A stretch of DNA of 64,000 nt from contig JAUYMS010000027.1 in assembly GCA_030698625.1 (NCBI GenBank), positions 103,781 to 167,780 on the forward strand. Direction: 5' to 3'. The notes under the pieces were generated by a model. That model did not search any database. It was not told where the DNA came from and saw nothing but the letters and a program-made list of their open reading frames with translations. Both the position numbers and the translations under genes were made by a program. Shown here in pieces: positions 1 through 64,000 of the stretch; within the stretch, counting starts at the first letter, position 1, and each line of letters begins with the position of its first letter. The DNA is from Candidatus Omnitrophota bacterium. GTDB taxonomy: Bacteria > Omnitrophota > Omnitrophia > Omnitrophales > Aquincolibacteriaceae.

Positions 1-180
1 GGGCGAAGCTTTCAAACGGCTTGATACGGCCGGCGTGTTGAACCGGGATCTCGCTCAACATCCCGATCGACTGACTCATCGGCGCTTTCCGCAGCGTGGG
101 CATGATAAGCGCCGCGAAACACCCTGCAATGAGGGCTACAGTCACGATCGATTTTAGTGCCGGGGCGGGGGATTTGATTT

Positions 181-1968
181 TCATTTTTTCACCTTTATGA
201 AATAGCTCTTGAAATAAAACATAATGATAACGCCGGTAACCATGACGATCGTTCCCGCGTACTTTACCGGGATACTGGGATCTCTGCCCACCGAAAAAAT
301 AGACATTTCCGGCCCCCCTTCCGGTTGCAGATATCCCGACTGATAGATGCGAAAACCACGGTGAGCTAGCGGTTCGTTCATCGAAATATTCACATCGCGC
401 ACAATCCCGCGCGAGTCATCCTTAAGCACAACATCACTTTCGTAGCTTGCTGCTTGCTGCGTGCCCGGATCAAACTGCACCCTAAAATCCTTCAACTCAA
501 TTTTGAATCCGAGCGGAATTTTTTTCTGCCCGTAAACGAGATGATAATGGGAGCGGCCCGTATCCATAGCCTCTGAGTAGCCCTGGCCGAGCCAAACAGA
601 TTTCTTCTTACCCTCTTCGGTAATTTCCACTCGTATCGCCAGCATCGCAAGGTCACTTTCTGAGCGGTTCGATACCGGCGTAAAACTGCGGTTTACTTTC
701 GAATGCGGATAATAAGACTTCACCCGGAACTTAAGGTCCATCCATCCGGTTGAAACTTCTTCTCCGACCGTTACTTCACCGGTACGAACTTCGAAACCAT
801 CTTTTACCTGATAGAGCAAGCCTCGCTCGGCATCTTCCACAAAACGAAGCTCATGACTCTCGCCGCGCGAGCCGGTGTTAGGCGTACGGTAAAAAATCTT
901 TGCCCCTGCATCACTTTCGCTCTTGCCATGTATGGTTGAAAAGTCAGGGAAATTCGCAAACGCCGTATGCTCCTCCGCCAACTCGGGCCCGCGCAACAGG
1001 AACTGCACGGCAGGATTAACGCCGTGCGGGGAAGCGGCTTTGCCCACAGGATTCTCCTGCTCTTTGAGTTCGTTTTCGACAACGATGGCATTCCTGAAAA
1101 TCTGTCTGATTTCTACTTGATAAGGCGTCCCTTCAATCTGAAGAACGGCAGGCACCGCAGCCTCGGCATCGACCGGGGTCTGAATACTTTGGGTCTTGAA
1201 TTGAAACTCCAAGTAACCGGTCGCGGGAGCGGCTTCGAGATTTTCCGGGAGAAGTTCATCGGCAAAAACAAGCTGTGCCGGGCCCAGCGAGAGCCTGCTT
1301 CGACCGGGATCGTCTTCAACAAGCCACTGGGTTTGATTGACAAAAGAGTTTTCCAGGTTAATCTCAATCGCGGCTGGTCCTGCATCGGCCTCAACAAGCG
1401 ATTCATCAATGCGTCCTTTCGGAAAGTAATCCGTCAGAGTCGCCGAGAACGTCGCTTCACCCGGTTCCGTCAAGACTTCACGACCGCTCCATGGAAAGGC
1501 GCGCTTTCGAATCGGGAAAAACCAATCCTTCTGTAGGTCTTCGGAATAAACATAGAGCAGGGGCTCCTGCAGCGTGATGTAGGCCTCGGTCTCGCCTTCA
1601 TTAATCGGCATCTGCCCGTCGATCATGAGCTTTTGAGTCATAAGAGAGCCCAGCAAGATAATGATAATGCCGGCATGCGTAATCACAAAGCCGGTATGCC
1701 TGCCCTGCCAGGGGAGGCGATCAAGGGCCGCGGCAGCTACGTTGGTCCCCAAAAGGAGTAAAAAGGCGCTGAACCAGGGGGCTTCATAGATCAGGATTTG
1801 CGCGGTGGAAGCGCCATGCAGGGATTCCAGGATAGTCCCCGTCGCAAGAATGGTCATGAGCACGACGATATTGAAAATCGCCAGCGGTAAAGAAGCGAAA
1901 AACTTGAAGATACGGTAAAGGGAGCGCTGAACCGCTTCCGGCATTAGGGTAGAAAAAGCCGCTTTCAC
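181..1968 (-). CDS. resB: cytochrome c biogenesis protein ResB/Ccs1 (system II)
   Basis: 595 aa. N-terminal TM helices carry the ResB-like motif PWFSAFLLLLGTNVAAAALDRLPW, then a second TM region GFVITHAGIIIILLGSLMT. There is a large periplasmic middle and a C-terminal TM (GTIVMVTGVIIMFYF). The true start may be the internal Met MPEAVQR. Confidence 0.75.
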   Translation of the reverse strand: MKAAFSTLMPEAVQRSLYRIFKFFASLPLAIFNIVVLMTILATGTILESLHGASTAQILIYEAPWFSAFLLLLGTNVAAAALDRLPWQGRHTGFVITHAGIIIILLGSLMTQKLMIDGQMPINEGETEAYITLQEPLLYVYSEDLQKDWFFPIRKRAFPWSGREVLTEPGEATFSATLTDYFPKGRIDESLVEADAGPAAIEINLENSFVNQTQWLVEDDPGRSRLSLGPAQLVFADELLPENLEAAPATGYLEFQFKTQSIQTPVDAEAAVPAVLQIEGTPYQVEIRQIFRNAIVVENELKEQENPVGKAASPHGVNPAVQFLLRGPELAEEHTAFANFPDFSTIHGKSESDAGAKIFYRTPNTGSRGESHELRFVEDAERGLLYQVKDGFEVRTGEVTVGEEVSTGWMDLKFRVKSYYPHSKVNRSFTPVSNRSESDLAMLAIRVEITEEGKKKSVWLGQGYSEAMDTGRSHYHLVYGQKKIPLGFKIELKDFRVQFDPGTQQAASYESDVVLKDDSRGIVRDVNISMNEPLAHRGFRIYQSGYLQPEGGPEMSIFSVGRDPSIPVKYAGTIVMVTGVIIMFYFKSYFIKVKK

Positions 1969-2039
1969 GTACGAGACTCCTAAGATAAGGGCTGATTTAA
2001 ACCGCGGGCTTGCGTAAGTGTCAGTATAGTATTTGGTTC

Positions 2040-2396
2040 CTAATTCTGGAAGAACAATTTAAGCGAGATTCCGACCAAAACCAGGGCCAAAAGGCGTCTC
2101 AAAAGCACGGCATCAAGCTTGAGGGAGAGACCGGAACTGAACCAGGCGCCCGCAATCGCAAATACGGCGACAATCGCTGCCGCTCGCCAGTCTACATTAC
2201 CTGCCCGCATATAACGGCTGAGCGCCATGAGGGTGGTGGGAACAATCACGGCCAGAGACGTGCCAATAGCCGTGTGGATACTGAAACCTCTCACGTAAAC
2301 AAAGAGCGGCACGAAGATCACCCCTCCGCCAATACCAAACATGCCGCTCGTGACCCCGCCCAGAAATCCGATAAGTGCTGTCAGCAGATAGGACAT
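2040..2396 (-). CDS. TauE/SafE (DUF81) family membrane transporter, short form
   Basis: Multi-TM protein with the GIGGGV motif typical of DUF81 sulfite/anion exporters. The track ORF 2040..2489 runs into rnhA in another frame, so I start it at the internal ATG 2394-2396 (MSYLLTALIG..., about 118 aa). The start is uncertain. Confidence 0.45.
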   Translation of the reverse strand: MSYLLTALIGFLGGVTSGMFGIGGGVIFVPLFVYVRGFSIHTAIGTSLAVIVPTTLMALSRYMRAGNVDWRAAAIVAVFAIAGAWFSSGLSLKLDAVLLRRLLALVLVGISLKLFFQN

Positions 2397-2412
2397 TCTG
2401 TTCTCACTTTCT

Positions 2413-2829
2413 CTAGTAACCCGCTCGATTGAGTGCAATGTTAACCAGCTTGTCGACGTAGCGAAGTTTTTCGTGCTCTCGCGGGACATGCTGGATCTTC
2501 ACTTGTTTGTAATGCCCCATCAGCTTCTTGACCTGTTTGAAAAGGGTCAAAATATGCGGTGCCTTGACCCGGTATTTACCGGAAATCTGATTGGCGACGA
2601 GTTGACTATCGACAAAATAATCGATCGTCTCCGCACCAAATTCCTTTGCCAGCTCCAGGCCTACGATGACGGCTGTATACTCCGCCACATTATTCGTCGT
2701 TTCGCCGATGACCTCATGGTGGTCCTTCAGCATTTCATTTTTCTCGTCGCAGATGAGTACGCCTATGGCCGCAGGCCCGGGATTCCCGCGAGCGCCGCCA
2801 TCGGAATAGATATAGAGTTTTTTGGGCAT
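2413..2829 (-). CDS. rnhA: ribonuclease HI
   Basis: 138 aa. Carries the canonical RNase H motifs YSDGGARGNPGPAAIGV, NNVAEYTAVIVGLE and the D/E/D/H/D catalytic-context residues. Confidence 0.85.
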   Translation of the reverse strand: MPKKLYIYSDGGARGNPGPAAIGVLICDEKNEMLKDHHEVIGETTNNVAEYTAVIVGLELAKEFGAETIDYFVDSQLVANQISGKYRVKAPHILTLFKQVKKLMGHYKQVKIQHVPREHEKLRYVDKLVNIALNRAGY

Positions 2830-2957
2830 ATGCGGAGTTTAGGAACAATAGAAATAGGTGTCAACGCAAAAGGAATGAGGAAAGAGGTGAGGGAACTGGG
2901 CCCTGAAACCGGAAAGGCAGTCTTACGATTCCGATCGCGGGACCCAGTTCCGGGTGG

Positions 2958-3101
2958 TTACTTTGCTTTCACGAACCGCATTAGGTACAACAACCCCAGC
3001 ACGAGAAAAATAGGCGTATACGCTGAGAGCGCTGTCCCATAGTGCAATCCGACGACTACACCAATACACAATCCGCCGACCAAATGGTTATCTAGCTTCA
3101 T
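2958..3101 (-). CDS. small hydrophobic membrane protein (47 aa), paralog A
   Basis: MKLDNHLVGGLCIGVVVGLHYGTALSAYTPIFLVLGLLYLMRFVKAK. The start is the internal Met of track ORF 2958..3152. A perfect Shine-Dalgarno (AAAGGAGGTGA) lies 7 nt upstream on the coding strand. It is paralogous to the adjacent 46-aa ORF. Confidence 0.55.
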   Translation of the reverse strand: MKLDNHLVGGLCIGVVVGLHYGTALSAYTPIFLVLGLLYLMRFVKAK

Positions 3102-3192
3102 TGCTCTCACCTCCTTTACTGCTCGATTCAGACATCTCGAAAACCCGAGCAAGATTTAAATCTTTCCACCCAAGCAAAAACGTTCTACGCGC

Positions 3193-3333
3193 TTAGGCAC
3201 GGATGTGCTTAAGGGCCATGATTACCGCGCATAGCACAATCAAAGTCGTGTATGCTACAAACGAAGCGGTAAACTTGAGTCCTAAAGCCAATCCGATAAG
3301 AATCCCTGTTATTAGTTTCTCATCGAATTTCAT
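3193..3333 (-). CDS. small hydrophobic membrane protein (46 aa), paralog B; below the ORF-track length cutoff
   Basis: MKFDEKLITGILIGLALGLKFTASFVAYTTLIVLCAVIMALKHIRA, read from the reverse complement of 3193..3333. A perfect SD (GAAGGAGGTG) lies 6 nt upstream. The shared pattern with paralog A is MK-D--L--G--IG---GL----A--AYT. Confidence 0.5.
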   Translation of the reverse strand: MKFDEKLITGILIGLALGLKFTASFVAYTTLIVLCAVIMALKHIRA

Positions 3334-3536
3334 CTTCGCACCTCCTTCAGCCCCGATGTTTTTCAGGGCAGTCAGTTCATCAAATCTGTTAGTAAGCTAC
3401 TCGGTCGAAAGAACATCCTGTTGCAAAACATAGCAACTTTCTTACCAGCAAAACCCTAGCACAGTAAAATAGGGGCGTCAATACGTTATCGGACGTTGAT
3501 GATCGTAAGTTGCTGCTGCAGAATGGTTTAAGAAAC

Positions 3537-4211
3537 TCAGCTTTTTTTTGGTTCTTGCTGATTTCGGACGTGCTCTTCGAGGCTATCTATTTCCTTCTGT
3601 AGAAAGCGGATGCGGTTCTTCAAGGCCTTCACAGGGTCGGGCAAATCGCCGTGATCGAGGTTTACCTTGGACACTCGACTGCCCTCTTTACGGACAATTA
3701 CGGCCGGTACCCCTACCACGGTGCAGTTATCAGGGACAGAATGAACCACTACGGAGCCTGCCCCAATCTTCACATTGTTTCCAATTTTAATGTTACCAAG
3801 GACTTTTGCACCCGCGCCGACAACCACGTTAGAACCGAGGGTCGGATGCCTCTTACCGCGCGCCGTACCCGTGCCGCCGAGTGTAACACCTTGATACAAC
3901 GTGATGTTTTCACCGGCCTCCGTCGTTTCACCGATGACCACCCCCATACCATGATCAATGAAGAAACCCGGCCCTATGCTGGCCCCGGGATGAATCTCAA
4001 CCCCGGTAAAGAACCGTACCAGCTGGGACATTAGCCGTGGGATAAAGGGGATCCTCAGGCGGTGGAGGAAGTGGTTGATCCGATACCAGAAGACGGCATG
4101 GAACCCGGAATACAGGAGAATGACCTCAAGCACGCCCAGCGGGGTTTGAGCAGCCGGATCGCGTTCAAAGTAAGCCTTAAAGTCTCTATATATGGTATAG
4201 AAGGGATTCAT
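3537..4211 (-). CDS. cysE: serine O-acetyltransferase
   Basis: Short-form CysE: N-terminal [40 protein letters not shown], then hexapeptide-repeat left-handed beta-helix ([26 protein letters not shown]... [26 protein letters not shown]). The track ORF extends to 4412 as an Arg-rich out-of-frame overlap with the giant gene, so I use the ATG at 4209-4211 (224 aa). Confidence 0.8.
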
Positions 4212-4260
4212 GGATTCATTATTTCCTTTAATGGGTGCTTTGTCAATGGAAGGGGCTCTT

Positions 4261-7200
4261 TTACGCCATCGTCGAGATGAGTTTGGAGAGTTCGAATTCG
4301 TAGGCAATTTCCAGGGCCAAGTGGGTAATTTCCAGCGACTGCCTCGTAACCCGGACCGTTCCCTGCATTTGCGCCACCAGTTCCTCAAGGAGTTCAGCTT
4401 TAAGACGCTCATGCCTGTCTTTCAGGGCGAGCAGTGAGGTCATAAAAAGCGCGATAGGCATGCCCGACTCCACGCTCACCTGCGAGAGTAACAAGCGATT
4501 GCTATATTGACCCGATAGCTGCTCCTCAGCAACACCCAAAACCATGGCTAGCCCATGATCCCGCAAATAACTTTCCAGTAAAAACTGAGCTGGCTCAGAA
4601 TCGGCTTCAATGATCTTGGCCACACCGGAGGCCTCCAGCGCCTTGGCAAAGGCTACCCAACGTTTGCGCTCATCGGCGGTAAGCAGAACGCGAATATCGC
4701 CAGTCACTTGTAAGGGATGCGCCGCTCTAAGATCGCGAACCATCTCGACATATTGGCGCAATTCACTACGCGCCTTGACGGAATCCGGCATGCGTACGGC
4801 AAACGCGAAATTGAGTTTGTTCTGCGCGTCAGCTGCAAGATGCGACCTCAGCGCTTCTACGATACGTGATATACCAGCATCAATGAAGCTTCGATGTTCT
4901 CCGTCATAATCAGCATGATCCTGGCGAATCTGCCTTTCGGCGCGAAGCAGGGAAACGATTCCGCCGTCGGAACGGGCAAGCAACCAGAGATTCACGTATC
5001 GCGGCTCGCCCATCGCGGCATAAGCAGCCTTCTCAAAACTGTCTAAGCCGCCTGCAACCAAACCCGCGAGACGTCCTGCCAGATCCACTGGCAAGTCGGC
5101 ACGAGCCGCCAGAGCACCCAATACATCATGAGCCACCTCTCGCAGTTCGGAGCGATGGCGGTTGTCGCGCCCACCGCGACGCCGGCCGCGACCGAGGCGT
5201 TCTTCAATCTGTTTTTCTATTTCGCGGTCTTCGGTTATAAATTTTGCGAACTTTCCTACTGTATAACGAACCCACTCGAGGATCTCAGGGTTCCTTCGCG
5301 CTGAGCCAAAGGTCTCACGGTCCCAAATCCAAATCTCATAATCCTTCGGACGGCCCGTTTTGACATTGCGGCGTTTCCAGCCGTCGATCTTGCGCGCGAG
5401 GAAGCCCAACACCCCTGTTTTCTTCTCGTCGACCACCCATCTCTTCTCCTGACGTTTCCATACATTGGAACGGACCCAAGAATGAATCACCGCCTTATAT
5501 TCGTGACCGATGGAAGAATCGACGGTGGTAACGGTAAAGACGCCTTCGTCAAGCGCTTCGGTGGTTACGAATCTTTCACCGAGCTTCAGGTAGCGGCGCA
5601 AGTCCTGTGCCGCACGCACGTTGCGCCACTTGCGCAAGGACTGAATCTGTTCACCGACCCGGTCGCGCCACACATATTGGTAAAGCGCCTCTGAGCGCAG
5701 CGCGGTCTCGATCTGAGCAATCATGTCATCGTCGAGCTTCGCCTCTCCGTCGATGACCTGCTGTGTCCACTCATGGATCTTAGCCAATTCGTAAAGCGTT
5801 TCGGTGACGATCGCAATCTGGCGGCGGTACGGCGTCACCACTGCGATGTCTTTGGCCTCAAGCTTTTCGTAAAGGAATCGCCACTCGCCTTTATCGCCTT
5901 TCACATAGCGTTTCACTTTTCCGTTCATCAGCTCGTTGACCCAGTGGACCACACGGTTGGCCTCGACAAAATTACCGCCGGTAAACTCCCTACGATCACC
6001 GCGCGGAGCCGCTTTCGTCTCTTCCGGAGCACGGCCGTTGGTGTTATCTTCGATCACCACCCCCGGATCGTCACGTCCCGGAACGAGCTTGCCGTTATAG
6101 AAGTAGTTATTCACATCCACGATCCTATAGCCGGATCTGCGCTGAATATCGAAGAAGTGGAAGCTCGGTCTCGTAAGCTTGAAGATCTCGTCTTGAGGAT
6201 CACCCTCAAAATAGATCTCCAGTGCCCGCTCCAGGAGCGAGATGCGGAAATTGTCGACACGCTTTTGCGCGAAGACTCCTTCGCGGACATTCCGCCGCAA
6301 CGTAACCCGGCCGAAGTCGGCCTTGATCTCTTTAAAATCGGGCCCCAGTTCGCGCAGCGCCTTGTCGATATCGCCCTCGTTGTCGCCATCACTGATCCCA
6401 TAAGCCGGAAGCTGATTGTGGTCACCCACGAGCACCACCATTTCCAGATTGGGCAGATTATCCATCAATTGCAGGGCCTCGGCGAGTGTGGCGCGACTCC
6501 CTTCGTCGATAATCAGGATGCGCACCTCGTCGAGCAAAATCGGGTGGCTCAAAAGATCATGATCCTGTAGAGCGCCGTTAACTGTTCCGACTAGGACAAA
6601 CCCCTTGCCGCCCTTCTTGTCGGGAGGCGTCGCCGCCGCGGTCCGCTGGCGGTCCTTACTCGCCTGCACCGTGGCGCTCAGCTCTTTGAGCTTTTCGGCC
6701 TTCTTTTCCCAGTTGGCGCGAATTTCCGGATTCTCGATCGCCTGGTCACTGTTACCGATGCGCACGAAGGCAACCTCTTTGGGCAAACGTTCGATGGCAT
6801 TGTCCAAAGCTTGATTCTGCTGCGCTGCCACCAGCACATTTTGATTGCTATCGTAGAGCATCTTTACAAGCAGTGAGATGACATGGGTCTTTCCCGTTCC
6901 GCCCGGTCCTTGCACATAAACCACGGGGATTTCAGTATTGAGGAGTTCCACCACGGCCTCGCGCTGCGGCGGATCCAGCTCGTGATCCATCTCTTTTTCA
7001 AGAAGTTCGAGCCAGGCGCGGTTACGATCATTCTGCCGTCTCTTTTCTTCTGCGCCGGCAGCGCTCGGGATGTCGACACGAATTCCCAGGGCCCGGTCCA
7101 CGACCGTCTTTCCAGTCGTCGCAAGCGGGCCCGCATTTCCATCAATCTCAATGACGGACCGGGATGATTCAATAAGTTTCCGAATCATCCCGCGCAGCGT

Positions 7201-10200
7201 TTTGGCCTGCCGCTCCCAACCGTCATTGCGCATACGCGTCATAATGCCGGCACGGCCCATCCGCTCAAGCTTATTGACAAGCTCGTCGCGGCCCTCATGC
7301 GTCTTCGGAAGCTCAAAGACAACTTTTTTCGGCTCTACCGTCTTGACCCGGAACATGAGCGGCAGTTCTTCATCGTCGGTCGGATGACGGAAAGTGAAAC
7401 TATCGCCCGGGAGAATCACTTCTTTTAAATTAGCGGCCACAAGCTGATCCACCAGAAAACCGGTTACCGTAAACGTTGTGCGGTCTACGGTGAGGCGGTC
7501 AAACGGGAATTCGAATTCTACAGGGAGGTCTTTCGCACGGCGGCGCCGATGCTCATTGTCGTCGCGAAGCCTCTGAGCTTCGGCCATCGTTCTCACAATA
7601 AAATAGTCATCGATCATTTTCGGCAGCCACAAGCTTGCTACGGCCTGCGAAATAATCTCCTGCGCTTTCTTGAGGACGGCCTGCGACGGCCCGTTGTGGA
7701 CCGACAGTTCAATGACAAGCCGAGCCATCTGAATCGCTTCCTCGACAAGCACCTCATGCTGGCGCTCCTGCCGTTCATCGGCAGAACCAAGGTCGACAAG
7801 AATCCTCTGCTGACTCTGATTCAGCTGGAAAGCGTTTTCATCAGGTAAATTCGAAACAGCCTCGACGGCCCCATCAAAGGCTGCCTTGGCCTTCGTGAGC
7901 AGGAGGTTGAAGGTCCCTTCGCTTTCTTCCGGATAGGAGACCAGATGCACCGCAGCGCGGTAGGTTTCGCGAAGGTCGCCGTTGACTTCGATGACGGCAC
8001 GCAGTCTTCGGGCATTGCGTTCATGCTCGGCAATTTCGTCTGCCAGGTCTTTGATTTCGTCCTGAGCACGGGCCACACTTACGGCCCACGCATCTTCGAG
8101 GTCGCCGATTGCTTTGTCATACAGCCTGCGCGCGGCACGGAAGCGCTTAGTGCTGAGATTCCCTTTCACCTGACTCATGAGGTGTTGATAGGTCTTAATG
8201 CTGGTAATAGCGGCGCTCACTTTCTTGTCTTCACCGAATTTCAGATTTTTCTCCAGAACCTCAATCGAGCCTGTAATGGATTCGCGTTTGCCGGACGCGA
8301 TACGAATCGCGGTTCCCCGGATGAGATTGCTATAGAACTTATATCTCTGGGCATTAGGATCCCCGGGATTTAGTTCTTCGAGCTCTTTGGCCAGCTGGGC
8401 GATAGTCTCGTACTCATTCGGTGAGAGGGAGTCCCCGTATCCCTTGCGGATGCGTTGGAAGAGGTCTGCGGCTTGCGCGATTTTTGCTTTGAGCGCATTC
8501 AGCCGACCGCGTACTTCATCAAATTCTTTCGCCTTCGCTCCCTCGATACCGGCCCTCACGGAATTTTCGGCCCCTTTATAATCACCGGCGACGAGCAAGC
8601 GTTTTGCATCCTCGAGAAAATCCACCGGCCGCACCTTGCTCTGCAATGTCGGCAAAATTTCTTTCTGGATGCGCCGGCTAGCCTGGCCGCTTAAGCCCCG
8701 TTCAATCCTCTGCGCCAAGTTATAAACGGTGGCTGCGTGTTCCCGGTCGATGTTGTCTGCCAGCCACTTAAGCAAGATGTAGCTGGCATCGCCCTTCCAC
8801 TCTCCTTCGTTCTTCAGAAAATCTTCGAAATAGGCCGTAAGCCGTTGGCGGGTTAGCTCCGGGGCCATGAGTTCCAAGCGATATAGGATTTCTTTCAACT
8901 GTGCGCCGGTAAGCCTCTCGAACCCGGGGCCGGTCAAAAGATCCAAGTGACTTTCGATCAGGAGATTCTGAAAATCTTCGGGAATCGTCAGAAAGACTCG
9001 GGCAATATTTTTATTCGTAAGAAAGTTATTTGCCTTCGCCTGCTTCTTTTTCCCTTTCGTTTCCTGCGGCAGTGTCTTTTTCAGTTCCGCGCGGCCTTCA
9101 TCGAAGCTGCCTTGTGACCAATACACTATCGTAAAGGCCGCCTCGACAGAAAAATTGGAATCGATCTCGAGCTCGGAAAAGCGTTCGCGCGCGCGTGTTA
9201 AGGTCTTGAGCGCCTCTGCCGGGTTACCGGCGCTTAAGGCTGCGACGGCGCGGTGGAATTCGGCATTCGCATGCATCGCCGCCTTCCGCTTCTCATCCCC
9301 TTCATGTCCGGCGGCTGTCTGATAGATACCGAGCAACTCCTGCGCTTTCGCTCGGGCACGCTCCGGCAGATCCCCCTCGCCTTCGGCAAAGCTCGCTAAA
9401 ATTTCCATAAGCCCGGCGCCCCGCAGGACAACCATATCGCTTACTCCTTCGTAATCAAAATCAAGCATCTCGGTCGTTGCCTTTAGAAACGTCTCATCAT
9501 CCCTGACGGCCCAGGCAATTGTGGCTATGGACAACAGAAAGAATTTATTGCTCTGATAAAATTCGTCGCCCATGGCAAGCCTCAAGAACTTCGAGATTGT
9601 CCCTCTTAAGCCTGCCAGCTCCGAATCCCCCAGGTGAAGCGTATGCAGCCAGCTCCCGCTATTGAAGGCCTCAAACATCATTTCGTAGAGCTCGGCATTA
9701 GCCGCATGCCCTTCTTCGCGATGGCGCTCGAGGTACGCGAGGCCCCGGCCGAAGCGCTGGCCCCACAACTGAATCTCACTTTTCGCGTCCTCAATCTTTC
9801 CGTCACGCAGTTTTCCGTACACAGTCCGGTTCAAATGCTGCAAGGATGATGCCGCCAATACGTCCCCTTGATCCTGACCCATCCGGGGCATATGCGTCGC
9901 CACCGCTCTGAGGATCTTCTTATTGACCTCCAACTCGATGTCTTCTTCGTCGGCAATTGCCGCGAGTTCGGCCAAATTTTGGTAGAAGAAGAATATCAAC
10001 AGGCTCTCTTCGTGTTCGGAGAGCAACTGACGATACTGTTTGATGCCGCCTCTGAGGAAGCTCGTGAGGTTCCTCCGGAATGTTTGATAACGCTCACCCC
10101 CTTCGCCTTTTAGATATCTGCTCTCGTTGATAAGGAGTTTCAAGAAACGCGTATAAAAGGCAATGTCTAGAATGGCATTGATGCCTGTCCGTTGGCTAAA

Positions 10201-13200
10201 ACGTTCCCGGATGCGTTCAAAGAGGCCAAACATGGCCCCCGGATCGTAACCATGCTTCATAAGATGCGCATCGGCAAGGTCGGCAAACTTTTCAACATAC
10301 CGCGTCTTTTGATCGTCGGCAACATGACCGCTATTTGTTCCCCGGCCTGCGATCATGAAATAATTCAGAAAGCCGTCAATATCATCGGCCGTCTTATCGA
10401 TACTGGCTGTCAAGTAGTCCGCGGTTTGCTCCGCAAAAACGGCATCGCGCCCCTTGTTATCAAGGGTCAAGCGTTCAACCAGTTTGCGGGCTAAGATCGG
10501 ACTCCGAACGTTTAGGGCATTGAGTACGGCATGTATGTTTTCCCAATGGTTTGAAGGCCGCTGTCCCACTCTGTATAATCCTTCGACAATCGCAAGCGTG
10601 GCGCTCGTGATATAGCCGCCGGTTCTGATTTCACGTTCCAGAAGATACGTAACCATTTCCTCCATAGCCCCGGCATCGTCCGGCCATTGCTTGAAATCAT
10701 CGAAGATCTCACGGGAAAGTCTTGCGGCAGCTCCGAGCTGATGCATCGGTCGGCTTAGAAAAACGCTTTTGCGCGCGCCGGGAAGAACCTGCAATGTCCT
10801 TGCTTGGTAGAGCAATTTAAAGAAGAGCTTGAGGGCCTCCTTCGCTTCGTCGGGACGGCCCCTTAGAAGATGTACGGTCGCGTGGTCATACGGCAGAACC
10901 AGCCTCATTTCGCCCAATGCTTTCGGAGCCAGATCGCGATATATCCGGTCGGCCGTTTCAAGGTCCCCCGAGTAAAAAGCGGCGACAGCTTCGAAGTAAT
11001 CGTGCCAAGGCTCGAAGTATGCGTCCGCGTAGGCGCCCGTCGCCTTGCGGGCCTCGATCATTTTATGACCCGCCGCCACTGCCTGACGAAACGCCGCCTG
11101 CGCGCCTTCCATGTCCGGTTCCGTATCATCGGCCGGCGGATTGTTCAGAATAAACCCGCGCAGGAAGAGCAAGTGCGTCAGAAAGGATTGGGAAATGGCA
11201 TGGTTCGGATCCAGATCCAGCGCGAGACGGATAGATTCAAGCGCCTGATCAATGTGTGTGATGTCTTCCTTATAGAGCATATGAAAACCGGCAAGCTCGG
11301 AGAGCACATCCACCCTCATGCTCTGCACCTGGTCTTCGGGAATCCCCTCTTTGCCGACCTCATCTAAGAGCATTAAGGCCTTTTCCAGGGCAAGGAAGGC
11401 CATGGCGATTTCAGTCGGCTTGAGCGGGTCGAAGTTTAAGCGCAACTGCTCGGCCAACCGGGCGGCCATCTCGATCTGTTCCCAATTCGTCATATCTGTT
11501 TTCGACTGCACATAAACTTCCAGGAGCATACGCTCGGAATCGAGCATGTCTGCCGCAACCAGCAGATTGCTCAGGCGCCGGTAATTCCCGTAATCCAAGT
11601 CGCTGGAGTAGTGATAATCCACAACGGTTGGCAGGATCTGCTCTATGGTCTCACGGGGCGGCATGCCATCCCCATAAGAATTCATAAGAACAAAGGCCGC
11701 TGACTGACGCATAACAACCATCAGATCCATACCGGTTTTGAGATGTCTCAATTCTTGCGTGATCTGGTCTTCGCGATCTTGCAGCTTTCTTTCCTTTCTT
11801 ACGGATCCCGTCTTCGTCCTCGCGGTAACTTCATACTCCTCCTGCAGACGGATCATTTTGCGTGCCGCCGCCCCTCTTGCCTTATCAGTCTTATTCAGAA
11901 GGATATGGGCAAGCTCGATCGGATCCCCCTGCGCAGTCTTGAGACGTTCCACCTCGGCATCACTCTCACCCAAGATCTCTTCGACAACCACGCCGGCACG
12001 CATGAAATCTGTTTCCGCCCGCTCGCCGTGCTGTTCGCCAAGCTCTGTGCGCAATTCCGACCGCGCAGCGGGTTCAATCTCCAGAATCTGAAAATGCCAG
12101 CCGTCGATAACCGGAATACCGATGCCCCAGCCTTCGCGGTGCAGGGCCTCGCCCTTAAGGGTATCCGGTTCCGTCAAATATTTCTTCTGCAGATGATCAT
12201 AGACGCGGTAACGGGCATCTCCCCTCTCGATTCCGAGGAATCCCACATCGGTGAGGCGCACCCAGACTTTCTTATCGGGTTCGGTATGGTGCCGCGATCC
12301 GAATGAAATGGGTACAATCAGGCGGCGGCCTTCGTGGGTTCGCGCAAACACAATGACGGTCTCACGGCTGACTCGATGAAATTCAATTTCACCGTGGTCA
12401 AAAAGATCGCGGAGCGCCGTATCGCTGATAACATCATTTAGGCGGGCAAAGACTTCCTGATTCCAGTCTTTCATATAACGCAGCAGGTCGGGCGAGGCGA
12501 TGGCAATAAGGGCCATGACGGGCGGTATCCCAACCGGTCGCTTATCTTGATCGCTAAAGTGCTCCCGGGCTGCATTCGGTTTTAGCTCCGCCACGGTTTT
12601 CAGAACATTCTTGAGTTCCTCTGGTTTTTCCCGCAGGGTCTTGATTTCATTGATCAGCAACAGAGCCGGCGCCTGGTTGCCTCTGACAAATTCCCCGCGA
12701 ATCGCCGCACTTAGATAACGAATTAGTTTTTCTTCTTTGCGCTCGACAAAGCGCAATGCCTGAACCGTACGAACGTTCACCGGCAACCCCTGGGCAAAAA
12801 GATCCCCCACCGTATGCCGTCCATATTTGGCTTTCGTGTTCGCGTTCTCAACGTCAAAAACAGACGCCCTATCCCCAACGGCGTCCTCACCGAGCAGGGT
12901 GGTAAAACCGCGCACACCGTAAACCTCGGTCCCGCCGAGCGCCTCTTCGGTGGACTCATTGACCGCGACGAGAACCTTCTCGCCGTTAACGTGAACGGTA
13001 TAGGCCTTTACGTTCAACGTTGTCGCGTCGAGGAGCTCTCCATTTTTATGGAGGTACCGAATGAGATACTCCCGCAAACGAGCATCTTGGAAAAGCGTCG
13101 ATATTTCCTTGCCCTCCTTGATGGAACTCTCGAGTATGCTCCAAGAGAGGCGGATGGCAAGCAGGTTTATCACCTCAAAGGCATGCAGGTTTAATTCGAC

Positions 13201-16200
13201 TTTTTTGTTAAGCGACTTCTCAGATGCCGATGCGGTAGCCAGGCGTTTGATCTCATCTTTTACGTCCTTGAGACTCGGGTCATCGTCTTTGAGAAGATAA
13301 TTCAGGATGAAGTGGAAAATGTCACCTTCAGGGTGTAATTCGGGATTACTGGTATGATAGCTCATCGCCCACAGCGCCTCGACGCCGCGCATACGCAGTC
13401 GGCGAAAGCTGTCGAGAAAGCCCAGCAGGCCCGGGACGCCTTTTTCTACGAGAATCGTATCTTTCTTAGCGAGATCGGGACGGCGCGTCCAGCCAAAACC
13501 GTCGTCCTTGGCGAGGGTTAGAAGATTCGTCGCGGTAGTGCTCGGAATTTTCAGATTCGAGAAAATTTTATTCTGCTCATTGCGCCGGCTTATGGCTTCC
13601 TGCCAGAGAAAGGCGTGGGCCCGCGTCTGTCCGCGTTCGATATCGACTTTCCAGGATGATGCCACGGCCTGATACTGTGCTTCGCGCCGGCTAACAGGAT
13701 CGCTGTAGCGTGTCTTTAGGCCCTTGAGTGCGGCACCCAGGCTCGCGGCCATGGGCCGCCGTCCGCCGCCATCGACCCCGCTCATTTCAGAATTCGAATA
13801 TTCCACCAGGAACCCATTAGTGATTTCCCACACCCCGCTCTCCAGGTTCTGAACGAGTTCATCATGTGAAACATTTTCGGCGAAGATATCGATCTCACGG
13901 CCTGATGACTTCTCGATAATCGTAAAGAGTTCCGGCATGGCACCGCCCCAGACACCGATCAGTTGAGCGAAATTCGCCAAACCTTTCATCATGCTCGTGG
14001 CCGATGCCTCGAGAAACTCATCGGAGAGCATCACCACACCGGCCATGGCCTGAAAAATAACCGGCGCGGCGAATATACTGTAATTCTCCACCGTCGCAAT
14101 ACGGTGCTCGAGACCCAATTCCCGAATTAACTCTTTGATGCGATCGAATTTCCACTGGGCTCCGGAATCAAAGACGCGCCCGCCGATGACGACCCGAGCC
14201 GAGTCACGTTTAAATGCCGCAAGCGCTTCGGGGTCCCGCGCGAGCGATTCCAGGAGCTCGATCCACTTTTCCGGCCCCTTATACGCCACTTGGCGGCGAA
14301 TGTTCGAGACGATCGGGTCTTCAATAAGGATATCCCTGAGAACACCCACGTCTCCTGATAAATTCGCCCATTTCGTTTCGTCTAGAAGGGCGGCGTGAAT
14401 CGCTCCCATGAATGACTGAATCAGCATCGCTCCGTCTTCCGCTTTGTGCCCGGTGCGTTTCGTATATTCAGCGATGGCGTCCTCAAACCATAACGAATTT
14501 CCCTGCTCCACGGCCATCCACAGCAGAAATTGTCCGACATAACCCGCATTGACGTATTCGCTTCGCCTCTGAAATTCATCGCGAAGCGCTGCAGATGTGT
14601 TTAAAATCTTAAAAAATTCGCGGTCGCCGTCACTATCCACCATGCCAAGGCTCGTTTTGAATTGCTCAATTAGTTCACGCTTTTCGGGCGATTGCCACTG
14701 GTCGAGGAGCACGCCGTTGGTGCTGCGGACACCGTTGCTGTTGTACCCGGTCAGCTTGTGCATATGTCCTGAAAAGATTCCGTCATTTCGAAGCACGGGT
14801 GTGTGCTCATAGAGGCCGACACCGGTGATCATATCGGAGTACATGGCGACCGCATCGGTGATGTTGATCTTGTCGCCGTTCACGATATACGGTCTCATCC
14901 ATTCAGCAAACCCCAACATCTCATAGGAAGAGGCATTAGGACTATAGAGACCGGGGCGAAAAACGGTATGGTTAATATGGTGATGCATGGCGTTGGGGAA
15001 CATCGGAGTCGGCATGCTGGCGAACACCTCGTTATCCACAAAGAGGATATCCTGTTGGACAAGCTTTCGGCTCTGCAATTCCTTAAGCAGCATCTGGCTC
15101 GCCTGCGCATAGGCTCCCATGTGAACATCCCGCCACAGAGTCGTACCCGTCTCGTCAGCATCAGGATAGACCTCATCGAAAACACTGACCGTCCGCCCGT
15201 CCCCATTCACAAAAAAGATGTCAAGATAATAGCTGGGAGTTTTCCCGTACTTGGTTTGCGTCTCGTAGACATGAACCGTCAGTTCGCGGTCGACGACACT
15301 TCGCGCCTTCCCGCGGGCCTTATCTCGAAAGTCATCACCGATTTTCAGTTTCATCTTAAATTCGATGCCCGTATCATCCAGGACTTCCTTCAGGTAATCT
15401 CCGAGATTCTTCGCGCCCGCGAGCACTTCGAGCGGCAAAGCACCGTTTAGGCCCTCCGATCCCCGCTCCCCTCGGACAATTCCCTTGATCTTATTATTGT
15501 AAAGAGGGTGAATGGCAATGATGTCGGTACCGTTCTTGCGCCAGCCGTCGATCAGATCCGGCATAAGGGCCCCCAAACCGCCGGTGAAGTTGAGCTGTGA
15601 GACGAAATTTGCGATCTTTTTGCCGAAGCGGTTAGCAAGTTTTGCCAAAATATCACGGTGCAGGCCCGCTTCGAACTGCCGCGTAACCACGGTTACATTC
15701 TGAACATCTGGCGTGTTCTCGCTAACCCATGTGTGCCGCAGCTCAGACCGGTGTGTTTCCGCCGGAGTCTCCTCAGAGCCGACAACTTGATCAAGATGAT
15801 TGAGAGCAAAATCAATAGTCGGCAAATACCATACCGGTTCGCCTCTCCCGTTTAACGCATTGAGTGCCGCTTGAAAGGAATATCGCGCGAATACGATTGC
15901 CTGCTTTTCGGCTTGCGATCTGGCCTTAAACCGCAACTTGGGTCTAAACTCAACGAAGGCCTCCATCCCTACTTTACGTGCCGCCCAAGCAATACCCCTT
16001 TCCAGCCAACCGCCTGAAGCTCCACGCATGGGCGTAACAATCGCCCATATCGCTTGGTAATGCTCTTTGAGAACTTTGGTGCCGGCGGGAACCTGCATAT
16101 GACTATCGGCAATGAATGCTCTGAAGGTTTTCGTGACGCCCATCTCCCGCATGATTTCCTTAACCGAGCGCAAATCAAAAGTGCCCGTCATAAGCAAAAC

Positions 16201-19200
16201 GCCCCACAGCTGCTTACGCAAGAAGTCACGCAGCTCATGATCACGCGTCGTGATGATGTGGCGGCCGGCATAATCGAGGATTTCAATTTTCCCCTTTTTC
16301 AGACGATACTTCCAGCCGTCGAGGACTAATGTGGGATTGACGGCTTCAATGTATCGTTCGATCAGCTCCGAAGTAACTTGCGGCGCCTTAACACCTGCGG
16401 CGAGATCACGATTTTTCGGCAAATCAAGAATAGAGGTGGCGCGGCTAAGCGTGTCGAAAGTTGCATATCGGCGAAGAAAGCTTTGTGCTTTGCCTAAGTC
16501 GATCTCTGCGAAGGAGAGAGATACCTTGATCTCTACGGCTTCGTCTACTCGATTCAACTGCTCCGGTCTTGCTTGCGTCTGCGCAAATGGCTTGAAGAGT
16601 TCTTCCTCAGGCTCCAAAGCGACAAAAATATAAGCACGCTTAAAAGTGCCGGCGGGAAGCGCTTCCCCGGCGGCCGACACGGCACTTATTCTCCGGGAGA
16701 CCGCGCCCGGCAAATCCTGACGGATCAGCTGAAAGCGATCCTTGGTCATGGGTTCAAGGCCCATCCCCAACGTCTCTCTTTGTTGCCGAAGAGTCTCTGA
16801 AGGCGCACCGCCTCTGAATCCAACCAACGCATGCGGCAGAAACTCATTGGCCGCGAGTTCTGCCGGGGTCGCTGTCCAAATACCCACTTCATCCAAATTG
16901 TCTTGTTCGCTAAGGATTTCGTCTTCTGCTACGGCCATGACTTCTTGGATCGTGCCTTCACCAAAAGTAACCATCTGGGCCAGGTTCAGTTTTTCACGGG
17001 CGGCCTTCTGCTCTTCCTCCCGCCTGGAAGCGAGTGCCTCATTTCTGCGCGCGTCATCAGCCTTCCGTTCTTGCTCTGCGACATACTCCGCAATCGCGCT
17101 CATTTGGACGCCGAGCAGATCTTCCCGGCCCCGGATTCGCCTCTGCCGCTCTTGGATTTCCTTAAGAACGCTGACGCGTTCGGCTTCGCTGAAATGCCGT
17201 TCGTCGACCCAGGCCGAGCCGTCGGGGGCGATTTCATGGATCTCGACAATCAATGCCCGCAGTTCGTCATCGGAAATTCCGTAGGGCTGGTTAATCAGGA
17301 CCAAGTGCCCGTCCTCGATGGCGCTTACCAGAGACGCGACTTTATCGCTGTCCGTCCAGGCGCTCGGATCCTCGGTCATATCTCTAACATTCTGACGAAT
17401 ATTCTGAACGGTTTTCCCCGAACGGAATTTCAAATGAATCTCACTCACTCGGGCATTCGTGCTGTAGGATTCCGGTTGCGCCAAGATCACAACCATGACC
17501 GTTCCACCGTTGCGCAGCTCGACATCTTTGACTTTGTCTTCTAGAAAGTAGTCCGCTATTTGCCCTACCAGGTCTTCTTCCGGCTGAACGCGCTCGAATC
17601 CCAGACTTTGGAGTGCACTACCCTGTTCCTCGGTCGCGGGAATCACGCGCAGCGTAAAGCTTCCTTCAGCCGGTGCTTCCATTTCCTTCAATTGATTGAT
17701 CACGTCCTTATCACCGGCCATCACGCGCTCCGTGATCTCCGGGGTCTGTGACTTCAACTTCGCTGCTGTCTCATTCGGAACGAGGATGACGGGGCGCACT
17801 TCGGAGCTGTCATAGGCGCTGCGTCCCAATTCATAGTGCGCCGCGGAGTTCAATTCCGAGAACTGGTTTATAAGAAGGGGGTACGCATCGATGTTAGACT
17901 CCGGGGTCACTCCAGAGTAGACGCCCGGGTCCTTACCCTCGCTGTCATTACCGCGCGTCAGGAAAAAGCCCGCGTTTCTATCGAGAAGGCTCAGCACCTG
18001 CTGAAAGTGAAACGAATCCCCAATGCTCGTCTCGTTGATCAAGACTTGGTAGCCCTGCTTGATTTCTTCGGGGTAATCCCGGTCAGCATCAAAACCAAAG
18101 TAAGCAATAACCGTCCTCTCGATACCGTTATGCCGGAAAGTCGCGACGTATCTCTGCTGCTTGCGCTCCTGTCTCCTTCTCGCAAATTCAATTTCAGTTT
18201 CAGGATCGACCACAGATCCGAGCTGCTCTGTAACCTGCGCCTTGAAGTCACCAAAACTCAGAGGTTCCCGGTGCGTACCGATAAGGGTTTCAAAATCCGT
18301 CTTCATCAGGGTCCCGAGGATATCTAATTTCCCGGCTTCATCCCCGGCGCCGAGCCCCATGGAGTAAACAACCGGTTTATCAACGAGTGAGGTAATCAGC
18401 CGGGCCGTGTTTCGTGCCAAGGTCAGCTTCTTGCGCGCCACCTTTTCGCCCTGCCCGAACCCGTCGAAGAATTTCAGGACATGTTCTCTTGATGCCTTGA
18501 TGCCTGTGACAGGGAGTTCCAGATCCAGATCGATATCGCTACCCGGCAGTTCACTGCCGAGATCCCGGAACGGAATGTAGTGCGCGGCGCTTTCTTTCGC
18601 GCGGTTATAGGACTCTGCCGCTCTAAGCTCTGAACGCTTTAGATCCGTTTTTTCCAGAACGAGATATCGAAGGCTCCCGTCCGCTTTGCGCAGCGGATCG
18701 CCGCTTGCATCCTTTGGCACGAAGAGGAAACGCAGTACTTTTACATTGGTCACCTCGTCCAGCTTGGCCATTCCCGTCGTAAGGTCTGTCAGATCTTCGT
18801 CGGCAAGATAAACTAATAAGTCATTTTGCTTTGCGCCTACCGTGCGGAAGACCTCGGCAAATACCGCGGCGCGGCGGGCATCGCCGTATCCGGTTATTGC
18901 TTGGTTTATCGTAATTAGCGGCCGGTATCTTACAAAGCTCAGGTCGCCCTGGATCTCCAACCCCGACGGCACTGAAATCGGCTTTGAGAGGATGTCCTCC
19001 AAGGTTCGGCCTTCGTCCAACTGGTCAAACACGGCAATAAAATAATTCAGCATATTCCTTTCCTTCCGCACAATCTCGGCAAGGGTATCGCGATACAATC
19101 TGCGGTCATCCTTGTTGCCGATGACCCGCGCCAAGACCTCTTCGAGGTCTTCGAGCACGTCAGGGCTATACTCGTGATAATGCGGGTTCTGGATTTCGAG

Positions 19201-22200
19201 AAACCGCCCGAGCGAATTTCTAAAGATTGCCCCCATGCTATCCACATAATTCGGGGAGCGCTCGAGCTGCTGGAGGAATTGCTCGGCGAGCGTATCGTGG
19301 GAGAACAGATGCGTCGAAAACAAAGTACCGCCGCCGACGCCGCGCGCGGCAAAAGTAAAGGCATTGTTCAGGCCGAAATCTCCCGCCACGATTGCCGCAT
19401 CACTTAAAAAATGCAGGCGGTTAAATGTGCGGCTCTGTTGGCTCGCGATATTGATCACGATGACCGAGCCCGGCTTGATCTCGCCCGGGATCTTGACGTG
19501 CTTGTCGTGGAGGTCGATGAACGTCACTTCAGGCTTAAGGTCGTCGCCGTTTTCGAGAACATCAAAGATTTGATCGTGAAGCTTATGCTGCTGGCCGTGG
19601 ATGTCCTTATATTCTTGGCCCCTATTCAGCATCGTGAAGACGACAATCGGTTTTCCGTCCGCCATCGGGTATTTGTGTTCCCGCGCCTTGTGCAGGCTGT
19701 TGACGAAGCGGACAAAGGAGCGCCTATTGGCGTATTTGCTTGTATAGACAAAACCCATGAGACTTTCGGGAATGACATCATTGCGCAGATGTTCCAGGAG
19801 CTCGAGGTGAGGCGTAAAGCTGTTTTTCTCTTCCGTCGGATATACGGTAAACAGCTCATCAAAAAGCGCCTTACGGTGAGCCTTCATCACCATCGGGTCT
19901 CTCCATGCCTCTTTTCCGGTTCTCACGATATCCAGAATTTCTGGGTCCGCATAAATATAAGGAAGCACTTTGAGCTTTTCCTTTTTCGGATCATGCATGC
20001 CCGGCACGACTCCTTGAAACACGGCGACGCGATCACGGATCGGATCCAGCTGCGAGGTGTCGGAGCTCGGGATATTGACATAAGGGGCCACGAGAAACTG
20101 TGTGGGCCGTTCGGCCGGCGCAATTTCGGCCAGCAGTTTGTCGGCACGCAGCAGCGATTCCGGTCCGCGCGGACTGAGTTTGGAATCATAACTAAAAGAG
20201 ACAAAGCCGCGGCCGTCTTTAAGATCGACATCCTCCACGGCCCGATACCCCTGATCGAGCAAAAACTGCAGGCGCTCGTCTTCAATCTCATCAACGCTCG
20301 GTTCGGTACGCAGCTCCGAGCGCTTGGCACCGCCTTCCCGCACGAGCTTCTCCACCAAGTGAGGCTTTTGGCGGAAGAGGTGCAGAATGGTATTCGAAAA
20401 CTGGTCCGGATCTTGGTAAACGCGTCTTTGAAAGGTTTTCAGAGGCATCCGTTCCAGATCACTCATTTCATAGATATTGTATCCCTGCCGAATTGTCGCG
20501 ATCTCCGCAGAGTTACCCCGATAAACAAATAGCGTTCCGAACTCATTGTTGACCGTGTATCCCTGCCGGTAAGAGCGCTTCATCTCGTTGTCTGCAGAGA
20601 TTTGCGTGAGTCTGTGCAGGTCCATCTCAATGCCCAACTTTGCGCGGGTTTCCCGGACAACCGCATCAATGAGCGTCTCACCGACTCGGACTTGTCCTCC
20701 TGCGGTGATCTGTAATTTTCCCGGCGAGAGGATCCGGCTGAGGCTCCTGCGCGGCAGAAGGACGCGGCCGTCGTCATCGACAAACAACACCTGCGCGGCC
20801 TGATGCCAGTCCCCGTCCCGATAAACCCGGTACTTCGCCTTCCCTTGGCCGGCAAGAACTTGCCCTCTCTCGTCGACGATCTGCACGATATCTTGCTCAT
20901 CATTCAATCGCCGCCATGCCCCGCCGCGAATGGACTCAATATCTCCGCTCTCTCCTGCGGGCTTAGGCCGCATCACTAATTTATCCTGAAAACTCACACG
21001 ATATTGACTGGCGTGGATTCCGAGAAGTCCAATAACCGACTGTGCGAGTAATTCCGGCGAATAAAAACCCCACTCGCGATCCACTTCCTTGTAGCTTGTC
21101 CCGGAGCGTTCCAACGGCTTTCTGATTTCCAGATCGAGACCGATGGTTCCGACCTGGCTGCGGATGCTGCGGTCGACTTCGGACTGATCGAACGGTATGT
21201 AGAGTTTCCCGGGATCCCTCTTTTGGTAAGTGGTGGGGCTGCCGACGGTATAGTGAACAACGCCTCTGACATCCGGAAAATTATGCGTCGGGTGACTATG
21301 CACAAACTGCCTCGTCGCATACCGGTAGATGCGCTTGACCAGTCCCAGGGCCGTGGTTCCGTAAGGTTCGGCTTCGCTCGTGGGGTTGGCAATGTGAATC
21401 TTTACGGCCTTTTCATTGCTGCGAATGGCCTCTCCGAGCCCGGGGACAATTAGAGAGCTTCCGATATTGGATTCCAGGGTGGTGTTGCCGTAGACGATGG
21501 CGTCGGCATTCCGCAGAACCTCGGCGACATTCTCGCTCACCGGATCCTCGCTGATATCGTCACCAAGAATCTCGGAAATAAGGCCGGCGGTTTCAAACGC
21601 CTGTTTTTCGTCTACCTTGCGCGATGTTTCTAGAATCTCACGGGCCAGTCCTTCGTCATAATCTTCTCCTCCTGCCTCCGGAGATCCGAGCCATACCCCT
21701 CTGCGCTGCAGAGTCAGGGGCTCGATATCGATCCCGCGCTCGCGAATCTTACGTTCAAACTCGGCAATCTCAACCGGGCGGTCCACCAGCCACAGCCCGA
21801 TAAACGGGTGCGTCTTGTCTCGGAATTCATTAACGCCGGTCTCGGCAAAGTAGATCGTCCCGTCCCCGGCCATGGCAACGAGATGTTGCCGCTTCTCGGT
21901 CGGGAAGAGCACCCGGTCTCCTTGCTTCATATCCAGAACCGCACCGACGGCATCGACAGCCTTTTGCCAGAAATTCTCCTCACCCGTATCTTCGAGCTCC
22001 CAGGCAGCGCCAAGCAGCGCCAAGCTCCTGAGCGGCATAAATTCGTAAGTGAATTCACTCTCGGCATACCGGGTATTCAATGTATCGCGAAACTTCTTGA
22101 GATAGCCGGTGAGTTCCCCTCGTTTTGCGCCGGCTATAGCCAGCCCCTTTTCTGAAAGCTCGCGCATCGACTCATAGTGAAACTCGACACCACTCTCTCC

Positions 22201-25200
22201 CTCCAATACGAGAATCAAGCGCTCGAAGTCCTCGGCAAGCAGCGTCGCATCCGCGCCCTCAAGACGTTTCTTAAGAAAGTCTATGACGGCTTCATTATTC
22301 CCGAGATCCAGCAGCGACTTTCCTGCATCCGGGATACCGGTGGCACCGAAATCGCGGGCGGGAATAAACCAACTGCGGCCGTCATCGACCGCGCCAAGCA
22401 GAATCTGCACATTGACGTTCGGGAGTGACTTCAAAACCTCCGTGAACTGGCTGGCCCCGCGGCCGCCGCGGAGAACCACGATGTTTAGGGGATCGGCAGG
22501 ACTGTGCTGCCGGAGGAAGGCCTCATAATCAAATACGGCATTAAAAATGGTCTCGACCTGCTTGGCATCAAGTCCGAGCGGCGGCGGGTTGCCGCGCAGC
22601 AGATCGAGTCTCGCTTGAAGCAATCGCTTAACTTCGTCCGGGTTCTTCAAAACAGCGTTGTCCTTAATTGTTTGATACAGAAAATCGGGACTTTCGGTCA
22701 GCCCACTCAACGCGGCGTCTCCGACTCGCGCGGTCACCCCCTCGCCTGCGAGCTCCTGAACCAGGCTTGCAATATCTCTGAGCGTTTGCGCCTGCTGCTC
22801 CAGAATCCCCGGCGGGGCATAGAGCTTCGTATAGATCGCGGTTTCCTCACTGGCTCCCAGTCGATCAATTCTCATGACCGGGTCCTCAGACCGAAAGGCA
22901 TTGCGCTCATGCAGGCGAAATTGACCGCCGGTTGAAATGATAATGCCGCCCGGCTTCAAGTAAGACATGAGGTTCTGTGCAATGACACGCGCCTGCCGGT
23001 CTGAAATAGATTTGGGATGAGCCACATCAGAAATAAAGATGATATCCATTTTTTCATCTTCGTTTTGTAATTCCGGTAACGGTTTCTTAAGATCCCAGAG
23101 ATAGCCGTTCACATTGGCTGTGATACCCTTGGTCTTCAGGTTCTGATCCATGGTGCGGAAGTTCTTTGGAAGCGCGTCAACAAGATGAAAATCGCCCACG
23201 GGATACTCGGAAAATTCTTCGACCTCCGCACCGAAGATTCCTGGGCCTGCGATCATGACGCGCGCACCCTCGAGATCGGTCTTGAATGATAAATTCGGGC
23301 CAACGCCTTGATGCGCACGCGCATAGTCCATAAAAGCCGAGAAGTCCCGGTTAATGAAGGTCCATCCCAACCCGTCGGAAGTGGCCGAAATGCCGTCACG
23401 CTCATCGTCGGCGGTGTCTTCGGGCTGAAGATCTAGAAGCGCTTGATCGACCTTCCGCATGCGAATCACCTCTAAATCTGAAAACGGCGCGTCTTCCGTT
23501 TGTATTTCAGAGCGCCGGGCTAGCGGGATAAAGTGTTCCCGGTAAACGGCGTCGGCAGCCTGACGGACGCTCTCGCGGAACTGATTAAAGTCTCTTAGTT
23601 GATCATTGATATACTTCGCCCACTCCAGCTTGTCGGCGGTGGCCGTTCCCATAAGTTTTTCACTCAGCAACAATGCCATTTCGCGGCCGATGACGATATC
23701 CGCACTTTCTCCCGGCACTTCCCCATCTGTTCCCAGAGCCTTGGCAATTTTCAACAAAAGCATAAAGGGCGCATTGTGCTGCTTCCGCAGGGCATTCAGC
23801 GAGGCCTCAACCTCAAGGATCATCTCGTTAGCAATCGCTTGCTTTTCTTCGGTTTTCGTGGCCGAGTCTGCGAGCCGCGTTCTGAGAGTCGAATCATCCT
23901 GCAGCAGCCGGCTTACCTGCTCTCTGCCGAAATCGGGTTTTCCGGCCACAAAGACACTTCCTGTGACGTCGCGCATAAAACGCTTCGCGTCAACATGACT
24001 TCTTTCCTCGAGCATCATGTCCTCGAGCAATACTTTCTTCAAATCCTTCTGATCGCCCTCTCCAAAAGATTCAACCCGCACTCGCATCGTGACATAGTCC
24101 AGTTTGTCCGGTTGTTGACTGAAGGGAAGCATGCGGAATCCCGGACGCCCGGAGTCTCGCTTCATCTTCTGATAGTGGGCGATTATCTCCGCCAGGAACT
24201 CCACTCCGTCTTCGTACAAAGTAATGAAGTCTTCGGTTGCCGATGCGACAACCACTTGATCGACCTTGGTTTTCAGCCTCACAAGGTAAACCGGGACCTC
24301 ATGGCCGGCCTCAGTTGTTACTTGGCGCGTTTCTGCGTCGTTGAAGCGGAGAATGCGGTAAGGTTCCTCGGTGGTGCCCGCTTGTGCAACGATTAGCCCA
24401 TGCGGAAAAAACGTCCTCTGAAAATGCGGGGCAATGTTTGCGGCTTCGACAGCGCCCATCGTGCTGTCCGGACTGATGTCGCTGATATCCGAGAATTTTA
24501 GACCCGGTTCCAAGACACCCAGCGTCTCATCAAACCACGTTATGAATTCCCCTGCCGGCAACTCGCCTGTCTTGAGTCTTTCAGCAAGTGGATCCTGGGT
24601 CGGGAGAAAGACTTCGGAAATCCATTTTTCGATATCGAACTGCACGTGAGAAGGGTCCAGAAGCCGGGCTTCTTTAGCGCCCTGAAGGTATTCGGTGATC
24701 GGGGCAATATGCTGCCGTGAAAGACGCGCCAACCTAAAGACATCTGCGACAGCCCCCTGATTAATATCGCCCGCTCCGTCCAAGAGGGCGATGGCTCTAC
24801 CGCGCTGCGCCTCGTTAACGCGTTTGTTAATCTTTCTGCCCAACCCCGCGATGAGCCCATCCAGAGCTTCTCGTTCTGTTCTCAGCTCCGAGCGGGCACC
24901 TGTGTCCGGCGCCGGGCGCATGAGATCGATTGCGCTAAAAGACGGCTTCGGGGGAAAAACCACTCCGGGGTTGAAGCTCAGCCTGTGCTGACCCATGAAT
25001 CTCTGGAGCCTGTCCGACATCTCTTGACGACCCTCCTGCGCAGCGGGATCCACCTGTCCGTAAAGCGCAAAGATCAACTCGTCCAAGAAATCTTTGGTGG
25101 CTTGATCCGGTGTGAGCACCACGCCTAAGTACTCGCGTTCTATAAACCGGAGGCCCGCCTCGTCTCTCATCTCAATCCCATAGACACTGCGGACGATGCG

Positions 25201-37200: not shown

Positions 37201-38631
37201 CCTTCCCCTCACCGCCATGAGGTTTAGAAGATTTTTCAAGAAGACATCATCGCGCTCTCGGGCAATGGCATAAAAACGAATCGCCGGAATCTGGTCTCGG
37301 TTTATGGACTTGATGAGGTTATTCATATCTGCCGCAAGTTCGCCGATGCGATCCTCGCCGGCCTTCTCACTCCCCGCAGAGTTCATGCCCTCGAACTCCC
37401 GCCACTCGCCAAAACTGAGTTCCAGAGCTGCGAGTTTTCTTAAAACTCGCAGACGGCCGTTTAGCGCATCGACGGCACGGGCGGCCGGAGACACCATCAT
37501 GTTTTCCTTAAGCGTGCCGATCAGGGCCTCCACTTCCTCAAAAAAGGCCGCCCCCTGCATTTGTTGCAGCTGTTCATGCCGCGCAATCATTCCCGTAAGC
37601 TCCTGCGAGATTTCCAGCGGCAGGCCCTTGCCCTCGGCAAGGCGAACAAGATAATGGGCGAATGCTTCCGGGGCCAGGTGCTCCGTGCGGTAGCTTTGTA
37701 TTTTTCCCTGAAACTGGCTTGTTTCTGCATGGGTCAATAGCGGCTGCATAAGAGTAATAAGCGCTTGGACTTCTTCTTGGATCCTAGTGCGGGCCGGCCA
37801 TTCTTCCTTGCCGATCTCAGCTAGCATCGCCGCCACCCGCCCGTAATCTTCCCCGATGTTGATTATTGTCTGCTTTGCGCTTTCACCTAATTCTCTGAGA
37901 AGATCGAGGAGGTCCTTTTCGCCCTCGTGAAAATCTCGAACGGCTTGGTCCAACACCAAGAGTTTTGGGGAGTAAAATTCTGCTTTTAGGGCAGCGAGCC
38001 TTTCATCGAAAGCGTTGAGGTTTTTATCCAGCGCGGGTTTCGCTTTAAGGGCTTTTAGGAATTCTGCTATTCCACTTTCATAGAGCTCCTGATCTTCGAC
38101 ACCGTAGTAGTCAAGACTCGCCCCTAATACCGCGTGCGCCGCCGCACCGGACAATTCTCCGCTGCGGATATACGCTTCGAAAACCTCACGCAGAATATCT
38201 TTGTCGGGATAAGCCTGAAAAAGCGTGGGATCGAGTTTTCCGGCGGCACCCTCCAAGCCGATTAAGTCGATGCCGTATTCGGCGTGAAAATAGCCCACGA
38301 GTTCGAAAAGGGATTGTTGAGCGCTCGGAACGGCGTGCGCATCGCGTATGAGCACGACAAGGTTCCCGTTTTTCTCGTCGCTTGCCCGGTAATGTTCTTC
38401 AGCAGTGCCCAACTCCGCAGGGAGACTCAAGCCGGCCGACAGATCAAAAGACCCGTCGACCGTTTCACTATGCGAGCGAGGCGTAGATTGCTTGAGTTCT
38501 CCCTGTGTGGGTTGGGCATAAAGAGTGCCGGTGGGCGATATGACATCGAGCGTGGTGAAACAGATAAGCAGACAAAGGGCGGTTGCCCTTCGTCCCAGAT
38601 AGAGTTTTCGTCTTTGTGAAATCGCTCGCAT
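4261..38631 (-). CDS. giant multi-domain secreted/membrane protein, 11,456 aa (34,371-bp single ORF)
   Basis: One uninterrupted reading frame from the ATG at 38629-38631 to the stop at 4261-4263. The N-terminus looks like a signal peptide ([41 protein letters not shown]). Recognisable domain signatures exist along its length (see domain sub-features). The exact pentapeptide RSELR occurs 16 times. A weak SD-like AAAAGGG lies upstream. Confidence 0.9.
5470..6960 (-). other. giant protein: Superfamily-1 (Upf1/DNA2-like, AAA_11/AAA_12-type) helicase domain
   Basis: Walker [14 protein letters not shown] (about 6880-6930), motif [10 protein letters not shown], motif [14 protein letters not shown] (about 6400-6440), and Upf1-like motif [17 protein letters not shown] (about 5490-5545). 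All were back-translated. Confidence 0.8.
7300..12050 (-). other. giant protein: long predominantly alpha-helical, TPR-like repeat region (boundaries approximate)
   Basis: Recurrent about 34-aa helical-hairpin-like segments rich in A/L/E/K/R, e.g. [35 protein letters not shown] and [36 protein letters not shown]. One was back-translated from 9205-9290. Confidence 0.4.
14300..15740 (-). other. giant protein: glycogen/alpha-glucan phosphorylase (GT35)-like domain (tentative)
   Basis: [12 protein letters not shown] resembles the GGLG(x)LAGD phosphorylase-family motif. [12 protein letters not shown] resembles the conserved (A)YTNHT(V/L)LPEALE block. Back-translated from 14960-15050 and 15590-15760. 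Confidence 0.35.
20550..20840 (-). other. giant protein: Nudix hydrolase-like domain (degenerate Nudix box)
   Basis: [24 protein letters not shown] partially fits G-x5-E-x7-RE-U-x-EE-x-G-U; the Glu-Glu pair is replaced. It is preceded by [12 protein letters not shown]. Back-translated from 20690-20830. Confidence 0.4.
21330..22480 (-). other. giant protein: CofD/YvcK (UPF0052, gluconeogenesis factor / 2-phospho-L-lactate transferase) family-like domain
   Basis: N-terminal [21 protein letters not shown] parallels the IVVIGGGTGLSTLLRGLK pattern. C-terminal [41 protein letters not shown] parallels the DAIVIGPGSLYTSIIPNLLV-GI-EAL...K-Y-CN pattern. Back-translated from 22440-22530 and 21421-21520. 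Confidence 0.55.
22900..23340 (-). other. giant protein: class I SAM-dependent methyltransferase-like Rossmann domain
   Basis: [14 protein letters not shown] (glycine-rich motif I-like) and [11 protein letters not shown] (post-motif II/III pattern). Back-translated from 23250-23345. Confidence 0.45.
26745..29130 (-). repeat. giant gene internal tandem module, copy 2 (about 2.4 kb)
   Basis: RSELR, then a TM helix ([18 protein letters not shown]), a Pro-rich linker ([12 protein letters not shown]...), and the same about 700-aa domain ([17 protein letters not shown]...[13 protein letters not shown]...). The parallel shadow ORFs 26969..27175 and 29360..29566 encode near-identical peptides. Confidence 0.8.
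29131..31535 (-). repeat. giant gene internal tandem module, copy 1 (about 2.4 kb)
   Basis: RSELR, then a TM helix ([16 protein letters not shown]), a Pro/Ala/Val-rich linker, and about 700 aa of conserved domain of unknown function ([17 protein letters not shown]...[13 protein letters not shown]...). It is colinear with copy 2 at roughly 65-70% aa identity by eye. Confidence 0.8.
32000..32700 (-). other. giant protein: GlnD/GlnE-type (DUF294-like) nucleotidyltransferase-like domain
   Basis: [20 protein letters not shown] matches the GS-x-AR-x-E-x-SDIDL pol-beta-like NTase signature. Back-translated from 32420-32530. Confidence 0.55.
32950..33600 (-). other. giant protein: histidine phosphatase (PGAM-like) superfamily-like domain
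   Basis: N-terminal [13 protein letters not shown] (RHG-type catalytic motif) and downstream NILISSHG. Both were back-translated from 33590-33640 and 33100-33170. Confidence 0.5.
34540..35010 (-). other. giant protein: GNAT N-acetyltransferase-like domain
   Basis: [28 protein letters not shown] matches GNAT motif A (V-x-P-x-Y-R-G-x-G-hGxxh). Verified by back-translation of 34640-34790. Confidence 0.55.
35250..35650 (-). other. giant protein: CheY-like receiver-like domain (tentative)
   Basis: [11 protein letters not shown] ... [11 protein letters not shown] ... TIIIFNS ... APAK pattern resembles receiver beta1 (acidic pair), phospho-Asp strand, beta4 Thr/Ser and the beta5 Lys. The first acidic pair is degenerate (E-N-G-E-D). 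Confidence 0.35.
38509..38631 (-). other. giant protein: predicted N-terminal signal peptide
   Basis: Basic n-region (RRKLYLGRR), hydrophobic core ([13 protein letters not shown]), then a small-residue cleavage-like region (LYAQP). Confidence 0.55.
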
Positions 38632-38810
38632 AGTTCGTAACCCTTTTAAAAGGAAAAGGATATGAAAGGGTACACGGGCTTTGTAAAAGTTTCAAATAAG
38701 TTGCGAGGGATTATCTTGGATGGGTGGCGCTGCTATATATCGATATAAACAACTAGCTGGGAAATTTCGTGATTTCTAACAGAAGCGGGCTTTGAAAAGC
38801 AGGGGGTGTA
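38632..38810 (-). promoter_or_regulatory. ychF-giant gene intergenic region; putative promoter/operator of the giant gene
   Basis: 179-bp AT-enriched spacer containing a 12-bp perfect palindrome TATATCGATATA (38736..38747). On the coding strand, TTGAAA and TTTACA -35-like hexamers lie about 60-80 nt upstream of the ATG. I could not assign -10/-35 elements confidently. Confidence 0.3.
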
Positions 38811-39905
38811 TTAAACACTGAAACGGAATAGCATCACATCACCGTCGACAACCTCATACTCCTTGCCTTCGACACGCAAAAGGCCTTTTTCTTTGACGGC
38901 AGCCGAGGAGCCGAGTCGGATGAGATCCTCGCATTTCATCGTCTCGGCACGGATAAAACCCCGTTCGAAATCGGAATGAATCACGCCCGCCGCCTGCGGG
39001 GCCGTACAACCGCGGCGCACAGTCCAAGCGCGAACTTCCGGTTCGCCGGCGGTAAAATAAGTGATAAGATTGAGCAGTTTGTAACCGCTGCGGATGAGCT
39101 GATGCAGACCCGGCTCCTCAAGTTTGAGCTCGGCAAGAAACTCTTTTTGTTCCTCGGGGGAGAGGTCTACGAGTTCGGCCTCGACTTTTCCTGAAATGAC
39201 AACCATTTCGGCGCCTTCTCCAACAGCCCATTCCCGGACCTTGGCAACAAAAGGCCCTCCCTCCGGCAGCTCGTCTTCGGCTGCATTCGCGCAGTAGAGA
39301 ACTGGCTTCAGGGTAAGAAAAGCCATGTCCAGTATTAACTTCTTTTCCTGGTCCGTGAGATCAAGACGCCTAAGCGGAGTTCCGTCTTCCAAGGACTTTT
39401 TGACCTTTTCGTACACCGGCAAGAGCTCCTTGCATTCCTTATCACCGCTCCGTGCAAGTTTTTCGGTTTTCTCAAAACGCTTCGACATGGTGTCGAGATC
39501 TTTGAGGCAAAGTTCGGTATCAATAATTTCGATATCACGGATCGGATCCACGCTTCCGGCGACATGCACAATGTTAGAGTCCTCGAAGCAGCGCACCACA
39601 TGCAGGATAGCCTCGACTTCTTTGATATGCCCCAAGAATTGGTTTCCGAGCCCTTCCCCTTTGGATGCCCCGCTAACCAGTCCCGCGATATCGAAGAACT
39701 CGATAGAGGTCGGGGTCGTTTTCTTTGGGGAAAAAATCTGGCTAAGTGCTGTCAGGCGTGGGTCGGGAACCCCCACAATGCCTTTATTGGGATCAATGGT
39801 GCAAAACGGATAGTTGGACGCCTCGACCTTTGTTTTACACAACGTATTGAAAATCGTAGATTTACCGACATTCGGAAGGCCTACGATTCCACAGCGAAAA
39901 CCCAT
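38811..39905 (-). CDS. ychF: ribosome-binding ATPase YchF (Obg-family GTPase)
   Basis: 364 aa. Carries the G1 motif GIVGLPNVGKSTIFN and a C-terminal TGS domain, colinear with YchF throughout. Confidence 0.9.
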   Translation of the reverse strand: MGFRCGIVGLPNVGKSTIFNTLCKTKVEASNYPFCTIDPNKGIVGVPDPRLTALSQIFSPKKTTPTSIEFFDIAGLVSGASKGEGLGNQFLGHIKEVEAILHVVRCFEDSNIVHVAGSVDPIRDIEIIDTELCLKDLDTMSKRFEKTEKLARSGDKECKELLPVYEKVKKSLEDGTPLRRLDLTDQEKKLILDMAFLTLKPVLYCANAAEDELPEGGPFVAKVREWAVGEGAEMVVISGKVEAELVDLSPEEQKEFLAELKLEEPGLHQLIRSGYKLLNLITYFTAGEPEVRAWTVRRGCTAPQAAGVIHSDFERGFIRAETMKCEDLIRLGSSAAVKEKGLLRVEGKEYEVVDGDVMLFRFSV

Positions 39906-40048
39906 ATTTTACTCTCCTTAAACTCCCTTGGTTGGTCTGCGCAATATATCAGAAAAGGCGGACGGCGGAAACCAGCTCTTGACAGGTTGATTATTTAGGA
40001 TAATATATATGCTGTTTTTACAATTATGTCGTTCTGGGTGCCCTCACT

Positions 40049-40720
40049 ATGAAACCACTGATTCTTTTTTTAGCGATTCACCTGTTGGCTATAGCGCCTA
40101 CCGTTGTGGCCGTTGAAGTTGAATACGAGCACCGAGAGCTATTTGCCTATCTGCTTGAGCTCGAACCGTCGGCGCGTGAAGTCCAGCAGGCCGTCATTCA
40201 TTATGCGGATGTCGGCAACGCAAAGATTCACCGCTGGCACCAGCAATCGCGTCTCAGAGCGCTTATGCCCTCAGTCAAGTTCGGGCGAGACCATTCCCGC
40301 AGCAATGTTGTCGATCTAGATCGCGGCAGCACGTCAGATTCTGACGTATATATTAGCGGCCCTGATGAGGTCGAGGAGCAGTGGGACTTCGCCGTCGAGT
40401 GGGACCTCTCAAACCTTCTCTTCAGCAGCTCTCAGACATATATCGACTCGCGGCAAAGGTCCATGGTTCAGCTCCGCAAACAACTGTTGGCCGAAGCGAC
40501 ACAGCTCTACTACGAACGCCGCCGCACCCAGGTTCTCGTCCTTGGGTTTGCGGCACAGAGCGAAAAGGACCCCTGGAGCATGCGTGTCCGCCTGGACGAA
40601 CTGACATCACTGCTTGATGCTATGACGGGCGGCTTTTTAAGCGCGCGGTTGGACGAGCTTTATCTACTGTATCCCGAATTCAGCCGTCTTTGGCTCGGCG
40701 CTCCGAGTCTTTCCGGTTGA
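40049..40720 (+). CDS. hypothetical secreted protein
   Basis: 223 aa with an N-terminal signal peptide (MKPLILFLAIHLLAIAPTVVAVEV). No recognisable domain. An AT-rich putative promoter lies upstream (39940-40040). Its 3' end overlaps the rlmN stop by 41 bp, convergently. Confidence 0.5.
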   Translation: MKPLILFLAIHLLAIAPTVVAVEVEYEHRELFAYLLELEPSAREVQQAVIHYADVGNAKIHRWHQQSRLRALMPSVKFGRDHSRSNVVDLDRGSTSDSDVYISGPDEVEEQWDFAVEWDLSNLLFSSSQTYIDSRQRSMVQLRKQLLAEATQLYYERRRTQVLVLGFAAQSEKDPWSMRVRLDELTSLLDAMTGGFLSARLDELYLLYPEFSRLWLGAPSLSG

Positions 40721-41750
40721 GGCGAAGTTGACCGCACGCCGCATCAATATCTCGCCCTGCGGTCTTGCGTATCGTAACACGTATCCCGTGCTCGTGAAAA
40801 ACGCGGCGGAACATTGCAATTTTCTCGTCTGTCGGCGTGCGGAACGCTTCTTCTTCAATGGGGTTGTACGGGATGATGTTGACCTTTGCATGCAACGGCT
40901 TGGCGATACGCGCGACGCCCTCGGCGTCCTCACGGCTATCGTTGACCTCGTCGATGAGCGTATACTCAAACGTTATCTGCCGCTTGAGGCTGTGGTGAAC
41001 TTTAGCCAGAGTTTTCTTGAGCTCGCCCAAACCATATTTCCTATTAATCGGCACGAGGCGGCTCCGTTTCGCATCGTCGCTCGCATGCAATGAGACCGAT
41101 AACCGTACGCGGCCGCCGACATGCTTAACAAAATCCAGAATGCGGGGCGTAATCCCGGAAGTCGACACGGTGATCCTTCGCGGTCCCATCGCTAAGCCCC
41201 ACGGCGCTTGTAGAATATCAAGAGCCCTCATGGTCTCATCGAAATTGTCTAGCGGCTCACCCATCCCCATAAACACGACGTTCGTGACCGCCCCGGCCTT
41301 CATTTTCTGAATCCAAGCAACTTGCTCGACAATCTCCCCAGCTGAGAGATCGCGACCGAATTTTCCCTTACCGCTGGCGCAAAAGATACACCCGATCTTG
41401 CACCCCAGCTGAGTCGAAACGCAAACAGTCTTTCTTTTCTGCTGCTCGATCAAAACGCTTTCGACAAGCTCGCCGTCGATTGTGCGAAAAAGATATTTCA
41501 CGGATTCCCCATTGGCCGAAGCCTTTTCTTCAACCAAGCTGAGCGCGTGAAGCCGATACTCCGTGCTCAAACGCTGGCGAGTTGCCGTTGGGAGATTGCT
41601 TGCTTCTTGGAAGGACTCAATGTTCTTTTTATATATCCACTCGAGTATTTGGGTTGCGCGGTATGGCGGCAGCCCCTCGCGTTTCGCGAGTTCCTGGGCC
41701 GCCTCAAGGTCTATGCCGAAAAGGACATGGTTTAAATCCACTTTTTCCAT
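40680..41750 (-). CDS. rlmN: 23S rRNA (adenine2503-C2)-methyltransferase RlmN (radical SAM)
   Basis: The radical-SAM CxxxCxxC appears as CKIGCIFCASG. The flanking blocks GMGEPLDN, ITVSTSG and NIIPYNP are RlmN/Cfr-typical. The start was moved to the internal MEKVD (ATG 41748-41750), which leaves a 13-nt spacer after the corA stop. The track start at 41822 would overlap corA by 90 nt. Confidence 0.85.
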   Translation of the reverse strand: MEKVDLNHVLFGIDLEAAQELAKREGLPPYRATQILEWIYKKNIESFQEASNLPTATRQRLSTEYRLHALSLVEEKASANGESVKYLFRTIDGELVESVLIEQQKRKTVCVSTQLGCKIGCIFCASGKGKFGRDLSAGEIVEQVAWIQKMKAGAVTNVVFMGMGEPLDNFDETMRALDILQAPWGLAMGPRRITVSTSGITPRILDFVKHVGGRVRLSVSLHASDDAKRSRLVPINRKYGLGELKKTLAKVHHSLKRQITFEYTLIDEVNDSREDAEGVARIAKPLHAKVNIIPYNPIEEEAFRTPTDEKIAMFRRVFHEHGIRVTIRKTAGRDIDAACGQLRLNRKDSERRAKDG

Positions 41751-42712
41751 TTCATCCAGATCAGCATTACGCCCGATATGGCGGCCATCACGAGAAATGA
41801 AAATCCATAGCCGAATTTCCATGTCAATTCCGGCATGTGGCGAAAGTTCATGCCATAAATGCTGGCGACAATCACGGCGGGCATGGTCAGTGTTGCAAGC
41901 ACCGTCATGTGCTTGATAATTTCATTGAGCTTATGCGAGGAGTACGAAAAATAGGCCTGCAAAACACTCGACAGACTTTCGTGAAAACCTTCTGCGATAC
42001 TGTAAATTCGGAGAAGATGGTCATAGATATCACGAAAGTAAATGCGGTGTTTGGCCGTGATAAACGGCGTTGGGGTACGCGTCAGGTAATTGATGAGGTC
42101 GCGCTGCGGCGAAACGATTTTTCTCAGGTTAAAGACGTCGCGCTTCATCATTATCACAGTTTCCAAATAATCGGCGGGCGGATTATGAAAGATGGCTTCT
42201 TCGATCTTATCAATGCGGTCGTCGTATCGGTCGAGAATCGGTTGGAAGTTATCGACTAAGCGGTCGAGAATGGCATGCACCAAAACGTCGGAACCGTGCG
42301 CCATCAGGATCTCCGGCTTTCGCTCAACGGTATTCCGCACCTGCTCGACGGTCCCCACCGGGGTCTTGTGAAATGTAACGACGTAGTTGCGCCCGAAAAA
42401 AATATCCAACTCGATCGTCCGGAGCTCCTCTTCACCTTCGTCATTGGGCTGTGTCATCAGCGCGTGAGTCACTAGAAACAGATACTCTTCGTAATCGTCG
42501 ACCTTCGGCTGCGAGTGATCCGTCAAACAGTCTTCAACCGCGAGAGGATGAAAGTTGAAGATCTCCACCAAACAATCGCTTTCGAATTCGGTAGGGGCCT
42601 GCAGGTCCACCCAGACCAGGCTGTCTTTTTCCGCAAGCGCCGAGAGCATCTGCGCGCGGGTGAGGTCCTTCGTGAAAGCCTTTCCCTTTTTCCACTGGCA
42701 TGTGTGAAGCAC
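41732..42712 (-). CDS. corA: Mg2+/Co2+ transporter CorA
   Basis: 326 aa. A cytoplasmic domain is followed by two C-terminal TMs carrying the YGMNF signature (SIYGMNFRHMPE). Confidence 0.8.
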   Translation of the reverse strand: MLHTCQWKKGKAFTKDLTRAQMLSALAEKDSLVWVDLQAPTEFESDCLVEIFNFHPLAVEDCLTDHSQPKVDDYEEYLFLVTHALMTQPNDEGEEELRTIELDIFFGRNYVVTFHKTPVGTVEQVRNTVERKPEILMAHGSDVLVHAILDRLVDNFQPILDRYDDRIDKIEEAIFHNPPADYLETVIMMKRDVFNLRKIVSPQRDLINYLTRTPTPFITAKHRIYFRDIYDHLLRIYSIAEGFHESLSSVLQAYFSYSSHKLNEIIKHMTVLATLTMPAVIVASIYGMNFRHMPELTWKFGYGFSFLVMAAISGVMLIWMKWKKWI

Positions 42713-42714
42713 AA

Positions 42715-43479
42715 CTATTTCCTCAGCTTAAACCCAATCCGGAAGAGATAAACGGTCACGGAAAATAATACGAAAAAGATGCAAACGACAACGGTCATAC
42801 ACTGCCCGAGCGGCACATCCGAAATTCCCAGCATTGCGTACCGCATGCCATTGACCATGTAGAACATCGGGTTAAACTGCGTTACCCATCTTAGCGCTTC
42901 CGGCACCATCGTAATGGAGTGGAACACCCCGCCGAAGAAGATCAGCGGAGTAATAACAAAGGTAGTAACCACAGTCAAATGCTCAAACTCCTCCGCGAAT
43001 AACGCCATGATCATACCCGCTGAGGAGAATGTAAGCGAGACAAAAATAAGAAAAAACACCATCACTTCAGGATGCGCCGGCGGAAATCTTACGAACATAA
43101 GCGAGACACAGTAAACACCCGTTGCCGTCACTGAACTTCGGACCAAGCCCCCGATCAGCATGGCCATCACCATTTCGACATACGACAACGGCGTCACAAG
43201 CAACTCTTCGATATTGTTGGCCCATCGAGAAATAAACAAGGAGCTAGAGGTGTTGGCGTAGGCGCCCTCGATAATATACATCATCAACAGTCCCGGAATT
43301 AAATAGGTTAAGTACGGAACGCCTTCGACTGTTTTGATGTGTCTGCCCAACGAGAACCCGAATATGAAAATATAAAGAAAGCTCGAGACCACCGGAGGGA
43401 AGATGGTTTGACGGAACACCGAGATGAATCGAAATATTTCACGATGGACCAAGGCTTGGAAACCGATCATGGAGTTCAC
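42715..43479 (-). CDS. ABC-2 family transporter permease
   Basis: 254 aa with 6 predicted TMs, overlapping the upstream ATPase gene by 4 nt. This is a typical ABC-2 exporter layout. Confidence 0.7.
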   Translation of the reverse strand: MNSMIGFQALVHREIFRFISVFRQTIFPPVVSSFLYIFIFGFSLGRHIKTVEGVPYLTYLIPGLLMMYIIEGAYANTSSSLFISRWANNIEELLVTPLSYVEMVMAMLIGGLVRSSVTATGVYCVSLMFVRFPPAHPEVMVFFLIFVSLTFSSAGMIMALFAEEFEHLTVVTTFVITPLIFFGGVFHSITMVPEALRWVTQFNPMFYMVNGMRYAMLGISDVPLGQCMTVVVCIFFVLFSVTVYLFRIGFKLRK

Positions 43480-44408
43480 GGCGCCGCCTTTTCCTTCGGA
43501 TCACGGATCAGTCTGAGGAATGCGTCTTCAAGGGTGGGGCGTCGTATATCAATCCTGTCGATCTCATACCCATGATTGTGGAGCGACTTTAGAACCTTAG
43601 CCACGGCATTGTCGCGCTCTTCAAAGCGCAGCTTCCGCCCCTTGTCTTCGAGCACAATGGGAATCGCCTCCACGTCCTCAGGCACAGAGAGCATTTCTTT
43701 TTTCAGATAAAGCTCGACCTGGTCGCCGCTCATCCTTCGCACTAAGGCCTCGGTCGGCTCCAACGCAACGATTTTACCGCGATGAATTACGCCGATGCGT
43801 GAACAGAGTTTTTCGGCTTCTTCGATATAGTGTGTCGTTAAAAAGATTGTCGTCCCCTCCTTATTTAAACCTCTGAGAAAGTCCCATAACTGATAGCGCA
43901 ATTCCAAGTCAACGCCGGCGGTGGGCTCATCTAAGATCAGAATTTTGGGGCGGTGGACCAGCGCGCGCGCAATGAGCAGCCTTCGCTTCATCCCGCCCGA
44001 GAGTTTCTTGTATCCATCGTTACTCTTTTCCGTAAGTTTAAAGAACCCGAGCAGTTCTTCGGCGCGCTCTTTGGCCTGACGCTTGGGGACTCCAAAGTAG
44101 CCGGCTTCATAAGTCAGAATCTGCTTCGCTGTCAGAAAGGGGTCAAAGTTAAACTCCTGCGGGACGAGCCCGATGAGAGCACGCGTCTTGCGGTATTCAG
44201 TCAAAACATCATGCCCAAAGACGCGAACTTGTCCGGCGCTGAAGTTTGCGAGGCCGGTGAGTACGCTAATCGTCGTCGTCTTGCCTGCTCCATTCGGGCC
44301 AAGAAAACCGAAAAACTCTCCCGCCTCAACCTCGAGCGACACATCTTCAATCGCCCGGAGACGGCGATAGTCTTTACTCAGGTTTTTAATTGAGATTGCG
44401 GTTTCCAT
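43476..44408 (-). CDS. ABC transporter ATP-binding protein
   Basis: Walker A GPNGAGKTTT, ABC signature LSGGMKRRLLIARAL, and Walker B ILILDEPTAGVD. Confidence 0.85.
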   Translation of the reverse strand: METAISIKNLSKDYRRLRAIEDVSLEVEAGEFFGFLGPNGAGKTTTISVLTGLANFSAGQVRVFGHDVLTEYRKTRALIGLVPQEFNFDPFLTAKQILTYEAGYFGVPKRQAKERAEELLGFFKLTEKSNDGYKKLSGGMKRRLLIARALVHRPKILILDEPTAGVDLELRYQLWDFLRGLNKEGTTIFLTTHYIEEAEKLCSRIGVIHRGKIVALEPTEALVRRMSGDQVELYLKKEMLSVPEDVEAIPIVLEDKGRKLRFEERDNAVAKVLKSLHNHGYEIDRIDIRRPTLEDAFLRLIRDPKEKAAP

Positions 44409-44419
44409 AAGGGCGGCTG

Positions 44420-45126
44420 TTAGGCTAGGCTTCGGTGAAGATAGAAATCATCTATTCCGAGTTTTTCCGGTCTGCGGGGATCAAGACTAGCGCGAATAAA
44501 AATATACTCGTTGGCTTCTAGGAGGCCGCGCAACTTCGCTCGCAAAGCCGTATCACGGTGATGCTCCACGGTGACGGCGCGAAACTGGTATCGGCCAAAC
44601 GGGAAACGGCTTAGAATCGCAAACTCACTGCCTTCCGTGTCCAGGCTCAGGTAATCAATCGTCTTCGGAGCATTATACTTTTCGAGAATGGCCGCGAGGG
44701 GTGCGGCCTTCCTGCGCTCAACGGCAACCGCCGGATTGTCCGGCACGTACGAGCGGACATCCGCGATAATTTTCGCAGCGCGCTCATTGGGATAAAAGTC
44801 CACCTCGCCAAAATCGGCCGCAACCACTGAGTCGTCGCAGTGGCACCGCCGGACCTGCGCCATTCTGGCAAAGGCCCCGCGGCAAGGCTCAATGCAGATA
44901 CCGTCCCAATACAGGTACTTTTCAAGCGCATAACTGTTGCTCCCCTTAACACCGTTATGGGCCCCTACATCCACAAAATAACCGCGTTTCTTCTTGCCGA
45001 AAATCTCTTCGATAACCCAGCGATCCTGCCCCGTTTTCCTCGAGCTAAAATACGGGACAGGGCGATCAATAGCAAAACGCCGGTACGTCCATTCCGCCGC
45101 ATGGCTTAGCGGACCGAATCGCCTCA
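44420..45126 (-). CDS. FkbM-family methyltransferase
   Basis: GYFVDVGAHNGVKGSNSYALEKYLYWDGICIEP fits the FkbM motif (hhDVGAN-G). The track ORF extends to 45292 across the tRNA-Ser gene, so I start at MRRFGPLS (ATG 45124-45126). Confidence 0.55.
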
Positions 45127-45189
45127 TCGATTTGATTTCCTGCTTCCACGGATCCACAGCGCTGCCTCTATCCCTTTTCACTGAAAAAA

Positions 45190-45279
45190 TGGCGGAGAGG
45201 AAGGGATTCGAACCCTTGAGACCTTGCAGTCTACTCGCTTTCCAAGCGAGCGCACTCGACCGGGCTATGCGACCTCTCC
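45190..45279 (-). tRNA. tRNA-Ser (anticodon GGA)
   Basis: Reverse-complement GGAGAGGTCGCATAGCCCGGTCGAGTGCGCTCGCTTGGAAAGCGAG...AAGGGTTCGAATCCCTTCCTCTCCGCCA. A 7-bp acceptor stem, a 3-bp class-II D-stem, the anticodon loop TTGGAAA, a long variable arm, and T-loop TTCGAAT. CCA is encoded. Confidence 0.85.
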
Positions 45280-45304
45280 GTATAACTTTCAAAAAAGCTT
45301 ACCG

Positions 45305-46003
45305 CTAATCTTTTAAAGCCGCTGCCAGCTCTCTATAGATCTCCGGCAACTTTCCGTTCCACTGGTTAAAATAAACCAGGTCCTCGAGCGGAAGCCGACT
45401 CCGCCACCCCGCAGCTTCCAATTCAGGGATCTCCGGGAACTCGCTCACATACCCAAGGCACAGGTACGCCACAATGACATGTTTGGGAGGGATATTTAAT
45501 ATCTCGTGAAGATCTTGGCGGTTGAGAATGCTCACCCACCCCACCCCGATGTTTTCGGCGCGCGCCGCAAGCCAGAGATTCTGAACTGCGCACACCGTCG
45601 AGTACACATCCGTTTCACGCATACTGTTGCGCCCGATGACTTCTCCGGGAATCCGGTTCCGATCGCACGTGACGCATATATTGAGCGGCGACTCCAGGAT
45701 TCCTTCGAGCTTATAAGAAAGATATTTCTCGCGGCGTTCCGCATCAAATTTTTCTGCGGCAGCTTCGCGCTCCCTGAGAAAGGACTCCCGCACGCGTGCC
45801 TTAACACCGACATCGTCAACAACAATAAAACTCCACGGCTGCATGTATCCAACGGACCCGGCGTGATGCGCCGCCTTTAAAATTCGCCCAAGCATCGCAA
45901 CCGGGATGGGTTCCGCCGTGAAGTGTTTTCTTATATCGCGGCGGCCGAAGATCGTTTTGTAAACCGCGTCTCTTTCTGCTGCTGTGATGTCGGGTTGACC
46001 CAT
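45305..46003 (-). CDS. nitroreductase-family protein, BluB (5,6-dimethylbenzimidazole synthase)-like
   Basis: 232 aa. RRDIRKHFTAEPIPVAMLGRILKAAHHAGSVGYMQPWSFIVV matches the BluB/nitroreductase N-terminal block. Confidence 0.6.
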   Translation of the reverse strand: MGQPDITAAERDAVYKTIFGRRDIRKHFTAEPIPVAMLGRILKAAHHAGSVGYMQPWSFIVVDDVGVKARVRESFLREREAAAEKFDAERREKYLSYKLEGILESPLNICVTCDRNRIPGEVIGRNSMRETDVYSTVCAVQNLWLAARAENIGVGWVSILNRQDLHEILNIPPKHVIVAYLCLGYVSEFPEIPELEAAGWRSRLPLEDLVYFNQWNGKLPEIYRELAAALKD

Positions 46004-46488
46004 TACCTTTTTTCCTTGCGGAGATTTCGAAAAAACTCCTGCAGAATTAGACGCGCGTCCTGCTCCAGGATTCCGGAGACAACGTTTAAGGTGTGATTCA
46101 AACGATCGTCCTCAGGAATCCGGTAAAGACTTTCACACGCGCCGGCCTTCGGATCCTTTGCCCCATAAACTAAGGTTTTACACTTCGTCAGAACCAGCGC
46201 TCCCGCACACATAGAACACGGTTCAAGGGTCACATAAAGAGTCGCTCCTTCGAGCGAACCGCGATGGCCCTCTTTGCCCTGGGAAACGGTTTCAGACGCT
46301 TGGGTAAGCGCGATCATTTCGGCGTGCGCTGTCGGATCCTTGAGCGTTTCCATCTGATTGTGGGCGCGCCCTACGATTCGGTTTTTCCAAATCACAACAG
46401 CGCCCACAGGCGCTTCGCCCTTGTCGAATGCGAGCTTGGCCTGCTTTAACGCTTCGCGCATATAGTGTTCGTGAACCGAATCGCTCAT
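46003..46488 (-). CDS. tadA: tRNA adenosine(34) deaminase
   Basis: 161 aa with the CDA-fold zinc motifs HAEMIAL and TLEPCSMCAGAL. Confidence 0.85.
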   Translation of the reverse strand: MSDSVHEHYMREALKQAKLAFDKGEAPVGAVVIWKNRIVGRAHNQMETLKDPTAHAEMIALTQASETVSQGKEGHRGSLEGATLYVTLEPCSMCAGALVLTKCKTLVYGAKDPKAGACESLYRIPEDDRLNHTLNVVSGILEQDARLILQEFFRNLRKEKR

Positions 46489-46560
46489 AAGACAACAATG
46501 ACTCGTGGCTTATCGCCACGAGCCACGACGTGTGTTCAGCTCTTTATAAAAATATAGGTT

Positions 46561-46637
46561 TGGTGCGCCCGGTAGGAGTTGAACCTGCAACCTCCTCATC
46601 CGTAGTGAGGCGCTCTATCCAATTGAGCTACGGGCGC
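46561..46637 (-). tRNA. tRNA-Arg (anticodon ACG)
   Basis: Reverse-complement GCGCCCGTAGCTCAATTGGATAGAGCGCCTCACTACGGATGAGGAGGTTGCAGGTTCAACTCCTACCGGGCGCACCA. Cloverleaf with the anticodon loop CTACGGA and CCA encoded. The T-stem has one C-A mismatch. Confidence 0.8.
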
Positions 46638-46838
46638 ATGGTGTTTCAAAAGAATGCTAATTATACCTATTCCGCAGGGGAATGCAAAAGCTCGCTACTC
46701 CTGTTCGGAAAAAGAGATAGAACATTTGTGAAGCAAAAATTGGCTTGTCTTAGTGGCGCTATGTGGTGATTTGTGGTGCTCTATAATGATCTATTATATT
46801 GCCTTGATTGTGCGATTATAGCATGTTACGTTTTAATT

Positions 46839-47747
46839 ATGGCAGAGATAGTTAAATGCTTTAGGAAGTGTTGGTGTGCTCCAACGCAGCTGTTTGGGAT
46901 CCTTGGGTATGCTCTGCTCGCATTCCTTTTAAGCTATACATCCCCTGTTCTTGCAGATGACAGCTTGGGGGAAACATCCGGGGGAAATCCGTCGAGTCCA
47001 CCCGCCATATCCATAGAAGACGCTGATGCGCGCACAGTGAAATTGCGGGGCCATATGGCCCTCATGTCGGCTAGCGGCAGTTTTTCATTCAAGGGCGTGG
47101 TGGAGCGAGTTGCAGTAGCTGTACCTTCGGCATCGCAAGTCGTGAGACGCCAGTCAACCACTCCGACCTTTGTATCAGAGATTCGAGCTGCTACTGCCGT
47201 GCTGCGGCAAACCGAGGGTTTGAGTGCGGCGGTGCTTAACGAACAGATCAAACAGATTATTCAGAACCGTTCTGCGGAATCAACGTCAGACAATAGCAAT
47301 AATTTTAAACGCCCGGTTGCGATGCCAAACAATCTCGAAAACCCCAGCATGTCTGACCCTAAAGCCGAAGAGCGGAGAAAAGCTCTCGCGGAATTGCTGC
47401 ATCGAATTAACCATGGCCTCGGAGAGAAACCAGAGGACGATTCCAAAACCGAGGATGGGGTAGATGGCTTCCCCTTCGCCGACGCCCTATCCGGGCATAT
47501 GCTGACACAATCCGAGGAGGGCGGAGAAAATCCTCAATCACAGGTTCTTAAGAGCAGACGCGATCAGCGCCGCGAGCAACAGCGTGAGGCAAGAAGCCTG
47601 AAGATCAAAAGAGATGCCCATGAGAATCAGCGCTCTCTGCTACGAACGCTTTTCGGGAGGCAATTATCATTCCATAGTGAACGCGACGAACACCCCCGGG
47701 GACATCTTCTCCCCAACCCCAACTCAGCACCCAATATCACATCTTAG
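46839..47747 (+). CDS. hypothetical secreted low-complexity protein
   Basis: Starts at the ATG at 46839 (MAEIVKCFRKCWCAPTQLFGILGYALLAFLLSYTSPVLADD, a signal-peptide-like N-terminus). The remainder is a Ser/Glu/Arg/Gln-rich polar sequence with no recognisable domain. It is preceded by an unusually AT-rich 200 bp with a TATAAT at 46782-46787. The track ORF starts earlier at 46773 inside the AT-rich leader. Confidence 0.4.
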   Translation: MAEIVKCFRKCWCAPTQLFGILGYALLAFLLSYTSPVLADDSLGETSGGNPSSPPAISIEDADARTVKLRGHMALMSASGSFSFKGVVERVAVAVPSASQVVRRQSTTPTFVSEIRAATAVLRQTEGLSAAVLNEQIKQIIQNRSAESTSDNSNNFKRPVAMPNNLENPSMSDPKAEERRKALAELLHRINHGLGEKPEDDSKTEDGVDGFPFADALSGHMLTQSEEGGENPQSQVLKSRRDQRREQQREARSLKIKRDAHENQRSLLRTLFGRQLSFHSERDEHPRGHLLPNPNSAPNITS

Positions 47748-47890
47748 GCATTAAGCGCTCACCTCAAACCTCGCGATTATCCGCAAAGATATTCCTCTGG
47801 GTATTATCCAATTCCGCTGGAGCAATTCGGCATGCTGTTTGGGACAACGCTAGGAAATGGTGCCGCCTTAATTCGTGGGGGAATAAGTAC

Positions 47891-47980
47891 GGAGAGGGGG
47901 GGATTCGAACCCCCGGTAGAGTGTTACCCCTACAGCGGTTTAGCAAACCGCCGCACTAAGCCGGGCTATGCGACCTCTCC
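47891..47980 (-). tRNA. tRNA-Ser (anticodon GCT)
   Basis: Reverse-complement GGAGAGGTCGCATAGCCCGGCTTAGTGCGGCGGTTTGCTAAACCGC...GGGGGTTCGAATCCCCCCCTCTCCG. The anticodon stem is GCGGT/ACCGC with loop TTGCTAA, plus a long variable arm. CCA is not encoded. Confidence 0.8.
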
Positions 47981-48007
47981 ATAAATGAATAGTGCTCAAT
48001 TAGACTT

Positions 48008-48091
48008 CGGAGGGCGAGGGACTCGAACCCCCAAGTCCTTTCGGACGGCGGTTTTCAAGACCGCTGCCTTGCCAATTCGGCGCAGCCCTCC
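48008..48091 (-). tRNA. tRNA-Ser (anticodon TGA)
   Basis: Reverse-complement GGAGGGCTGCGCCGAATTGGCAAGGCAGCGGTCTTGAAAACCGCCGTCCGAAAGGACTTGGGGGTTCGAGTCCCTCGCCCTCCG. The anticodon arm GCGGT-CTTGAAA-ACCGC and variable arm CGTCCGAAAGGAC closely parallel tRNA-Ser(UGA) of model bacteria. The acceptor/D-arm junction is slightly non-canonical, so ends are +/-2 nt. Confidence 0.7.
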
Positions 48092-48099
48092 ATCAAACC

Positions 48100-49353
48100 T
48101 TACGACAGATAGGCTGCCAGCGCCTCCGGAAAGTTAACCTTTCCGTCTGCCGTCTGAAAATTCTCGAGGAGGCAAAGAACCGTTCGCGCCAACGCAACGC
48201 CCGACCCGTTGAGCGTGTGCACAAACTCCACTTTCCCTGTCTTGCTCGACCGATACCGCACATTGATACGTCGCGCCTGAAAATCGCCAAACATACTGCA
48301 ACTCGAAATCTCATACCACTTTTCACTTACCGGCGCCCAGACCTCAAGATCATAACACTTTGACGATGCAAAACTCATGTCCCCGCTCCCAAGAAGCACG
48401 ACGCGATAAGGAAGTTCGAGGGCCTGTAAAATTGCTTCGGCATTTTCAACCAGCGTTTCTAATTCTTCGGACGCGCTCTCCGGTTTCACAAATTTGACCA
48501 TCTCAACTTTATCAAATTGATGCACGCGCGACAAACCCCGCGTGTCTTTTCCGTACGACCCTGCTTCCCGGCGAAAGCACGGCGAATACGCCACGTACCG
48601 CACAGGCAACTGCTTTTCGTCCAGAGTCTCATCCCTTAACAGATTCGTCACCGGCACTTCAGCTGTTGGAACTAGAAACAAATCATCGTCTCGCAAAGCG
48701 TACATGTCTTCTTCTAAATTCGGCAATTGCCCCGTTCCGGTCATCGACGTCCGGTTGACCAATGCCGGCGGCCACACTTCCGTGTAGCCGTGTTTGGAGA
48801 CATGGAGATCGACCATGAAGTTGATCAGTGTTCGCTCCAGCTTCGCCCCAAAGCCCTGGTACACAGGGAACGCTGAGCCGGTGATCTTACTGCCGCGCTC
48901 CATGGAAAGCCAGCCCAAATCCTTGGCTAAATCAAGGTGATCTTTAGCCGCGAAATCATGTTTTCGGGGCTCCCCCCAGGTCCGAACCACCTTATTACCC
49001 GTAGTGCCGCGTGCGACAGGCACTGTTTCATCGGGTAAGTTTGGGATTGTATACATAATAGTGGCGATTTTTTCTTCAATATCCCCCACTTCTGTATCAA
49101 TTTCTTTTATTTGTTGGGATGACGTCTTAATCGTGGAAATAACCGTTTCCGCAGATTCGCCCTTCTTCTTCAGTCTGGAGATTTCGTCATTGGCCTGGTT
49201 GCGTTGGGATTTAAGTTGCTCGACATCCTGAATGAGGTTACGTCTTCGCCGGTCCAGATCCAGAAGTTCATCTAGGGGGAGGGTGGCTCCTTTGGCAGCA
49301 AGGCCCTGTTGTGCGGCGTCAGGATTTTCCCTTATCCACCTGATGTCGAGCAC
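48100..49353 (-). CDS. serS: seryl-tRNA synthetase
   Basis: 417 aa with an N-terminal coiled-coil arm and a class II aaRS core (FRREAGS, GSGVAL-type motifs: YSPCFRREAGSYGKDTRGLSRVHQFDKVE and TLNGSGVALARTV). Confidence 0.9.
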   Translation of the reverse strand: MLDIRWIRENPDAAQQGLAAKGATLPLDELLDLDRRRRNLIQDVEQLKSQRNQANDEISRLKKKGESAETVISTIKTSSQQIKEIDTEVGDIEEKIATIMYTIPNLPDETVPVARGTTGNKVVRTWGEPRKHDFAAKDHLDLAKDLGWLSMERGSKITGSAFPVYQGFGAKLERTLINFMVDLHVSKHGYTEVWPPALVNRTSMTGTGQLPNLEEDMYALRDDDLFLVPTAEVPVTNLLRDETLDEKQLPVRYVAYSPCFRREAGSYGKDTRGLSRVHQFDKVEMVKFVKPESASEELETLVENAEAILQALELPYRVVLLGSGDMSFASSKCYDLEVWAPVSEKWYEISSCSMFGDFQARRINVRYRSSKTGKVEFVHTLNGSGVALARTVLCLLENFQTADGKVNFPEALAAYLS

Positions 49354-49355
49354 AA

Positions 49356-51851
49356 CTATGTCCCCGCCTTGCCCTTTTTCTCAAGGTCCAGTTCGGGATT
49401 TTCCTCTTCCTTTTCGACGACCCGTGCAGCGGCAGCGACTTTATCGTTGCCTTTAAGACGAATCACACGAACACCGACGGCATTGCGCCCGGAAGTGCGA
49501 ATCTGATCCACGGGGCACCGCACCACCATTCCGCCCGAGGTCACGATGATTAGCTCGTCTTGCTCCTGAACAGAAATGACTTTTATTACATTTCCATTTT
49601 TCGCGGCGACTTTTAGGTTGATAATCCCCTTACCGCCGCGGGATTGAATGCGATACTCTTTGAATTTAGTCTTCTTCCCGAATCCCAATTGAGTTATCGT
49701 TAAGGCTGTGGCATTAGGGTCAACGATCTCCATCCCGATCGCCCTATCCCCTTTTCCGAGCGCGATTCCACGAACACCCGAGGCCGTTCGCCCCATCTCG
49801 CGGACGTCTTTTTCCGAAAAGCGAATCGCCTTACCCGCCTGTGTGGGAATAAAAATCTCGTCTTTTCCCGATGTGATTCTGCAAGACACGAGCTCATCTT
49901 TATCGCGTAGCGAAATGGCCGTGATGCCATTTGAACGCGGCCGCGAATACTGAATGAGATTGGTCTTCTTGACGATACCGTTTTTTGTGATCATTACGAC
50001 AAACCGTTTGTCGTCGTACTCCTTAACCTGCAGATAGCTCGATACAACCTCTCCCGGCCTGAGCGACAACAGGTTGACGATAGCCTTCCCCCGTGCCTGG
50101 CGCGAGGCCTGCGGAAGTTCATACGCCTTTCGCCAATAACAGCGGCCCGTGTTCGTAAAAAAGAGGATCGAATCATGCGTGGAAGCTAGAAACATATGCT
50201 GGATAAAATCCTGGTCGTCTCGCAGGCTCGACCCTGTAACGCCGGATCCTCCCCGCCGTTGTTGGCGGTACATCGTCACGGGAATACGTTTTATGTATCC
50301 CGCATACGACATCGTAATAAGAACGTCTTCCTCCGCGATAAGGTCCTCGATCTCCATCTCCTGCTCGGCAGCAACAATCTGCGTTCTGCGCGCGTCGCCA
50401 AACTTTTTCACAACTTCCCGCGACTCCTCCTGGACGATATCGAGAACCTTCTTGCGGCTCTTCAAAACACCCCGGAAATACTCGATCCTTTTGATTAACT
50501 CCAAGTATTCTTCGTCTATTTTTTTGCGTTCCAGCTGAGTCAATCGCTGCAGCTGCATCTCCAAAATGGCCTGTGCCTGTCTGTCGCTTAATTTCAACTT
50601 TGACGTCAGCTCTTCCTTTGCTTCCTGTGGGCTTTTTGAAGCGCGGATAATCTTAATTACCTTGTCGAGATTTGAGATCGCGATTTTCAACCCCTCAAGA
50701 ATATGGGCCCTCTTCTCGGCTTTAGCCAATTCAAAGCGCGTCCGCCGCATGACGACATCCACGCGGAATTCGATGAAATGCTGAATCATTTGTTTCAAAT
50801 TCAAAACTCGCGGCTGGCCACCTACCAATGCCAGCATGATCACGCCGAATGTTTCTTGCATCTGGGTATGTTTGTAGAGAAGATTAAGCACGATTTGCGG
50901 AATGGCGTCCCGCTTGAGCTCGATGACCAAGCGCATACCGTCACGATCCGATTCGTCGCGGATATCATGAATGCCCTCGATCTTCTTGGACTCGACCAGC
51001 CCGGCGGCGGTTTCGATGAGATTGGTCTTGTTGACTTGATACGGAATTTCAGTGATGACAATAGCATCCTTCTTGCCCGTCCCGGTTTCAATGGCCGCCT
51101 TCGCCCGCATCACGATTCTGCCGCGGCCGGTTTCGAACGCATTTCGAATGCCTTCACGGCCCAAGATCGATCCCCCGGTCGGAAAATCGGGACCTTTGAC
51201 TATTTTTAAAAGTTCTTTGATGGTGATGTCGGGATTTTCAATCGTAGCCTCAATTGCCGCCCCGATCTCGGTTAGGTTGTGCGGCGGAATATTCGTCGCC
51301 ATGCCGACAGCGATGCCCCCGGAACCGTTGATGAGAAGATTGGGTAGTGTTGACGGCAACACGGTCGGCTCTTCGAGAGATTCGTCAAAGTTGGCAGTAA
51401 AATCAACGGTCTCCTTATCGATGTCCGAAAGAATTTCATTACTGACAGCAGCGAGACGCGCTTCGGTGTAACGCATGGCCGCCGCACTATCCCCATCGAT
51501 AGAGCCAAAGTTTCCTTGCCCGTCAATGAGCGGATAACGCAGGGAAAAATCCTGCACCATTCGGACCAAAGACTCATACACCGCCACGTCTCCGTGCGGG
51601 TGATATTTCCCGAGCACCTCTCCGACGATACGGGCAGATTTCTTATAGGCTTTATTGTGGGCAAGCCCCAGATCGTTCATGGCAAAAAGAATACGCCGAT
51701 GTACCGGTTTCAAGCCATCGCGTACATCCGGTAGGGCTCGACCCACGATAACCGACATCGCATAATCGATGTAGGAATCCCGCATCTCATCTTCGATGGG
51801 AACAGGAACAATCTTTTCATTTAGTGCGTATAAATTTTTTCCTTCTGCCAT
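49356..51851 (-). CDS. gyrA: DNA gyrase subunit A
   Basis: 831 aa. The N-terminus [36 protein letters not shown]...[10 protein letters not shown] contains the active-site Tyr region, followed by C-terminal beta-pinwheel repeats. Confidence 0.95.
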
Positions 51852-51854
51852 GAT

Positions 51855-53186
51855 TTACCCCTTCGTTGGCAAGCTTTTCTTTAGCTTCGCTTTGCTCTTC
51901 TTTTTACCGCTTTTTGCGGTGCGTCCCTTTGAGACATTTGGCTCGTGGGTCAATTCCGCGGTCTTCTCCAGCGCCCGCCCGCTTCGCGGTATTTCGACAA
52001 AAAAGAGGCTTCCCTTTCCAACTTTCGAATGAAATCCAATCTTGCCCCCCAAGCTCGCTACCATCTCTTTTGAAATGGCGAGCCCGAGGCCGTGCCCCAC
52101 GGCCCCGCCTTGTTCACGCAATTGCTTCAAAACTGCGGACTTACTGAAGATAATACGTTTGTCCTTTTCGCTGATTCCAGGCCCCTGATCCTCGACTTCA
52201 AGCCGCACATAATCCTGATGTGACTTGAGGCGCAAATGGATATCCGTGGCCTCGCGCGCATATTTGACGGCGTTATCAATGAGGTTCATCATCACCTCGT
52301 ACATCTTGCGCTCGTTTGTCATAACCCTTGAACGATGATCGCGTTTTTCAGGCAGACTCAATTCAACGTGGACCCGTTTGCGCCTTGCCTTGACCGCAAA
52401 ATTCGCTGCCAGTTCTTCCAGGAGCGCGGCCAAATCGACGTCGGTTGTTTCTGCCACCCCACTCTGAACCTCGGTGGCCATTCCGATTAAGTTATCAAAG
52501 AGGTCTAACAGCCTCTTGATGTTTCTTTTGGCAAGCTCCAAGAACTCCTGCTGAGAGTCGGTGATCGGCCCAAGCTCCCCCTCCTCCATAAGACGGAGAA
52601 CTTCTTGCACGCATGTGAGCGGAATCGCGAAATCGTGCGAGACTTCCGCGATCTGTTGCACAGGCTTCTTTTCAAGCCATTCGATCTCTTTTCGAAGCCG
52701 CTCGTTTTCGATGAGGACGGCGAGTTGCATACCGAACATTTCGAGATCTTTTAACTCTCGCTCGGAAAACTTCGCCCCGCTCTTCTTTTCCGAGATACTG
52801 AGCACGCCGTAAACCTTACCGCGCAACTTCAGCGGAATGCAAATAAACGCTCCGGACCGAAAACCTTTTTCCTTTTTTTCTTTTCGGAAGAGCGGATTTT
52901 TTTCAATGTCGCCGACAAGCAACGCTTCACCCCGCTCGGCTACCCAACCCGCGATGCCTTGCCCGAGCTTGATGCGCGCCTTCGTCTTAAGGCTTGGGCT
53001 GAGCCCTTCGGACTCATGAATAAACAGTTCTCGGCGCGTCTCGTCGAGCAGCATCAACGAGACGCGCTTTACTTTGAAAGATTGCGAGATGCTTCTCAGG
53101 TAAGCCCGGTAAACCGCGTCTATACGGTTTGTCTGCTCGAGCATCTGGTCAACATGGCAAAGCAGCTTCTCTGCTTCTCTCAACAT
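51855..53186 (-). CDS. cytoplasmic sensor histidine kinase with N-terminal GAF domain
   Basis: 443 aa with no TM. A GAF-like N-terminal half is followed by a HisKA-like H-box (AEVSHDFAIPLT) and HATPase_c N/G1/G2 boxes (MMNLIDNAVKYA, DQGPGIS, GHGLGLAISKEMV). It has a Lys-rich C-terminal tail. Only 3-nt spacers separate it from gyrB and gyrA. Confidence 0.8.
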   Translation of the reverse strand: MLREAEKLLCHVDQMLEQTNRIDAVYRAYLRSISQSFKVKRVSLMLLDETRRELFIHESEGLSPSLKTKARIKLGQGIAGWVAERGEALLVGDIEKNPLFRKEKKEKGFRSGAFICIPLKLRGKVYGVLSISEKKSGAKFSERELKDLEMFGMQLAVLIENERLRKEIEWLEKKPVQQIAEVSHDFAIPLTCVQEVLRLMEEGELGPITDSQQEFLELAKRNIKRLLDLFDNLIGMATEVQSGVAETTDVDLAALLEELAANFAVKARRKRVHVELSLPEKRDHRSRVMTNERKMYEVMMNLIDNAVKYAREATDIHLRLKSHQDYVRLEVEDQGPGISEKDKRIIFSKSAVLKQLREQGGAVGHGLGLAISKEMVASLGGKIGFHSKVGKGSLFFVEIPRSGRALEKTAELTHEPNVSKGRTAKSGKKKSKAKLKKSLPTKG

Positions 53187-53189
53187 ACC

Positions 53190-55948
<2,759 letters not shown>

Positions 55949-55950
55949 CT

Positions 55951-57063
55951 TTAATTGAGCTGCATCGGCATGACAACATACAGATAACCATCTTTACCTT
56001 TCAGTAAACCCGGCCTGTCTGCGTCTGTCAGCGAGAAGGAAACCTTTTCAACATCAAGATTCTTCAATACGTCGATTAAATAATTCGGATTGAACCCTAT
56101 AGCGATCTCAGGCCCGTTAAGACTGGCCGGTAATTCCTCTTTCGCTTCCCCCAAATTAGGCGATCTCGATGAAATTAGAATTTTACCTTGGACAAAATCC
56201 ATCTTTACTGCCGGCGACTCAGCGGATGTCAAAAGTGCCGTGCGTTTGACCGCCTGTAAGAAATCTTCGCGGTTGGCTTCTGAAAGGGTTTTTTCTTCTT
56301 TTGGAATCACTTGCTCATAGTTGGGGAAGTTGCCTTCGATGAGCCGGGAAAATAAATAGGTATCGCCGACCTTAAAAATGACCTGATTGTTCGAAGGAAT
56401 AACAGCCAAGTCTCCTTCCCAACCAAGGATTTTCGATAACTCCTGCACGGCCTTGCTCGGAACAATCATATCGAAATCGCGCTTTGTCTTATTTTGGAAA
56501 TCTTTTTCAATGTAGGCCAGCCTGCGGCCGTCAGTTGCAATAAAACGAATCTTATTTTTAATAATCGATACTAAAATCCCATTGAGAACATACCGGGTTT
56601 CATCATTAGATATCGCAAAAGAGGTTAATGTCAGGCTCTCTTTAAAAATGGCTTGCTCCATCTCAAATGCCGCTTCCGGATTCACTTCGGGAAGTTTCGG
56701 GTAGTCTTCTTTCGACAGCCCCATAATCTTAAAGAAAGCCTTTCCTGATTTAATACTTACGGCATTATTTTTAGCAACTGAAACCTCGACGGTTCCTTGC
56801 GGTAACTCCCGCACGATTTCATGAAGCTTTCGGGCGGGAACCGTGATACTGCCGGACTTTTTAACACTCGCTTCAATCTGGGTAGAAATTCCAACTTCAA
56901 GATCGGTGCCTATAACCCTAAGAATGTCTCCGTCTTCAGCTTCTAAAAGAAGGTTTCCTAATATGGGAAGCGTATTTGTTTTTGAAGAGGCCACACTTCC
57001 GGCTAGGCCGATGGCTTTGAGAAATTCCGCCTTCTTAACTTGTATTTCCATGAGTCCTTCCAC
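55951..57063 (-). CDS. dnaN: DNA polymerase III beta sliding clamp
   Basis: 370 aa with three-domain clamp colinearity (…LKAIGLAGSVASSKTNTLPILGNLLLEA…). The true start may be MEIQV (57051). Confidence 0.9.
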   Translation of the reverse strand: MEGLMEIQVKKAEFLKAIGLAGSVASSKTNTLPILGNLLLEAEDGDILRVIGTDLEVGISTQIEASVKKSGSITVPARKLHEIVRELPQGTVEVSVAKNNAVSIKSGKAFFKIMGLSKEDYPKLPEVNPEAAFEMEQAIFKESLTLTSFAISNDETRYVLNGILVSIIKNKIRFIATDGRRLAYIEKDFQNKTKRDFDMIVPSKAVQELSKILGWEGDLAVIPSNNQVIFKVGDTYLFSRLIEGNFPNYEQVIPKEEKTLSEANREDFLQAVKRTALLTSAESPAVKMDFVQGKILISSRSPNLGEAKEELPASLNGPEIAIGFNPNYLIDVLKNLDVEKVSFSLTDADRPGLLKGKDGYLYVVMPMQLN

Positions 57064-57204
57064 CCCGCAAGGTTTTGTTTCTATATTACTTTTCTATTTT
57101 AACAAATAGTCGCAGTAATAGTAACCCCTGTTTATATGTTTATAAGTTTTTTAACTCGTTTCTATGAAATGGTTTACAGAACGGATATCCTGTGCACAAG
57201 TGCT

Positions 57205-64000: not shown

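Follow-up and report, generated by a model that had tools for sequence, protein, structure and literature searches.

A 34-kb Omnitrophota gene with a recurrent RSExR junction motif: a candidate exported polyprotein

Giant multi-enzyme proteins with a signal peptide and transmembrane (TM) helices are known in Omnitrophota, both as the 'Archaeovorin' type (West-Roberts et al. 2023, bioRxiv 10.1101/2023.11.21.568195) and as the 'multi-enzyme metabolic cluster' class of a study that covers 5,761 proteins of at least 10 kaa (Nielsen & Lui 2026, bioRxiv 10.64898/2026.06.07.730766). The Omnitrophota giants described so far include proteins with NUDIX, methyltransferase, GNAT, receiver and glucan-enzyme domains (10.1101/2023.11.21.568195; 10.64898/2026.06.07.730766). 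A divergent SecA_DEAD helicase domain has been reported for most giant genes, and C39, S8 or M50 peptidase domains are present in other Omnitrophota giants. Cleavage of the giants has been suspected, but no cleavage points were known, and this gap blocked segment-wise analysis (West-Roberts et al., 10.1101/2023.11.21.568195). Viral polyproteins, such as those of picornavirus 3C and potyvirus NIa, offer a comparison for the gene described here: many proteins in one ORF, a short conserved peptide at each junction, junctions that match the borders of autonomous units and an in-chain protease, for which our gene has a candidate. They differ from it in that ours is a chromosomal gene by oriC, has metabolic and regulatory cassettes and comes as several paralogues per genome, with cleavage only proposed. 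MARTX toxins are likewise huge exported chains of unrelated enzyme cassettes, cut in their linkers by a built-in protease; they carry RTX repeats, are exported by type I secretion and have a C80 cysteine protease with cleavage after Leu. In our gene product, from which these MARTX features are absent, the putative protease sits at the N-terminus and its site would be one fixed pentapeptide.

The gene lies in a 64-kb stretch of DNA, hereafter the window, where it occupies positions 4261-38631 of the minus strand (the strand of all features below) and encodes 11,456 aa plus a stop from an ATG start. It belongs to the known class of Omnitrophota giant multi-enzyme proteins, so the view of the initial annotation that it is not a described protein family does not hold; the link that the annotation drew between giant genes and cell-surface or predatory functions is a fair one for such genes. 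With this class it shares the phylum (by synteny), a length above 10 kaa, a signal peptide with scattered TM helices, a repertoire of NUDIX, methyltransferase, GNAT, receiver, glucan-metabolism enzyme and TPR domains, a small number of annotated domains and poor sequence conservation. Its length passes the 10-kaa threshold of Nielsen & Lui but remains below the >30 kaa set of West-Roberts et al. It differs from the described giants in that no SecA_DEAD, C39, S8, HEAT or dockerin matches were found in the giant protein; in place of SecA there are only helicase matches to AAA_11/AAA_12, of SF1B type. It differs further in having a conserved head, a conserved tail, an RSExR junction motif and an absence of Cys, all unmentioned in those papers; the initial annotation had likewise missed the head and tail, the family-wide reach of RSExR and the cysteine-free mature protein. 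Our literature searches found nothing that links Omnitrophota with polyproteins, TIKI or a linker motif, and a search on RSELR returned unrelated software names only.

The 34-kb ORF is confirmed as a genuine gene of an Omnitrophota bacterium. Within 4261-38631 the terminal stop is the only one in its own frame, the other two having 425 and 601, and the gene's GC content per codon position (0.62/0.39/0.62) follows a pattern that indicates coding throughout. This bears out the earlier reading of one gene, which covers 53.7% of the window (first given as about 54%). A separately made Logan assembly agrees with it at 100% identity for 5,095 bp across the gene start, at the 5' end. The order CorA-RlmN-orf223-YchF-[gene]-SAT-ResB is common to the window and six Omnitrophota MAGs, with YchF 69-75% identical, and this conserved synteny places the giant gene in an Omnitrophota genome. 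The gene sits ~19 kb from oriC, and its positional orthologue in UBA2337, at the YchF...SAT-ResB locus, has only 2,606 aa. The duplicated module noted earlier is real (aa 2416-3170 against 3221-3966, 60-79% aa identity), and its copies, only ~70% identical as DNA and sharing no word longer than 24 nt, present no assembly hazard.

Relatives were gathered by a homologue search with the first 1,365 aa as query. Their common feature is a conserved and unannotated head, which in the giant protein spans aa ~64-640 (36712-38442), roughly the first 640 residues, and which recurs in 7,315 protein clusters (50% identity) and at 481 loci in GTDB species genomes, nearly all titled Candidatus Omnitrophota. 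Its invariant residues are D97-x-H99, E127, E179, R460 and GGFH488; H99, E127, R460 and H488 are present in 151 of 151 head sequences and D97 in 149. The AF2 model of the head (pLDDT 76, with the core above 90) predicts an alpha/beta domain with a parallel beta-sheet core, TIKI/EreA/ChaN/TraB-like, and puts D97-x-H99, E127 (+28) and H488 at the C-terminal ends of predicted strands. The spacing of 28 residues from H to E is that of RRSP (H3902/E3930) and Bcr135 (H85/E113) (PMC6254334). RRSP is a MARTX effector with a TIKI fold (PMC6254334), and the similarity of the head to it is only at the superfamily-fold level. As modelled, the head would have a TIKI/EreA/TraB-type hydrolase fold with a His/Glu catalytic-type set. 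It differs from the TIKI/EreA/ChaN/TraB-PrgY superfamily in that its core is split by a ~290-aa helical insert and that it has no sequence-profile match: TraB_PrgY_gumN, Erythro_esteras and Cofac_haem_bdg gave no Pfam match up to E = 5 and none in NCBIfam, while a PDB profile search with the head gave no TIKI/TraB/Ere match and returned only HEAT repeats, which two relatives have in their tails. Foldseek of the whole head model against PDB gave nothing significant. At the opposite end of the protein is a conserved orphan tail of 297 aa (aa 11160-11456; 4264-5154), opened by RSELR site 15 and closed by ...ISTMA. Among the proteins compared here it was found in 19 others, only at the extreme C-terminus (with 0-4 residues after it), and it has no Pfam or PDB relative.

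The pentapeptide RSELR occurs in exactly 16 copies in the giant protein, where composition predicts ~0.03. Synonymous codons are used from site to site, among them AGT (Ser) and AGA (Arg); selection therefore acts at the level of the peptide rather than its DNA, and a DNA-level recombination signal is rejected for this reason. The motif is also a property of the family: in 150 head-bearing representatives, each from a separate 50%-identity cluster, RSELR is the commonest 5-mer, and RSE[LIVMFA]R is found 514 times, against 4.3 in shuffles. It is present in 140 of these representatives (~94%), the first site lies at a median of aa 674, always directly after the head, and inter-site distances have a median of 338 aa. 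Per 1000 aa, head-bearing ORFs have 0.73 motifs and their neighbours at the same loci 0.017, a 43-fold difference. The variant of the motif is common to the paralogues within a genome and differs among genomes, and a distant head-bearing branch (25-27% identity) is mostly without it. The flanks are unconserved except for small residues at -1 and +1 and an enrichment of Pro/Ser/Ala; residues 640-674 have a pLDDT below 35 in the AF2 model, and are thus linker-like. In the model, where this stretch has low confidence, the first RSELR is not docked into the head. A mutual-information scan of head columns against motif variant returned only high-entropy columns, none near catalytic residues, and is uninformative. 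A TM helix follows the motif at just 2.4x chance, which rules out a role as a general signal-anchor prefix.

Along the giant protein, these sites delimit segments of diverse enzymatic character. Site 1 (aa 674; 36598-36612) coincides with the median first-site position in relatives. Site 2 (aa 981; 35677-35691) opens a 149-aa segment (aa 981-1129) with a receiver-like domain (35344-35562), which when scanned alone reaches 28.6 bits for cREC_REC (cut-off 27) and remains below the cut-off for Response_reg (26.4 vs 30.2). Site 3 (aa 1130; 35230-35244) opens the segment aa 1130-1365, with a GNAT acetyltransferase-like domain (34675-34974; 22.6 bits vs a cut-off of 20.7, segment scanned alone), and is followed by site 4 (aa 1366; 34522-34536). 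Site 5 (aa 1637; 33709-33723) aligns with RAEVR of the homologue L046 at the start of a shared cassette with a histidine phosphatase (His_Phos_1, E 2e-12; 32998-33507), and the segment after site 6 (aa 1975; 32695-32709) has a weak match to NTP_transf_2 (E 0.012). The two copies of an orphan cassette come next. Copy 1 (aa 2366-3165; 29137-31536) opens with site 7, after which come basic residues, the TM helix of aa 2376-96 and a linker rich in Pro, and copy 2 (aa 3166-3961; 26749-29136) opens with site 8 and then a TM helix (aa 3177-98), so that what was duplicated is precisely the stretch from one RSELR to the next (800 vs 796 aa). For this cassette a word-index homology search was empty, BLAST found a 55-57% relative inside P0058, and the AlphaFold2 model of the paralogues has a pLDDT of 34.

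Beyond site 9 (aa 3962; 26734-26748) and site 10 (aa 4580; 24880-24894), a weak methyltransferase-like match (Methyltransf_25, E 0.025; 22945-23223) stands upstream of a CofD/YvcK-like domain (CofD, 1.6e-12; 21301-22482) and a NUDIX domain of YfcD / IPP-isomerase-like type (1.6e-9; 20497-20805). Site 11 (aa 6104; 20308-20322) starts a cassette common to L032 and P0015, and site 12 (aa 6666; 18622-18636) aligns with RSEVR of L032, where the shared cassette ends. Sites 13 and 14 bound a GT35 (alpha-glucan phosphorylase)-like cassette, aa 7628-8856 (12064-15750), with the PLP-Lys motif EASATSMMK at 13981-14016; site 14 (aa 8857; 12049-12063) aligns with RSEFR in L058 and RSETR in P0161. This segment alone has no Pfam match up to E = 1, and its assignment as GT35 phosphorylase-like is supported at the level of sequence profiles: 7/10 homologues are pre-annotated PF00343, and around the PLP-Lys motif the profile matches 47 PDB phosphorylase sequences, the best with E 5e-7. 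Weak TPR repeats (9097-10887) precede an SF1B (Upf1/DNA2-like) helicase core (5788-6978; AAA_11/AAA_12, E 5e-20 / 3e-10), and site 16 (aa 11288; 4756-4770) falls within the conserved tail itself, at a place where the motif is missing from relatives. The domain calls made at the outset thus stand in part, with SF1 helicase, CofD, NUDIX and His_Phos_1 above the Pfam cut-off, GNAT and the receiver (cREC_REC) narrowly so, the nucleotidyltransferase and methyltransferase as weak matches only, and GT35 recognised via homologues.

Blocks of homology start or stop precisely at the motif, the sequence on its other side being unrelated, and their positions differ among positional orthologues. The segment aa 7628-8856 corresponds to aa 978-2311 of L058 and begins at aa 1614 in L030 and aa 1466 in L015; aa 6104-6665 corresponds to aa 1093-1685 of L032; and aa 1637-1974 begins at aa 2794 of L046. 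Cassettes have been shuffled between positional orthologues, and the early description of the segments as RSELR-delimited is accurate. Stand-alone homologues of the GT35-like cassette (P0163/4, P0166, P0167 and P0168) have their own signal peptides at the start, and their homology begins at aa 7633-7634, just past the RSELR of aa 7628-7632. A short conserved motif is thus found at the junctions of autonomous protein units, as in polyproteins.

The protein begins with a classical Sec-type signal peptide (aa 1-41; 38509-38631), in which six K/R precede a 13-residue hydrophobic core and then LYA|QP, and Sec signal peptides are found at all N-termini of the family. The signal peptide holds the only two Cys of the protein (aa 20 and 24); none occurs in the 11,416 aa of the mature protein, compared with 0.84% Cys in 16 other ORFs of the window. 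By Kyte-Doolittle hydropathy, the sole basis for these calls, five credible TM anchors are predicted at aa 1374-96 (34444-34512, after RSELR site 4), 1580-1600 (33832-33894), 2376-96, 3177-98 and 4214-36 (25924-25992, with a strongly basic N-flank). Two further hydrophobic peaks lie within globular folds, at 1826 in the His-phosphatase and at 8183-8205, just before the GT35 PLP-Lys motif. The signal-peptide-like N-terminus and the several internal anchors first noted were thus both recovered here. If the five helices alternated between stop-transfer and re-insertion, about half of the sites would be cytoplasmic and beyond the reach of an exported head. In three consecutive helices (2376, 3177 and 4214) the N-terminal flank is the more basic one, and an uncut chain cannot give all three the orientation that this predicts.

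We suggest that the gene encodes a polyprotein precursor that would be exported or membrane-inserted via its N-terminal Sec signal peptide. The precursor would have three parts, a ~600-aa head, ~14 autonomous cassettes and the 297-aa tail, joined by the invariant RSELR; the cassettes would comprise the receiver, GNAT, His-phosphatase, NTase-like, two signal-anchored orphan copies, MTase-CofD-Nudix, GT35-like and TPR-SF1B helicase units and further orphans. Most likely RSExR would be the inter-cassette processing site, so that the precursor would yield roughly 16-17 products, some soluble and others each retained by a TM anchor of its own. As protease the head itself is the simplest candidate; it could work in cis, or in trans between paralogues, of which a genome has several. 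For us, the odds are even that the protein is exported as a polyprotein and processed at RSExR, with its own head as a possible protease. The products may act at or in a host or prey cell. A cut after the final Arg would resemble a tryptic cut, and would thus be invisible in standard tryptic data.

Several other explanations bear on the same observations. That the ORF is an artefact, either because the duplicated module caused a chimeric assembly or because the open stretch does not represent a single gene, can practically be dismissed: the window is probably metagenome-derived and does contain an internal duplication, but the single open frame, the divergence of the two copies, the identical 5' end in an independent assembly, flanks on both sides common to orthologous loci and the presence of both family head and family tail in one gene all speak against it. 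It is highly improbable that the protein belongs to, and has the architecture of, one of the known families of secreted multi-effector toxins (MARTX, Rhs/YD or Tc-type). The logic is similar, in that a large exported protein bears several enzyme cassettes; the whole protein, however, has no RTX/haemolysin, C80, RHS/YD or Tc matches in Pfam and NCBIfam, its export signal is an N-terminal Sec peptide and not a C-terminal T1SS signal, and its likeness to RRSP stops at the fold. The segment-level searches once proposed for this purpose therefore revealed no such toxin, and MARTX/Rhs membership is rejected because the defining domains are absent.

It is somewhat unlikely, in our view, that the protein is an uncut multi-MDa scaffold threaded through the membrane, with RSExR as a non-proteolytic linker that docks, for example, a chaperone, a translocon component or a partner. 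[quoted passage not shown] A docking motif would nevertheless leave unexplained the exact ends of blocks and duplications, the signal peptide that takes the place of the motif in stand-alone homologues and the shared orientation of three TM helices, and the scaffold would put 67%-identical paralogous modules on opposite sides of the membrane. Cleavage of RSExR by a separate genome-encoded protease or sorting enzyme, with the head doing something else (an esterase, haem/ligand binding as in EreA and ChaN, or export), seems to us quite unlikely. Motif variants that are genome-specific and shared across paralogues are explained no worse by one factor acting in trans than by a head acting in cis; covariation between head and motif was not found; the distant branch keeps a head without the motif; many members of the TIKI superfamily are non-proteases (ChaN, Ere esterases, PMT); and other Omnitrophota giants possess C39, S8 and M50 peptidase domains. 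Set against this, neighbour clustering at 80 loci found no protease or secretion gene conserved beside head-bearing genes, only the YchF/RlmN/CorA synteny of positional orthologues, and there is no separate protease gene within the window. The enrichment of the motif in head-bearing ORFs, its unfailing first occurrence directly behind the head and the complete set of invariant catalytic-type residues in the head also count against it.

With the polyprotein reading in mind, a fixed pentapeptide at cassette boundaries would make the question of whether giants are cut or remain intact directly testable, with support from the motif in ~94% of sampled relatives, from stand-alone homologues with signal peptides and from a protease-type head within the chain. 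The RSExR boundaries would also provide rational cuts of giants into units for structure prediction and annotation, and our analysis defines two large unannotated domain families, the head and the tail. More broadly, and with slightly greater reserve than for this one gene, we propose that many Omnitrophota giants may be true polyproteins, Sec-targeted, cysteine-free, bracketed by head and tail and cut at a genome-tuned RSExR by the head, their cassettes being gained, lost, duplicated and shuffled between head and tail. If confirmed, this would be a rare polyprotein gene organisation in cellular life; if true across the family, it would mean that a cellular lineage makes wide use of a virus-like mode of expression, in which dozens of enzymes are made as one chain.

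The 34.4-kb reading frame at window positions 4261..38631 on the reverse strand is a single gene, as the initial annotation claimed: it opens with ATG and its 11,456-aa translation has a single terminal stop. Stops number 425 and 601 in the other two frames over the same 34.4 kb, and GC fractions at the three codon positions are 0.62/0.39/0.62; the ORF is therefore coding along its full length. The duplicated module noted earlier is likewise present, at aa 2416-3170 and 3221-3966 of the giant protein, with 60-79% identity. Since the two copies are ~70% identical as DNA, with a longest common word of 24 nt, they pose no risk to the assembly. Over 5,095 bp spanning the gene start, an independent Logan assembly (SRR13727534) matches at 100% identity.

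The right part of the window carries serS, gyrA, a histidine kinase gene, gyrB, dnaN and dnaA on the reverse strand, followed by yidC and mnmG on the forward strand. The chromosomal origin region (55951-63165) comprises dnaN and dnaA (-) and yidC and mnmG/gidA (+) around a 946-bp gap (58597-59542) that holds the cumulative GC-skew minimum, near 58 kb. Gene order and skew thus place the giant gene ~19 kb from oriC, in the same direction as replication. Searching GTDB species genomes with the protein's N-terminal domain yielded 481 loci, nearly all titled Candidatus Omnitrophota and often several per genome. In six of the 481, the genes run CorA-RlmN-orf223-YchF-[big gene] as they do in the window; one of these, L058, also has the downstream SAT and ResB. 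YchF identity between the window and the syntenic loci is 69-75%, and this, together with the locus distribution and common gene order, indicates that the window derives from an Omnitrophota genome.

Several neighbors merit description. The 223-aa ORF between rlmN and ychF, on the opposite strand (40049-40720, +), has no Pfam match and holds the same position in five Omnitrophota MAG loci at 45-54% identity, besides the window's own Logan contig. The histidine kinase (51855-53186, -), between gyrB and gyrA, has a GAF-HisKA-HATPase architecture. A TadA-like deaminase gene (MafB19-deam / dCMP_cyt_deam_1; 46003-46637, -) lies immediately downstream of tRNA-Arg(ACG), on which TadA usually acts, and three tRNA-Ser genes and serS cluster near it (45190-49353). 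An FkbM-methyltransferase ORF (44420-45292, -) overlaps tRNA-Ser(GGA) at 45190-45279, and a hexapeptide/serine-acetyltransferase-like ORF (3537-4412, -), only 77% of which aligns to its L058 orthologue, extends over the final 152 nt of the giant gene; the true starts of both probably lie downstream of the mechanical calls.

The pentapeptide RSELR occurs exactly 16 times in the giant protein, where ~0.03 copies are expected from composition, and no relaxed variants occur elsewhere in the protein or in other frames of the window. The 16 15-nt sites use CGC, CGG, CGT, AGA and CGA for Arg, TCN and AGT for Ser, GAA and GAG for Glu and five Leu codons, a variety which implies that selection acts on the peptide. 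These sites delimit 17 segments, the shortest 128 aa and the longest 2,303 aa. With aa 1-674 as the query, an exhaustive phmmer search returned 7,315 cluster representatives at E<=1e-3, of which 1,123 reached E<=1e-30. In the best 150 of the 7,315, the conserved N-terminal domain, or head (aa ~64-640), matches at or near the N-terminus of proteins of up to ~8,000 aa; the commonest 5-mer is RSELR (227 copies), with RSEAR, RSEVR and RSEMR next among motif variants; and RSE[LIVMFA]R totals 514 copies, compared with 4.3 in shuffled sequences. Of these same 150, 140 contain the motif in the broad sense, its first site falls at a median of aa 674, as in the giant protein, and the inter-site median is 338 aa. 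Across 80 loci, motif density per 1000 aa is 0.73 in head-bearing ORFs and 0.017 in all other ORFs. The flanks are unconserved, except for small residues at -1/+1 and an upstream enrichment of Pro, Ser and Ala. Variants at positions 2 and 4 are homogeneous within one protein (0.45 vs 0.17 permuted) and common to paralogues of one genome, and differ between genomes, as with [RK]TE[LM]R in HK-STAS-OMNI-5 and RSE[TM]R in STB_104. A distant head branch (L063-L083, for example L066, L067, L070 and L074) has 25-27% identity and a length of ~3,900 aa, includes some MAGs labelled Elusimicrobia, Planctomycetia or UBP3, and has a higher Cys content (0.1-0.75%); we found no alternative recurrent motif there.

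When positional orthologues and further relatives are compared with the giant protein by BLAST, the motif marks where shared blocks start or stop; the sequence across it is unrelated, and the blocks occupy very different positions from protein to protein. Segment 7628-8856 corresponds to aa 978-2311 of L058, where RSEFR aligns to giant-protein 8857, to L030 from aa 1614, where RSEVR aligns to 7628, and to L015 from aa 1466, at RTELR. Segment 6104-6665 corresponds to L032 aa 1093-1685, with RAETR and RSEVR, one per end, and segment 1637-1974 to L046 from aa 2794, with RAEVR on both ends. Over the 150 best representatives, 11/47 block starts and 7/39 block ends fall within 10 aa of a motif site (~3% by chance). 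What was duplicated internally is precisely one stretch from RSELR to RSELR. The UBA2337 orthologue between YchF and SAT-ResB has only 2,606 aa, so the locus gains and loses whole cassettes. The most telling evidence comes from stand-alone proteins of 940-1,895 aa homologous to the GT35-like cassette, which have their own N-terminal Sec signal peptides and whose homology to the giant protein starts at aa 7633-7634, right behind RSELR 7628-7632. At locus L003 (GCA_016930235.1, JAFGHI010000041.1, 4592-20840), a 2,082-aa head-bearing ORF (P0009) is followed by a >4,900-aa ORF in another frame; the two overlap by 34 nt, and RSELR flanks their junction closely on each side, with 11 further sites downstream. 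Either a frameshift has interrupted one larger polyprotein gene, or the gene is split close to the edge of a cassette.

His_Phos_1 (aa 1709-1878), CofD (aa 5384-5777), NUDIX (aa 5943-6045) and an SF1B helicase core (AAA_11/AAA_12, aa 10552-10948) exceed their Pfam cut-offs. With segments scanned alone, cREC_REC (28.6 against 27 bits) and GNAT (22.6 against 20.7 bits) do so narrowly, Response_reg falls below cut-off, and NTP_transf_2 and Methyltransf_25 match weakly. NCBIfam and PDB sequence searches added only distant relatives, Nudix/IDI and Upf1/DNA2-like. The proposed GT35-like domain has no direct Pfam match, and the call is upheld by its homologues: 7/10 for segment 7628-8856 are pre-annotated PF00343, and the segment's profile matches 47 glycogen/alpha-glucan phosphorylase sequences in PDB at the PLP-lysine region, where the giant protein reads EASATSMMK. 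Several RSELR segments contain a single recognizable domain and are as long as an ordinary protein: 149 aa for the receiver, 236 aa for GNAT and 338 aa for the His-phosphatase. A TPR and SF1B-helicase cassette (window 5155-12063, aa 8857-11159) recurs just upstream of the C-terminal tail in long relatives (P0021 aa 5082-6984; P0031 aa 5151-7030), and the family may have a conserved helicase-tail arrangement at its C-terminal end.

At the N-terminus ([39 protein letters not shown], then QP), six basic residues precede a short hydrophobic core, which leads to an AxA-like site. This signal peptide contains the protein's only two Cys, leaving none in the mature 11,416 aa, while 16 other window ORFs have 0.84%; in relatives, Cys makes up 1.6% of the first 40 aa and 0.05% of the remainder. 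All complete N-termini of relatives resemble Sec signal peptides. Together with the signal peptides of the stand-alone GT35 homologues, these features suggest that most or all cassettes are exported from the cytoplasm, including enzyme types usually considered cytoplasmic. A Kyte-Doolittle scan finds five credible internal TM helices (aa 1374-96, 1580-1600, 2376-96, 3177-98 and 4214-36) and two more hydrophobic peaks inside globular folds. In the consecutive helices at 2376, 3177 and 4214 the N-flank is the more basic in 3/3, an orientation that an uncut chain cannot satisfy; such a chain would also place two paralogous modules of 67% identity on opposite membrane sides.

No Pfam or NCBIfam model covers the head. 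An AlphaFold2 model from 12 sequences has a mean pLDDT of 76 (core >90); in an alignment of 151 sequences H99, E127, R460 and H488 never vary, D97 and E179 hardly do, and the conserved residues lie at the C-terminal ends of predicted beta-strands. RRSP, a MARTX effector with a TIKI fold, has the 2His/2Glu set E3900/H3902/E3930/H4030, and Bcr135 has H85/E113 (PMC6254334); the head's acidic-x-His, Glu at +28 and distal His fit this pattern, as a putative equivalent of the set. Foldseek with the whole head model, dominated by a 290-aa helical insert, gave no match, and no sequence profile linked the head to the TIKI superfamily; our confidence in the predicted relationship is moderate. The tail, the last 297 aa from RSELR 11160, is conserved. 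A local HMM finds it in 20/171 proteins, at the extreme C-terminus in all 20 (0-4 residues after), ending in -MA in 16/20 and preceded by an RSExR-like motif in 18/20; no relatives were found in Pfam or PDB. Family C-termini keep the consensus [IV][AS]xMA-COOH (window 4264-4278, aa 11452-11456, and relatives P0014-P0144), which may act as a signal for recognition of the terminus. The full family architecture is thus signal peptide, head, cassettes and tail, and the presence of all four in the giant gene argues against truncation or chimerism.

The best-supported reading of these sequences is a polyprotein whose cassettes would be separated at RSExR, with a logic like that of MARTX toxins and viral polyproteins, although the giant protein belongs to neither. 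We consider RSExR a probable site of some form of processing. The built-in TIKI-type head would be the most economical protease candidate; we give even chances to the complete model, in which the head does the cutting. The distant head branch mostly lacks RSExR, one RSELR site lies inside the tail, and an exported head could not reach cytoplasmic junctions. Genome-specific motif variants fit a trans-acting cutting factor as well as they fit the head, and a mutual-information scan gave no covariation signal between head and motif variant, returning only high-entropy columns. P0003 (L002 7553-14692), a complete member of the family (2,379 aa, six RSELR sites), matches Peptidase_M50 (site-2 protease) weakly in the first of its cassettes, at aa 733-841, so some relatives may carry an additional protease.

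The suggestion that this protein falls outside any described family is not supported: giant ORFs are well documented in Omnitrophota, and the gene is a further case of that kind. ORFs >20 kb occur in many Omnitrophota genomes, with roles 'poorly understood' (PMC10066038); 'Archaeovorins' contain glycosyltransferase, methyltransferase and NUDIX domains, and missing cleavage-point information prevented their segment-wise analysis (West-Roberts et al., bioRxiv 10.1101/2023.11.21.568195); and a catalogue of 916 proteins of at least 10 kaa, 39% with signal peptide and TM helices, includes a 'multi-enzyme metabolic cluster' class (Nielsen & Lui, bioRxiv 10.64898/2026.06.07.730766). The open-access papers and bioRxiv preprints searched on Omnitrophota giants make no mention of the motif, head, tail or Cys absence, and an earlier description elsewhere is possible. 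Enzymes released from such a polyprotein might act in interaction with hosts or prey, in extracellular phosphorolysis of glucan or in some other role.

What the first reader, a model, noticed from the sequence alone, without database searches (positions are those of the whole stretch)
5470..6960. Complete Upf1/DNA2-like SF1 helicase core embedded near the C-terminus of a secreted/membrane giant protein
Walker A (GPGGTGKT), DExx-like motif II (IIDEGS), motif III (VGDHNQLP) and Upf1-type motif V/VI ([14 protein letters not shown]) are all intact, so the ATPase is probably active. A nucleic-acid helicase in a protein that starts with a signal peptide is paradoxical. It suggests this C-terminal portion, after a long TPR-like region, stays cytoplasmic. 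Alternatively the module may act on nucleic acids in another compartment or cell, e.g. a prey or host. It is flanked downstream by the RSELR sites at about 5153 and about 4758.
Basis: partly seen in the sequence, partly recalled or inferred. Interest (0 to 1): 0.6.

Follow-up and report, generated by a model that had tools for sequence, protein, structure and literature searches.

The report
Upf1-like helicase in Omnitrophota giant polyprotein
A complete, apparently active RNA/DNA helicase motor of the Upf1 type sits inside an 11,456-residue protein of an uncultured Omnitrophota bacterium, as one conserved unit of about 2,300 residues bounded by a repeated five-residue motif (RSELR) that looks like a cutting site, so the giant protein is probably processed into many smaller proteins.

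Summary
Window 5155-7500 (- strand; aa 10378-11159 of an 11,456-aa ORF, 4261-38631) encodes a full SF1B Upf1-like helicase: Pfam AAA_11/AAA_12 above threshold, and top structural matches to IGHMBP2, DNA2, Upf1, Sen1 and Aquarius. Every catalytic residue is invariant in 13 relatives that are only 26-44% identical.

The host is a Candidatus Omnitrophota MAG, and the gene lies about 19 kb from dnaA. The helicase is the C-terminal third of a 2,303-aa unit (weakly TPR-like region + poorly modelled pre-helicase region + helicase) bounded by two of 16 exact RSELR motifs (0.03 expected). The unit recurs in giant ORFs that, where named, are almost all Omnitrophota. In at least ten of them RSExR follows the helicase (six are bounded on both sides). 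Codons at the motif vary synonymously. Three membrane anchors start 5-7 residues after a motif, and two paralogous segments run motif to motif.

My best reading is a polyprotein-like giant whose TPR-helicase unit has no membrane segment and works in the cytoplasm on RNA or DNA. That dissolves the signal-peptide paradox. Cleavage, the protease and the substrate are inferred, not shown.

The parts
4261..38631 (-). Giant ORF, 11,456 aa, split by 16 exact RSELR motifs into 17 segments
   Evidence: 0.03 RSELR motifs are expected from composition.
5140..12048 (-). Segment 15 (aa 8862-11164, 2,303 aa): the TPR-like + helicase unit, bounded by RSELR on both sides, with no hydrophobic segment
   Evidence: Homologous units bounded by RSExR occur in P0125, P0126, P0128, P0130, P0131 and L007.
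7501..12048 (-). N-terminal ~1,500 aa of the unit: weakly TPR-like region with low sequence conservation until about aa 10160
   Evidence: Only sub-threshold TPR_1/4/6/12 hits, E about 1e-3. Conservation profile. Homology to relatives extends back to aa ~9082.
6979..7500 (-). Pre-helicase accessory region (aa 10378-10551): short strands plus helices ending in a long helix before the Q motif. It sits where Upf1-like helicases (from my knowledge of the Upf1 structures) carry the 1B barrel and stalk.
   Evidence: Conserved in the clade (GDxF..R, FE.P, GG..R motifs). The AlphaFold model is low-confidence here (pLDDT <50 for most of residues 1-147), so the fold is not established.
6952..6978 (-). 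Q motif LDPPQREAV (Q10556)
   Evidence: Q is invariant in 13/13 relatives.
6883..6912 (-). Motif I / Walker [11 protein letters not shown] (K10581)
6793..6831 (-). Motif Ia [13 protein letters not shown]
   Evidence: Aligned to IGHMBP2 'CCAPSNIAVDNLV'; conservation.
6487..6516 (-). Motif II / Walker [11 protein letters not shown] (D10709, E10710). Clade-specific R/T/L where the wider family has Q.
6397..6435 (-). Motif [16 protein letters not shown] (Q10740)
6118..6156 (-). Motif [15 protein letters not shown] (R10832)
5551..5817 (-). About 90-aa helical insert in RecA2 between the PY..Q element and motif V, conserved across the clade and absent from the wider-family consensus
   Evidence: Confident helices 559-651 of the model; clade alignment; family consensus spacing.
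5464..5529 (-). Motif [23 protein letters not shown] (G11042, E11044). Clade-specific SIG where the wider family has FQG.
5347..5406 (-). Motif [22 protein letters not shown] (R11087, R11094).
12049..12063 (-). RSELR motif (aa 8857-8861), upstream boundary of the unit
5140..5154 (-). RSELR motif (aa 11160-11164), downstream boundary of the unit, in a low-confidence tail after the last helix
   Evidence: RSExR occupies the same position in P0125, P0001, P0128, P0131, P0130 and P0136 and follows motif V by about 110-160 aa in L006, L007 and L010.
4264..5139 (-). C-terminal ~290-aa module (segments 16+17), conserved in P0125, P0128, P0136 and P0001. In this window it is split by an extra RSELR at 4756-4770.
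36598..38631 (-). Segment 1: N-terminal signal/anchor (38512-38631) plus a conserved domain of unknown function that co-occurs with the helicase unit in many relatives

Best explanation
The region encodes a catalytically competent SF1B helicase of the Upf1-like class. It has two RecA-like domains with motifs Q, I, Ia, II, III, IV, V and VI, a conserved helical insert in RecA2, and a poorly modelled region before RecA1.

The helicase is not a stray domain. It is the C-terminal third of a conserved unit of about 2,300 aa (weakly TPR-like region + helicase). That unit, together with an N-terminal signal-anchored domain and, in a subset of relatives, a C-terminal 290-aa module, forms the recurring core of a family of Omnitrophota giant ORFs. 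The enzyme modules between these parts vary from protein to protein.

In this gene the unit is bounded by RSELR, a motif conserved at the peptide level that most likely marks proteolytic processing sites. The giant would then be a polyprotein. Released, or even left uncleaved, the unit carries no membrane segment and lies after the last transmembrane helix, so it should sit in the bacterial cytoplasm with access to ATP.

There it would bind single-stranded RNA or DNA in the cleft above the two RecA domains and translocate 5'->3' at the expense of ATP, as Upf1, IGHMBP2, Sen1 and DNA2 do. The N-terminal region would act as a docking platform for partners.

Shown: helicase identity, motif integrity, conservation of the unit, the statistics and conservation of the motif, and the absence of hydrophobic segments.
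Inferred: cleavage at RSELR, cytoplasmic location, polarity, and nucleic-acid substrate. The biological target (for example the gene's own 34-kb transcript or R-loops) is speculation.
For: Helicase identity:
- Pfam AAA_11 (1e-19), AAA_12 (3e-10), AAA_30 and AAA_19.
- PDB sequence hits to IGHMBP2, DNA2 and UPF1.
- AlphaFold model pTM 0.73, core confident.
- Foldseek top hits: IGHMBP2 1e-18, DNA2, Upf1, Sen1, Aquarius, ZNFX1, SETX, nsp13.

Activity:
- All catalytic residues are invariant in 13 relatives at 26-44% identity.

Conserved unit:
- 13 representatives at E<=1e-30, nearly all 3-8 kaa, with the helicase internal.
- Homology extends about 1,200-2,100 aa upstream of the helicase end.
- It co-occurs with the segment 1 domain in at least 10 giant ORFs.
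- The clade is seen almost only in Omnitrophota-labelled MAGs.

RSELR as processing or separator sites:
- 16 motifs against 0.03 expected.
- All five codons vary synonymously.
- RSExR recurs 8, 11 and 9 times in P0125, P0130 and P0131 and in L006-L008 and L010.
- It lies at the same helicase C-terminal boundary in at least ten lineages while the flanks are unalignable.
- Paralogs seg8 and seg9 (65% identical) run motif to motif.
- Homology blocks with P0131 and P0125 start at the motif.
- 3 of 5 internal TM helices start 5-7 aa after a motif (permutation p = 2e-5).
- All six TM helices have the more positive flank on the N side, which cannot be satisfied in one serpentine chain but fits separate polypeptides.

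Location:
- No hydrophobic segment in aa 8862-11164, and no credible one after aa 4234.
Against: - No protease domain was recognised anywhere in the giant (Pfam and NCBIfam) or among the neighbouring genes.
- Cleavage has no direct evidence.
- About half of the relatives (P0127/L001, P0129, P0132, P0133, P0135, L002) carry the same unit in giant ORFs without RSExR.
- Residues flanking the motifs are not significantly enriched in disorder-promoting amino acids (p about 0.1).
- In relatives such as P0125 my hydropathy scan found no further credible membrane segment besides the N-terminal signal-like one. An uncleaved chain there would be exported whole, which keeps an extracellular or prey-directed role open.
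- Two clade-specific departures from the wider-family consensus (DEGS-R for DEASQ; SIG for FQG in motif V) have unknown effect.
- The pre-helicase region is poorly modelled.
- TPR assignment rests on sub-threshold hits only.
Confidence: 0.6

Rival explanations
1. Exported effector. The whole giant follows its N-terminal Sec-type signal out of the cell. RSExR cleavage happens outside or inside a prey or host cell, as in MARTX-type multi-effector toxins. The helicase, along with the NUDIX, GNAT, phosphatase and other modules, then acts on prey nucleic acids using prey ATP.
For: - A signal-like N-terminus is conserved in the family.
- P0125 (7,471 aa) shows no other credible membrane segment in my hydropathy scan.
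- Omnitrophota are proposed predators or parasites, and their giant proteins are proposed to act on target cells (PMC10066038; 10.1101/2023.11.21.568195).
Against: - In this protein three units start with their own N-in signal anchors. A hairpin unit has a strongly basic tail. The receiver, GNAT, histidine-phosphatase, CofD-like and NUDIX modules, whose families are ordinarily cytoplasmic enzymes, carry no signal. This pattern fits cytoplasmic processing followed by selective export.
- No autoprocessing protease (C80, C39, S8), toxin translocation domain or SecA-like domain was detected.
Confidence: 0.12
2. Unprocessed membrane-tethered megaprotein. RSELR is a conserved junction, docking or modification motif rather than a cleavage site. 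The helicase works as the cytoplasmic C-terminal part of one 1.3-MDa chain.
For: - With a cleaved signal plus five TM helices the C-terminal 7,200 aa are cytoplasmic by parity.
- No protease was found.
- Many relatives lack the motif.
- The window has an RSELR inside the C-terminal module, which is contiguous in relatives.
Against: - A serpentine topology puts the 65%-identical paralogs seg8 and seg9 on opposite sides of the membrane.
- It also violates the positive-inside rule at several helices.
- Strict five-residue conservation with free flanks and free codons is the pattern I know from viral-polyprotein protease sites.
- Modules are gained and lost exactly at motifs.
Confidence: 0.2
3. 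Mokosh-like antiviral helicase. The module senses phage RNA or replication intermediates, as MkoA does.
For: The best profile match of all libraries is PADLOC MkoA (E 2.9e-35, helicase part of the profile). Mokosh uses a COG1112/Upf1-like helicase (10.1101/2022.05.11.491447).
Against: - No PLD nuclease or Ser/Thr kinase domain was found in the giant or its neighbours.
- The match covers only profile positions 607-1013 of 1112.
- The gene sits among housekeeping genes next to the replication origin, not in a defence island.
- The helicase is fixed in a conserved giant-ORF core.
Confidence: 0.06
4. Degenerate pseudo-helicase that serves only as a structural or ATP-binding scaffold.
For: Departures from the wider-family consensus in motif II (Q->R) and motif V (Q->I), plus window-specific low-complexity and basic inserts.
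Against: All residues known to bind and hydrolyse ATP in Upf1-like helicases are present and invariant across the clade. The two departures are themselves conserved in the clade.
Confidence: 0.03

Closest known systems
Upf1-like SF1B helicases (UPF1, IGHMBP2/SMUBP-2, DNA2, Sen1/SETX, Aquarius, ZNFX1; Pfam AAA_11 + AAA_12)
   Same: - Same two-RecA core and the same motif set and order.
- Best sequence and fold matches.
- Like Aquarius and Sen1 (from my own knowledge of those proteins), a large N-terminal extension precedes the helicase.
   Different: - Only 17-20% identity to solved structures.
- No CH zinc-knuckle (UPF1), no PD-(D/E)XK nuclease (DNA2), no R3H (IGHMBP2).
- An extra ~90-aa helical insert in RecA2.
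- Motif II DEGSR and motif V SIG variants.
- Bacterial, and embedded in an 11,456-aa ORF.
MkoA helicase of the Mokosh anti-phage system
   Same: Closest profile match (E 2.9e-35) over the helicase core. Both are prokaryotic COG1112/Upf1-like helicases with long N-terminal extensions.
   Different: No PLD nuclease partner or fusion, no kinase domain, no defence-island context. Only the core part of the profile is matched.
Omnitrophota giant proteins (Archaeovorins and 'multi-enzyme' class; West-Roberts et al. 2023 preprint; 2026 complete-genome preprint)
   Same: Same phylum. Longer than 10 kaa. Many unrelated enzyme domains (receiver, GNAT, NUDIX, methyltransferase-like) tiled along one ORF with transmembrane segments. 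Post-translational cleavage has been suspected.
   Different: - No SecA_DEAD, C39, S8 or dockerin domains here.
- The motor is an SF1 Upf1-like helicase. The full 2023 preprint does not contain the terms AAA_11, AAA_12, Upf1 or DNA2, and the word 'helicase' does not occur in the 2026 preprint or in PMC10066038.
- The 2023 preprint states that cleavage points are unknown, whereas this family shows an explicit RSExR separator.
Replicase polyproteins of positive-strand RNA viruses (e.g. nidovirus pp1ab with helicase nsp13)
   Same: The fold hit to nsp13 is measured here. The rest is an analogy from my own knowledge: one very long ORF, a short conserved motif between units, membrane-anchoring units, and an Upf1-like SF1 helicase towards the C-terminus.
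   Different: - A cellular chromosomal gene beside dnaA, gyrAB and serS.
- No polymerase and no recognised protease.
- No relatives found in IMG/VR with the patterns scanned.
- This is an analogy of organisation, not homology of the whole.
MARTX multi-effector toxins
   Same: From my own knowledge: a giant bacterial protein carrying several unrelated enzyme modules that are released by site-specific proteolysis.
   Different: No C80 cysteine protease domain, no glycine-rich repeats, no T1SS signal detected. The modules here look like housekeeping-type enzymes, and several carry their own membrane anchors.

Membership tests
SF1B Upf1-like helicase (Pfam AAA_11/AAA_12) | Scores above Pfam gathering thresholds for AAA_11 (RecA1) and AAA_12 (RecA2) | tested here: met
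   AAA_11 71.8 bits vs 27; AAA_12 40.4 bits vs 27.
SF1B Upf1-like helicase (Pfam AAA_11/AAA_12) | Motifs Q, I, Ia, II, III, IV, V and VI present in order, with catalytic K, D/E, Q, R, R | tested here: met
   K10581, D10709/E10710, Q10740, R10832, G11042/E11044 and R11087/R11094 are present and invariant in 13 relatives.
SF1B Upf1-like helicase (Pfam AAA_11/AAA_12) | Fold closest to Upf1/IGHMBP2/DNA2 rather than to UvrD/Rep (SF1A) | tested here: met
   Foldseek: IGHMBP2, DNA2, Upf1 and Sen1 at E 1e-18 to 1e-16; Rep, PcrA and UvrD at 1e-11 to 1e-10.
SF1B Upf1-like helicase (Pfam AAA_11/AAA_12) | Accessory domains 1B (beta-barrel) and 1C inserted in RecA1 | tested here: inconclusive
   The region before the Q motif is conserved and has strands plus a long helix, but pLDDT is <50. 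Helical inserts lie between Ia and II and between III and IV.
SF1B Upf1-like helicase (Pfam AAA_11/AAA_12) | Nucleic-acid-dependent ATPase with 5'->3' translocation | not testable with these tools
   Needs biochemistry.
IGHMBP2 family (NCBIfam TIGR00376) | Score above the curated cut-off | tested here: not met
   66.6 bits vs cut-off 348.9; only residues 169-252 matched.
DNA2 nuclease-helicase | PD-(D/E)XK nuclease domain (Pfam Dna2 / PDDEXK_1) N-terminal to the helicase | tested here: not met
   No such Pfam hit in the 2,303-aa unit.
UPF1 proper | N-terminal CH zinc-knuckle domain | tested here: not met
   No UPF1_Zn_bind hit. The upstream sequence is a poorly conserved, weakly TPR-like region.
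Mokosh defence system | MkoA-type helicase | tested here: inconclusive
   PADLOC MkoA E 2.9e-35, but only profile positions 607-1013 of 1112 are matched.
Mokosh defence system | PLD-family nuclease (MkoB, or fused) and, in type I, a Ser/Thr kinase domain | tested here: not met
   No PLD or kinase domain in any of the 17 segments or in the flanking genes.
Omnitrophota giant 'multi-enzyme' proteins | ORF of at least 10 kaa in an Omnitrophota genome, with many distinct Pfam families and none dominating | tested here: met
   11,456 aa. Neighbouring genes are identical to proteins of a Ca. Omnitrophota MAG. Receiver, GNAT, His_Phos_1, CofD, NUDIX and AAA_11/12 domains. Class definition.
SecA-DEAD / C39 'Archaeovorin'-type giant proteins | SecA_DEAD motor, C39 or S8 peptidase, dockerin domains | tested here: not met
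   None detected at E<=0.01 or at E<=5 in the unannotated segments.
Proteolytically processed polyprotein | Recurrent conserved short motif at unit boundaries, under peptide-level selection | tested here: met
Proteolytically processed polyprotein | A cognate protease and demonstrated cleavage products | tested here: not met
   No protease domain was recognised. The segment 1 model has no significant fold match. Cleavage products cannot be tested with these tools.

The most novel reading that the evidence does not exclude
The giant ORF is a cellular polyprotein run by a strict RSExR cleavage code. Its Sec-type leader takes the chain, or selected units, out of the cell. The TPR-helicase unit is then released as an effector that attacks RNA or DNA inside a prey or host cell, making it a MARTX-like multi-effector system whose conserved core is a nucleic-acid motor.
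Probability: 0.1. Interest if true: 0.9.

Novelty: new variant of a known kind. Interest (0 to 1): 0.6.

Why it matters
Omnitrophota giant genes are among the longest known, and their function and processing are open questions. The 2023 survey states that no cleavage points are known.

This locus offers two concrete handles. The first is an explicit, testable separator motif (RSExR) that recurs across lineages and predicts the products. The second is a conserved core (N-terminal domain + TPR/Upf1-like helicase unit, plus a C-terminal module in a subset) around which variable enzyme cargo is exchanged.

If the sites are cleaved, bacteria would have a virus-like polyprotein strategy for co-expressing about 17 proteins from one 34-kb gene. 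An Upf1-type helicase would be its constant component. That would point to an RNA- or DNA-handling step that is intrinsic to making or using giant genes. It would also define a distinct Omnitrophota-restricted clade of bacterial Upf1-like helicases, a group of which few members have been studied, to my knowledge.

Tried and rejected
- RNA- or DNA-level meaning of the repeated motif: rejected, because all five codons vary synonymously among the 16 copies.
- 'RSELR' in the literature: only varSelRF software hits and the R(S/T)E(L/V)R catalytic region of PL7 alginate lyases. This is irrelevant, because the motif here sits at unit borders rather than inside a recognised lyase domain.
- Protease hunt: Pfam at E<=5 and NCBIfam at E<=0.1 on all unannotated segments found none.
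- Segment 1 as a Tiki/erythromycin-esterase-like hydrolase. This was my guess from the invariant H, E, E, R and GGFH residues. A good AlphaFold model (pLDDT 80) gave no significant PDB match. EreC and BcR135 appeared only at E about 1.5, and a profile search of PDB sequences was negative. Unresolved.
- Segment 2 'HSHP...PSLSD' as a JAB/MPN motif: seen by eye only, Pfam negative, and not conserved in relatives.
- Viral origin: no relatives in IMG/VR with the patterns scanned, and housekeeping genes flank the ORF.
- First GTDB scan with window-specific patterns found nothing. A second scan with clade-wide patterns found 8 loci.
- Disorder-type composition around the motifs: not significant.
- The word-indexed protein search returned none of the giant relatives. 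The exhaustive HMMER search was needed.
Full report
**What is there.**
The window contains one uninterrupted ORF of 11,456 codons on the - strand (4261..38631). The flagged stretch, 5470-6960, corresponds to aa 10558-11054 of it.
- Pfam places AAA_11 (71.8 bits, E 1e-19) and AAA_12 (40.4 bits, E 3e-10) there, both above the curated cut-off of 27. AAA_30 and AAA_19 also match.
- A sequence search of PDB chains returns IGHMBP2 (4b3g), DNA2 (5eax) and UPF1 (2xzo). Motifs I, Ia, II, III, the PY..Q element and motif V are aligned residue by residue.
- An AlphaFold model of aa 10378-11164, built on 40 homologues, has pTM 0.73 and a confident core.
- Its best Foldseek matches are IGHMBP2 (E 1e-18), DNA2, Upf1, Sen1, Aquarius, ZNFX1, SETX and coronavirus nsp13. 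All rank ahead of the SF1A helicases Rep, PcrA and UvrD.

One correction: [14 protein letters not shown] is motif V only. Motif VI ([20 protein letters not shown], window 5347-5406) lies just outside the stated range.

**Is the ATPase intact?**
I aligned the module with 12 relatives that share only 26-44% identity with it. The following residues are identical in 13 of 13 sequences:
- Q-motif Gln (Q10556)
- Walker A Lys (K10581)
- Walker B Asp-Glu (D10709/E10710)
- motif III Gln (Q10740)
- motif IV Arg (R10832)
- motif V Gly and Glu (G11042, E11044)
- both motif VI Arg (R11087, R11094)

Against a wider family alignment there are two departures. The Gln that usually ends motif II (DEASQ) is Arg here, and Thr or Leu in three relatives. 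The Gln of motif V (FQG) is Ile, giving SIG. Both departures are shared by most of the clade, so they are lineage features rather than decay. A pseudo-helicase reading is therefore unlikely.

**Accessory parts.**
- Compared with the wider-family consensus spacing, the clade carries a confident helical insert of about 90 aa in RecA2, between the PY..Q element and motif V (model helices 559-651).
- There are shorter helical inserts between motifs Ia and II and between III and IV.
- The 170 residues before the Q motif are conserved in the clade and modelled as short strands plus helices ending in a long helix. From my knowledge of the Upf1 structures, this is where Upf1-like enzymes place the 1B barrel and stalk. 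The confidence is too low to call the fold.
- Upstream lie about 1,500 aa with only sub-threshold TPR hits and little sequence conservation until about aa 10160. No catalytic-looking motif stands out there. I read it as a scaffold, but that is an inference.

**Whose gene is it?**
Four neighbouring proteins (YchF, SerRS, CorA, GyrA) are identical to proteins of a Candidatus Omnitrophota MAG on a 178,844-bp contig. The window also holds dnaA, dnaN, gyrB, gyrA, serS, yidC and mnmG, and the cumulative GC-skew minimum is near 58 kb. The giant gene is therefore a chromosomal gene about 19 kb from dnaA, transcribed in the same direction as dnaA. It is not part of a mobile element or a defence island. 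Giant ORFs are a known feature of this phylum.

**The helicase belongs to a conserved unit.**
An exhaustive HMMER search with aa 9965-11164 found 13 representatives at E<=1e-30 and 54 at E<=1e-10. Nearly all of the strongest are 3-8 kaa long, with the helicase internal.
- Homology reaches 1,200-2,100 aa upstream of the helicase's end.
- The same proteins often share the giant's N-terminal domain (segment 1).
- A subset shares its last 290 aa.
- Most other segments have no counterpart in the relatives; segments 6 and 14 each match a single one.

So the family has a recurring core of N-terminal domain plus TPR-helicase unit, with a C-terminal module in a subset, around variable enzyme cargo. Here the cargo includes a receiver domain, GNAT, histidine phosphatase, a GlnD-like nucleotidyltransferase, CofD-like, NUDIX and others.

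Where a source names the organism it is almost always Omnitrophota. The exceptions are one MAG labelled Planctomycetia and two labelled 'uncultured bacterium'. No relatives were found in IMG/VR with the patterns scanned.

**The RSELR motifs.**
The ORF contains 16 exact RSELR pentapeptides, where composition predicts 0.03, and none occurs in any other frame of the window.
- All five codons vary synonymously among the copies, so selection acts on the peptide.
- The helicase unit (aa 8862-11164) lies exactly between two motifs.
- RSExR recurs in relatives: 8 copies in P0125, 11 in P0130 (mostly RSEAR), 9 in P0131, and 6-7 in each of the GTDB loci L006-L008.
- It follows the helicase at the same place in at least ten lineages, although the flanking residues cannot be aligned.
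- In P0125, P0126, P0128, P0130, P0131 and L007 a motif also lies upstream, giving units of about 2,160-2,750 aa.
- Segments 8 and 9 are 65%-identical paralogs that begin and end at motifs.
- Homology blocks with P0131 and P0125 begin at the motif.
- P0125 has an extra 178-aa unit inserted between two motifs where the window has none.

These properties are what I would expect of protease recognition sites in a polyprotein.

Caveats:
- No protease domain was recognised in the giant or its neighbours.
- About half of the relatives lack the motif.
- Flanking composition is not significantly disorder-like.
- One window motif (aa 11288) lies inside a module that is contiguous in relatives.

A hydropathy scan finds six credible membrane segments, at aa 16, 1376, ~1581, 2377, 3178 and 4216. 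There is none in the helicase unit and no credible one after 4234.
- Three of the five internal segments start 5-7 residues after an RSELR (permutation p = 2e-5).
- All six have the more positive flank on their N side. One serpentine chain cannot satisfy that, and it would place the paralogs seg8 and seg9 on opposite sides of the membrane.
- If the segments are separate polypeptides, every helix obeys the positive-inside rule. Segments 1, 8 and 9 and part of segment 10 are exported or anchored. The nucleotide-dependent enzymes, including the helicase, stay in the cytoplasm.
- Even without cleavage, a cleaved signal plus five helices leaves the C-terminal 7,200 aa inside by parity.

Either way the helicase of this protein should have access to ATP and to the cell's own nucleic acids. 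In relatives such as P0125, where my hydropathy scan found no other credible membrane segment besides the signal-like N-terminus, an uncleaved chain would be exported. The prey-directed alternative therefore cannot be excluded.

**Most likely mechanism.**
The unit is released, or at least located, in the cytoplasm as a protein of about 260 kDa. Its helicase binds single-stranded RNA or DNA across the two RecA domains and moves 5'->3' using ATP, as established for Upf1, IGHMBP2, Sen1 and DNA2. The N-terminal region would offer docking surfaces. Polarity, substrate and biological target are inferred from family membership. A role on the gene's own 34-kb transcript or on R-loops is speculation.

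**Comparison with known systems.**
- It is a member of the Upf1-like SF1B class: thresholds, motifs and fold are all met.
- It is not a member of the IGHMBP2 family (66.6 vs 348.9 bits).
- It is not DNA2 (no nuclease domain) and not UPF1 proper (no CH domain).
- Its best profile match overall is the Mokosh helicase MkoA (E 2.9e-35). The match covers only the core, and the defining PLD nuclease and kinase are absent.
- Within Omnitrophota giant proteins it fits the 'multi-enzyme' class. It lacks the SecA_DEAD, C39, S8 and dockerin domains emphasised for Archaeovorins.
- Term searches of the papers read found no SF1/Upf1-like helicase unit and no separator motif: no AAA_11, AAA_12, Upf1 or DNA2 in the 2023 preprint, and no 'helicase' in the 2026 preprint or in PMC10066038.
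- The 2023 preprint states that cleavage points are unknown.

**Verdict.**
The finding is real and the helicase is very probably active. The signal-peptide paradox is resolved most simply by the unit structure of the giant. The helicase itself is a new, Omnitrophota-restricted variant of a known kind. The more interesting result is its context: a conserved TPR-helicase unit inside a family of giant ORFs with an explicit RSExR separator code. Interest 0.6.

Noticed in passing
window 4756-36612 (16 sites; first base of each RSELR on the - strand: 36612, 35691, 35244, 34536, 33723, 32709, 31536, 29136, 26748, 24894, 20322, 18636, 15750, 12063, 5154, 4770): 16 exact RSELR pentapeptides split the giant ORF into 17 segments. 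0.03 are expected by chance, the codons vary synonymously, and RSExR is conserved in relatives. They are probably processing sites.
   Followed up: yes
window 26734-31521 (-), aa 2371-3966: Two tandem paralogous segments, 65% identical. Each consists of RSELR, a transmembrane anchor, a proline-rich linker and a ~700-aa domain with no family match.
   Followed up: partly
window 36598-38631 (-), aa 1-678: An N-terminal signal/anchor plus a conserved domain, with invariant H, E, E, R and GGFH residues, found at the start of many helicase-bearing giant ORFs. The model is good (pLDDT 80) but has no significant PDB fold match. Erythromycin-esterase-like chains appear only at E about 1.5.
   Followed up: partly
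window ~35780-35840 (-), aa ~931-949: [19 protein letters not shown] in segment 2 resembles the JAB/MPN metalloprotease HxH...S..D signature. This was seen by eye only. Pfam is negative and the segment is not conserved in relatives.
   Followed up: partly
window 48100-63165: Replication-origin neighbourhood: dnaA (57205-58596, -), dnaN, gyrB, a GAF histidine kinase inserted between gyrB and gyrA, gyrA, serS, then yidC and mnmG on the + strand. The GC-skew minimum is near 58 kb. The giant gene is transcribed in the same direction as dnaA, about 19 kb from it.
   Followed up: partly
window 45190-48092: A tRNA cluster (Ser-GGA, Arg-ACG, Ser-GCT, Ser-TGA) next to serS. Three of the four are serine tRNAs.
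   Followed up: no
window 12049-15735 (-), aa 7633-8861: Segment 14 has a GGLGALM start and an [10 protein letters not shown] motif that I recall from alpha-glucan phosphorylases. The only support is a very weak TIGR02094 hit (E 0.087). It has a clear homologue in P0125 that begins just after an RSELR.
   Followed up: partly
window 4264-5139 (-), aa 11165-11456: A C-terminal ~290-aa module conserved in P0125, P0128, P0136 and P0001, all ending in ...A. In this window an extra RSELR splits it in a likely interdomain linker.
   Followed up: partly
aa 5040, 1087, 3893 of the giant (window ~23500-23514, ~35359-35373, ~26941-26955): Near-motifs RSEIQ and RSEPR (twice). They may be decayed or incidental sites.
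   Followed up: no
L001 (Ga0180437_10000670) and L002 (Ga0172381_10000209): Giant ORFs with the same TPR-helicase unit but no RSExR. L002 also carries six HEAT-like 36-43-aa repeats (DSASRG) about 3,500 aa downstream of the helicase.
   Followed up: partly

Follow-up and report, generated by a model that had tools for sequence, protein, structure and literature searches.

We have analysed a window of 64,000 nucleotides from a Candidatus Omnitrophota genome and find that the 1,524-residue segment bracketed by two RSELR pentapeptides (aa 4580-6103, ~4.6 kb) is a single unit, marked off by delimiters, within a membrane-associated giant multi-enzyme protein of this bacterium. Four domains lie in series within the segment: an uncharacterised domain, a methyltransferase (MTase)-like domain, a CofD/YvcK-like domain, and a Nudix domain. 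As a whole, it is best explained as a four-domain delimited unit for a nucleotide sugar or sugar phosphate, with the RSELR motifs as processing or delimiting sites, a reading that we hold with slightly better than even confidence.

Architecture of the giant protein

All six peptides quoted in the first-pass annotation of this DNA (at aa 5125, 5225, 5383, 5711, 5744, and 5978) fall in one frame of a single 11,456-residue open reading frame (ORF), and the three domains that it named do lie within one RSELR-bounded unit. The two sites it had put at about 24885 and 20312 are exact pentapeptides. Its span of 20550-23340 places the domains but is too narrow: the MTase-like domain begins at aa 5045 (23499) and the Nudix domain runs to ~aa 6080 (20392). 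The annotation missed the fourth domain, and also that the segment seems to unite cassettes which have delimiters of their own in relatives. The features are as follows.

4261..38631 (-): giant ORF of the Candidatus Omnitrophota MAG, 11,456 aa
24880..24894 (-): RSELR delimiter at the segment start, exact, aa 4580-4584
23527..24684 (-): uncharacterised conserved domain, aa ~4650-5035, ~390 aa
23500..23514 (-): decayed delimiter RSEIQ, aa 5040-5044
22807..23499 (-): MTase-like Rossmann cassette, aa 5045-5275, from sub-threshold profile matches
20950..22803 (-): YvcK/CofD-like module, aa 5277-5894, from Pfam, predicted structure, and alignment
20392..20901 (-): Nudix-fold domain of the YfcD/DR0079/IDI-1 type, aa ~5911-6080
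20629..20700 (-): degenerate Nudix box, 24 residues, aa 5978-6001
20308..20322 (-): RSELR delimiter at the segment end, exact, aa 6104-6108

The giant has a signal-like N-terminus and ~6-7 hydrophobic segments. The domains recognised along it are REC, GNAT, His-phosphatase, CofD-like, Nudix, TPR, and SF1 helicase. Its only two Cys residues are both inside the N-terminal hydrophobic segment, and the 11,400 residues of the mature protein contain none (0.87% in neighbouring proteins). Such a complete lack of Cys would be unusual in an enzyme assembly confined to the cytoplasm. The description "envelope protein" given at first pass is not supported for the segment, across which no hydrophobic segment was found and whose recognisable domains all depend on cofactors of the cytoplasm; if the transmembrane segments are simply counted, it would lie on the same side of the membrane as the N-terminus of the giant.

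A class of Omnitrophota giants, at least 10 kaa long and with methyltransferase, GNAT, HAD, REC, and NUDIX domains tiled along the chain, has already been described ("Archaeovorin"-type, West-Roberts et al. 2023; "multi-enzyme metabolic cluster", 2026 preprint). The coupling of enzymes on one Omnitrophota giant, earlier thought unexpected, is thus not surprising in itself, and only the CofD/YvcK-like module goes unmentioned in both reports. The window's giant shares with these proteins the phylum, a length of >10 kaa, tiled enzyme Pfams (methyltransferase, GNAT, REC, NUDIX), and transmembrane segments. It differs from them in that we detected no SecA-DEAD domain, no C39 or S8 peptidase, and no dockerin in it, and an SF1 helicase occupies its C-terminus instead.

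The four domains

The assignment of the central module to the CofD/YvcK superfamily, made at first pass, is confirmed by Pfam and a predicted structure. The module matches PF01933 (CofD) with E 1.6e-12 and 47.7 bits against a gathering score of 30, and its AlphaFold model (pLDDT 87.4, pTM 0.89) finds the YvcK/UPF0052 structures 2hzb, 2ppv, 2o2z, and 2q7x as best Foldseek matches (TM-score on target 0.72-0.86; for 2hzb, Bacillus halodurans YvcK, E 1.6e-12 and 0.86). The CofD/FbiA 2-phospho-L-lactate transferases (3c3e, 6uw1), which use NDP-activated donors, belong to the same Pfam family and superfamily but rank after YvcK and fit far less well (TM-score about 0.5); no F420-pathway genes were found among the scanned genes of the window. 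We rejected the module as a CofD or YvcK orthologue: with the YvcK subfamily model it reaches 22.4 bits, where the cut-off is 196, and it does not attain any of the CofD equivalog models. It is a new subfamily of ~615 aa, almost confined to Omnitrophota, made up of a ~100-aa helical leader and an enlarged CofD/YvcK core with HIANPT among its motifs. Compared to the ~320-aa YvcK, it is longer by the leader, by two sizeable insertions, and by ~130 aa at the C-terminus, and it occurs as a part of giant or multidomain proteins, not as a gene of a yvcJ-glmR-yvcL operon.

YvcK/GlmR, its closest structural match, has the same order of motifs: an N-terminal glycine loop, DDG(G/R)S, xPxG(D/K), (D/E)G..(G/A)E, and AD.I..G(P/x)..L.(S/T)(S/N). 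DDGRS of the module aligns with DDGGS of B. halodurans YvcK, and HIANP with YICNV. The Asp-Asp pair is kept and corresponds to D40/D41 of Listeria GlmR, in which the triple mutant D40A/D41A/N198A lowers activity about 100-fold (PMC10128056). The Asn in HIANP, likewise kept, corresponds to N217 of YvcK, which contacts the dinucleotide (PMC5482804). Across ten family members, G121, R122, D148, and G149 are invariant and D147 nearly so, with only about 30-47% identity to the window's copy. Catalytic-residue conservation is otherwise incomplete: the glycine loop reads RGGRG rather than GGGTG, Arg replacing Thr13 of YvcK, the putative counterpart of Listeria N198 is Ser or Ala, and the alignment yields no mappable equivalents of Y264 and R300.

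The Nudix domain was also correctly recognised (PF00293, E 1.6e-9, 38.3 bits against a gathering score of 21.1), and its family membership is confirmed at the level of sequence. The nearest sequence matches are YfcD (2fkb, 1.6e-7), DR0079 (1q27, 4.6e-7), and IDI (3hyq, 3.7e-6), and this YfcD/DR0079/type-1 IPP isomerase branch shares with it an N-terminal extension and Gx5Ex7RE. The equivalog cut-offs lie far above its scores (48.6 against 127, 41.3 against 152), and the catalytic Cys and His of IDI (NSVCGHP) are replaced (QITAGGQ). The box is degenerate, as had been noted: aligned with YfcD, it keeps Gx5Ex7RE but REx2EE reads RETRAK, EE having become AK. A binding rather than hydrolytic role is a reasonable proposal given this box; with two metal-binding Glu missing, the domain is more likely to bind an NDP-X ligand than to hydrolyse it.

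Unlike these two domains, which exceed their gathering scores, the MTase-like cassette stays below threshold, and its proposed identity is plausible rather than established. The best Pfam match, Methyltransf_31, reaches 25.1 bits (E 1.6e-5) where the cut-off is 27; the sub-threshold matches number eight and are all to methyltransferase-type families, and the members of its small family give similar methyltransferase-type results, also below threshold. Its motifs are GPGIFGAE (a GPGxxG glycine loop), LVDALP, which supplies the acidic residue after strand 2, DIIFISDV, and LKPGGIIIS. The GxGxxG loop would also fit a Rossmann fold that binds NAD or ATP, a search of PDB sequences with a profile matched generic Rossmann loops only, and the single-sequence AlphaFold model has a pLDDT of 42. 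From its motifs and profile matches, the cassette is probably a class-I SAM methyltransferase fold. This exact family adjoins the CofD-like module solely in the window's giant, so the fusion could be neutral.

No Pfam family matches the ~390-aa upstream domain. It has about 15 relatives, mostly within large proteins, and carries the motifs G[RK/H]xVPV[YF], EExxH[SV]D, and IEVE[AG]xL.

RSELR delimiters and module neighbourhood in relatives

The giant contains 16 exact copies of RSELR where 0.03 would be expected. Synonymous codons vary among the copies, and within the window the motif is confined to the giant's frame, bar a single match on the opposite strand of the same gene; selection on RSE[LM]R acts at the peptide level. 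All copies lie outside the domains that were detected, and REC, GNAT, and His-phosphatase each have an interval between two sites to themselves. Segments resembling signal anchors or lipoprotein signals follow some sites. Disorder-promoting residues are slightly enriched around the sites (0.70 versus 0.66). Five related Cys-free giants share RSE[LM]R, at module boundaries in every case (P0016, 13 copies; P0017, 9; L009, 11; L014, 7; L006, 6), and equivalent boundaries in other lineages carry TN[SA]AVL or LDNG; in L017, FDNGG and LDNGG bound the CofD-like module. To judge from this distribution, the motifs bracketing our segment look like cut sites of such giants. It has been suspected that Omnitrophota giants are cleaved into several products; West-Roberts et al. 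(2023) stated the cleavage points as unknown, and cleavage is not discussed in the 2026 preprint. What is new here is the explicit, conserved delimiters.

In P0016 and P0017, the MTase-like cassette is flanked on both sides by RSELR, and RSEIQ of the window's giant aligns exactly with the copy ahead of it. A delimiter likewise lies about 10 aa ahead of the CofD-like module in L009, L006, L002, and L005. Given the decay to RSEIQ and one missing site inside the segment, formerly separate cassettes appear to have become fused.

The CofD-like module has recurrent neighbours in relatives. P0003 (1,648 aa) has the order CofD-like, Methyltransf_11, AUDH cupin, NUDIX, and its Nudix domain, homologous to that of the window's giant, retains RELKEE. 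A genuine MTase is immediately upstream of the module in P0006 (E 6e-8), a Cof-type HAD is paired with it in L006, L009, and L014, and a mannose-6-phosphate-isomerase cupin is upstream of it in L013. The recurrence of MTase, Nudix, HAD, and sugar-cupin domains beside the module points to nucleotide-sugar or sugar-phosphate chemistry.

Proposed function of the unit and rival explanations

We suggest that the unit works on a small molecule linked to a nucleoside diphosphate, with a nucleotide sugar or sugar phosphate as the likeliest candidate. Its catalytic or ligand-sensing core would be the YvcK/CofD-like module, which keeps the Asp-Asp required for GlmR uridylyltransferase activity and the dinucleotide-contacting Asn of YvcK. 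The methyltransferase may act on the same substrate or product, and the Nudix domain may hold the NDP-X ligand rather than cut it. The RSELR pentapeptides would process or delimit the modules, cleavage being something that we infer entirely; decayed or absent sites would leave cassettes that are separate in relatives covalently joined in a ~170-kDa product.

The same degenerate Nudix box, together with the atypical glycine loops of the MTase-like and YvcK-like domains, could instead indicate three pseudoenzymes that serve as ligand sensors or structural spacers in an uncleaved chain of a very large, membrane-tethered assembly, RSELR being a linker, docking, or modification motif. B. subtilis YvcK/GlmR has been described as a UDP-GlcNAc-binding regulator, domain searches found no protease in the giant or its neighbours, and the invariant Ser of R-S-E could be phosphorylated. 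We nevertheless regard a non-catalytic scaffold as unlikely. The Asp-Asp and many polar residues are invariant despite the low identity, which argues for a conserved active or ligand site, and the Nudix box of P0003 is intact. Three unrelated motifs at equivalent boundaries are more easily explained by co-evolving protease/site pairs than by a shared docking partner, and the signal-anchor or lipoprotein-like segments after some sites make sense as new N-termini. The giant might also be an export and processing platform from which the unit is released into or onto prey, where it would sequester or divert nucleotide sugars such as UDP-GlcNAc, whose supply is under YvcK/GlmR control, and weaken the envelope of the prey. 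Its signal-like N-terminus, several hydrophobic anchors, and lack of Cys would suit this, as a Cys-free composition is typical of proteins secreted unfolded. Predation and cell-wall attack have been proposed in the literature for Omnitrophota giants. MARTX toxins and viral polyproteins also have unrelated modules on a very long chain, short conserved sites delimiting them (the effector regions in MARTX), and contents shuffled between relatives (PMC6315884, PMC2900308). However, searches of the giant turned up neither a secretion-system signal nor RTX repeats nor a translocation domain, and a MARTX-like cysteine protease domain is impossible in a protein with no Cys. The REC, SF1-helicase, TPR, GNAT, and His-phosphatase domains resemble housekeeping or regulatory more than toxin content, the modules being of metabolic or regulatory enzyme types, the source organism is not known to be a predator, and units equivalent to the giants' delimited segments are ordinary separate tandem genes on contig Ga0082335_1000043. 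A prey-directed effector accordingly seems improbable to us.

Those tandem genes, and the Met and signal peptide that open some units of relatives right behind the delimiter, might suggest that the giant is a set of separate genes fused by an assembly or sequencing error or by a wrong genetic code. This we find very hard to credit. The frame is open for 34,371 nt without a stop under table 11, the delimiters consist of sense codons with varied synonymous usage, and Met directly follows none of the 16. Related proteins of >7,000 aa are present in many independent MAGs and long-read genomes, and in an independent Logan assembly the place of the giant beside ychF is taken by a gene of 1,421 residues that is truncated where the contig ends.

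The segment within the giant protein

The first-pass annotation had placed a series of domains between two RSELR pentapeptides of the giant protein, and both delimiters are exact: one starts at aa 4580 (window 24894 downward) and the other at aa 6104 (window 20322 downward). The six peptides it quoted all lie in the frame of the giant, at aa 5125, 5225, 5383, 5711, 5744 and 5978. The RSELR-bounded segment is 1,524 aa long, the second longest among the 17 fragments of the giant. By its Omnitrophota origin, its length (the class comprises proteins of at least 10 kaa), its at least eight domain types and its hydrophobic segments, the giant belongs to the Omnitrophota multi-enzyme giants. The features discussed here are the following.

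4261..38631, minus strand: giant ORF, 11,456 aa, one continuous frame
~36950-38450, minus strand: N-terminal domain of the giant (aa ~60-560), common to the relatives P0016 and P0017 and to the loci L006 and L013
23527-24684, minus strand: uncharacterised ~390-aa domain (aa ~4650-5035), recurrent in relatives
23500-23514, minus strand: RSEIQ (aa 5040-5044), aligned exactly with the RSELR before the methyltransferase-like cassette in P0016 and P0017
aa 5277-5894: CofD/YvcK-like unit, a helical leader of ~100 aa plus an enlarged core, common to homologues

There is no hydrophobic segment in the studied segment, and the earlier label of "envelope protein" is unsupported for it; counting six credible transmembrane segments upstream, we infer that it lies on the N-terminal side, presumably in the cytoplasm. 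Elsewhere in the chain, aa 2366-3961 (window 26749-31536, minus strand) hold two paralogous RSELR-bounded segments of ~800 aa each in tandem. Each opens with a signal-anchor-like stretch ~10 residues past the delimiter and closes with a 12-residue stretch ahead of RSELR, and the segment from aa 1366 likewise opens with a signal-anchor-like stretch.

Domains of the segment

The CofD/YvcK-like module is the most clearly assigned part. It matches PF01933 (CofD) in Pfam at 47.7-48.5 bits against a gathering score of 30 (E 1.6e-12), and its AlphaFold2 model, built from a ten-sequence alignment (pLDDT 87.4, pTM 0.89), finds 2hzb as the best Foldseek match in the PDB (E 1.6e-12, TM-score 0.86 on the target), then 2ppv, 2o2z and 2q7x. 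FbiA and CofD come after these YvcK/UPF0052 structures, with TM-scores of ~0.5, and the same search gave no significant match beyond YvcK/UPF0052 and FbiA/CofD. The family assignment proposed earlier is thus borne out by both the profile score and the fold. A CofD orthologue acting in F420 synthesis is rejected, since the fold is nearer to YvcK, there is no CofD equivalog match and the pathway context is missing; scans of neighbouring genes in the window turned up nothing from the F420 pathway. The NCBIfam scores are far below the cut-offs for both the YvcK/GlmR subfamily (TIGR01826: 22.4 bits, cut-off 196) and the "GAK system CofD-like" model (20.3 bits, cut-off 340), and the module therefore represents a new subfamily rather than an orthologue. 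Only nine homologues were found among 5.8 billion protein clusters, seven of them with a precomputed PF01933 match. We conclude that the module is an enlarged, new and Omnitrophota-restricted branch of the CofD/YvcK superfamily; its 15 genome loci and six metagenome loci are almost confined to that phylum.

In YvcK, T13, N217, Y264 and R300 contact the dinucleotide or UDP-sugar (PMC5482804). Alignment to Bacillus halodurans YvcK shows that the glycine loop GGGTG has become RGGRG in the module, with Thr13 replaced by Arg, and that DDGGS has become DDGRS with the Asp-Asp pair (D5416 and D5417 of the giant) conserved; across the module family, D148 and G149 are invariant and D147 nearly so. The YICN217V stretch corresponds to HIANP, in which the Asn is kept; the alignment to YvcK gave no equivalent position for Y264 or R300. 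The D40A/D41A/N198A triple mutant of Listeria GlmR has ~100-fold lower uridylyltransferase activity (PMC10128056). The inferred equivalent of N198 is Ser in the module studied here (Ser or Ala in the family), and an invariant Ser-Asn lies four residues upstream of it.

The Nudix domain scores 38.3-38.9 bits with PF00293 (gathering score 21.1), in agreement with the first-pass assignment. Among solved proteins, its closest sequence matches are YfcD (1.6e-7) and DR0079 (4.6e-7), followed by type-1 IPP isomerases. Its 24-residue box reads G-x5-E-x7-R-E-T-R-A-K-L-G-I and so departs from the complete Gx5Ex7REUxEExGU, the last two Glu of REx2EE being Ala-Lys, which confirms the suggestion that the box is degenerate. 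The only homologous Nudix domain identified outside the giant belongs to the relative P0003 and retains RELKEE. Type-1 IPP isomerase, the best NCBIfam match, was rejected (48.6 bits against 127) with the catalytic Cys and His both absent: QITAGGQ aligns with NSVCGHP of IDI, and the mature giant has no Cys. The IDI and YfcD equivalog scores are both far under their cut-offs.

Evaluation of the methyltransferase-like domain was more difficult. No Pfam model reached threshold (best Methyltransf_31, 25.1 bits against 27), and all eight sub-threshold matches are methyltransferase-type families; the best PDB sequence matches are phosphoethanolamine N-methyltransferases (E 0.02-0.2). A word-index homology search with aa 4580-5290 found no relatives, and an exhaustive HMMER scan found 21. 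A cassette of ~230 aa is common to the relatives P0016, P0017, P0027, P0033 and P0034 (HMMER), with a GPGxxGxE loop, D(I/L)(I/V)F and LKPGG, and with an acidic residue after strand 2 in five of the six members. Methyltransf_12 and Methyltransf_25 match four of the six (best E ~4e-5) and Methyltransf_23 one (E 7e-6), all sub-threshold, beside a few Pyr_redox matches; best E values across the family run from 7e-6 to 5e-5. With hhalign, the cassette aligns to the clear methyltransferase of P0003 at 88% probability over motifs IV-V only, and its family profile finds only generic Rossmann loops among PDB sequences (MccB and E1 enzymes, E ~0.02). Single-sequence AlphaFold gave an unusable model (pLDDT 42), for which Foldseek returned mostly methyltransferases mixed with dehydrogenases at TM-scores of ~0.3. 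The claim of a methyltransferase-like domain therefore stands as far as a real, conserved Rossmann cassette is concerned and falls short of a match above the Pfam threshold. We suggest that the cassette most likely has the class-I methyltransferase fold, with a putative use of SAM.

The fourth domain, ~390 aa long and without a Pfam family, lies in the upstream part of the segment. The HMMER scan found ~15 representatives, mostly in large proteins and in a few proteins of 335-354 aa, with the motifs G[RK]xVPV[YF], EExxH[SV]D and IEVE[AG]xL.

Delimiter peptides and candidate processing

The giant contains 16 exact copies of RSELR, where 0.03 would be expected. Their codons start at the following window positions.

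36612, 35691, 35244, 34536, 33723, 32709, 31536, 29136 (minus strand)
26748, 24894, 20322, 18636, 15750, 12063, 5154, 4770 (minus strand)

The codons vary: CGC, CGG or CGT for the first Arg; TCG, TCT, TCC, TCA or AGT for Ser; GAG or GAA for Glu; CTG, TTG, CTC, TTA or CTT for Leu; and CGC, CGT, CGG, AGA or CGA for the final Arg. Because synonymous codons vary, selection acts on the peptide, and a DNA-level repeat such as a cloning scar or an uptake or restriction site is ruled out. In all six frames of the window, RSE[LMVAI]R has only one other match, antisense and inside the giant gene, and it is absent from the 7,451 aa of neighbouring proteins. None of the 16 sites falls inside a detected domain; they lie between domains, and a REC domain (fragment 981-1129), a GNAT domain (1130-1365) and a His-phosphatase domain (1637-1974) each stand alone between consecutive sites. 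Some sites precede signal-anchor- or lipoprotein-signal-like stretches, and a linker test found disorder-promoting residues slightly enriched around the sites, with no difference in hydropathy. A literature search for "RSELR" returned only unrelated software names.

Relatives carry the motif as well: 13 copies in P0016, nine in P0017, and 11, seven and six at the loci L009, L014 and L006. When 64 sites are pooled, R, S, E and the final R are invariant, and 53 of the sites carry Leu or Met at position 4; small residues are preferred at -1 and +1, and all other positions are free. The first site comes after the shared N-terminal domain in four proteins (aa 674, 665, 587 and 672), RSELR stands on both sides of the methyltransferase-like cassette in P0016 and P0017, and RSE[VA]R lies ~10 aa ahead of the module in L009 and L006. 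Other lineages carry other motifs at the same module boundaries, which makes three motifs in three lineages. [ST]N[SA]AV[L] occurs 11 times in L002 (2-21733) and 18 times in L005 (2-21769), including just before the module, and [SG]LDNG[GS] eight times in L017 (2-21739), where FDNGG and LDNGG bracket the module. In both alternative motifs an Asn precedes a small residue, an arrangement that might permit self-cleavage through the Asn.

Cysteine content follows the same division. Of the 11,456 residues of the giant, only two are Cys, at positions 20 and 24 within the N-terminal hydrophobic segment, and its neighbouring proteins contain 0.87% Cys. There are none in P0016, in P0017 or in those parts of the L009 and L006 ORFs that were retrieved, and there is one in L014; the giants with NSAV or LDNG motifs contain Cys.

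Within the segment, RSEIQ looks like a decayed delimiter, judging by its alignment with an intact site in two relatives. No delimiter lies between the methyltransferase-like and YvcK-like domains or between the YvcK-like and Nudix domains, and the one that follows the methyltransferase-like cassette in P0016 and P0017 is absent from the giant. RSEIQ and the missing sites together make the segment look like four ancestral cassettes fused by delimiter loss.

We regard the RSELR sites as candidate polyprotein processing sites. MARTX-like and viral-like polyproteins have a recurring short motif at module boundaries, as the giant does in its 16 sites; they also have a cognate protease in the protein or nearby, whereas searches of the giant and its neighbours with Pfam and against PDB sequences turned up no protease. 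The unannotated parts of the giant gave no PDB sequence matches. Two uncharacterised domains in which His, Asp and Glu are conserved are still candidates for a protease, the N-terminal domain and the EExxH[SV]D domain of the segment. The N-terminal domain has the invariant residues D-A-H, Glu67, Glu119 and G-G-F-H, which suggest a metal-dependent hydrolase, and it could be a processing enzyme. Its DAH...LEGA...GGFH pattern resembles that of the Tiki/TraB/ChaN superfamily, a mere lead to which Pfam, a profile search of PDB sequences and annotated homologues lent no support.

In the literature, Omnitrophota giants are described as carrying glycosyltransferases, methyltransferases, NUDIX and other domains, and their proteolytic processing is suspected, with the cleavage points stated as unknown (West-Roberts et al., bioRxiv 10.1101/2023.11.21.568195). 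A class called "multi-enzyme metabolic cluster" is defined in a 2026 preprint (10.64898/2026.06.07.730766) for proteins of at least 10 kaa, of which it has 5,761 from Omnitrophota; cleavage and a motif go unmentioned there. CofD is mentioned in neither paper, and neither describes the YvcK-like subfamily or the delimiter motifs. The coupling of methyltransferase and Nudix domains is to be expected, because published Omnitrophota giants already carry such domains. Omnitrophota giants are reported to have commonly a SecA-DEAD-like domain and/or a C39 or S8 peptidase, but the giant studied here has none of these over its whole length at E <0.01 (Pfam).

Tentatively, and at a little under even chance, we propose that Omnitrophota multi-enzyme giants are bacterial polyproteins punctuated by lineage-specific cleavage peptides, in which gain and loss of sites sets which cassettes are released and which stay fused. 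A cysteine-free lineage would use RSE[LM]R, a second [ST]N[SA]AV[L] and a third [SG]LDNG[GS]. The segment would then exemplify such a fusion, made up of the unknown domain, the methyltransferase-like domain (after RSEIQ), the YvcK-like module (site absent) and Nudix. If true, this would say where, and possibly how, the giants are cut, a question that the literature leaves explicitly open. Delimiters selected at the peptide level at homologous boundaries make cleavage testable, and the motifs could be used to split giants in silico into functional units for structure prediction and annotation.

Probable function of the segment and genomic setting

The neighbours of the module in other proteins bear on its function. 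In P0003, a CofD-like domain is followed by Methyltransf_11, an AUDH sugar cupin and NUDIX, and in P0006 a genuine methyltransferase (E 6e-8 to a solved RNA methyltransferase) lies directly upstream of the module. A methyltransferase adjoins the module in three proteins, of a different type in each, and a Nudix domain in two; the methyltransferase-like cassette family of the window adjoins it only in the giant. A Cof-type HAD phosphatase lies downstream of the module in L006, L009 and L014, the HAD motif FDLDGTLY comes right after it in L017, and a mannose-6-phosphate-isomerase-type cupin lies upstream of it in L013 (Omnitrophus magneticus). The HAD and cupin partners point to a putative sugar-phosphate or nucleotide-sugar chemistry. 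On contig Ga0082335_1000043 (loci L018 and L019), at least four adjacent ORFs, P0003 included, each have the module near the N-terminus. With the module in separate adjacent ORFs, what are segments of giants elsewhere are therefore ordinary genes there, and these ORFs are the "unfused" counterpart of the delimiter-bounded segments.

On balance, we favour a segment that handles nucleotide sugars or other NDP-X compounds. The YvcK-like module would be its active or ligand-binding core, the methyltransferase and a non-hydrolytic Nudix domain would assist that core, and processing sites would bound the unit. The segment could instead be a cassette of effectors directed at prey, which we consider unlikely; the likeness of the giant to MARTX-like polyproteins in its boundary motif would suit that reading. 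We similarly doubt that it is a non-catalytic scaffold in an uncleaved chain. The degenerate Nudix box and the altered glycine loop of the module would suit that role, as would the failure of the searches to find a protease, and on the other side stands the conserved Asp-Asp pair.

An artefact of assembly or annotation is very improbable. The ychF gene of the window recurs in the Logan assembly of SRR13727534 with rlmN and corA beside it, and the contig there carries at the position of the giant a 1,421-residue gene that is cut by the contig end. A YvcK-like branch whose recurrent partners are methyltransferase, Nudix, HAD-phosphatase and sugar-cupin domains offers a biochemical handle, probable nucleotide-sugar or sugar-phosphate chemistry, on one module of otherwise nearly opaque proteins.

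Near its C-terminal end, the giant has an Upf1-like SF1 helicase (aa ~10550-11100, window ~5300-7000, minus strand; AAA_11/AAA_12, E 1e-22), preceded by TPR repeats and followed directly by an RSELR site at aa 11160. An ORF for a hexapeptide-repeat transferase (window 3537-4412, minus strand) is listed with an overlap of ~150 nt with the 3' end of the giant; it probably begins further downstream. The window is part of the chromosome, next to the probable replication origin; on the high-coordinate side of the giant lie ychF, rlmN, corA, an ABC-2 transporter, serS, gyrA, gyrB, dnaN, dnaA, yidC and mnmG. At window 55951-63165, dnaN and dnaA (minus strand) and yidC and mnmG (plus strand) surround the cumulative GC-skew minimum at ~56-60 kb, the probable origin. 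Only ~19 kb separate dnaA from the start of the giant gene, and both run in the same direction.

Follow-up and report, generated by a model that had tools for sequence, protein, structure and literature searches.

Why does a gene for a sensor histidine kinase lie between gyrB and gyrA in the genome of Candidatus Omnitrophota, and does its position there tie a signal to the control of DNA topology? Gyrase regulation is usually described as homeostatic, by way of supercoiling-responsive promoters and a few small inhibitor proteins, and in many bacteria, for example Bacillus, Staphylococcus and Mycobacterium, the gyrase genes form part of a dnaA-dnaN-(recF)-gyrB-gyrA cluster near the origin. Omnitrophota is an uncultivated phylum whose members are often ultra-small and possibly host-dependent. 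We analysed a stretch of 64,000 nucleotides from one such genome, referred to here as the window, in which the kinase gene and its surroundings are laid out as follows, in the direction of transcription.

58736-58763, minus strand: sigma-70-like promoter match TAGACA-16-TAGAAT upstream of dnaA, 10/12 (consensus match only)
57205-58596, minus strand: dnaA (Pfam)
55951-57063, minus strand: dnaN (Pfam)
55655-55948, minus strand: dciA (Pfam)
53190-55655, minus strand: gyrB, 821 aa (Pfam HATPase_c, DNA_gyraseB, Toprim and DNA_gyraseB_C)
53187-53189, minus strand: spacer GGT between gyrB and the kinase gene, 3 nt (direct reading)
51855-53186, minus strand: kinase gene, 443 aa plus stop (open reading frame, Pfam domains, 100% match to P0001)
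52707-53123, minus strand: GAF sensor domain, aa 22-160 (Pfam, alignment, AF2 model)
52476-52661, minus strand: DHp/HisKA helical hairpin, aa 176-237 (Pfam, alignment, model)
51984-52316, minus strand: HATPase_c ATP-binding domain, aa 291-401 (Pfam, alignment, pLDDT, Foldseek)
51858-51959, minus strand: Lys-rich tail of the kinase, aa 410-443 (alignment, model, composition)
51852-51854, minus strand: spacer ATC between the kinase gene and gyrA, 3 nt (direct reading)
49356-51851, minus strand: gyrA, 831 aa (Pfam DNA_topoisoIV, six copies of DNA_gyraseA_C)
48100-49353, minus strand: serS (Pfam)
48007-48092, minus strand: tRNA-Ser(tga), downstream of serS
47889-47981, minus strand: tRNA-Ser(gct), downstream of serS

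The replication and gyrase genes of the window have the same order and orientation beside the origin as those of the Bacillus, Staphylococcus and Mycobacterium clusters, from which the array differs in carrying dciA before gyrB, serS and two tRNA-Ser genes after gyrA, and the kinase gene between gyrB and gyrA. Pfam identifies the genes neighbouring the kinase without ambiguity. We identify the array as the origin region because the cumulative GC skew reaches its minimum at ∼58 kb in the window and because rnpA-yidD-yidC-mnmG-parA-parB lie on the opposite side; the TAGACA-16-TAGAAT sequence upstream of dnaA is the top sigma-70-like match of the region by consensus comparison only. The 3-nt gaps that the first-pass annotation had placed on both sides of the kinase gene were confirmed by direct reading of the two junctions, ...GATATT TAA GGT ATG between gyrB and the kinase and ...AAG GGG TAA ATC ATG between the kinase and gyrA. 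Both start codons are backed by alignment of orthologues, which share the N-terminus MLxEAEKVL in the kinase and MA..NLYA(M/L)NEK in GyrA. Close packing is not peculiar to the kinase but runs through the array of this genome from dnaN to serS, with gaps of 2 nt for dnaN/dciA, 3 nt for gyrB/kinase, 3 nt for kinase/gyrA and 2 nt for gyrA/serS, and a 1-nt overlap for dciA/gyrB.

The tight packing had been taken to imply co-transcription with the gyrase genes, and for the window genome this interpretation holds up: the kinase gene is on the same strand as gyrB and gyrA and contiguous with them, its spacers leave no room for independent signals, and terminator-like sites are not enriched (12 observed against 15.9 expected from shuffled sequence). 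With no room in the spacers and terminators at chance level, co-transcription is the only reasonable reading, and we consider it probable that the kinase is transcribed together with gyrB and gyrA. A purine-rich GAAGGGG stretch, 7-13 nt 5′ of the gyrA ATG and within the tail codons of the kinase, is likely to be the ribosome-binding site of gyrA. Elsewhere in the orthologue group the arrangement can be looser, and the 208-nt spacer between the kinase gene and gyrA at locus L005 could contain its own promoter. An Rfam search returned no RNA element within or near the kinase gene, and open reading frames on the strand opposite to it were set aside as short shadow ORFs without support.

The protein itself, which is identical to NCBI MDP3920092.1 from a Candidatus Omnitrophota MAG (178.8-kb contig), is judged from its sequence to be a genuine, catalytically competent class I (HisKA-type) soluble sensor histidine kinase. 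Its description as a soluble GAF-HisKA-HATPase kinase was borne out by the Pfam domains, namely GAF at aa 22-160 (61 bits, with GAF_2 also at 52 bits), HisKA at aa 177-235 (29.0 bits against a cut-off of 26.9) and HATPase_c at aa 291-401 (82.7 bits), and by the absence of a transmembrane segment, the maximum 19-aa Kyte-Doolittle hydropathy being 1.24. The HisKA match barely exceeds the Pfam cut-off in the window kinase and is rated weak or faint in its orthologues. The phospho-acceptor His184 (codon CAC, 52637-52635) lies in the motif SHDF(R/A)IPL, which aligns with SHELRTPL of solved kinases, and is invariant across 11 orthologues, as are the N box (N301, D304, N305), the G1 box (D333, G335, G337) and the G2 box (H365-G-L-G-L369). 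Since these motifs are invariant in 11 sequences that have diverged to 45-57% identity, the chemistry of the kinase appears to be under purifying selection; for the same reason a degenerate kinase or pseudokinase was ruled out.

Structural comparisons gave the same picture. Profile matches to the kinase core were to 5c93/4u7n (YycG-type), HK853, VicK and WalK, with E-values of about 1e-33 to 1e-35, and Foldseek returned WalK, VicK, HK853 and YycG with probability 1.0. The AlphaFold (AF2) model has a mean pLDDT of 70.7, with values of ∼80 for the GAF domain, which forms a confident beta-sheet with flanking helices, ∼88 for the CA domain and less for the DHp region, as is expected of a monomer model; the DHp helices span residues 176-201 and 210-237, and the overall order (GAF, long helix, DHp hairpin, CA) contains nothing unusual. 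The kinase thus has the same DHp and CA core, with the H box His and the N, G1 and G2 boxes, as HK853, WalK/VicK (YycG) and PhoR. Unlike kinases of that type, it lacks a membrane anchor and any HAMP or PAS domain, its DHp receives input straight from one GAF domain, and it is encoded inside a gyrase operon with no adjacent response regulator. No NCBIfam equivalog came near its cut-off, the top match being PnpS at 123 bits against 400. The architecture is very common, and its embedded, conserved position is the sole unusual aspect of the kinase.

What the kinase might sense has to be read from its GAF half, which is the best-conserved part of the protein (its first 177 aa are 60-68% identical, the protein as a whole 45-53%). 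The nearest solved relatives of this domain are of the cAMP/cGMP type, comprising 5w10 (62.7 bits), PDE10A (48.5 bits to GAF-B), PDE5, PDE2 and CyaB2. PDB entry 5w10 we take to be Leptospira Lcd1. The framework G(E/Q)GI(A/S)G..A plus F....(I/L)P(I/L/M) is shared between the kinase and the GAF domains of PDE2, PDE5, PDE10, Anabaena CyaB2 and Leptospira Lcd1/5w10, whereas the output domain here is a histidine kinase and not a cyclase, phosphodiesterase or diguanylate cyclase. GAF domains that bind cyclic nucleotides carry the NKFDE signature, N-K...F...D-E. At these positions the kinase has E133-K134...F140...E144-L145, so that K and F of the signature are present while N and D-E are not; among the orthologues S132 and E133 do not vary, and F140 and L145 are nearly invariant. 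With the signature kept only in part (E-K...F...E-L), the domain may bind something other than a cyclic nucleotide. The GAF domain of Leptospira Lcd1 is activated by cAMP (PMC8846402). We treat a cyclic-nucleotide ligand class, suggested by resemblance between domains, as a lead rather than a result.

The Lys-rich tail to which the first-pass annotation drew attention is present in the window kinase, with 11 K/R and 2 D/E among its last 34 residues, and is no feature of the family: all 10 other orthologues end 1-12 residues past the last CA strand, and only the window kinase continues for some 30 residues more, up to gyrA. Residues 404-443 have pLDDT values below 50 and are predicted to be disordered. 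Lys-rich extensions are also found in every relative at the N-terminus of GyrB, and in the kinase-free loci L010 and L011 at the C-terminus of GyrA. The tail was accordingly rejected as a feature, DNA-binding or other, of the kinase family. The DNA encoding it is A-rich and purine-rich, and the simplest reading of the tail is that the kinase frame has recently run on into what was once an A-rich spacer between the kinase gene and gyrA.

No cognate response regulator had been noticed in the window, and a profile search bears this out, with no receiver domain detected in any window ORF of at least 50 aa (hmmsearch --max, best E = 2). The search for a partner was extended to called genes over ∼10 kb beyond each end of the window and to the 8 orthologue loci, again with none found, and within the sequence covered the kinase is an orphan. 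Orphan histidine kinases are common, so the missing neighbour is compatible with membership of the family. With no partner in the window, its flanks or the orthologue loci, phosphotransfer to a regulator is assumed from family membership.

Was the insertion a private event of this genome? A search of 5.8 billion proteins returned 10 further orthologues of 397-425 aa at 50-57% identity, after which the next matches were 600-aa proteins at 29% identity; a profile built on the 11 sequences drew a similarly sharp boundary, scoring the group at 607-683 bits and the next protein at 297 bits. In the kinase tree, 300/300 bootstraps recover the group as monophyletic. When the profile was run against 1.84 billion representatives, the orthologues collapsed into a single 50% cluster (P0008), the remaining top of the list consisted mostly of giant multi-GAF proteins with scores summed across many stretches, and the only additions were fragments (P0296) and P0200, a collinear protein of 405 aa at 37% identity. 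The orthologue loci inspected were counted as eight independent lineages (L001/L002, L003/L004, L005, L012, L095, L096, L097 and the window). In 8/8 loci gyrB lies directly upstream of the kinase gene, gyrA lies directly downstream wherever the contig continues, and contigs that are long enough contain the full dnaA-dnaN-dciA-gyrB-kinase-gyrA-serS array. An arrangement kept while the kinases diverged to 45-57% identity is no one-off insertion. The 3-nt spacing is not preserved among the orthologous loci, where the gyrB-to-kinase distance ranges from −4 to 59 nt and the kinase-to-gyrA distance from 2 to 208 nt, most of the spacers on either side being ≤60 nt. It had been said beforehand that a common, conserved arrangement with an annotated function in related genomes would tell against the first-pass reading; the comparison of synteny turned up the arrangement and no annotated function.

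Outside the orthologue group the association with gyrase disappears, distant homologues of ≤32% identity never lying beside it. Homologues never adjoin gyrase genes in 4 loci looked up singly and at least 80 metagenome loci, and a scan of metagenome contigs with the kinase alignment gave, among the matches listed, homologues of ≤41% identity, none of them beside gyrB or gyrA, and no new orthologues. P0020 and P0126 are, at 29-32% identity, among the nearest full-length homologues, and a long branch divides them from the group. Both have the same GAF-HisKA-HATPase order (and P0126 a similar length), but their genes adjoin between one and three single-domain regulators of the CheY type, together with ATPases of the PilB/MshE type or PilM, and never gyrase.

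To find relatives without the kinase, genomes representative of their species were scanned with a GyrB insert region that is specific to the lineage; 5 loci were returned. The kinase is present in one of these (L012) and absent from the other four, whose gyrB-gyrA spacers measure 84 nt (L010), 130 nt (L011, accession CAZEFF010000034.1), 77 nt (L013) and 13 nt (L014) with nothing intervening. All four share the dnaA-dnaN-(dciA)-gyrB-gyrA-serS array, dciA not being detected in the L014 locus. Concatenated housekeeping proteins place the kinase-free L011 as sister of the kinase-bearing L003 in 300/300 bootstraps, and the kinase-bearing genomes by themselves were monophyletic in 0/300; a clade of these genomes plus L011 was recovered in 182/300 bootstraps from five genes, and in 1/300 when gyrB was used by itself, and the placement of L010 and L013 outside it is weakly supported. 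Since L011 is a robust sister of L003, the kinase has been lost at least once, and the loss was clean as judged from the sequence of the L011 spacer, where there is a palindromic repeat but nothing left of the gene. The kinase and gyrB trees agree (L001 with L096 in 300/300 bootstraps, L095 with L005 in 166/300), and in GC, GC3 and codon usage the kinase gene is native. This agreement, together with the native composition, the discrete monophyletic group and the fixed position, indicates an old, vertically inherited gene. Recent horizontal transfer was ruled out on the congruent trees, the native composition and codon usage, and the lack of room for flanking repeats. The gain was ancient and probably single, with the qualification that, the deeper tree being poorly resolved, one gain is the most economical reading and not an established fact.

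The account that we favour, and to which we attach somewhat better than even probability, is that of a functional orphan kinase, anciently inserted and co-expressed with gyrase, which signals to a regulator encoded elsewhere. On this account the kinase gene would have entered the gyrB-gyrA spacer of an ancestral dnaA-dnaN-dciA-gyrB-gyrA-serS array once, in a family-level lineage of Omnitrophota, and would have been inherited vertically at the same position ever since. It would be transcribed, and probably translationally coupled, within a gyrB-kinase-gyrA-serS polycistron, so that its expression follows that of gyrase. By analogy with other members of the family, a small cytoplasmic ligand would bind the GAF domain, the signal would run from the C-terminal helix of that domain into the DHp bundle, the CA domain would phosphorylate His184, and the phosphoryl group would pass to a response regulator presumed to be encoded at a distance in the genome.

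How far this ties the kinase to gyrase is a separate question. The first-pass annotation had suggested that a signal perceived by the GAF domain is coupled to the topoisomerase operon. Of this proposal the shared position and the probable shared transcript stand, and these are the only demonstrated link with gyrase. Signal coupling fared less well, given the clean loss of the kinase in L011 with the array unchanged, and given that no column, residue or indel of GyrA or GyrB tracks the presence of the kinase, in comparisons of 7 against 4 and 5 against 4 sequences that have limited power.

These observations bear on three other explanations. According to the one that survives best, which we nevertheless consider unlikely, the kinase is dedicated to DNA topology or replication: its distal regulator would set the transcription of dnaA and gyrBA or the timing of replication, and the position would be kept for the sake of function. 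Retention of the position in 8/8 loci in spite of 45-57% identity speaks for such a role, as do the very short spacers of several lineages, including 4-nt overlaps and 2-3-nt gaps, the strong conservation of the sensor half, and the fact that homologues outside the group, in the loci looked up and the metagenome matches listed, never neighbour gyrase. However, the array is collinear in all related loci, even in kinase-free outgroups at ∼60% identity, so that inertia alone would hold an inserted kinase in position; L011 has dispensed with the gene and left the array intact; the gyrase subunits show no covariation with it; and no regulator or DNA-binding partner is encoded nearby. Our literature search, which included Omnitrophota genome surveys, likewise yielded no description of a kinase between gyrB and gyrA, and nothing relevant on Omnitrophota signalling genes. 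A regulatory role of the kinase in DNA topology or replication is in our estimate a minority possibility of low probability. We think it very unlikely that the kinase is a dedicated checkpoint, tying a cytoplasmic second-messenger or metabolite signal to the expression or activity of gyrase, and hence to supercoiling and replication, whether through a distal regulator or by acting directly on gyrase.

The kinase might also be an unrelated passenger with a job that has nothing to do with DNA, lodged in a highly expressed operon at a spacer that tolerates insertion, and kept there only by the rarity of rearrangement, which we regard as quite unlikely. The same collinearity, clean loss and lack of covariation with gyrase would all be expected of a passenger, and the location of distant homologues beside CheY-like regulators and type IV pilus/type II secretion ATPases hints at an unrelated ancestral role; against this, the short spacers conserved in most lineages indicate at the least that selection has not separated the expression of the kinase from that of gyrase. 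The sole difference from the favoured explanation is that co-expression with gyrase would here be of no consequence.

Extremely improbable is a third, subunit-like gyrase modulator that binds or phosphorylates GyrA or GyrB and is matched to them in stoichiometry by translational coupling, an idea for which only the tight junctions speak (3 nt in the window, −4 nt in L095, 2 nt in L096), of a kind often seen for subunits of one complex, and which is contradicted by spacers that vary up to 59 and 208 nt, by the lack of any GyrA or GyrB residue or indel specific to kinase-bearing genomes, by the dispensability of the kinase in L011, and by Pfam, NCBIfam, PDB profile and Foldseek searches that return only canonical GAF and histidine-kinase matches, with no similarity to known gyrase modulators such as GyrI/SbmC, YacG, the pentapeptide-repeat proteins MfpA/Qnr, CcdB and ParE.

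If co-expression is all that joins the orphan kinase to gyrase, the case would still be instructive: the housekeeping array is unaltered where the kinase has been lost, so that a conserved place within so ultra-stable an array says little about function. If the checkpoint reading were true, the gyrase operon of these bacteria would have a signalling input built into it, of a kind not found in the literature searched. Several lineages have kept a sensor kinase in the gyrBA operon beside the origin, and the state of an Omnitrophota cell might by this route be fed into its DNA topology or replication.

More than half of the window is occupied by a single open reading frame, whose product and domain content are as follows.

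Window 4261-38631, minus strand: giant ORF of 11,456 aa (34.4 kb), uninterrupted

Pfam searches of the 5,000 residues at each end placed a His_Phos_1 domain at residues 1711-1878 and an SF1-helicase-like AAA_11/AAA_12 pair approximately 900-1,360 residues before the C-terminus, and found no other Pfam domain in these two segments. Giant genes have been reported in Omnitrophota (bioRxiv 10.1101/2023.11.21.568195; bioRxiv 10.64898/2026.06.07.730766).

The origin-proximal array that carries the kinase (dnaA-dnaN-dciA-gyrB-kinase-gyrA-serS) has several further features of its own.

Window 58597-59041: dnaA-rnpA intergenic region, at the cumulative GC-skew minimum
Window 55951-57063: dnaN, G+C 0.438 and GC3 0.453
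Window 55566-55655: GyrB residues 1-30, region of the Lys-rich N-terminal extension
Window 47889-48092, minus strand: tRNA-Ser(tga), then tRNA-Ser(gct), both in the orientation of serS

The dnaA-rnpA intergenic region is the probable oriC, and the region's best sigma-70-like sequence match also falls here, 5′ of dnaA. In composition, dnaA, gyrB, the kinase gene and gyrA have G+C 0.50-0.52 and GC3 0.55-0.62, and the neighbouring dnaN is clearly lower. At the other end of the array, serS is separated by 7 nt from tRNA-Ser(tga), with tRNA-Ser(gct) next; owing to this order on one strand, the synthetase gene sits directly 5′ of the genes for two of its own tRNA substrates.

The Lys-rich extension of GyrB, which is variable, spans some 10-40 residues and precedes the canonical Y-D-A-(T/S) start, is found throughout the group, as seen in the window and in the related loci L001, L003, L005, L010-L014, L095 and L096. 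Lys-rich tails also occur at the C-terminal end of GyrA in two kinase-free loci, L010 and L011, and basic disordered tails appear to be habitual in these genomes. The second of these loci, from which the kinase has been lost, holds an inverted repeat between gyrB and gyrA.

L011 10832-10961: gyrB-gyrA spacer with a perfect 12-nt inverted repeat, TGTCATTGCGAG...CTCGCAATGACA, arms ∼60 nt apart

The same 11-mer as in this repeat was found twice in the unrelated locus L017, and the inverted repeat could represent a small palindromic repeat element.

Further homologues of the kinase lie outside the orthologue group. P0200 (405 aa) is 37% identical to the kinase and collinear over its full length, shares its N-terminal motif, carries the H box S-H-E-F-R-I-P-L-T-C, and scores 380 bits, below the orthologue group and above every other kinase. 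P0020 and P0126 are close homologues, with 29-32% identity.

L008 1451-4510 and L098 772-4210: loci of P0020 and P0126

Their neighbours comprise one to three CheY-like single-domain regulators together with genes for a PilB/MshE-type ATPase and PilM, surroundings that offer a hint of the type of pathway that supplied the gyrase-embedded kinase.
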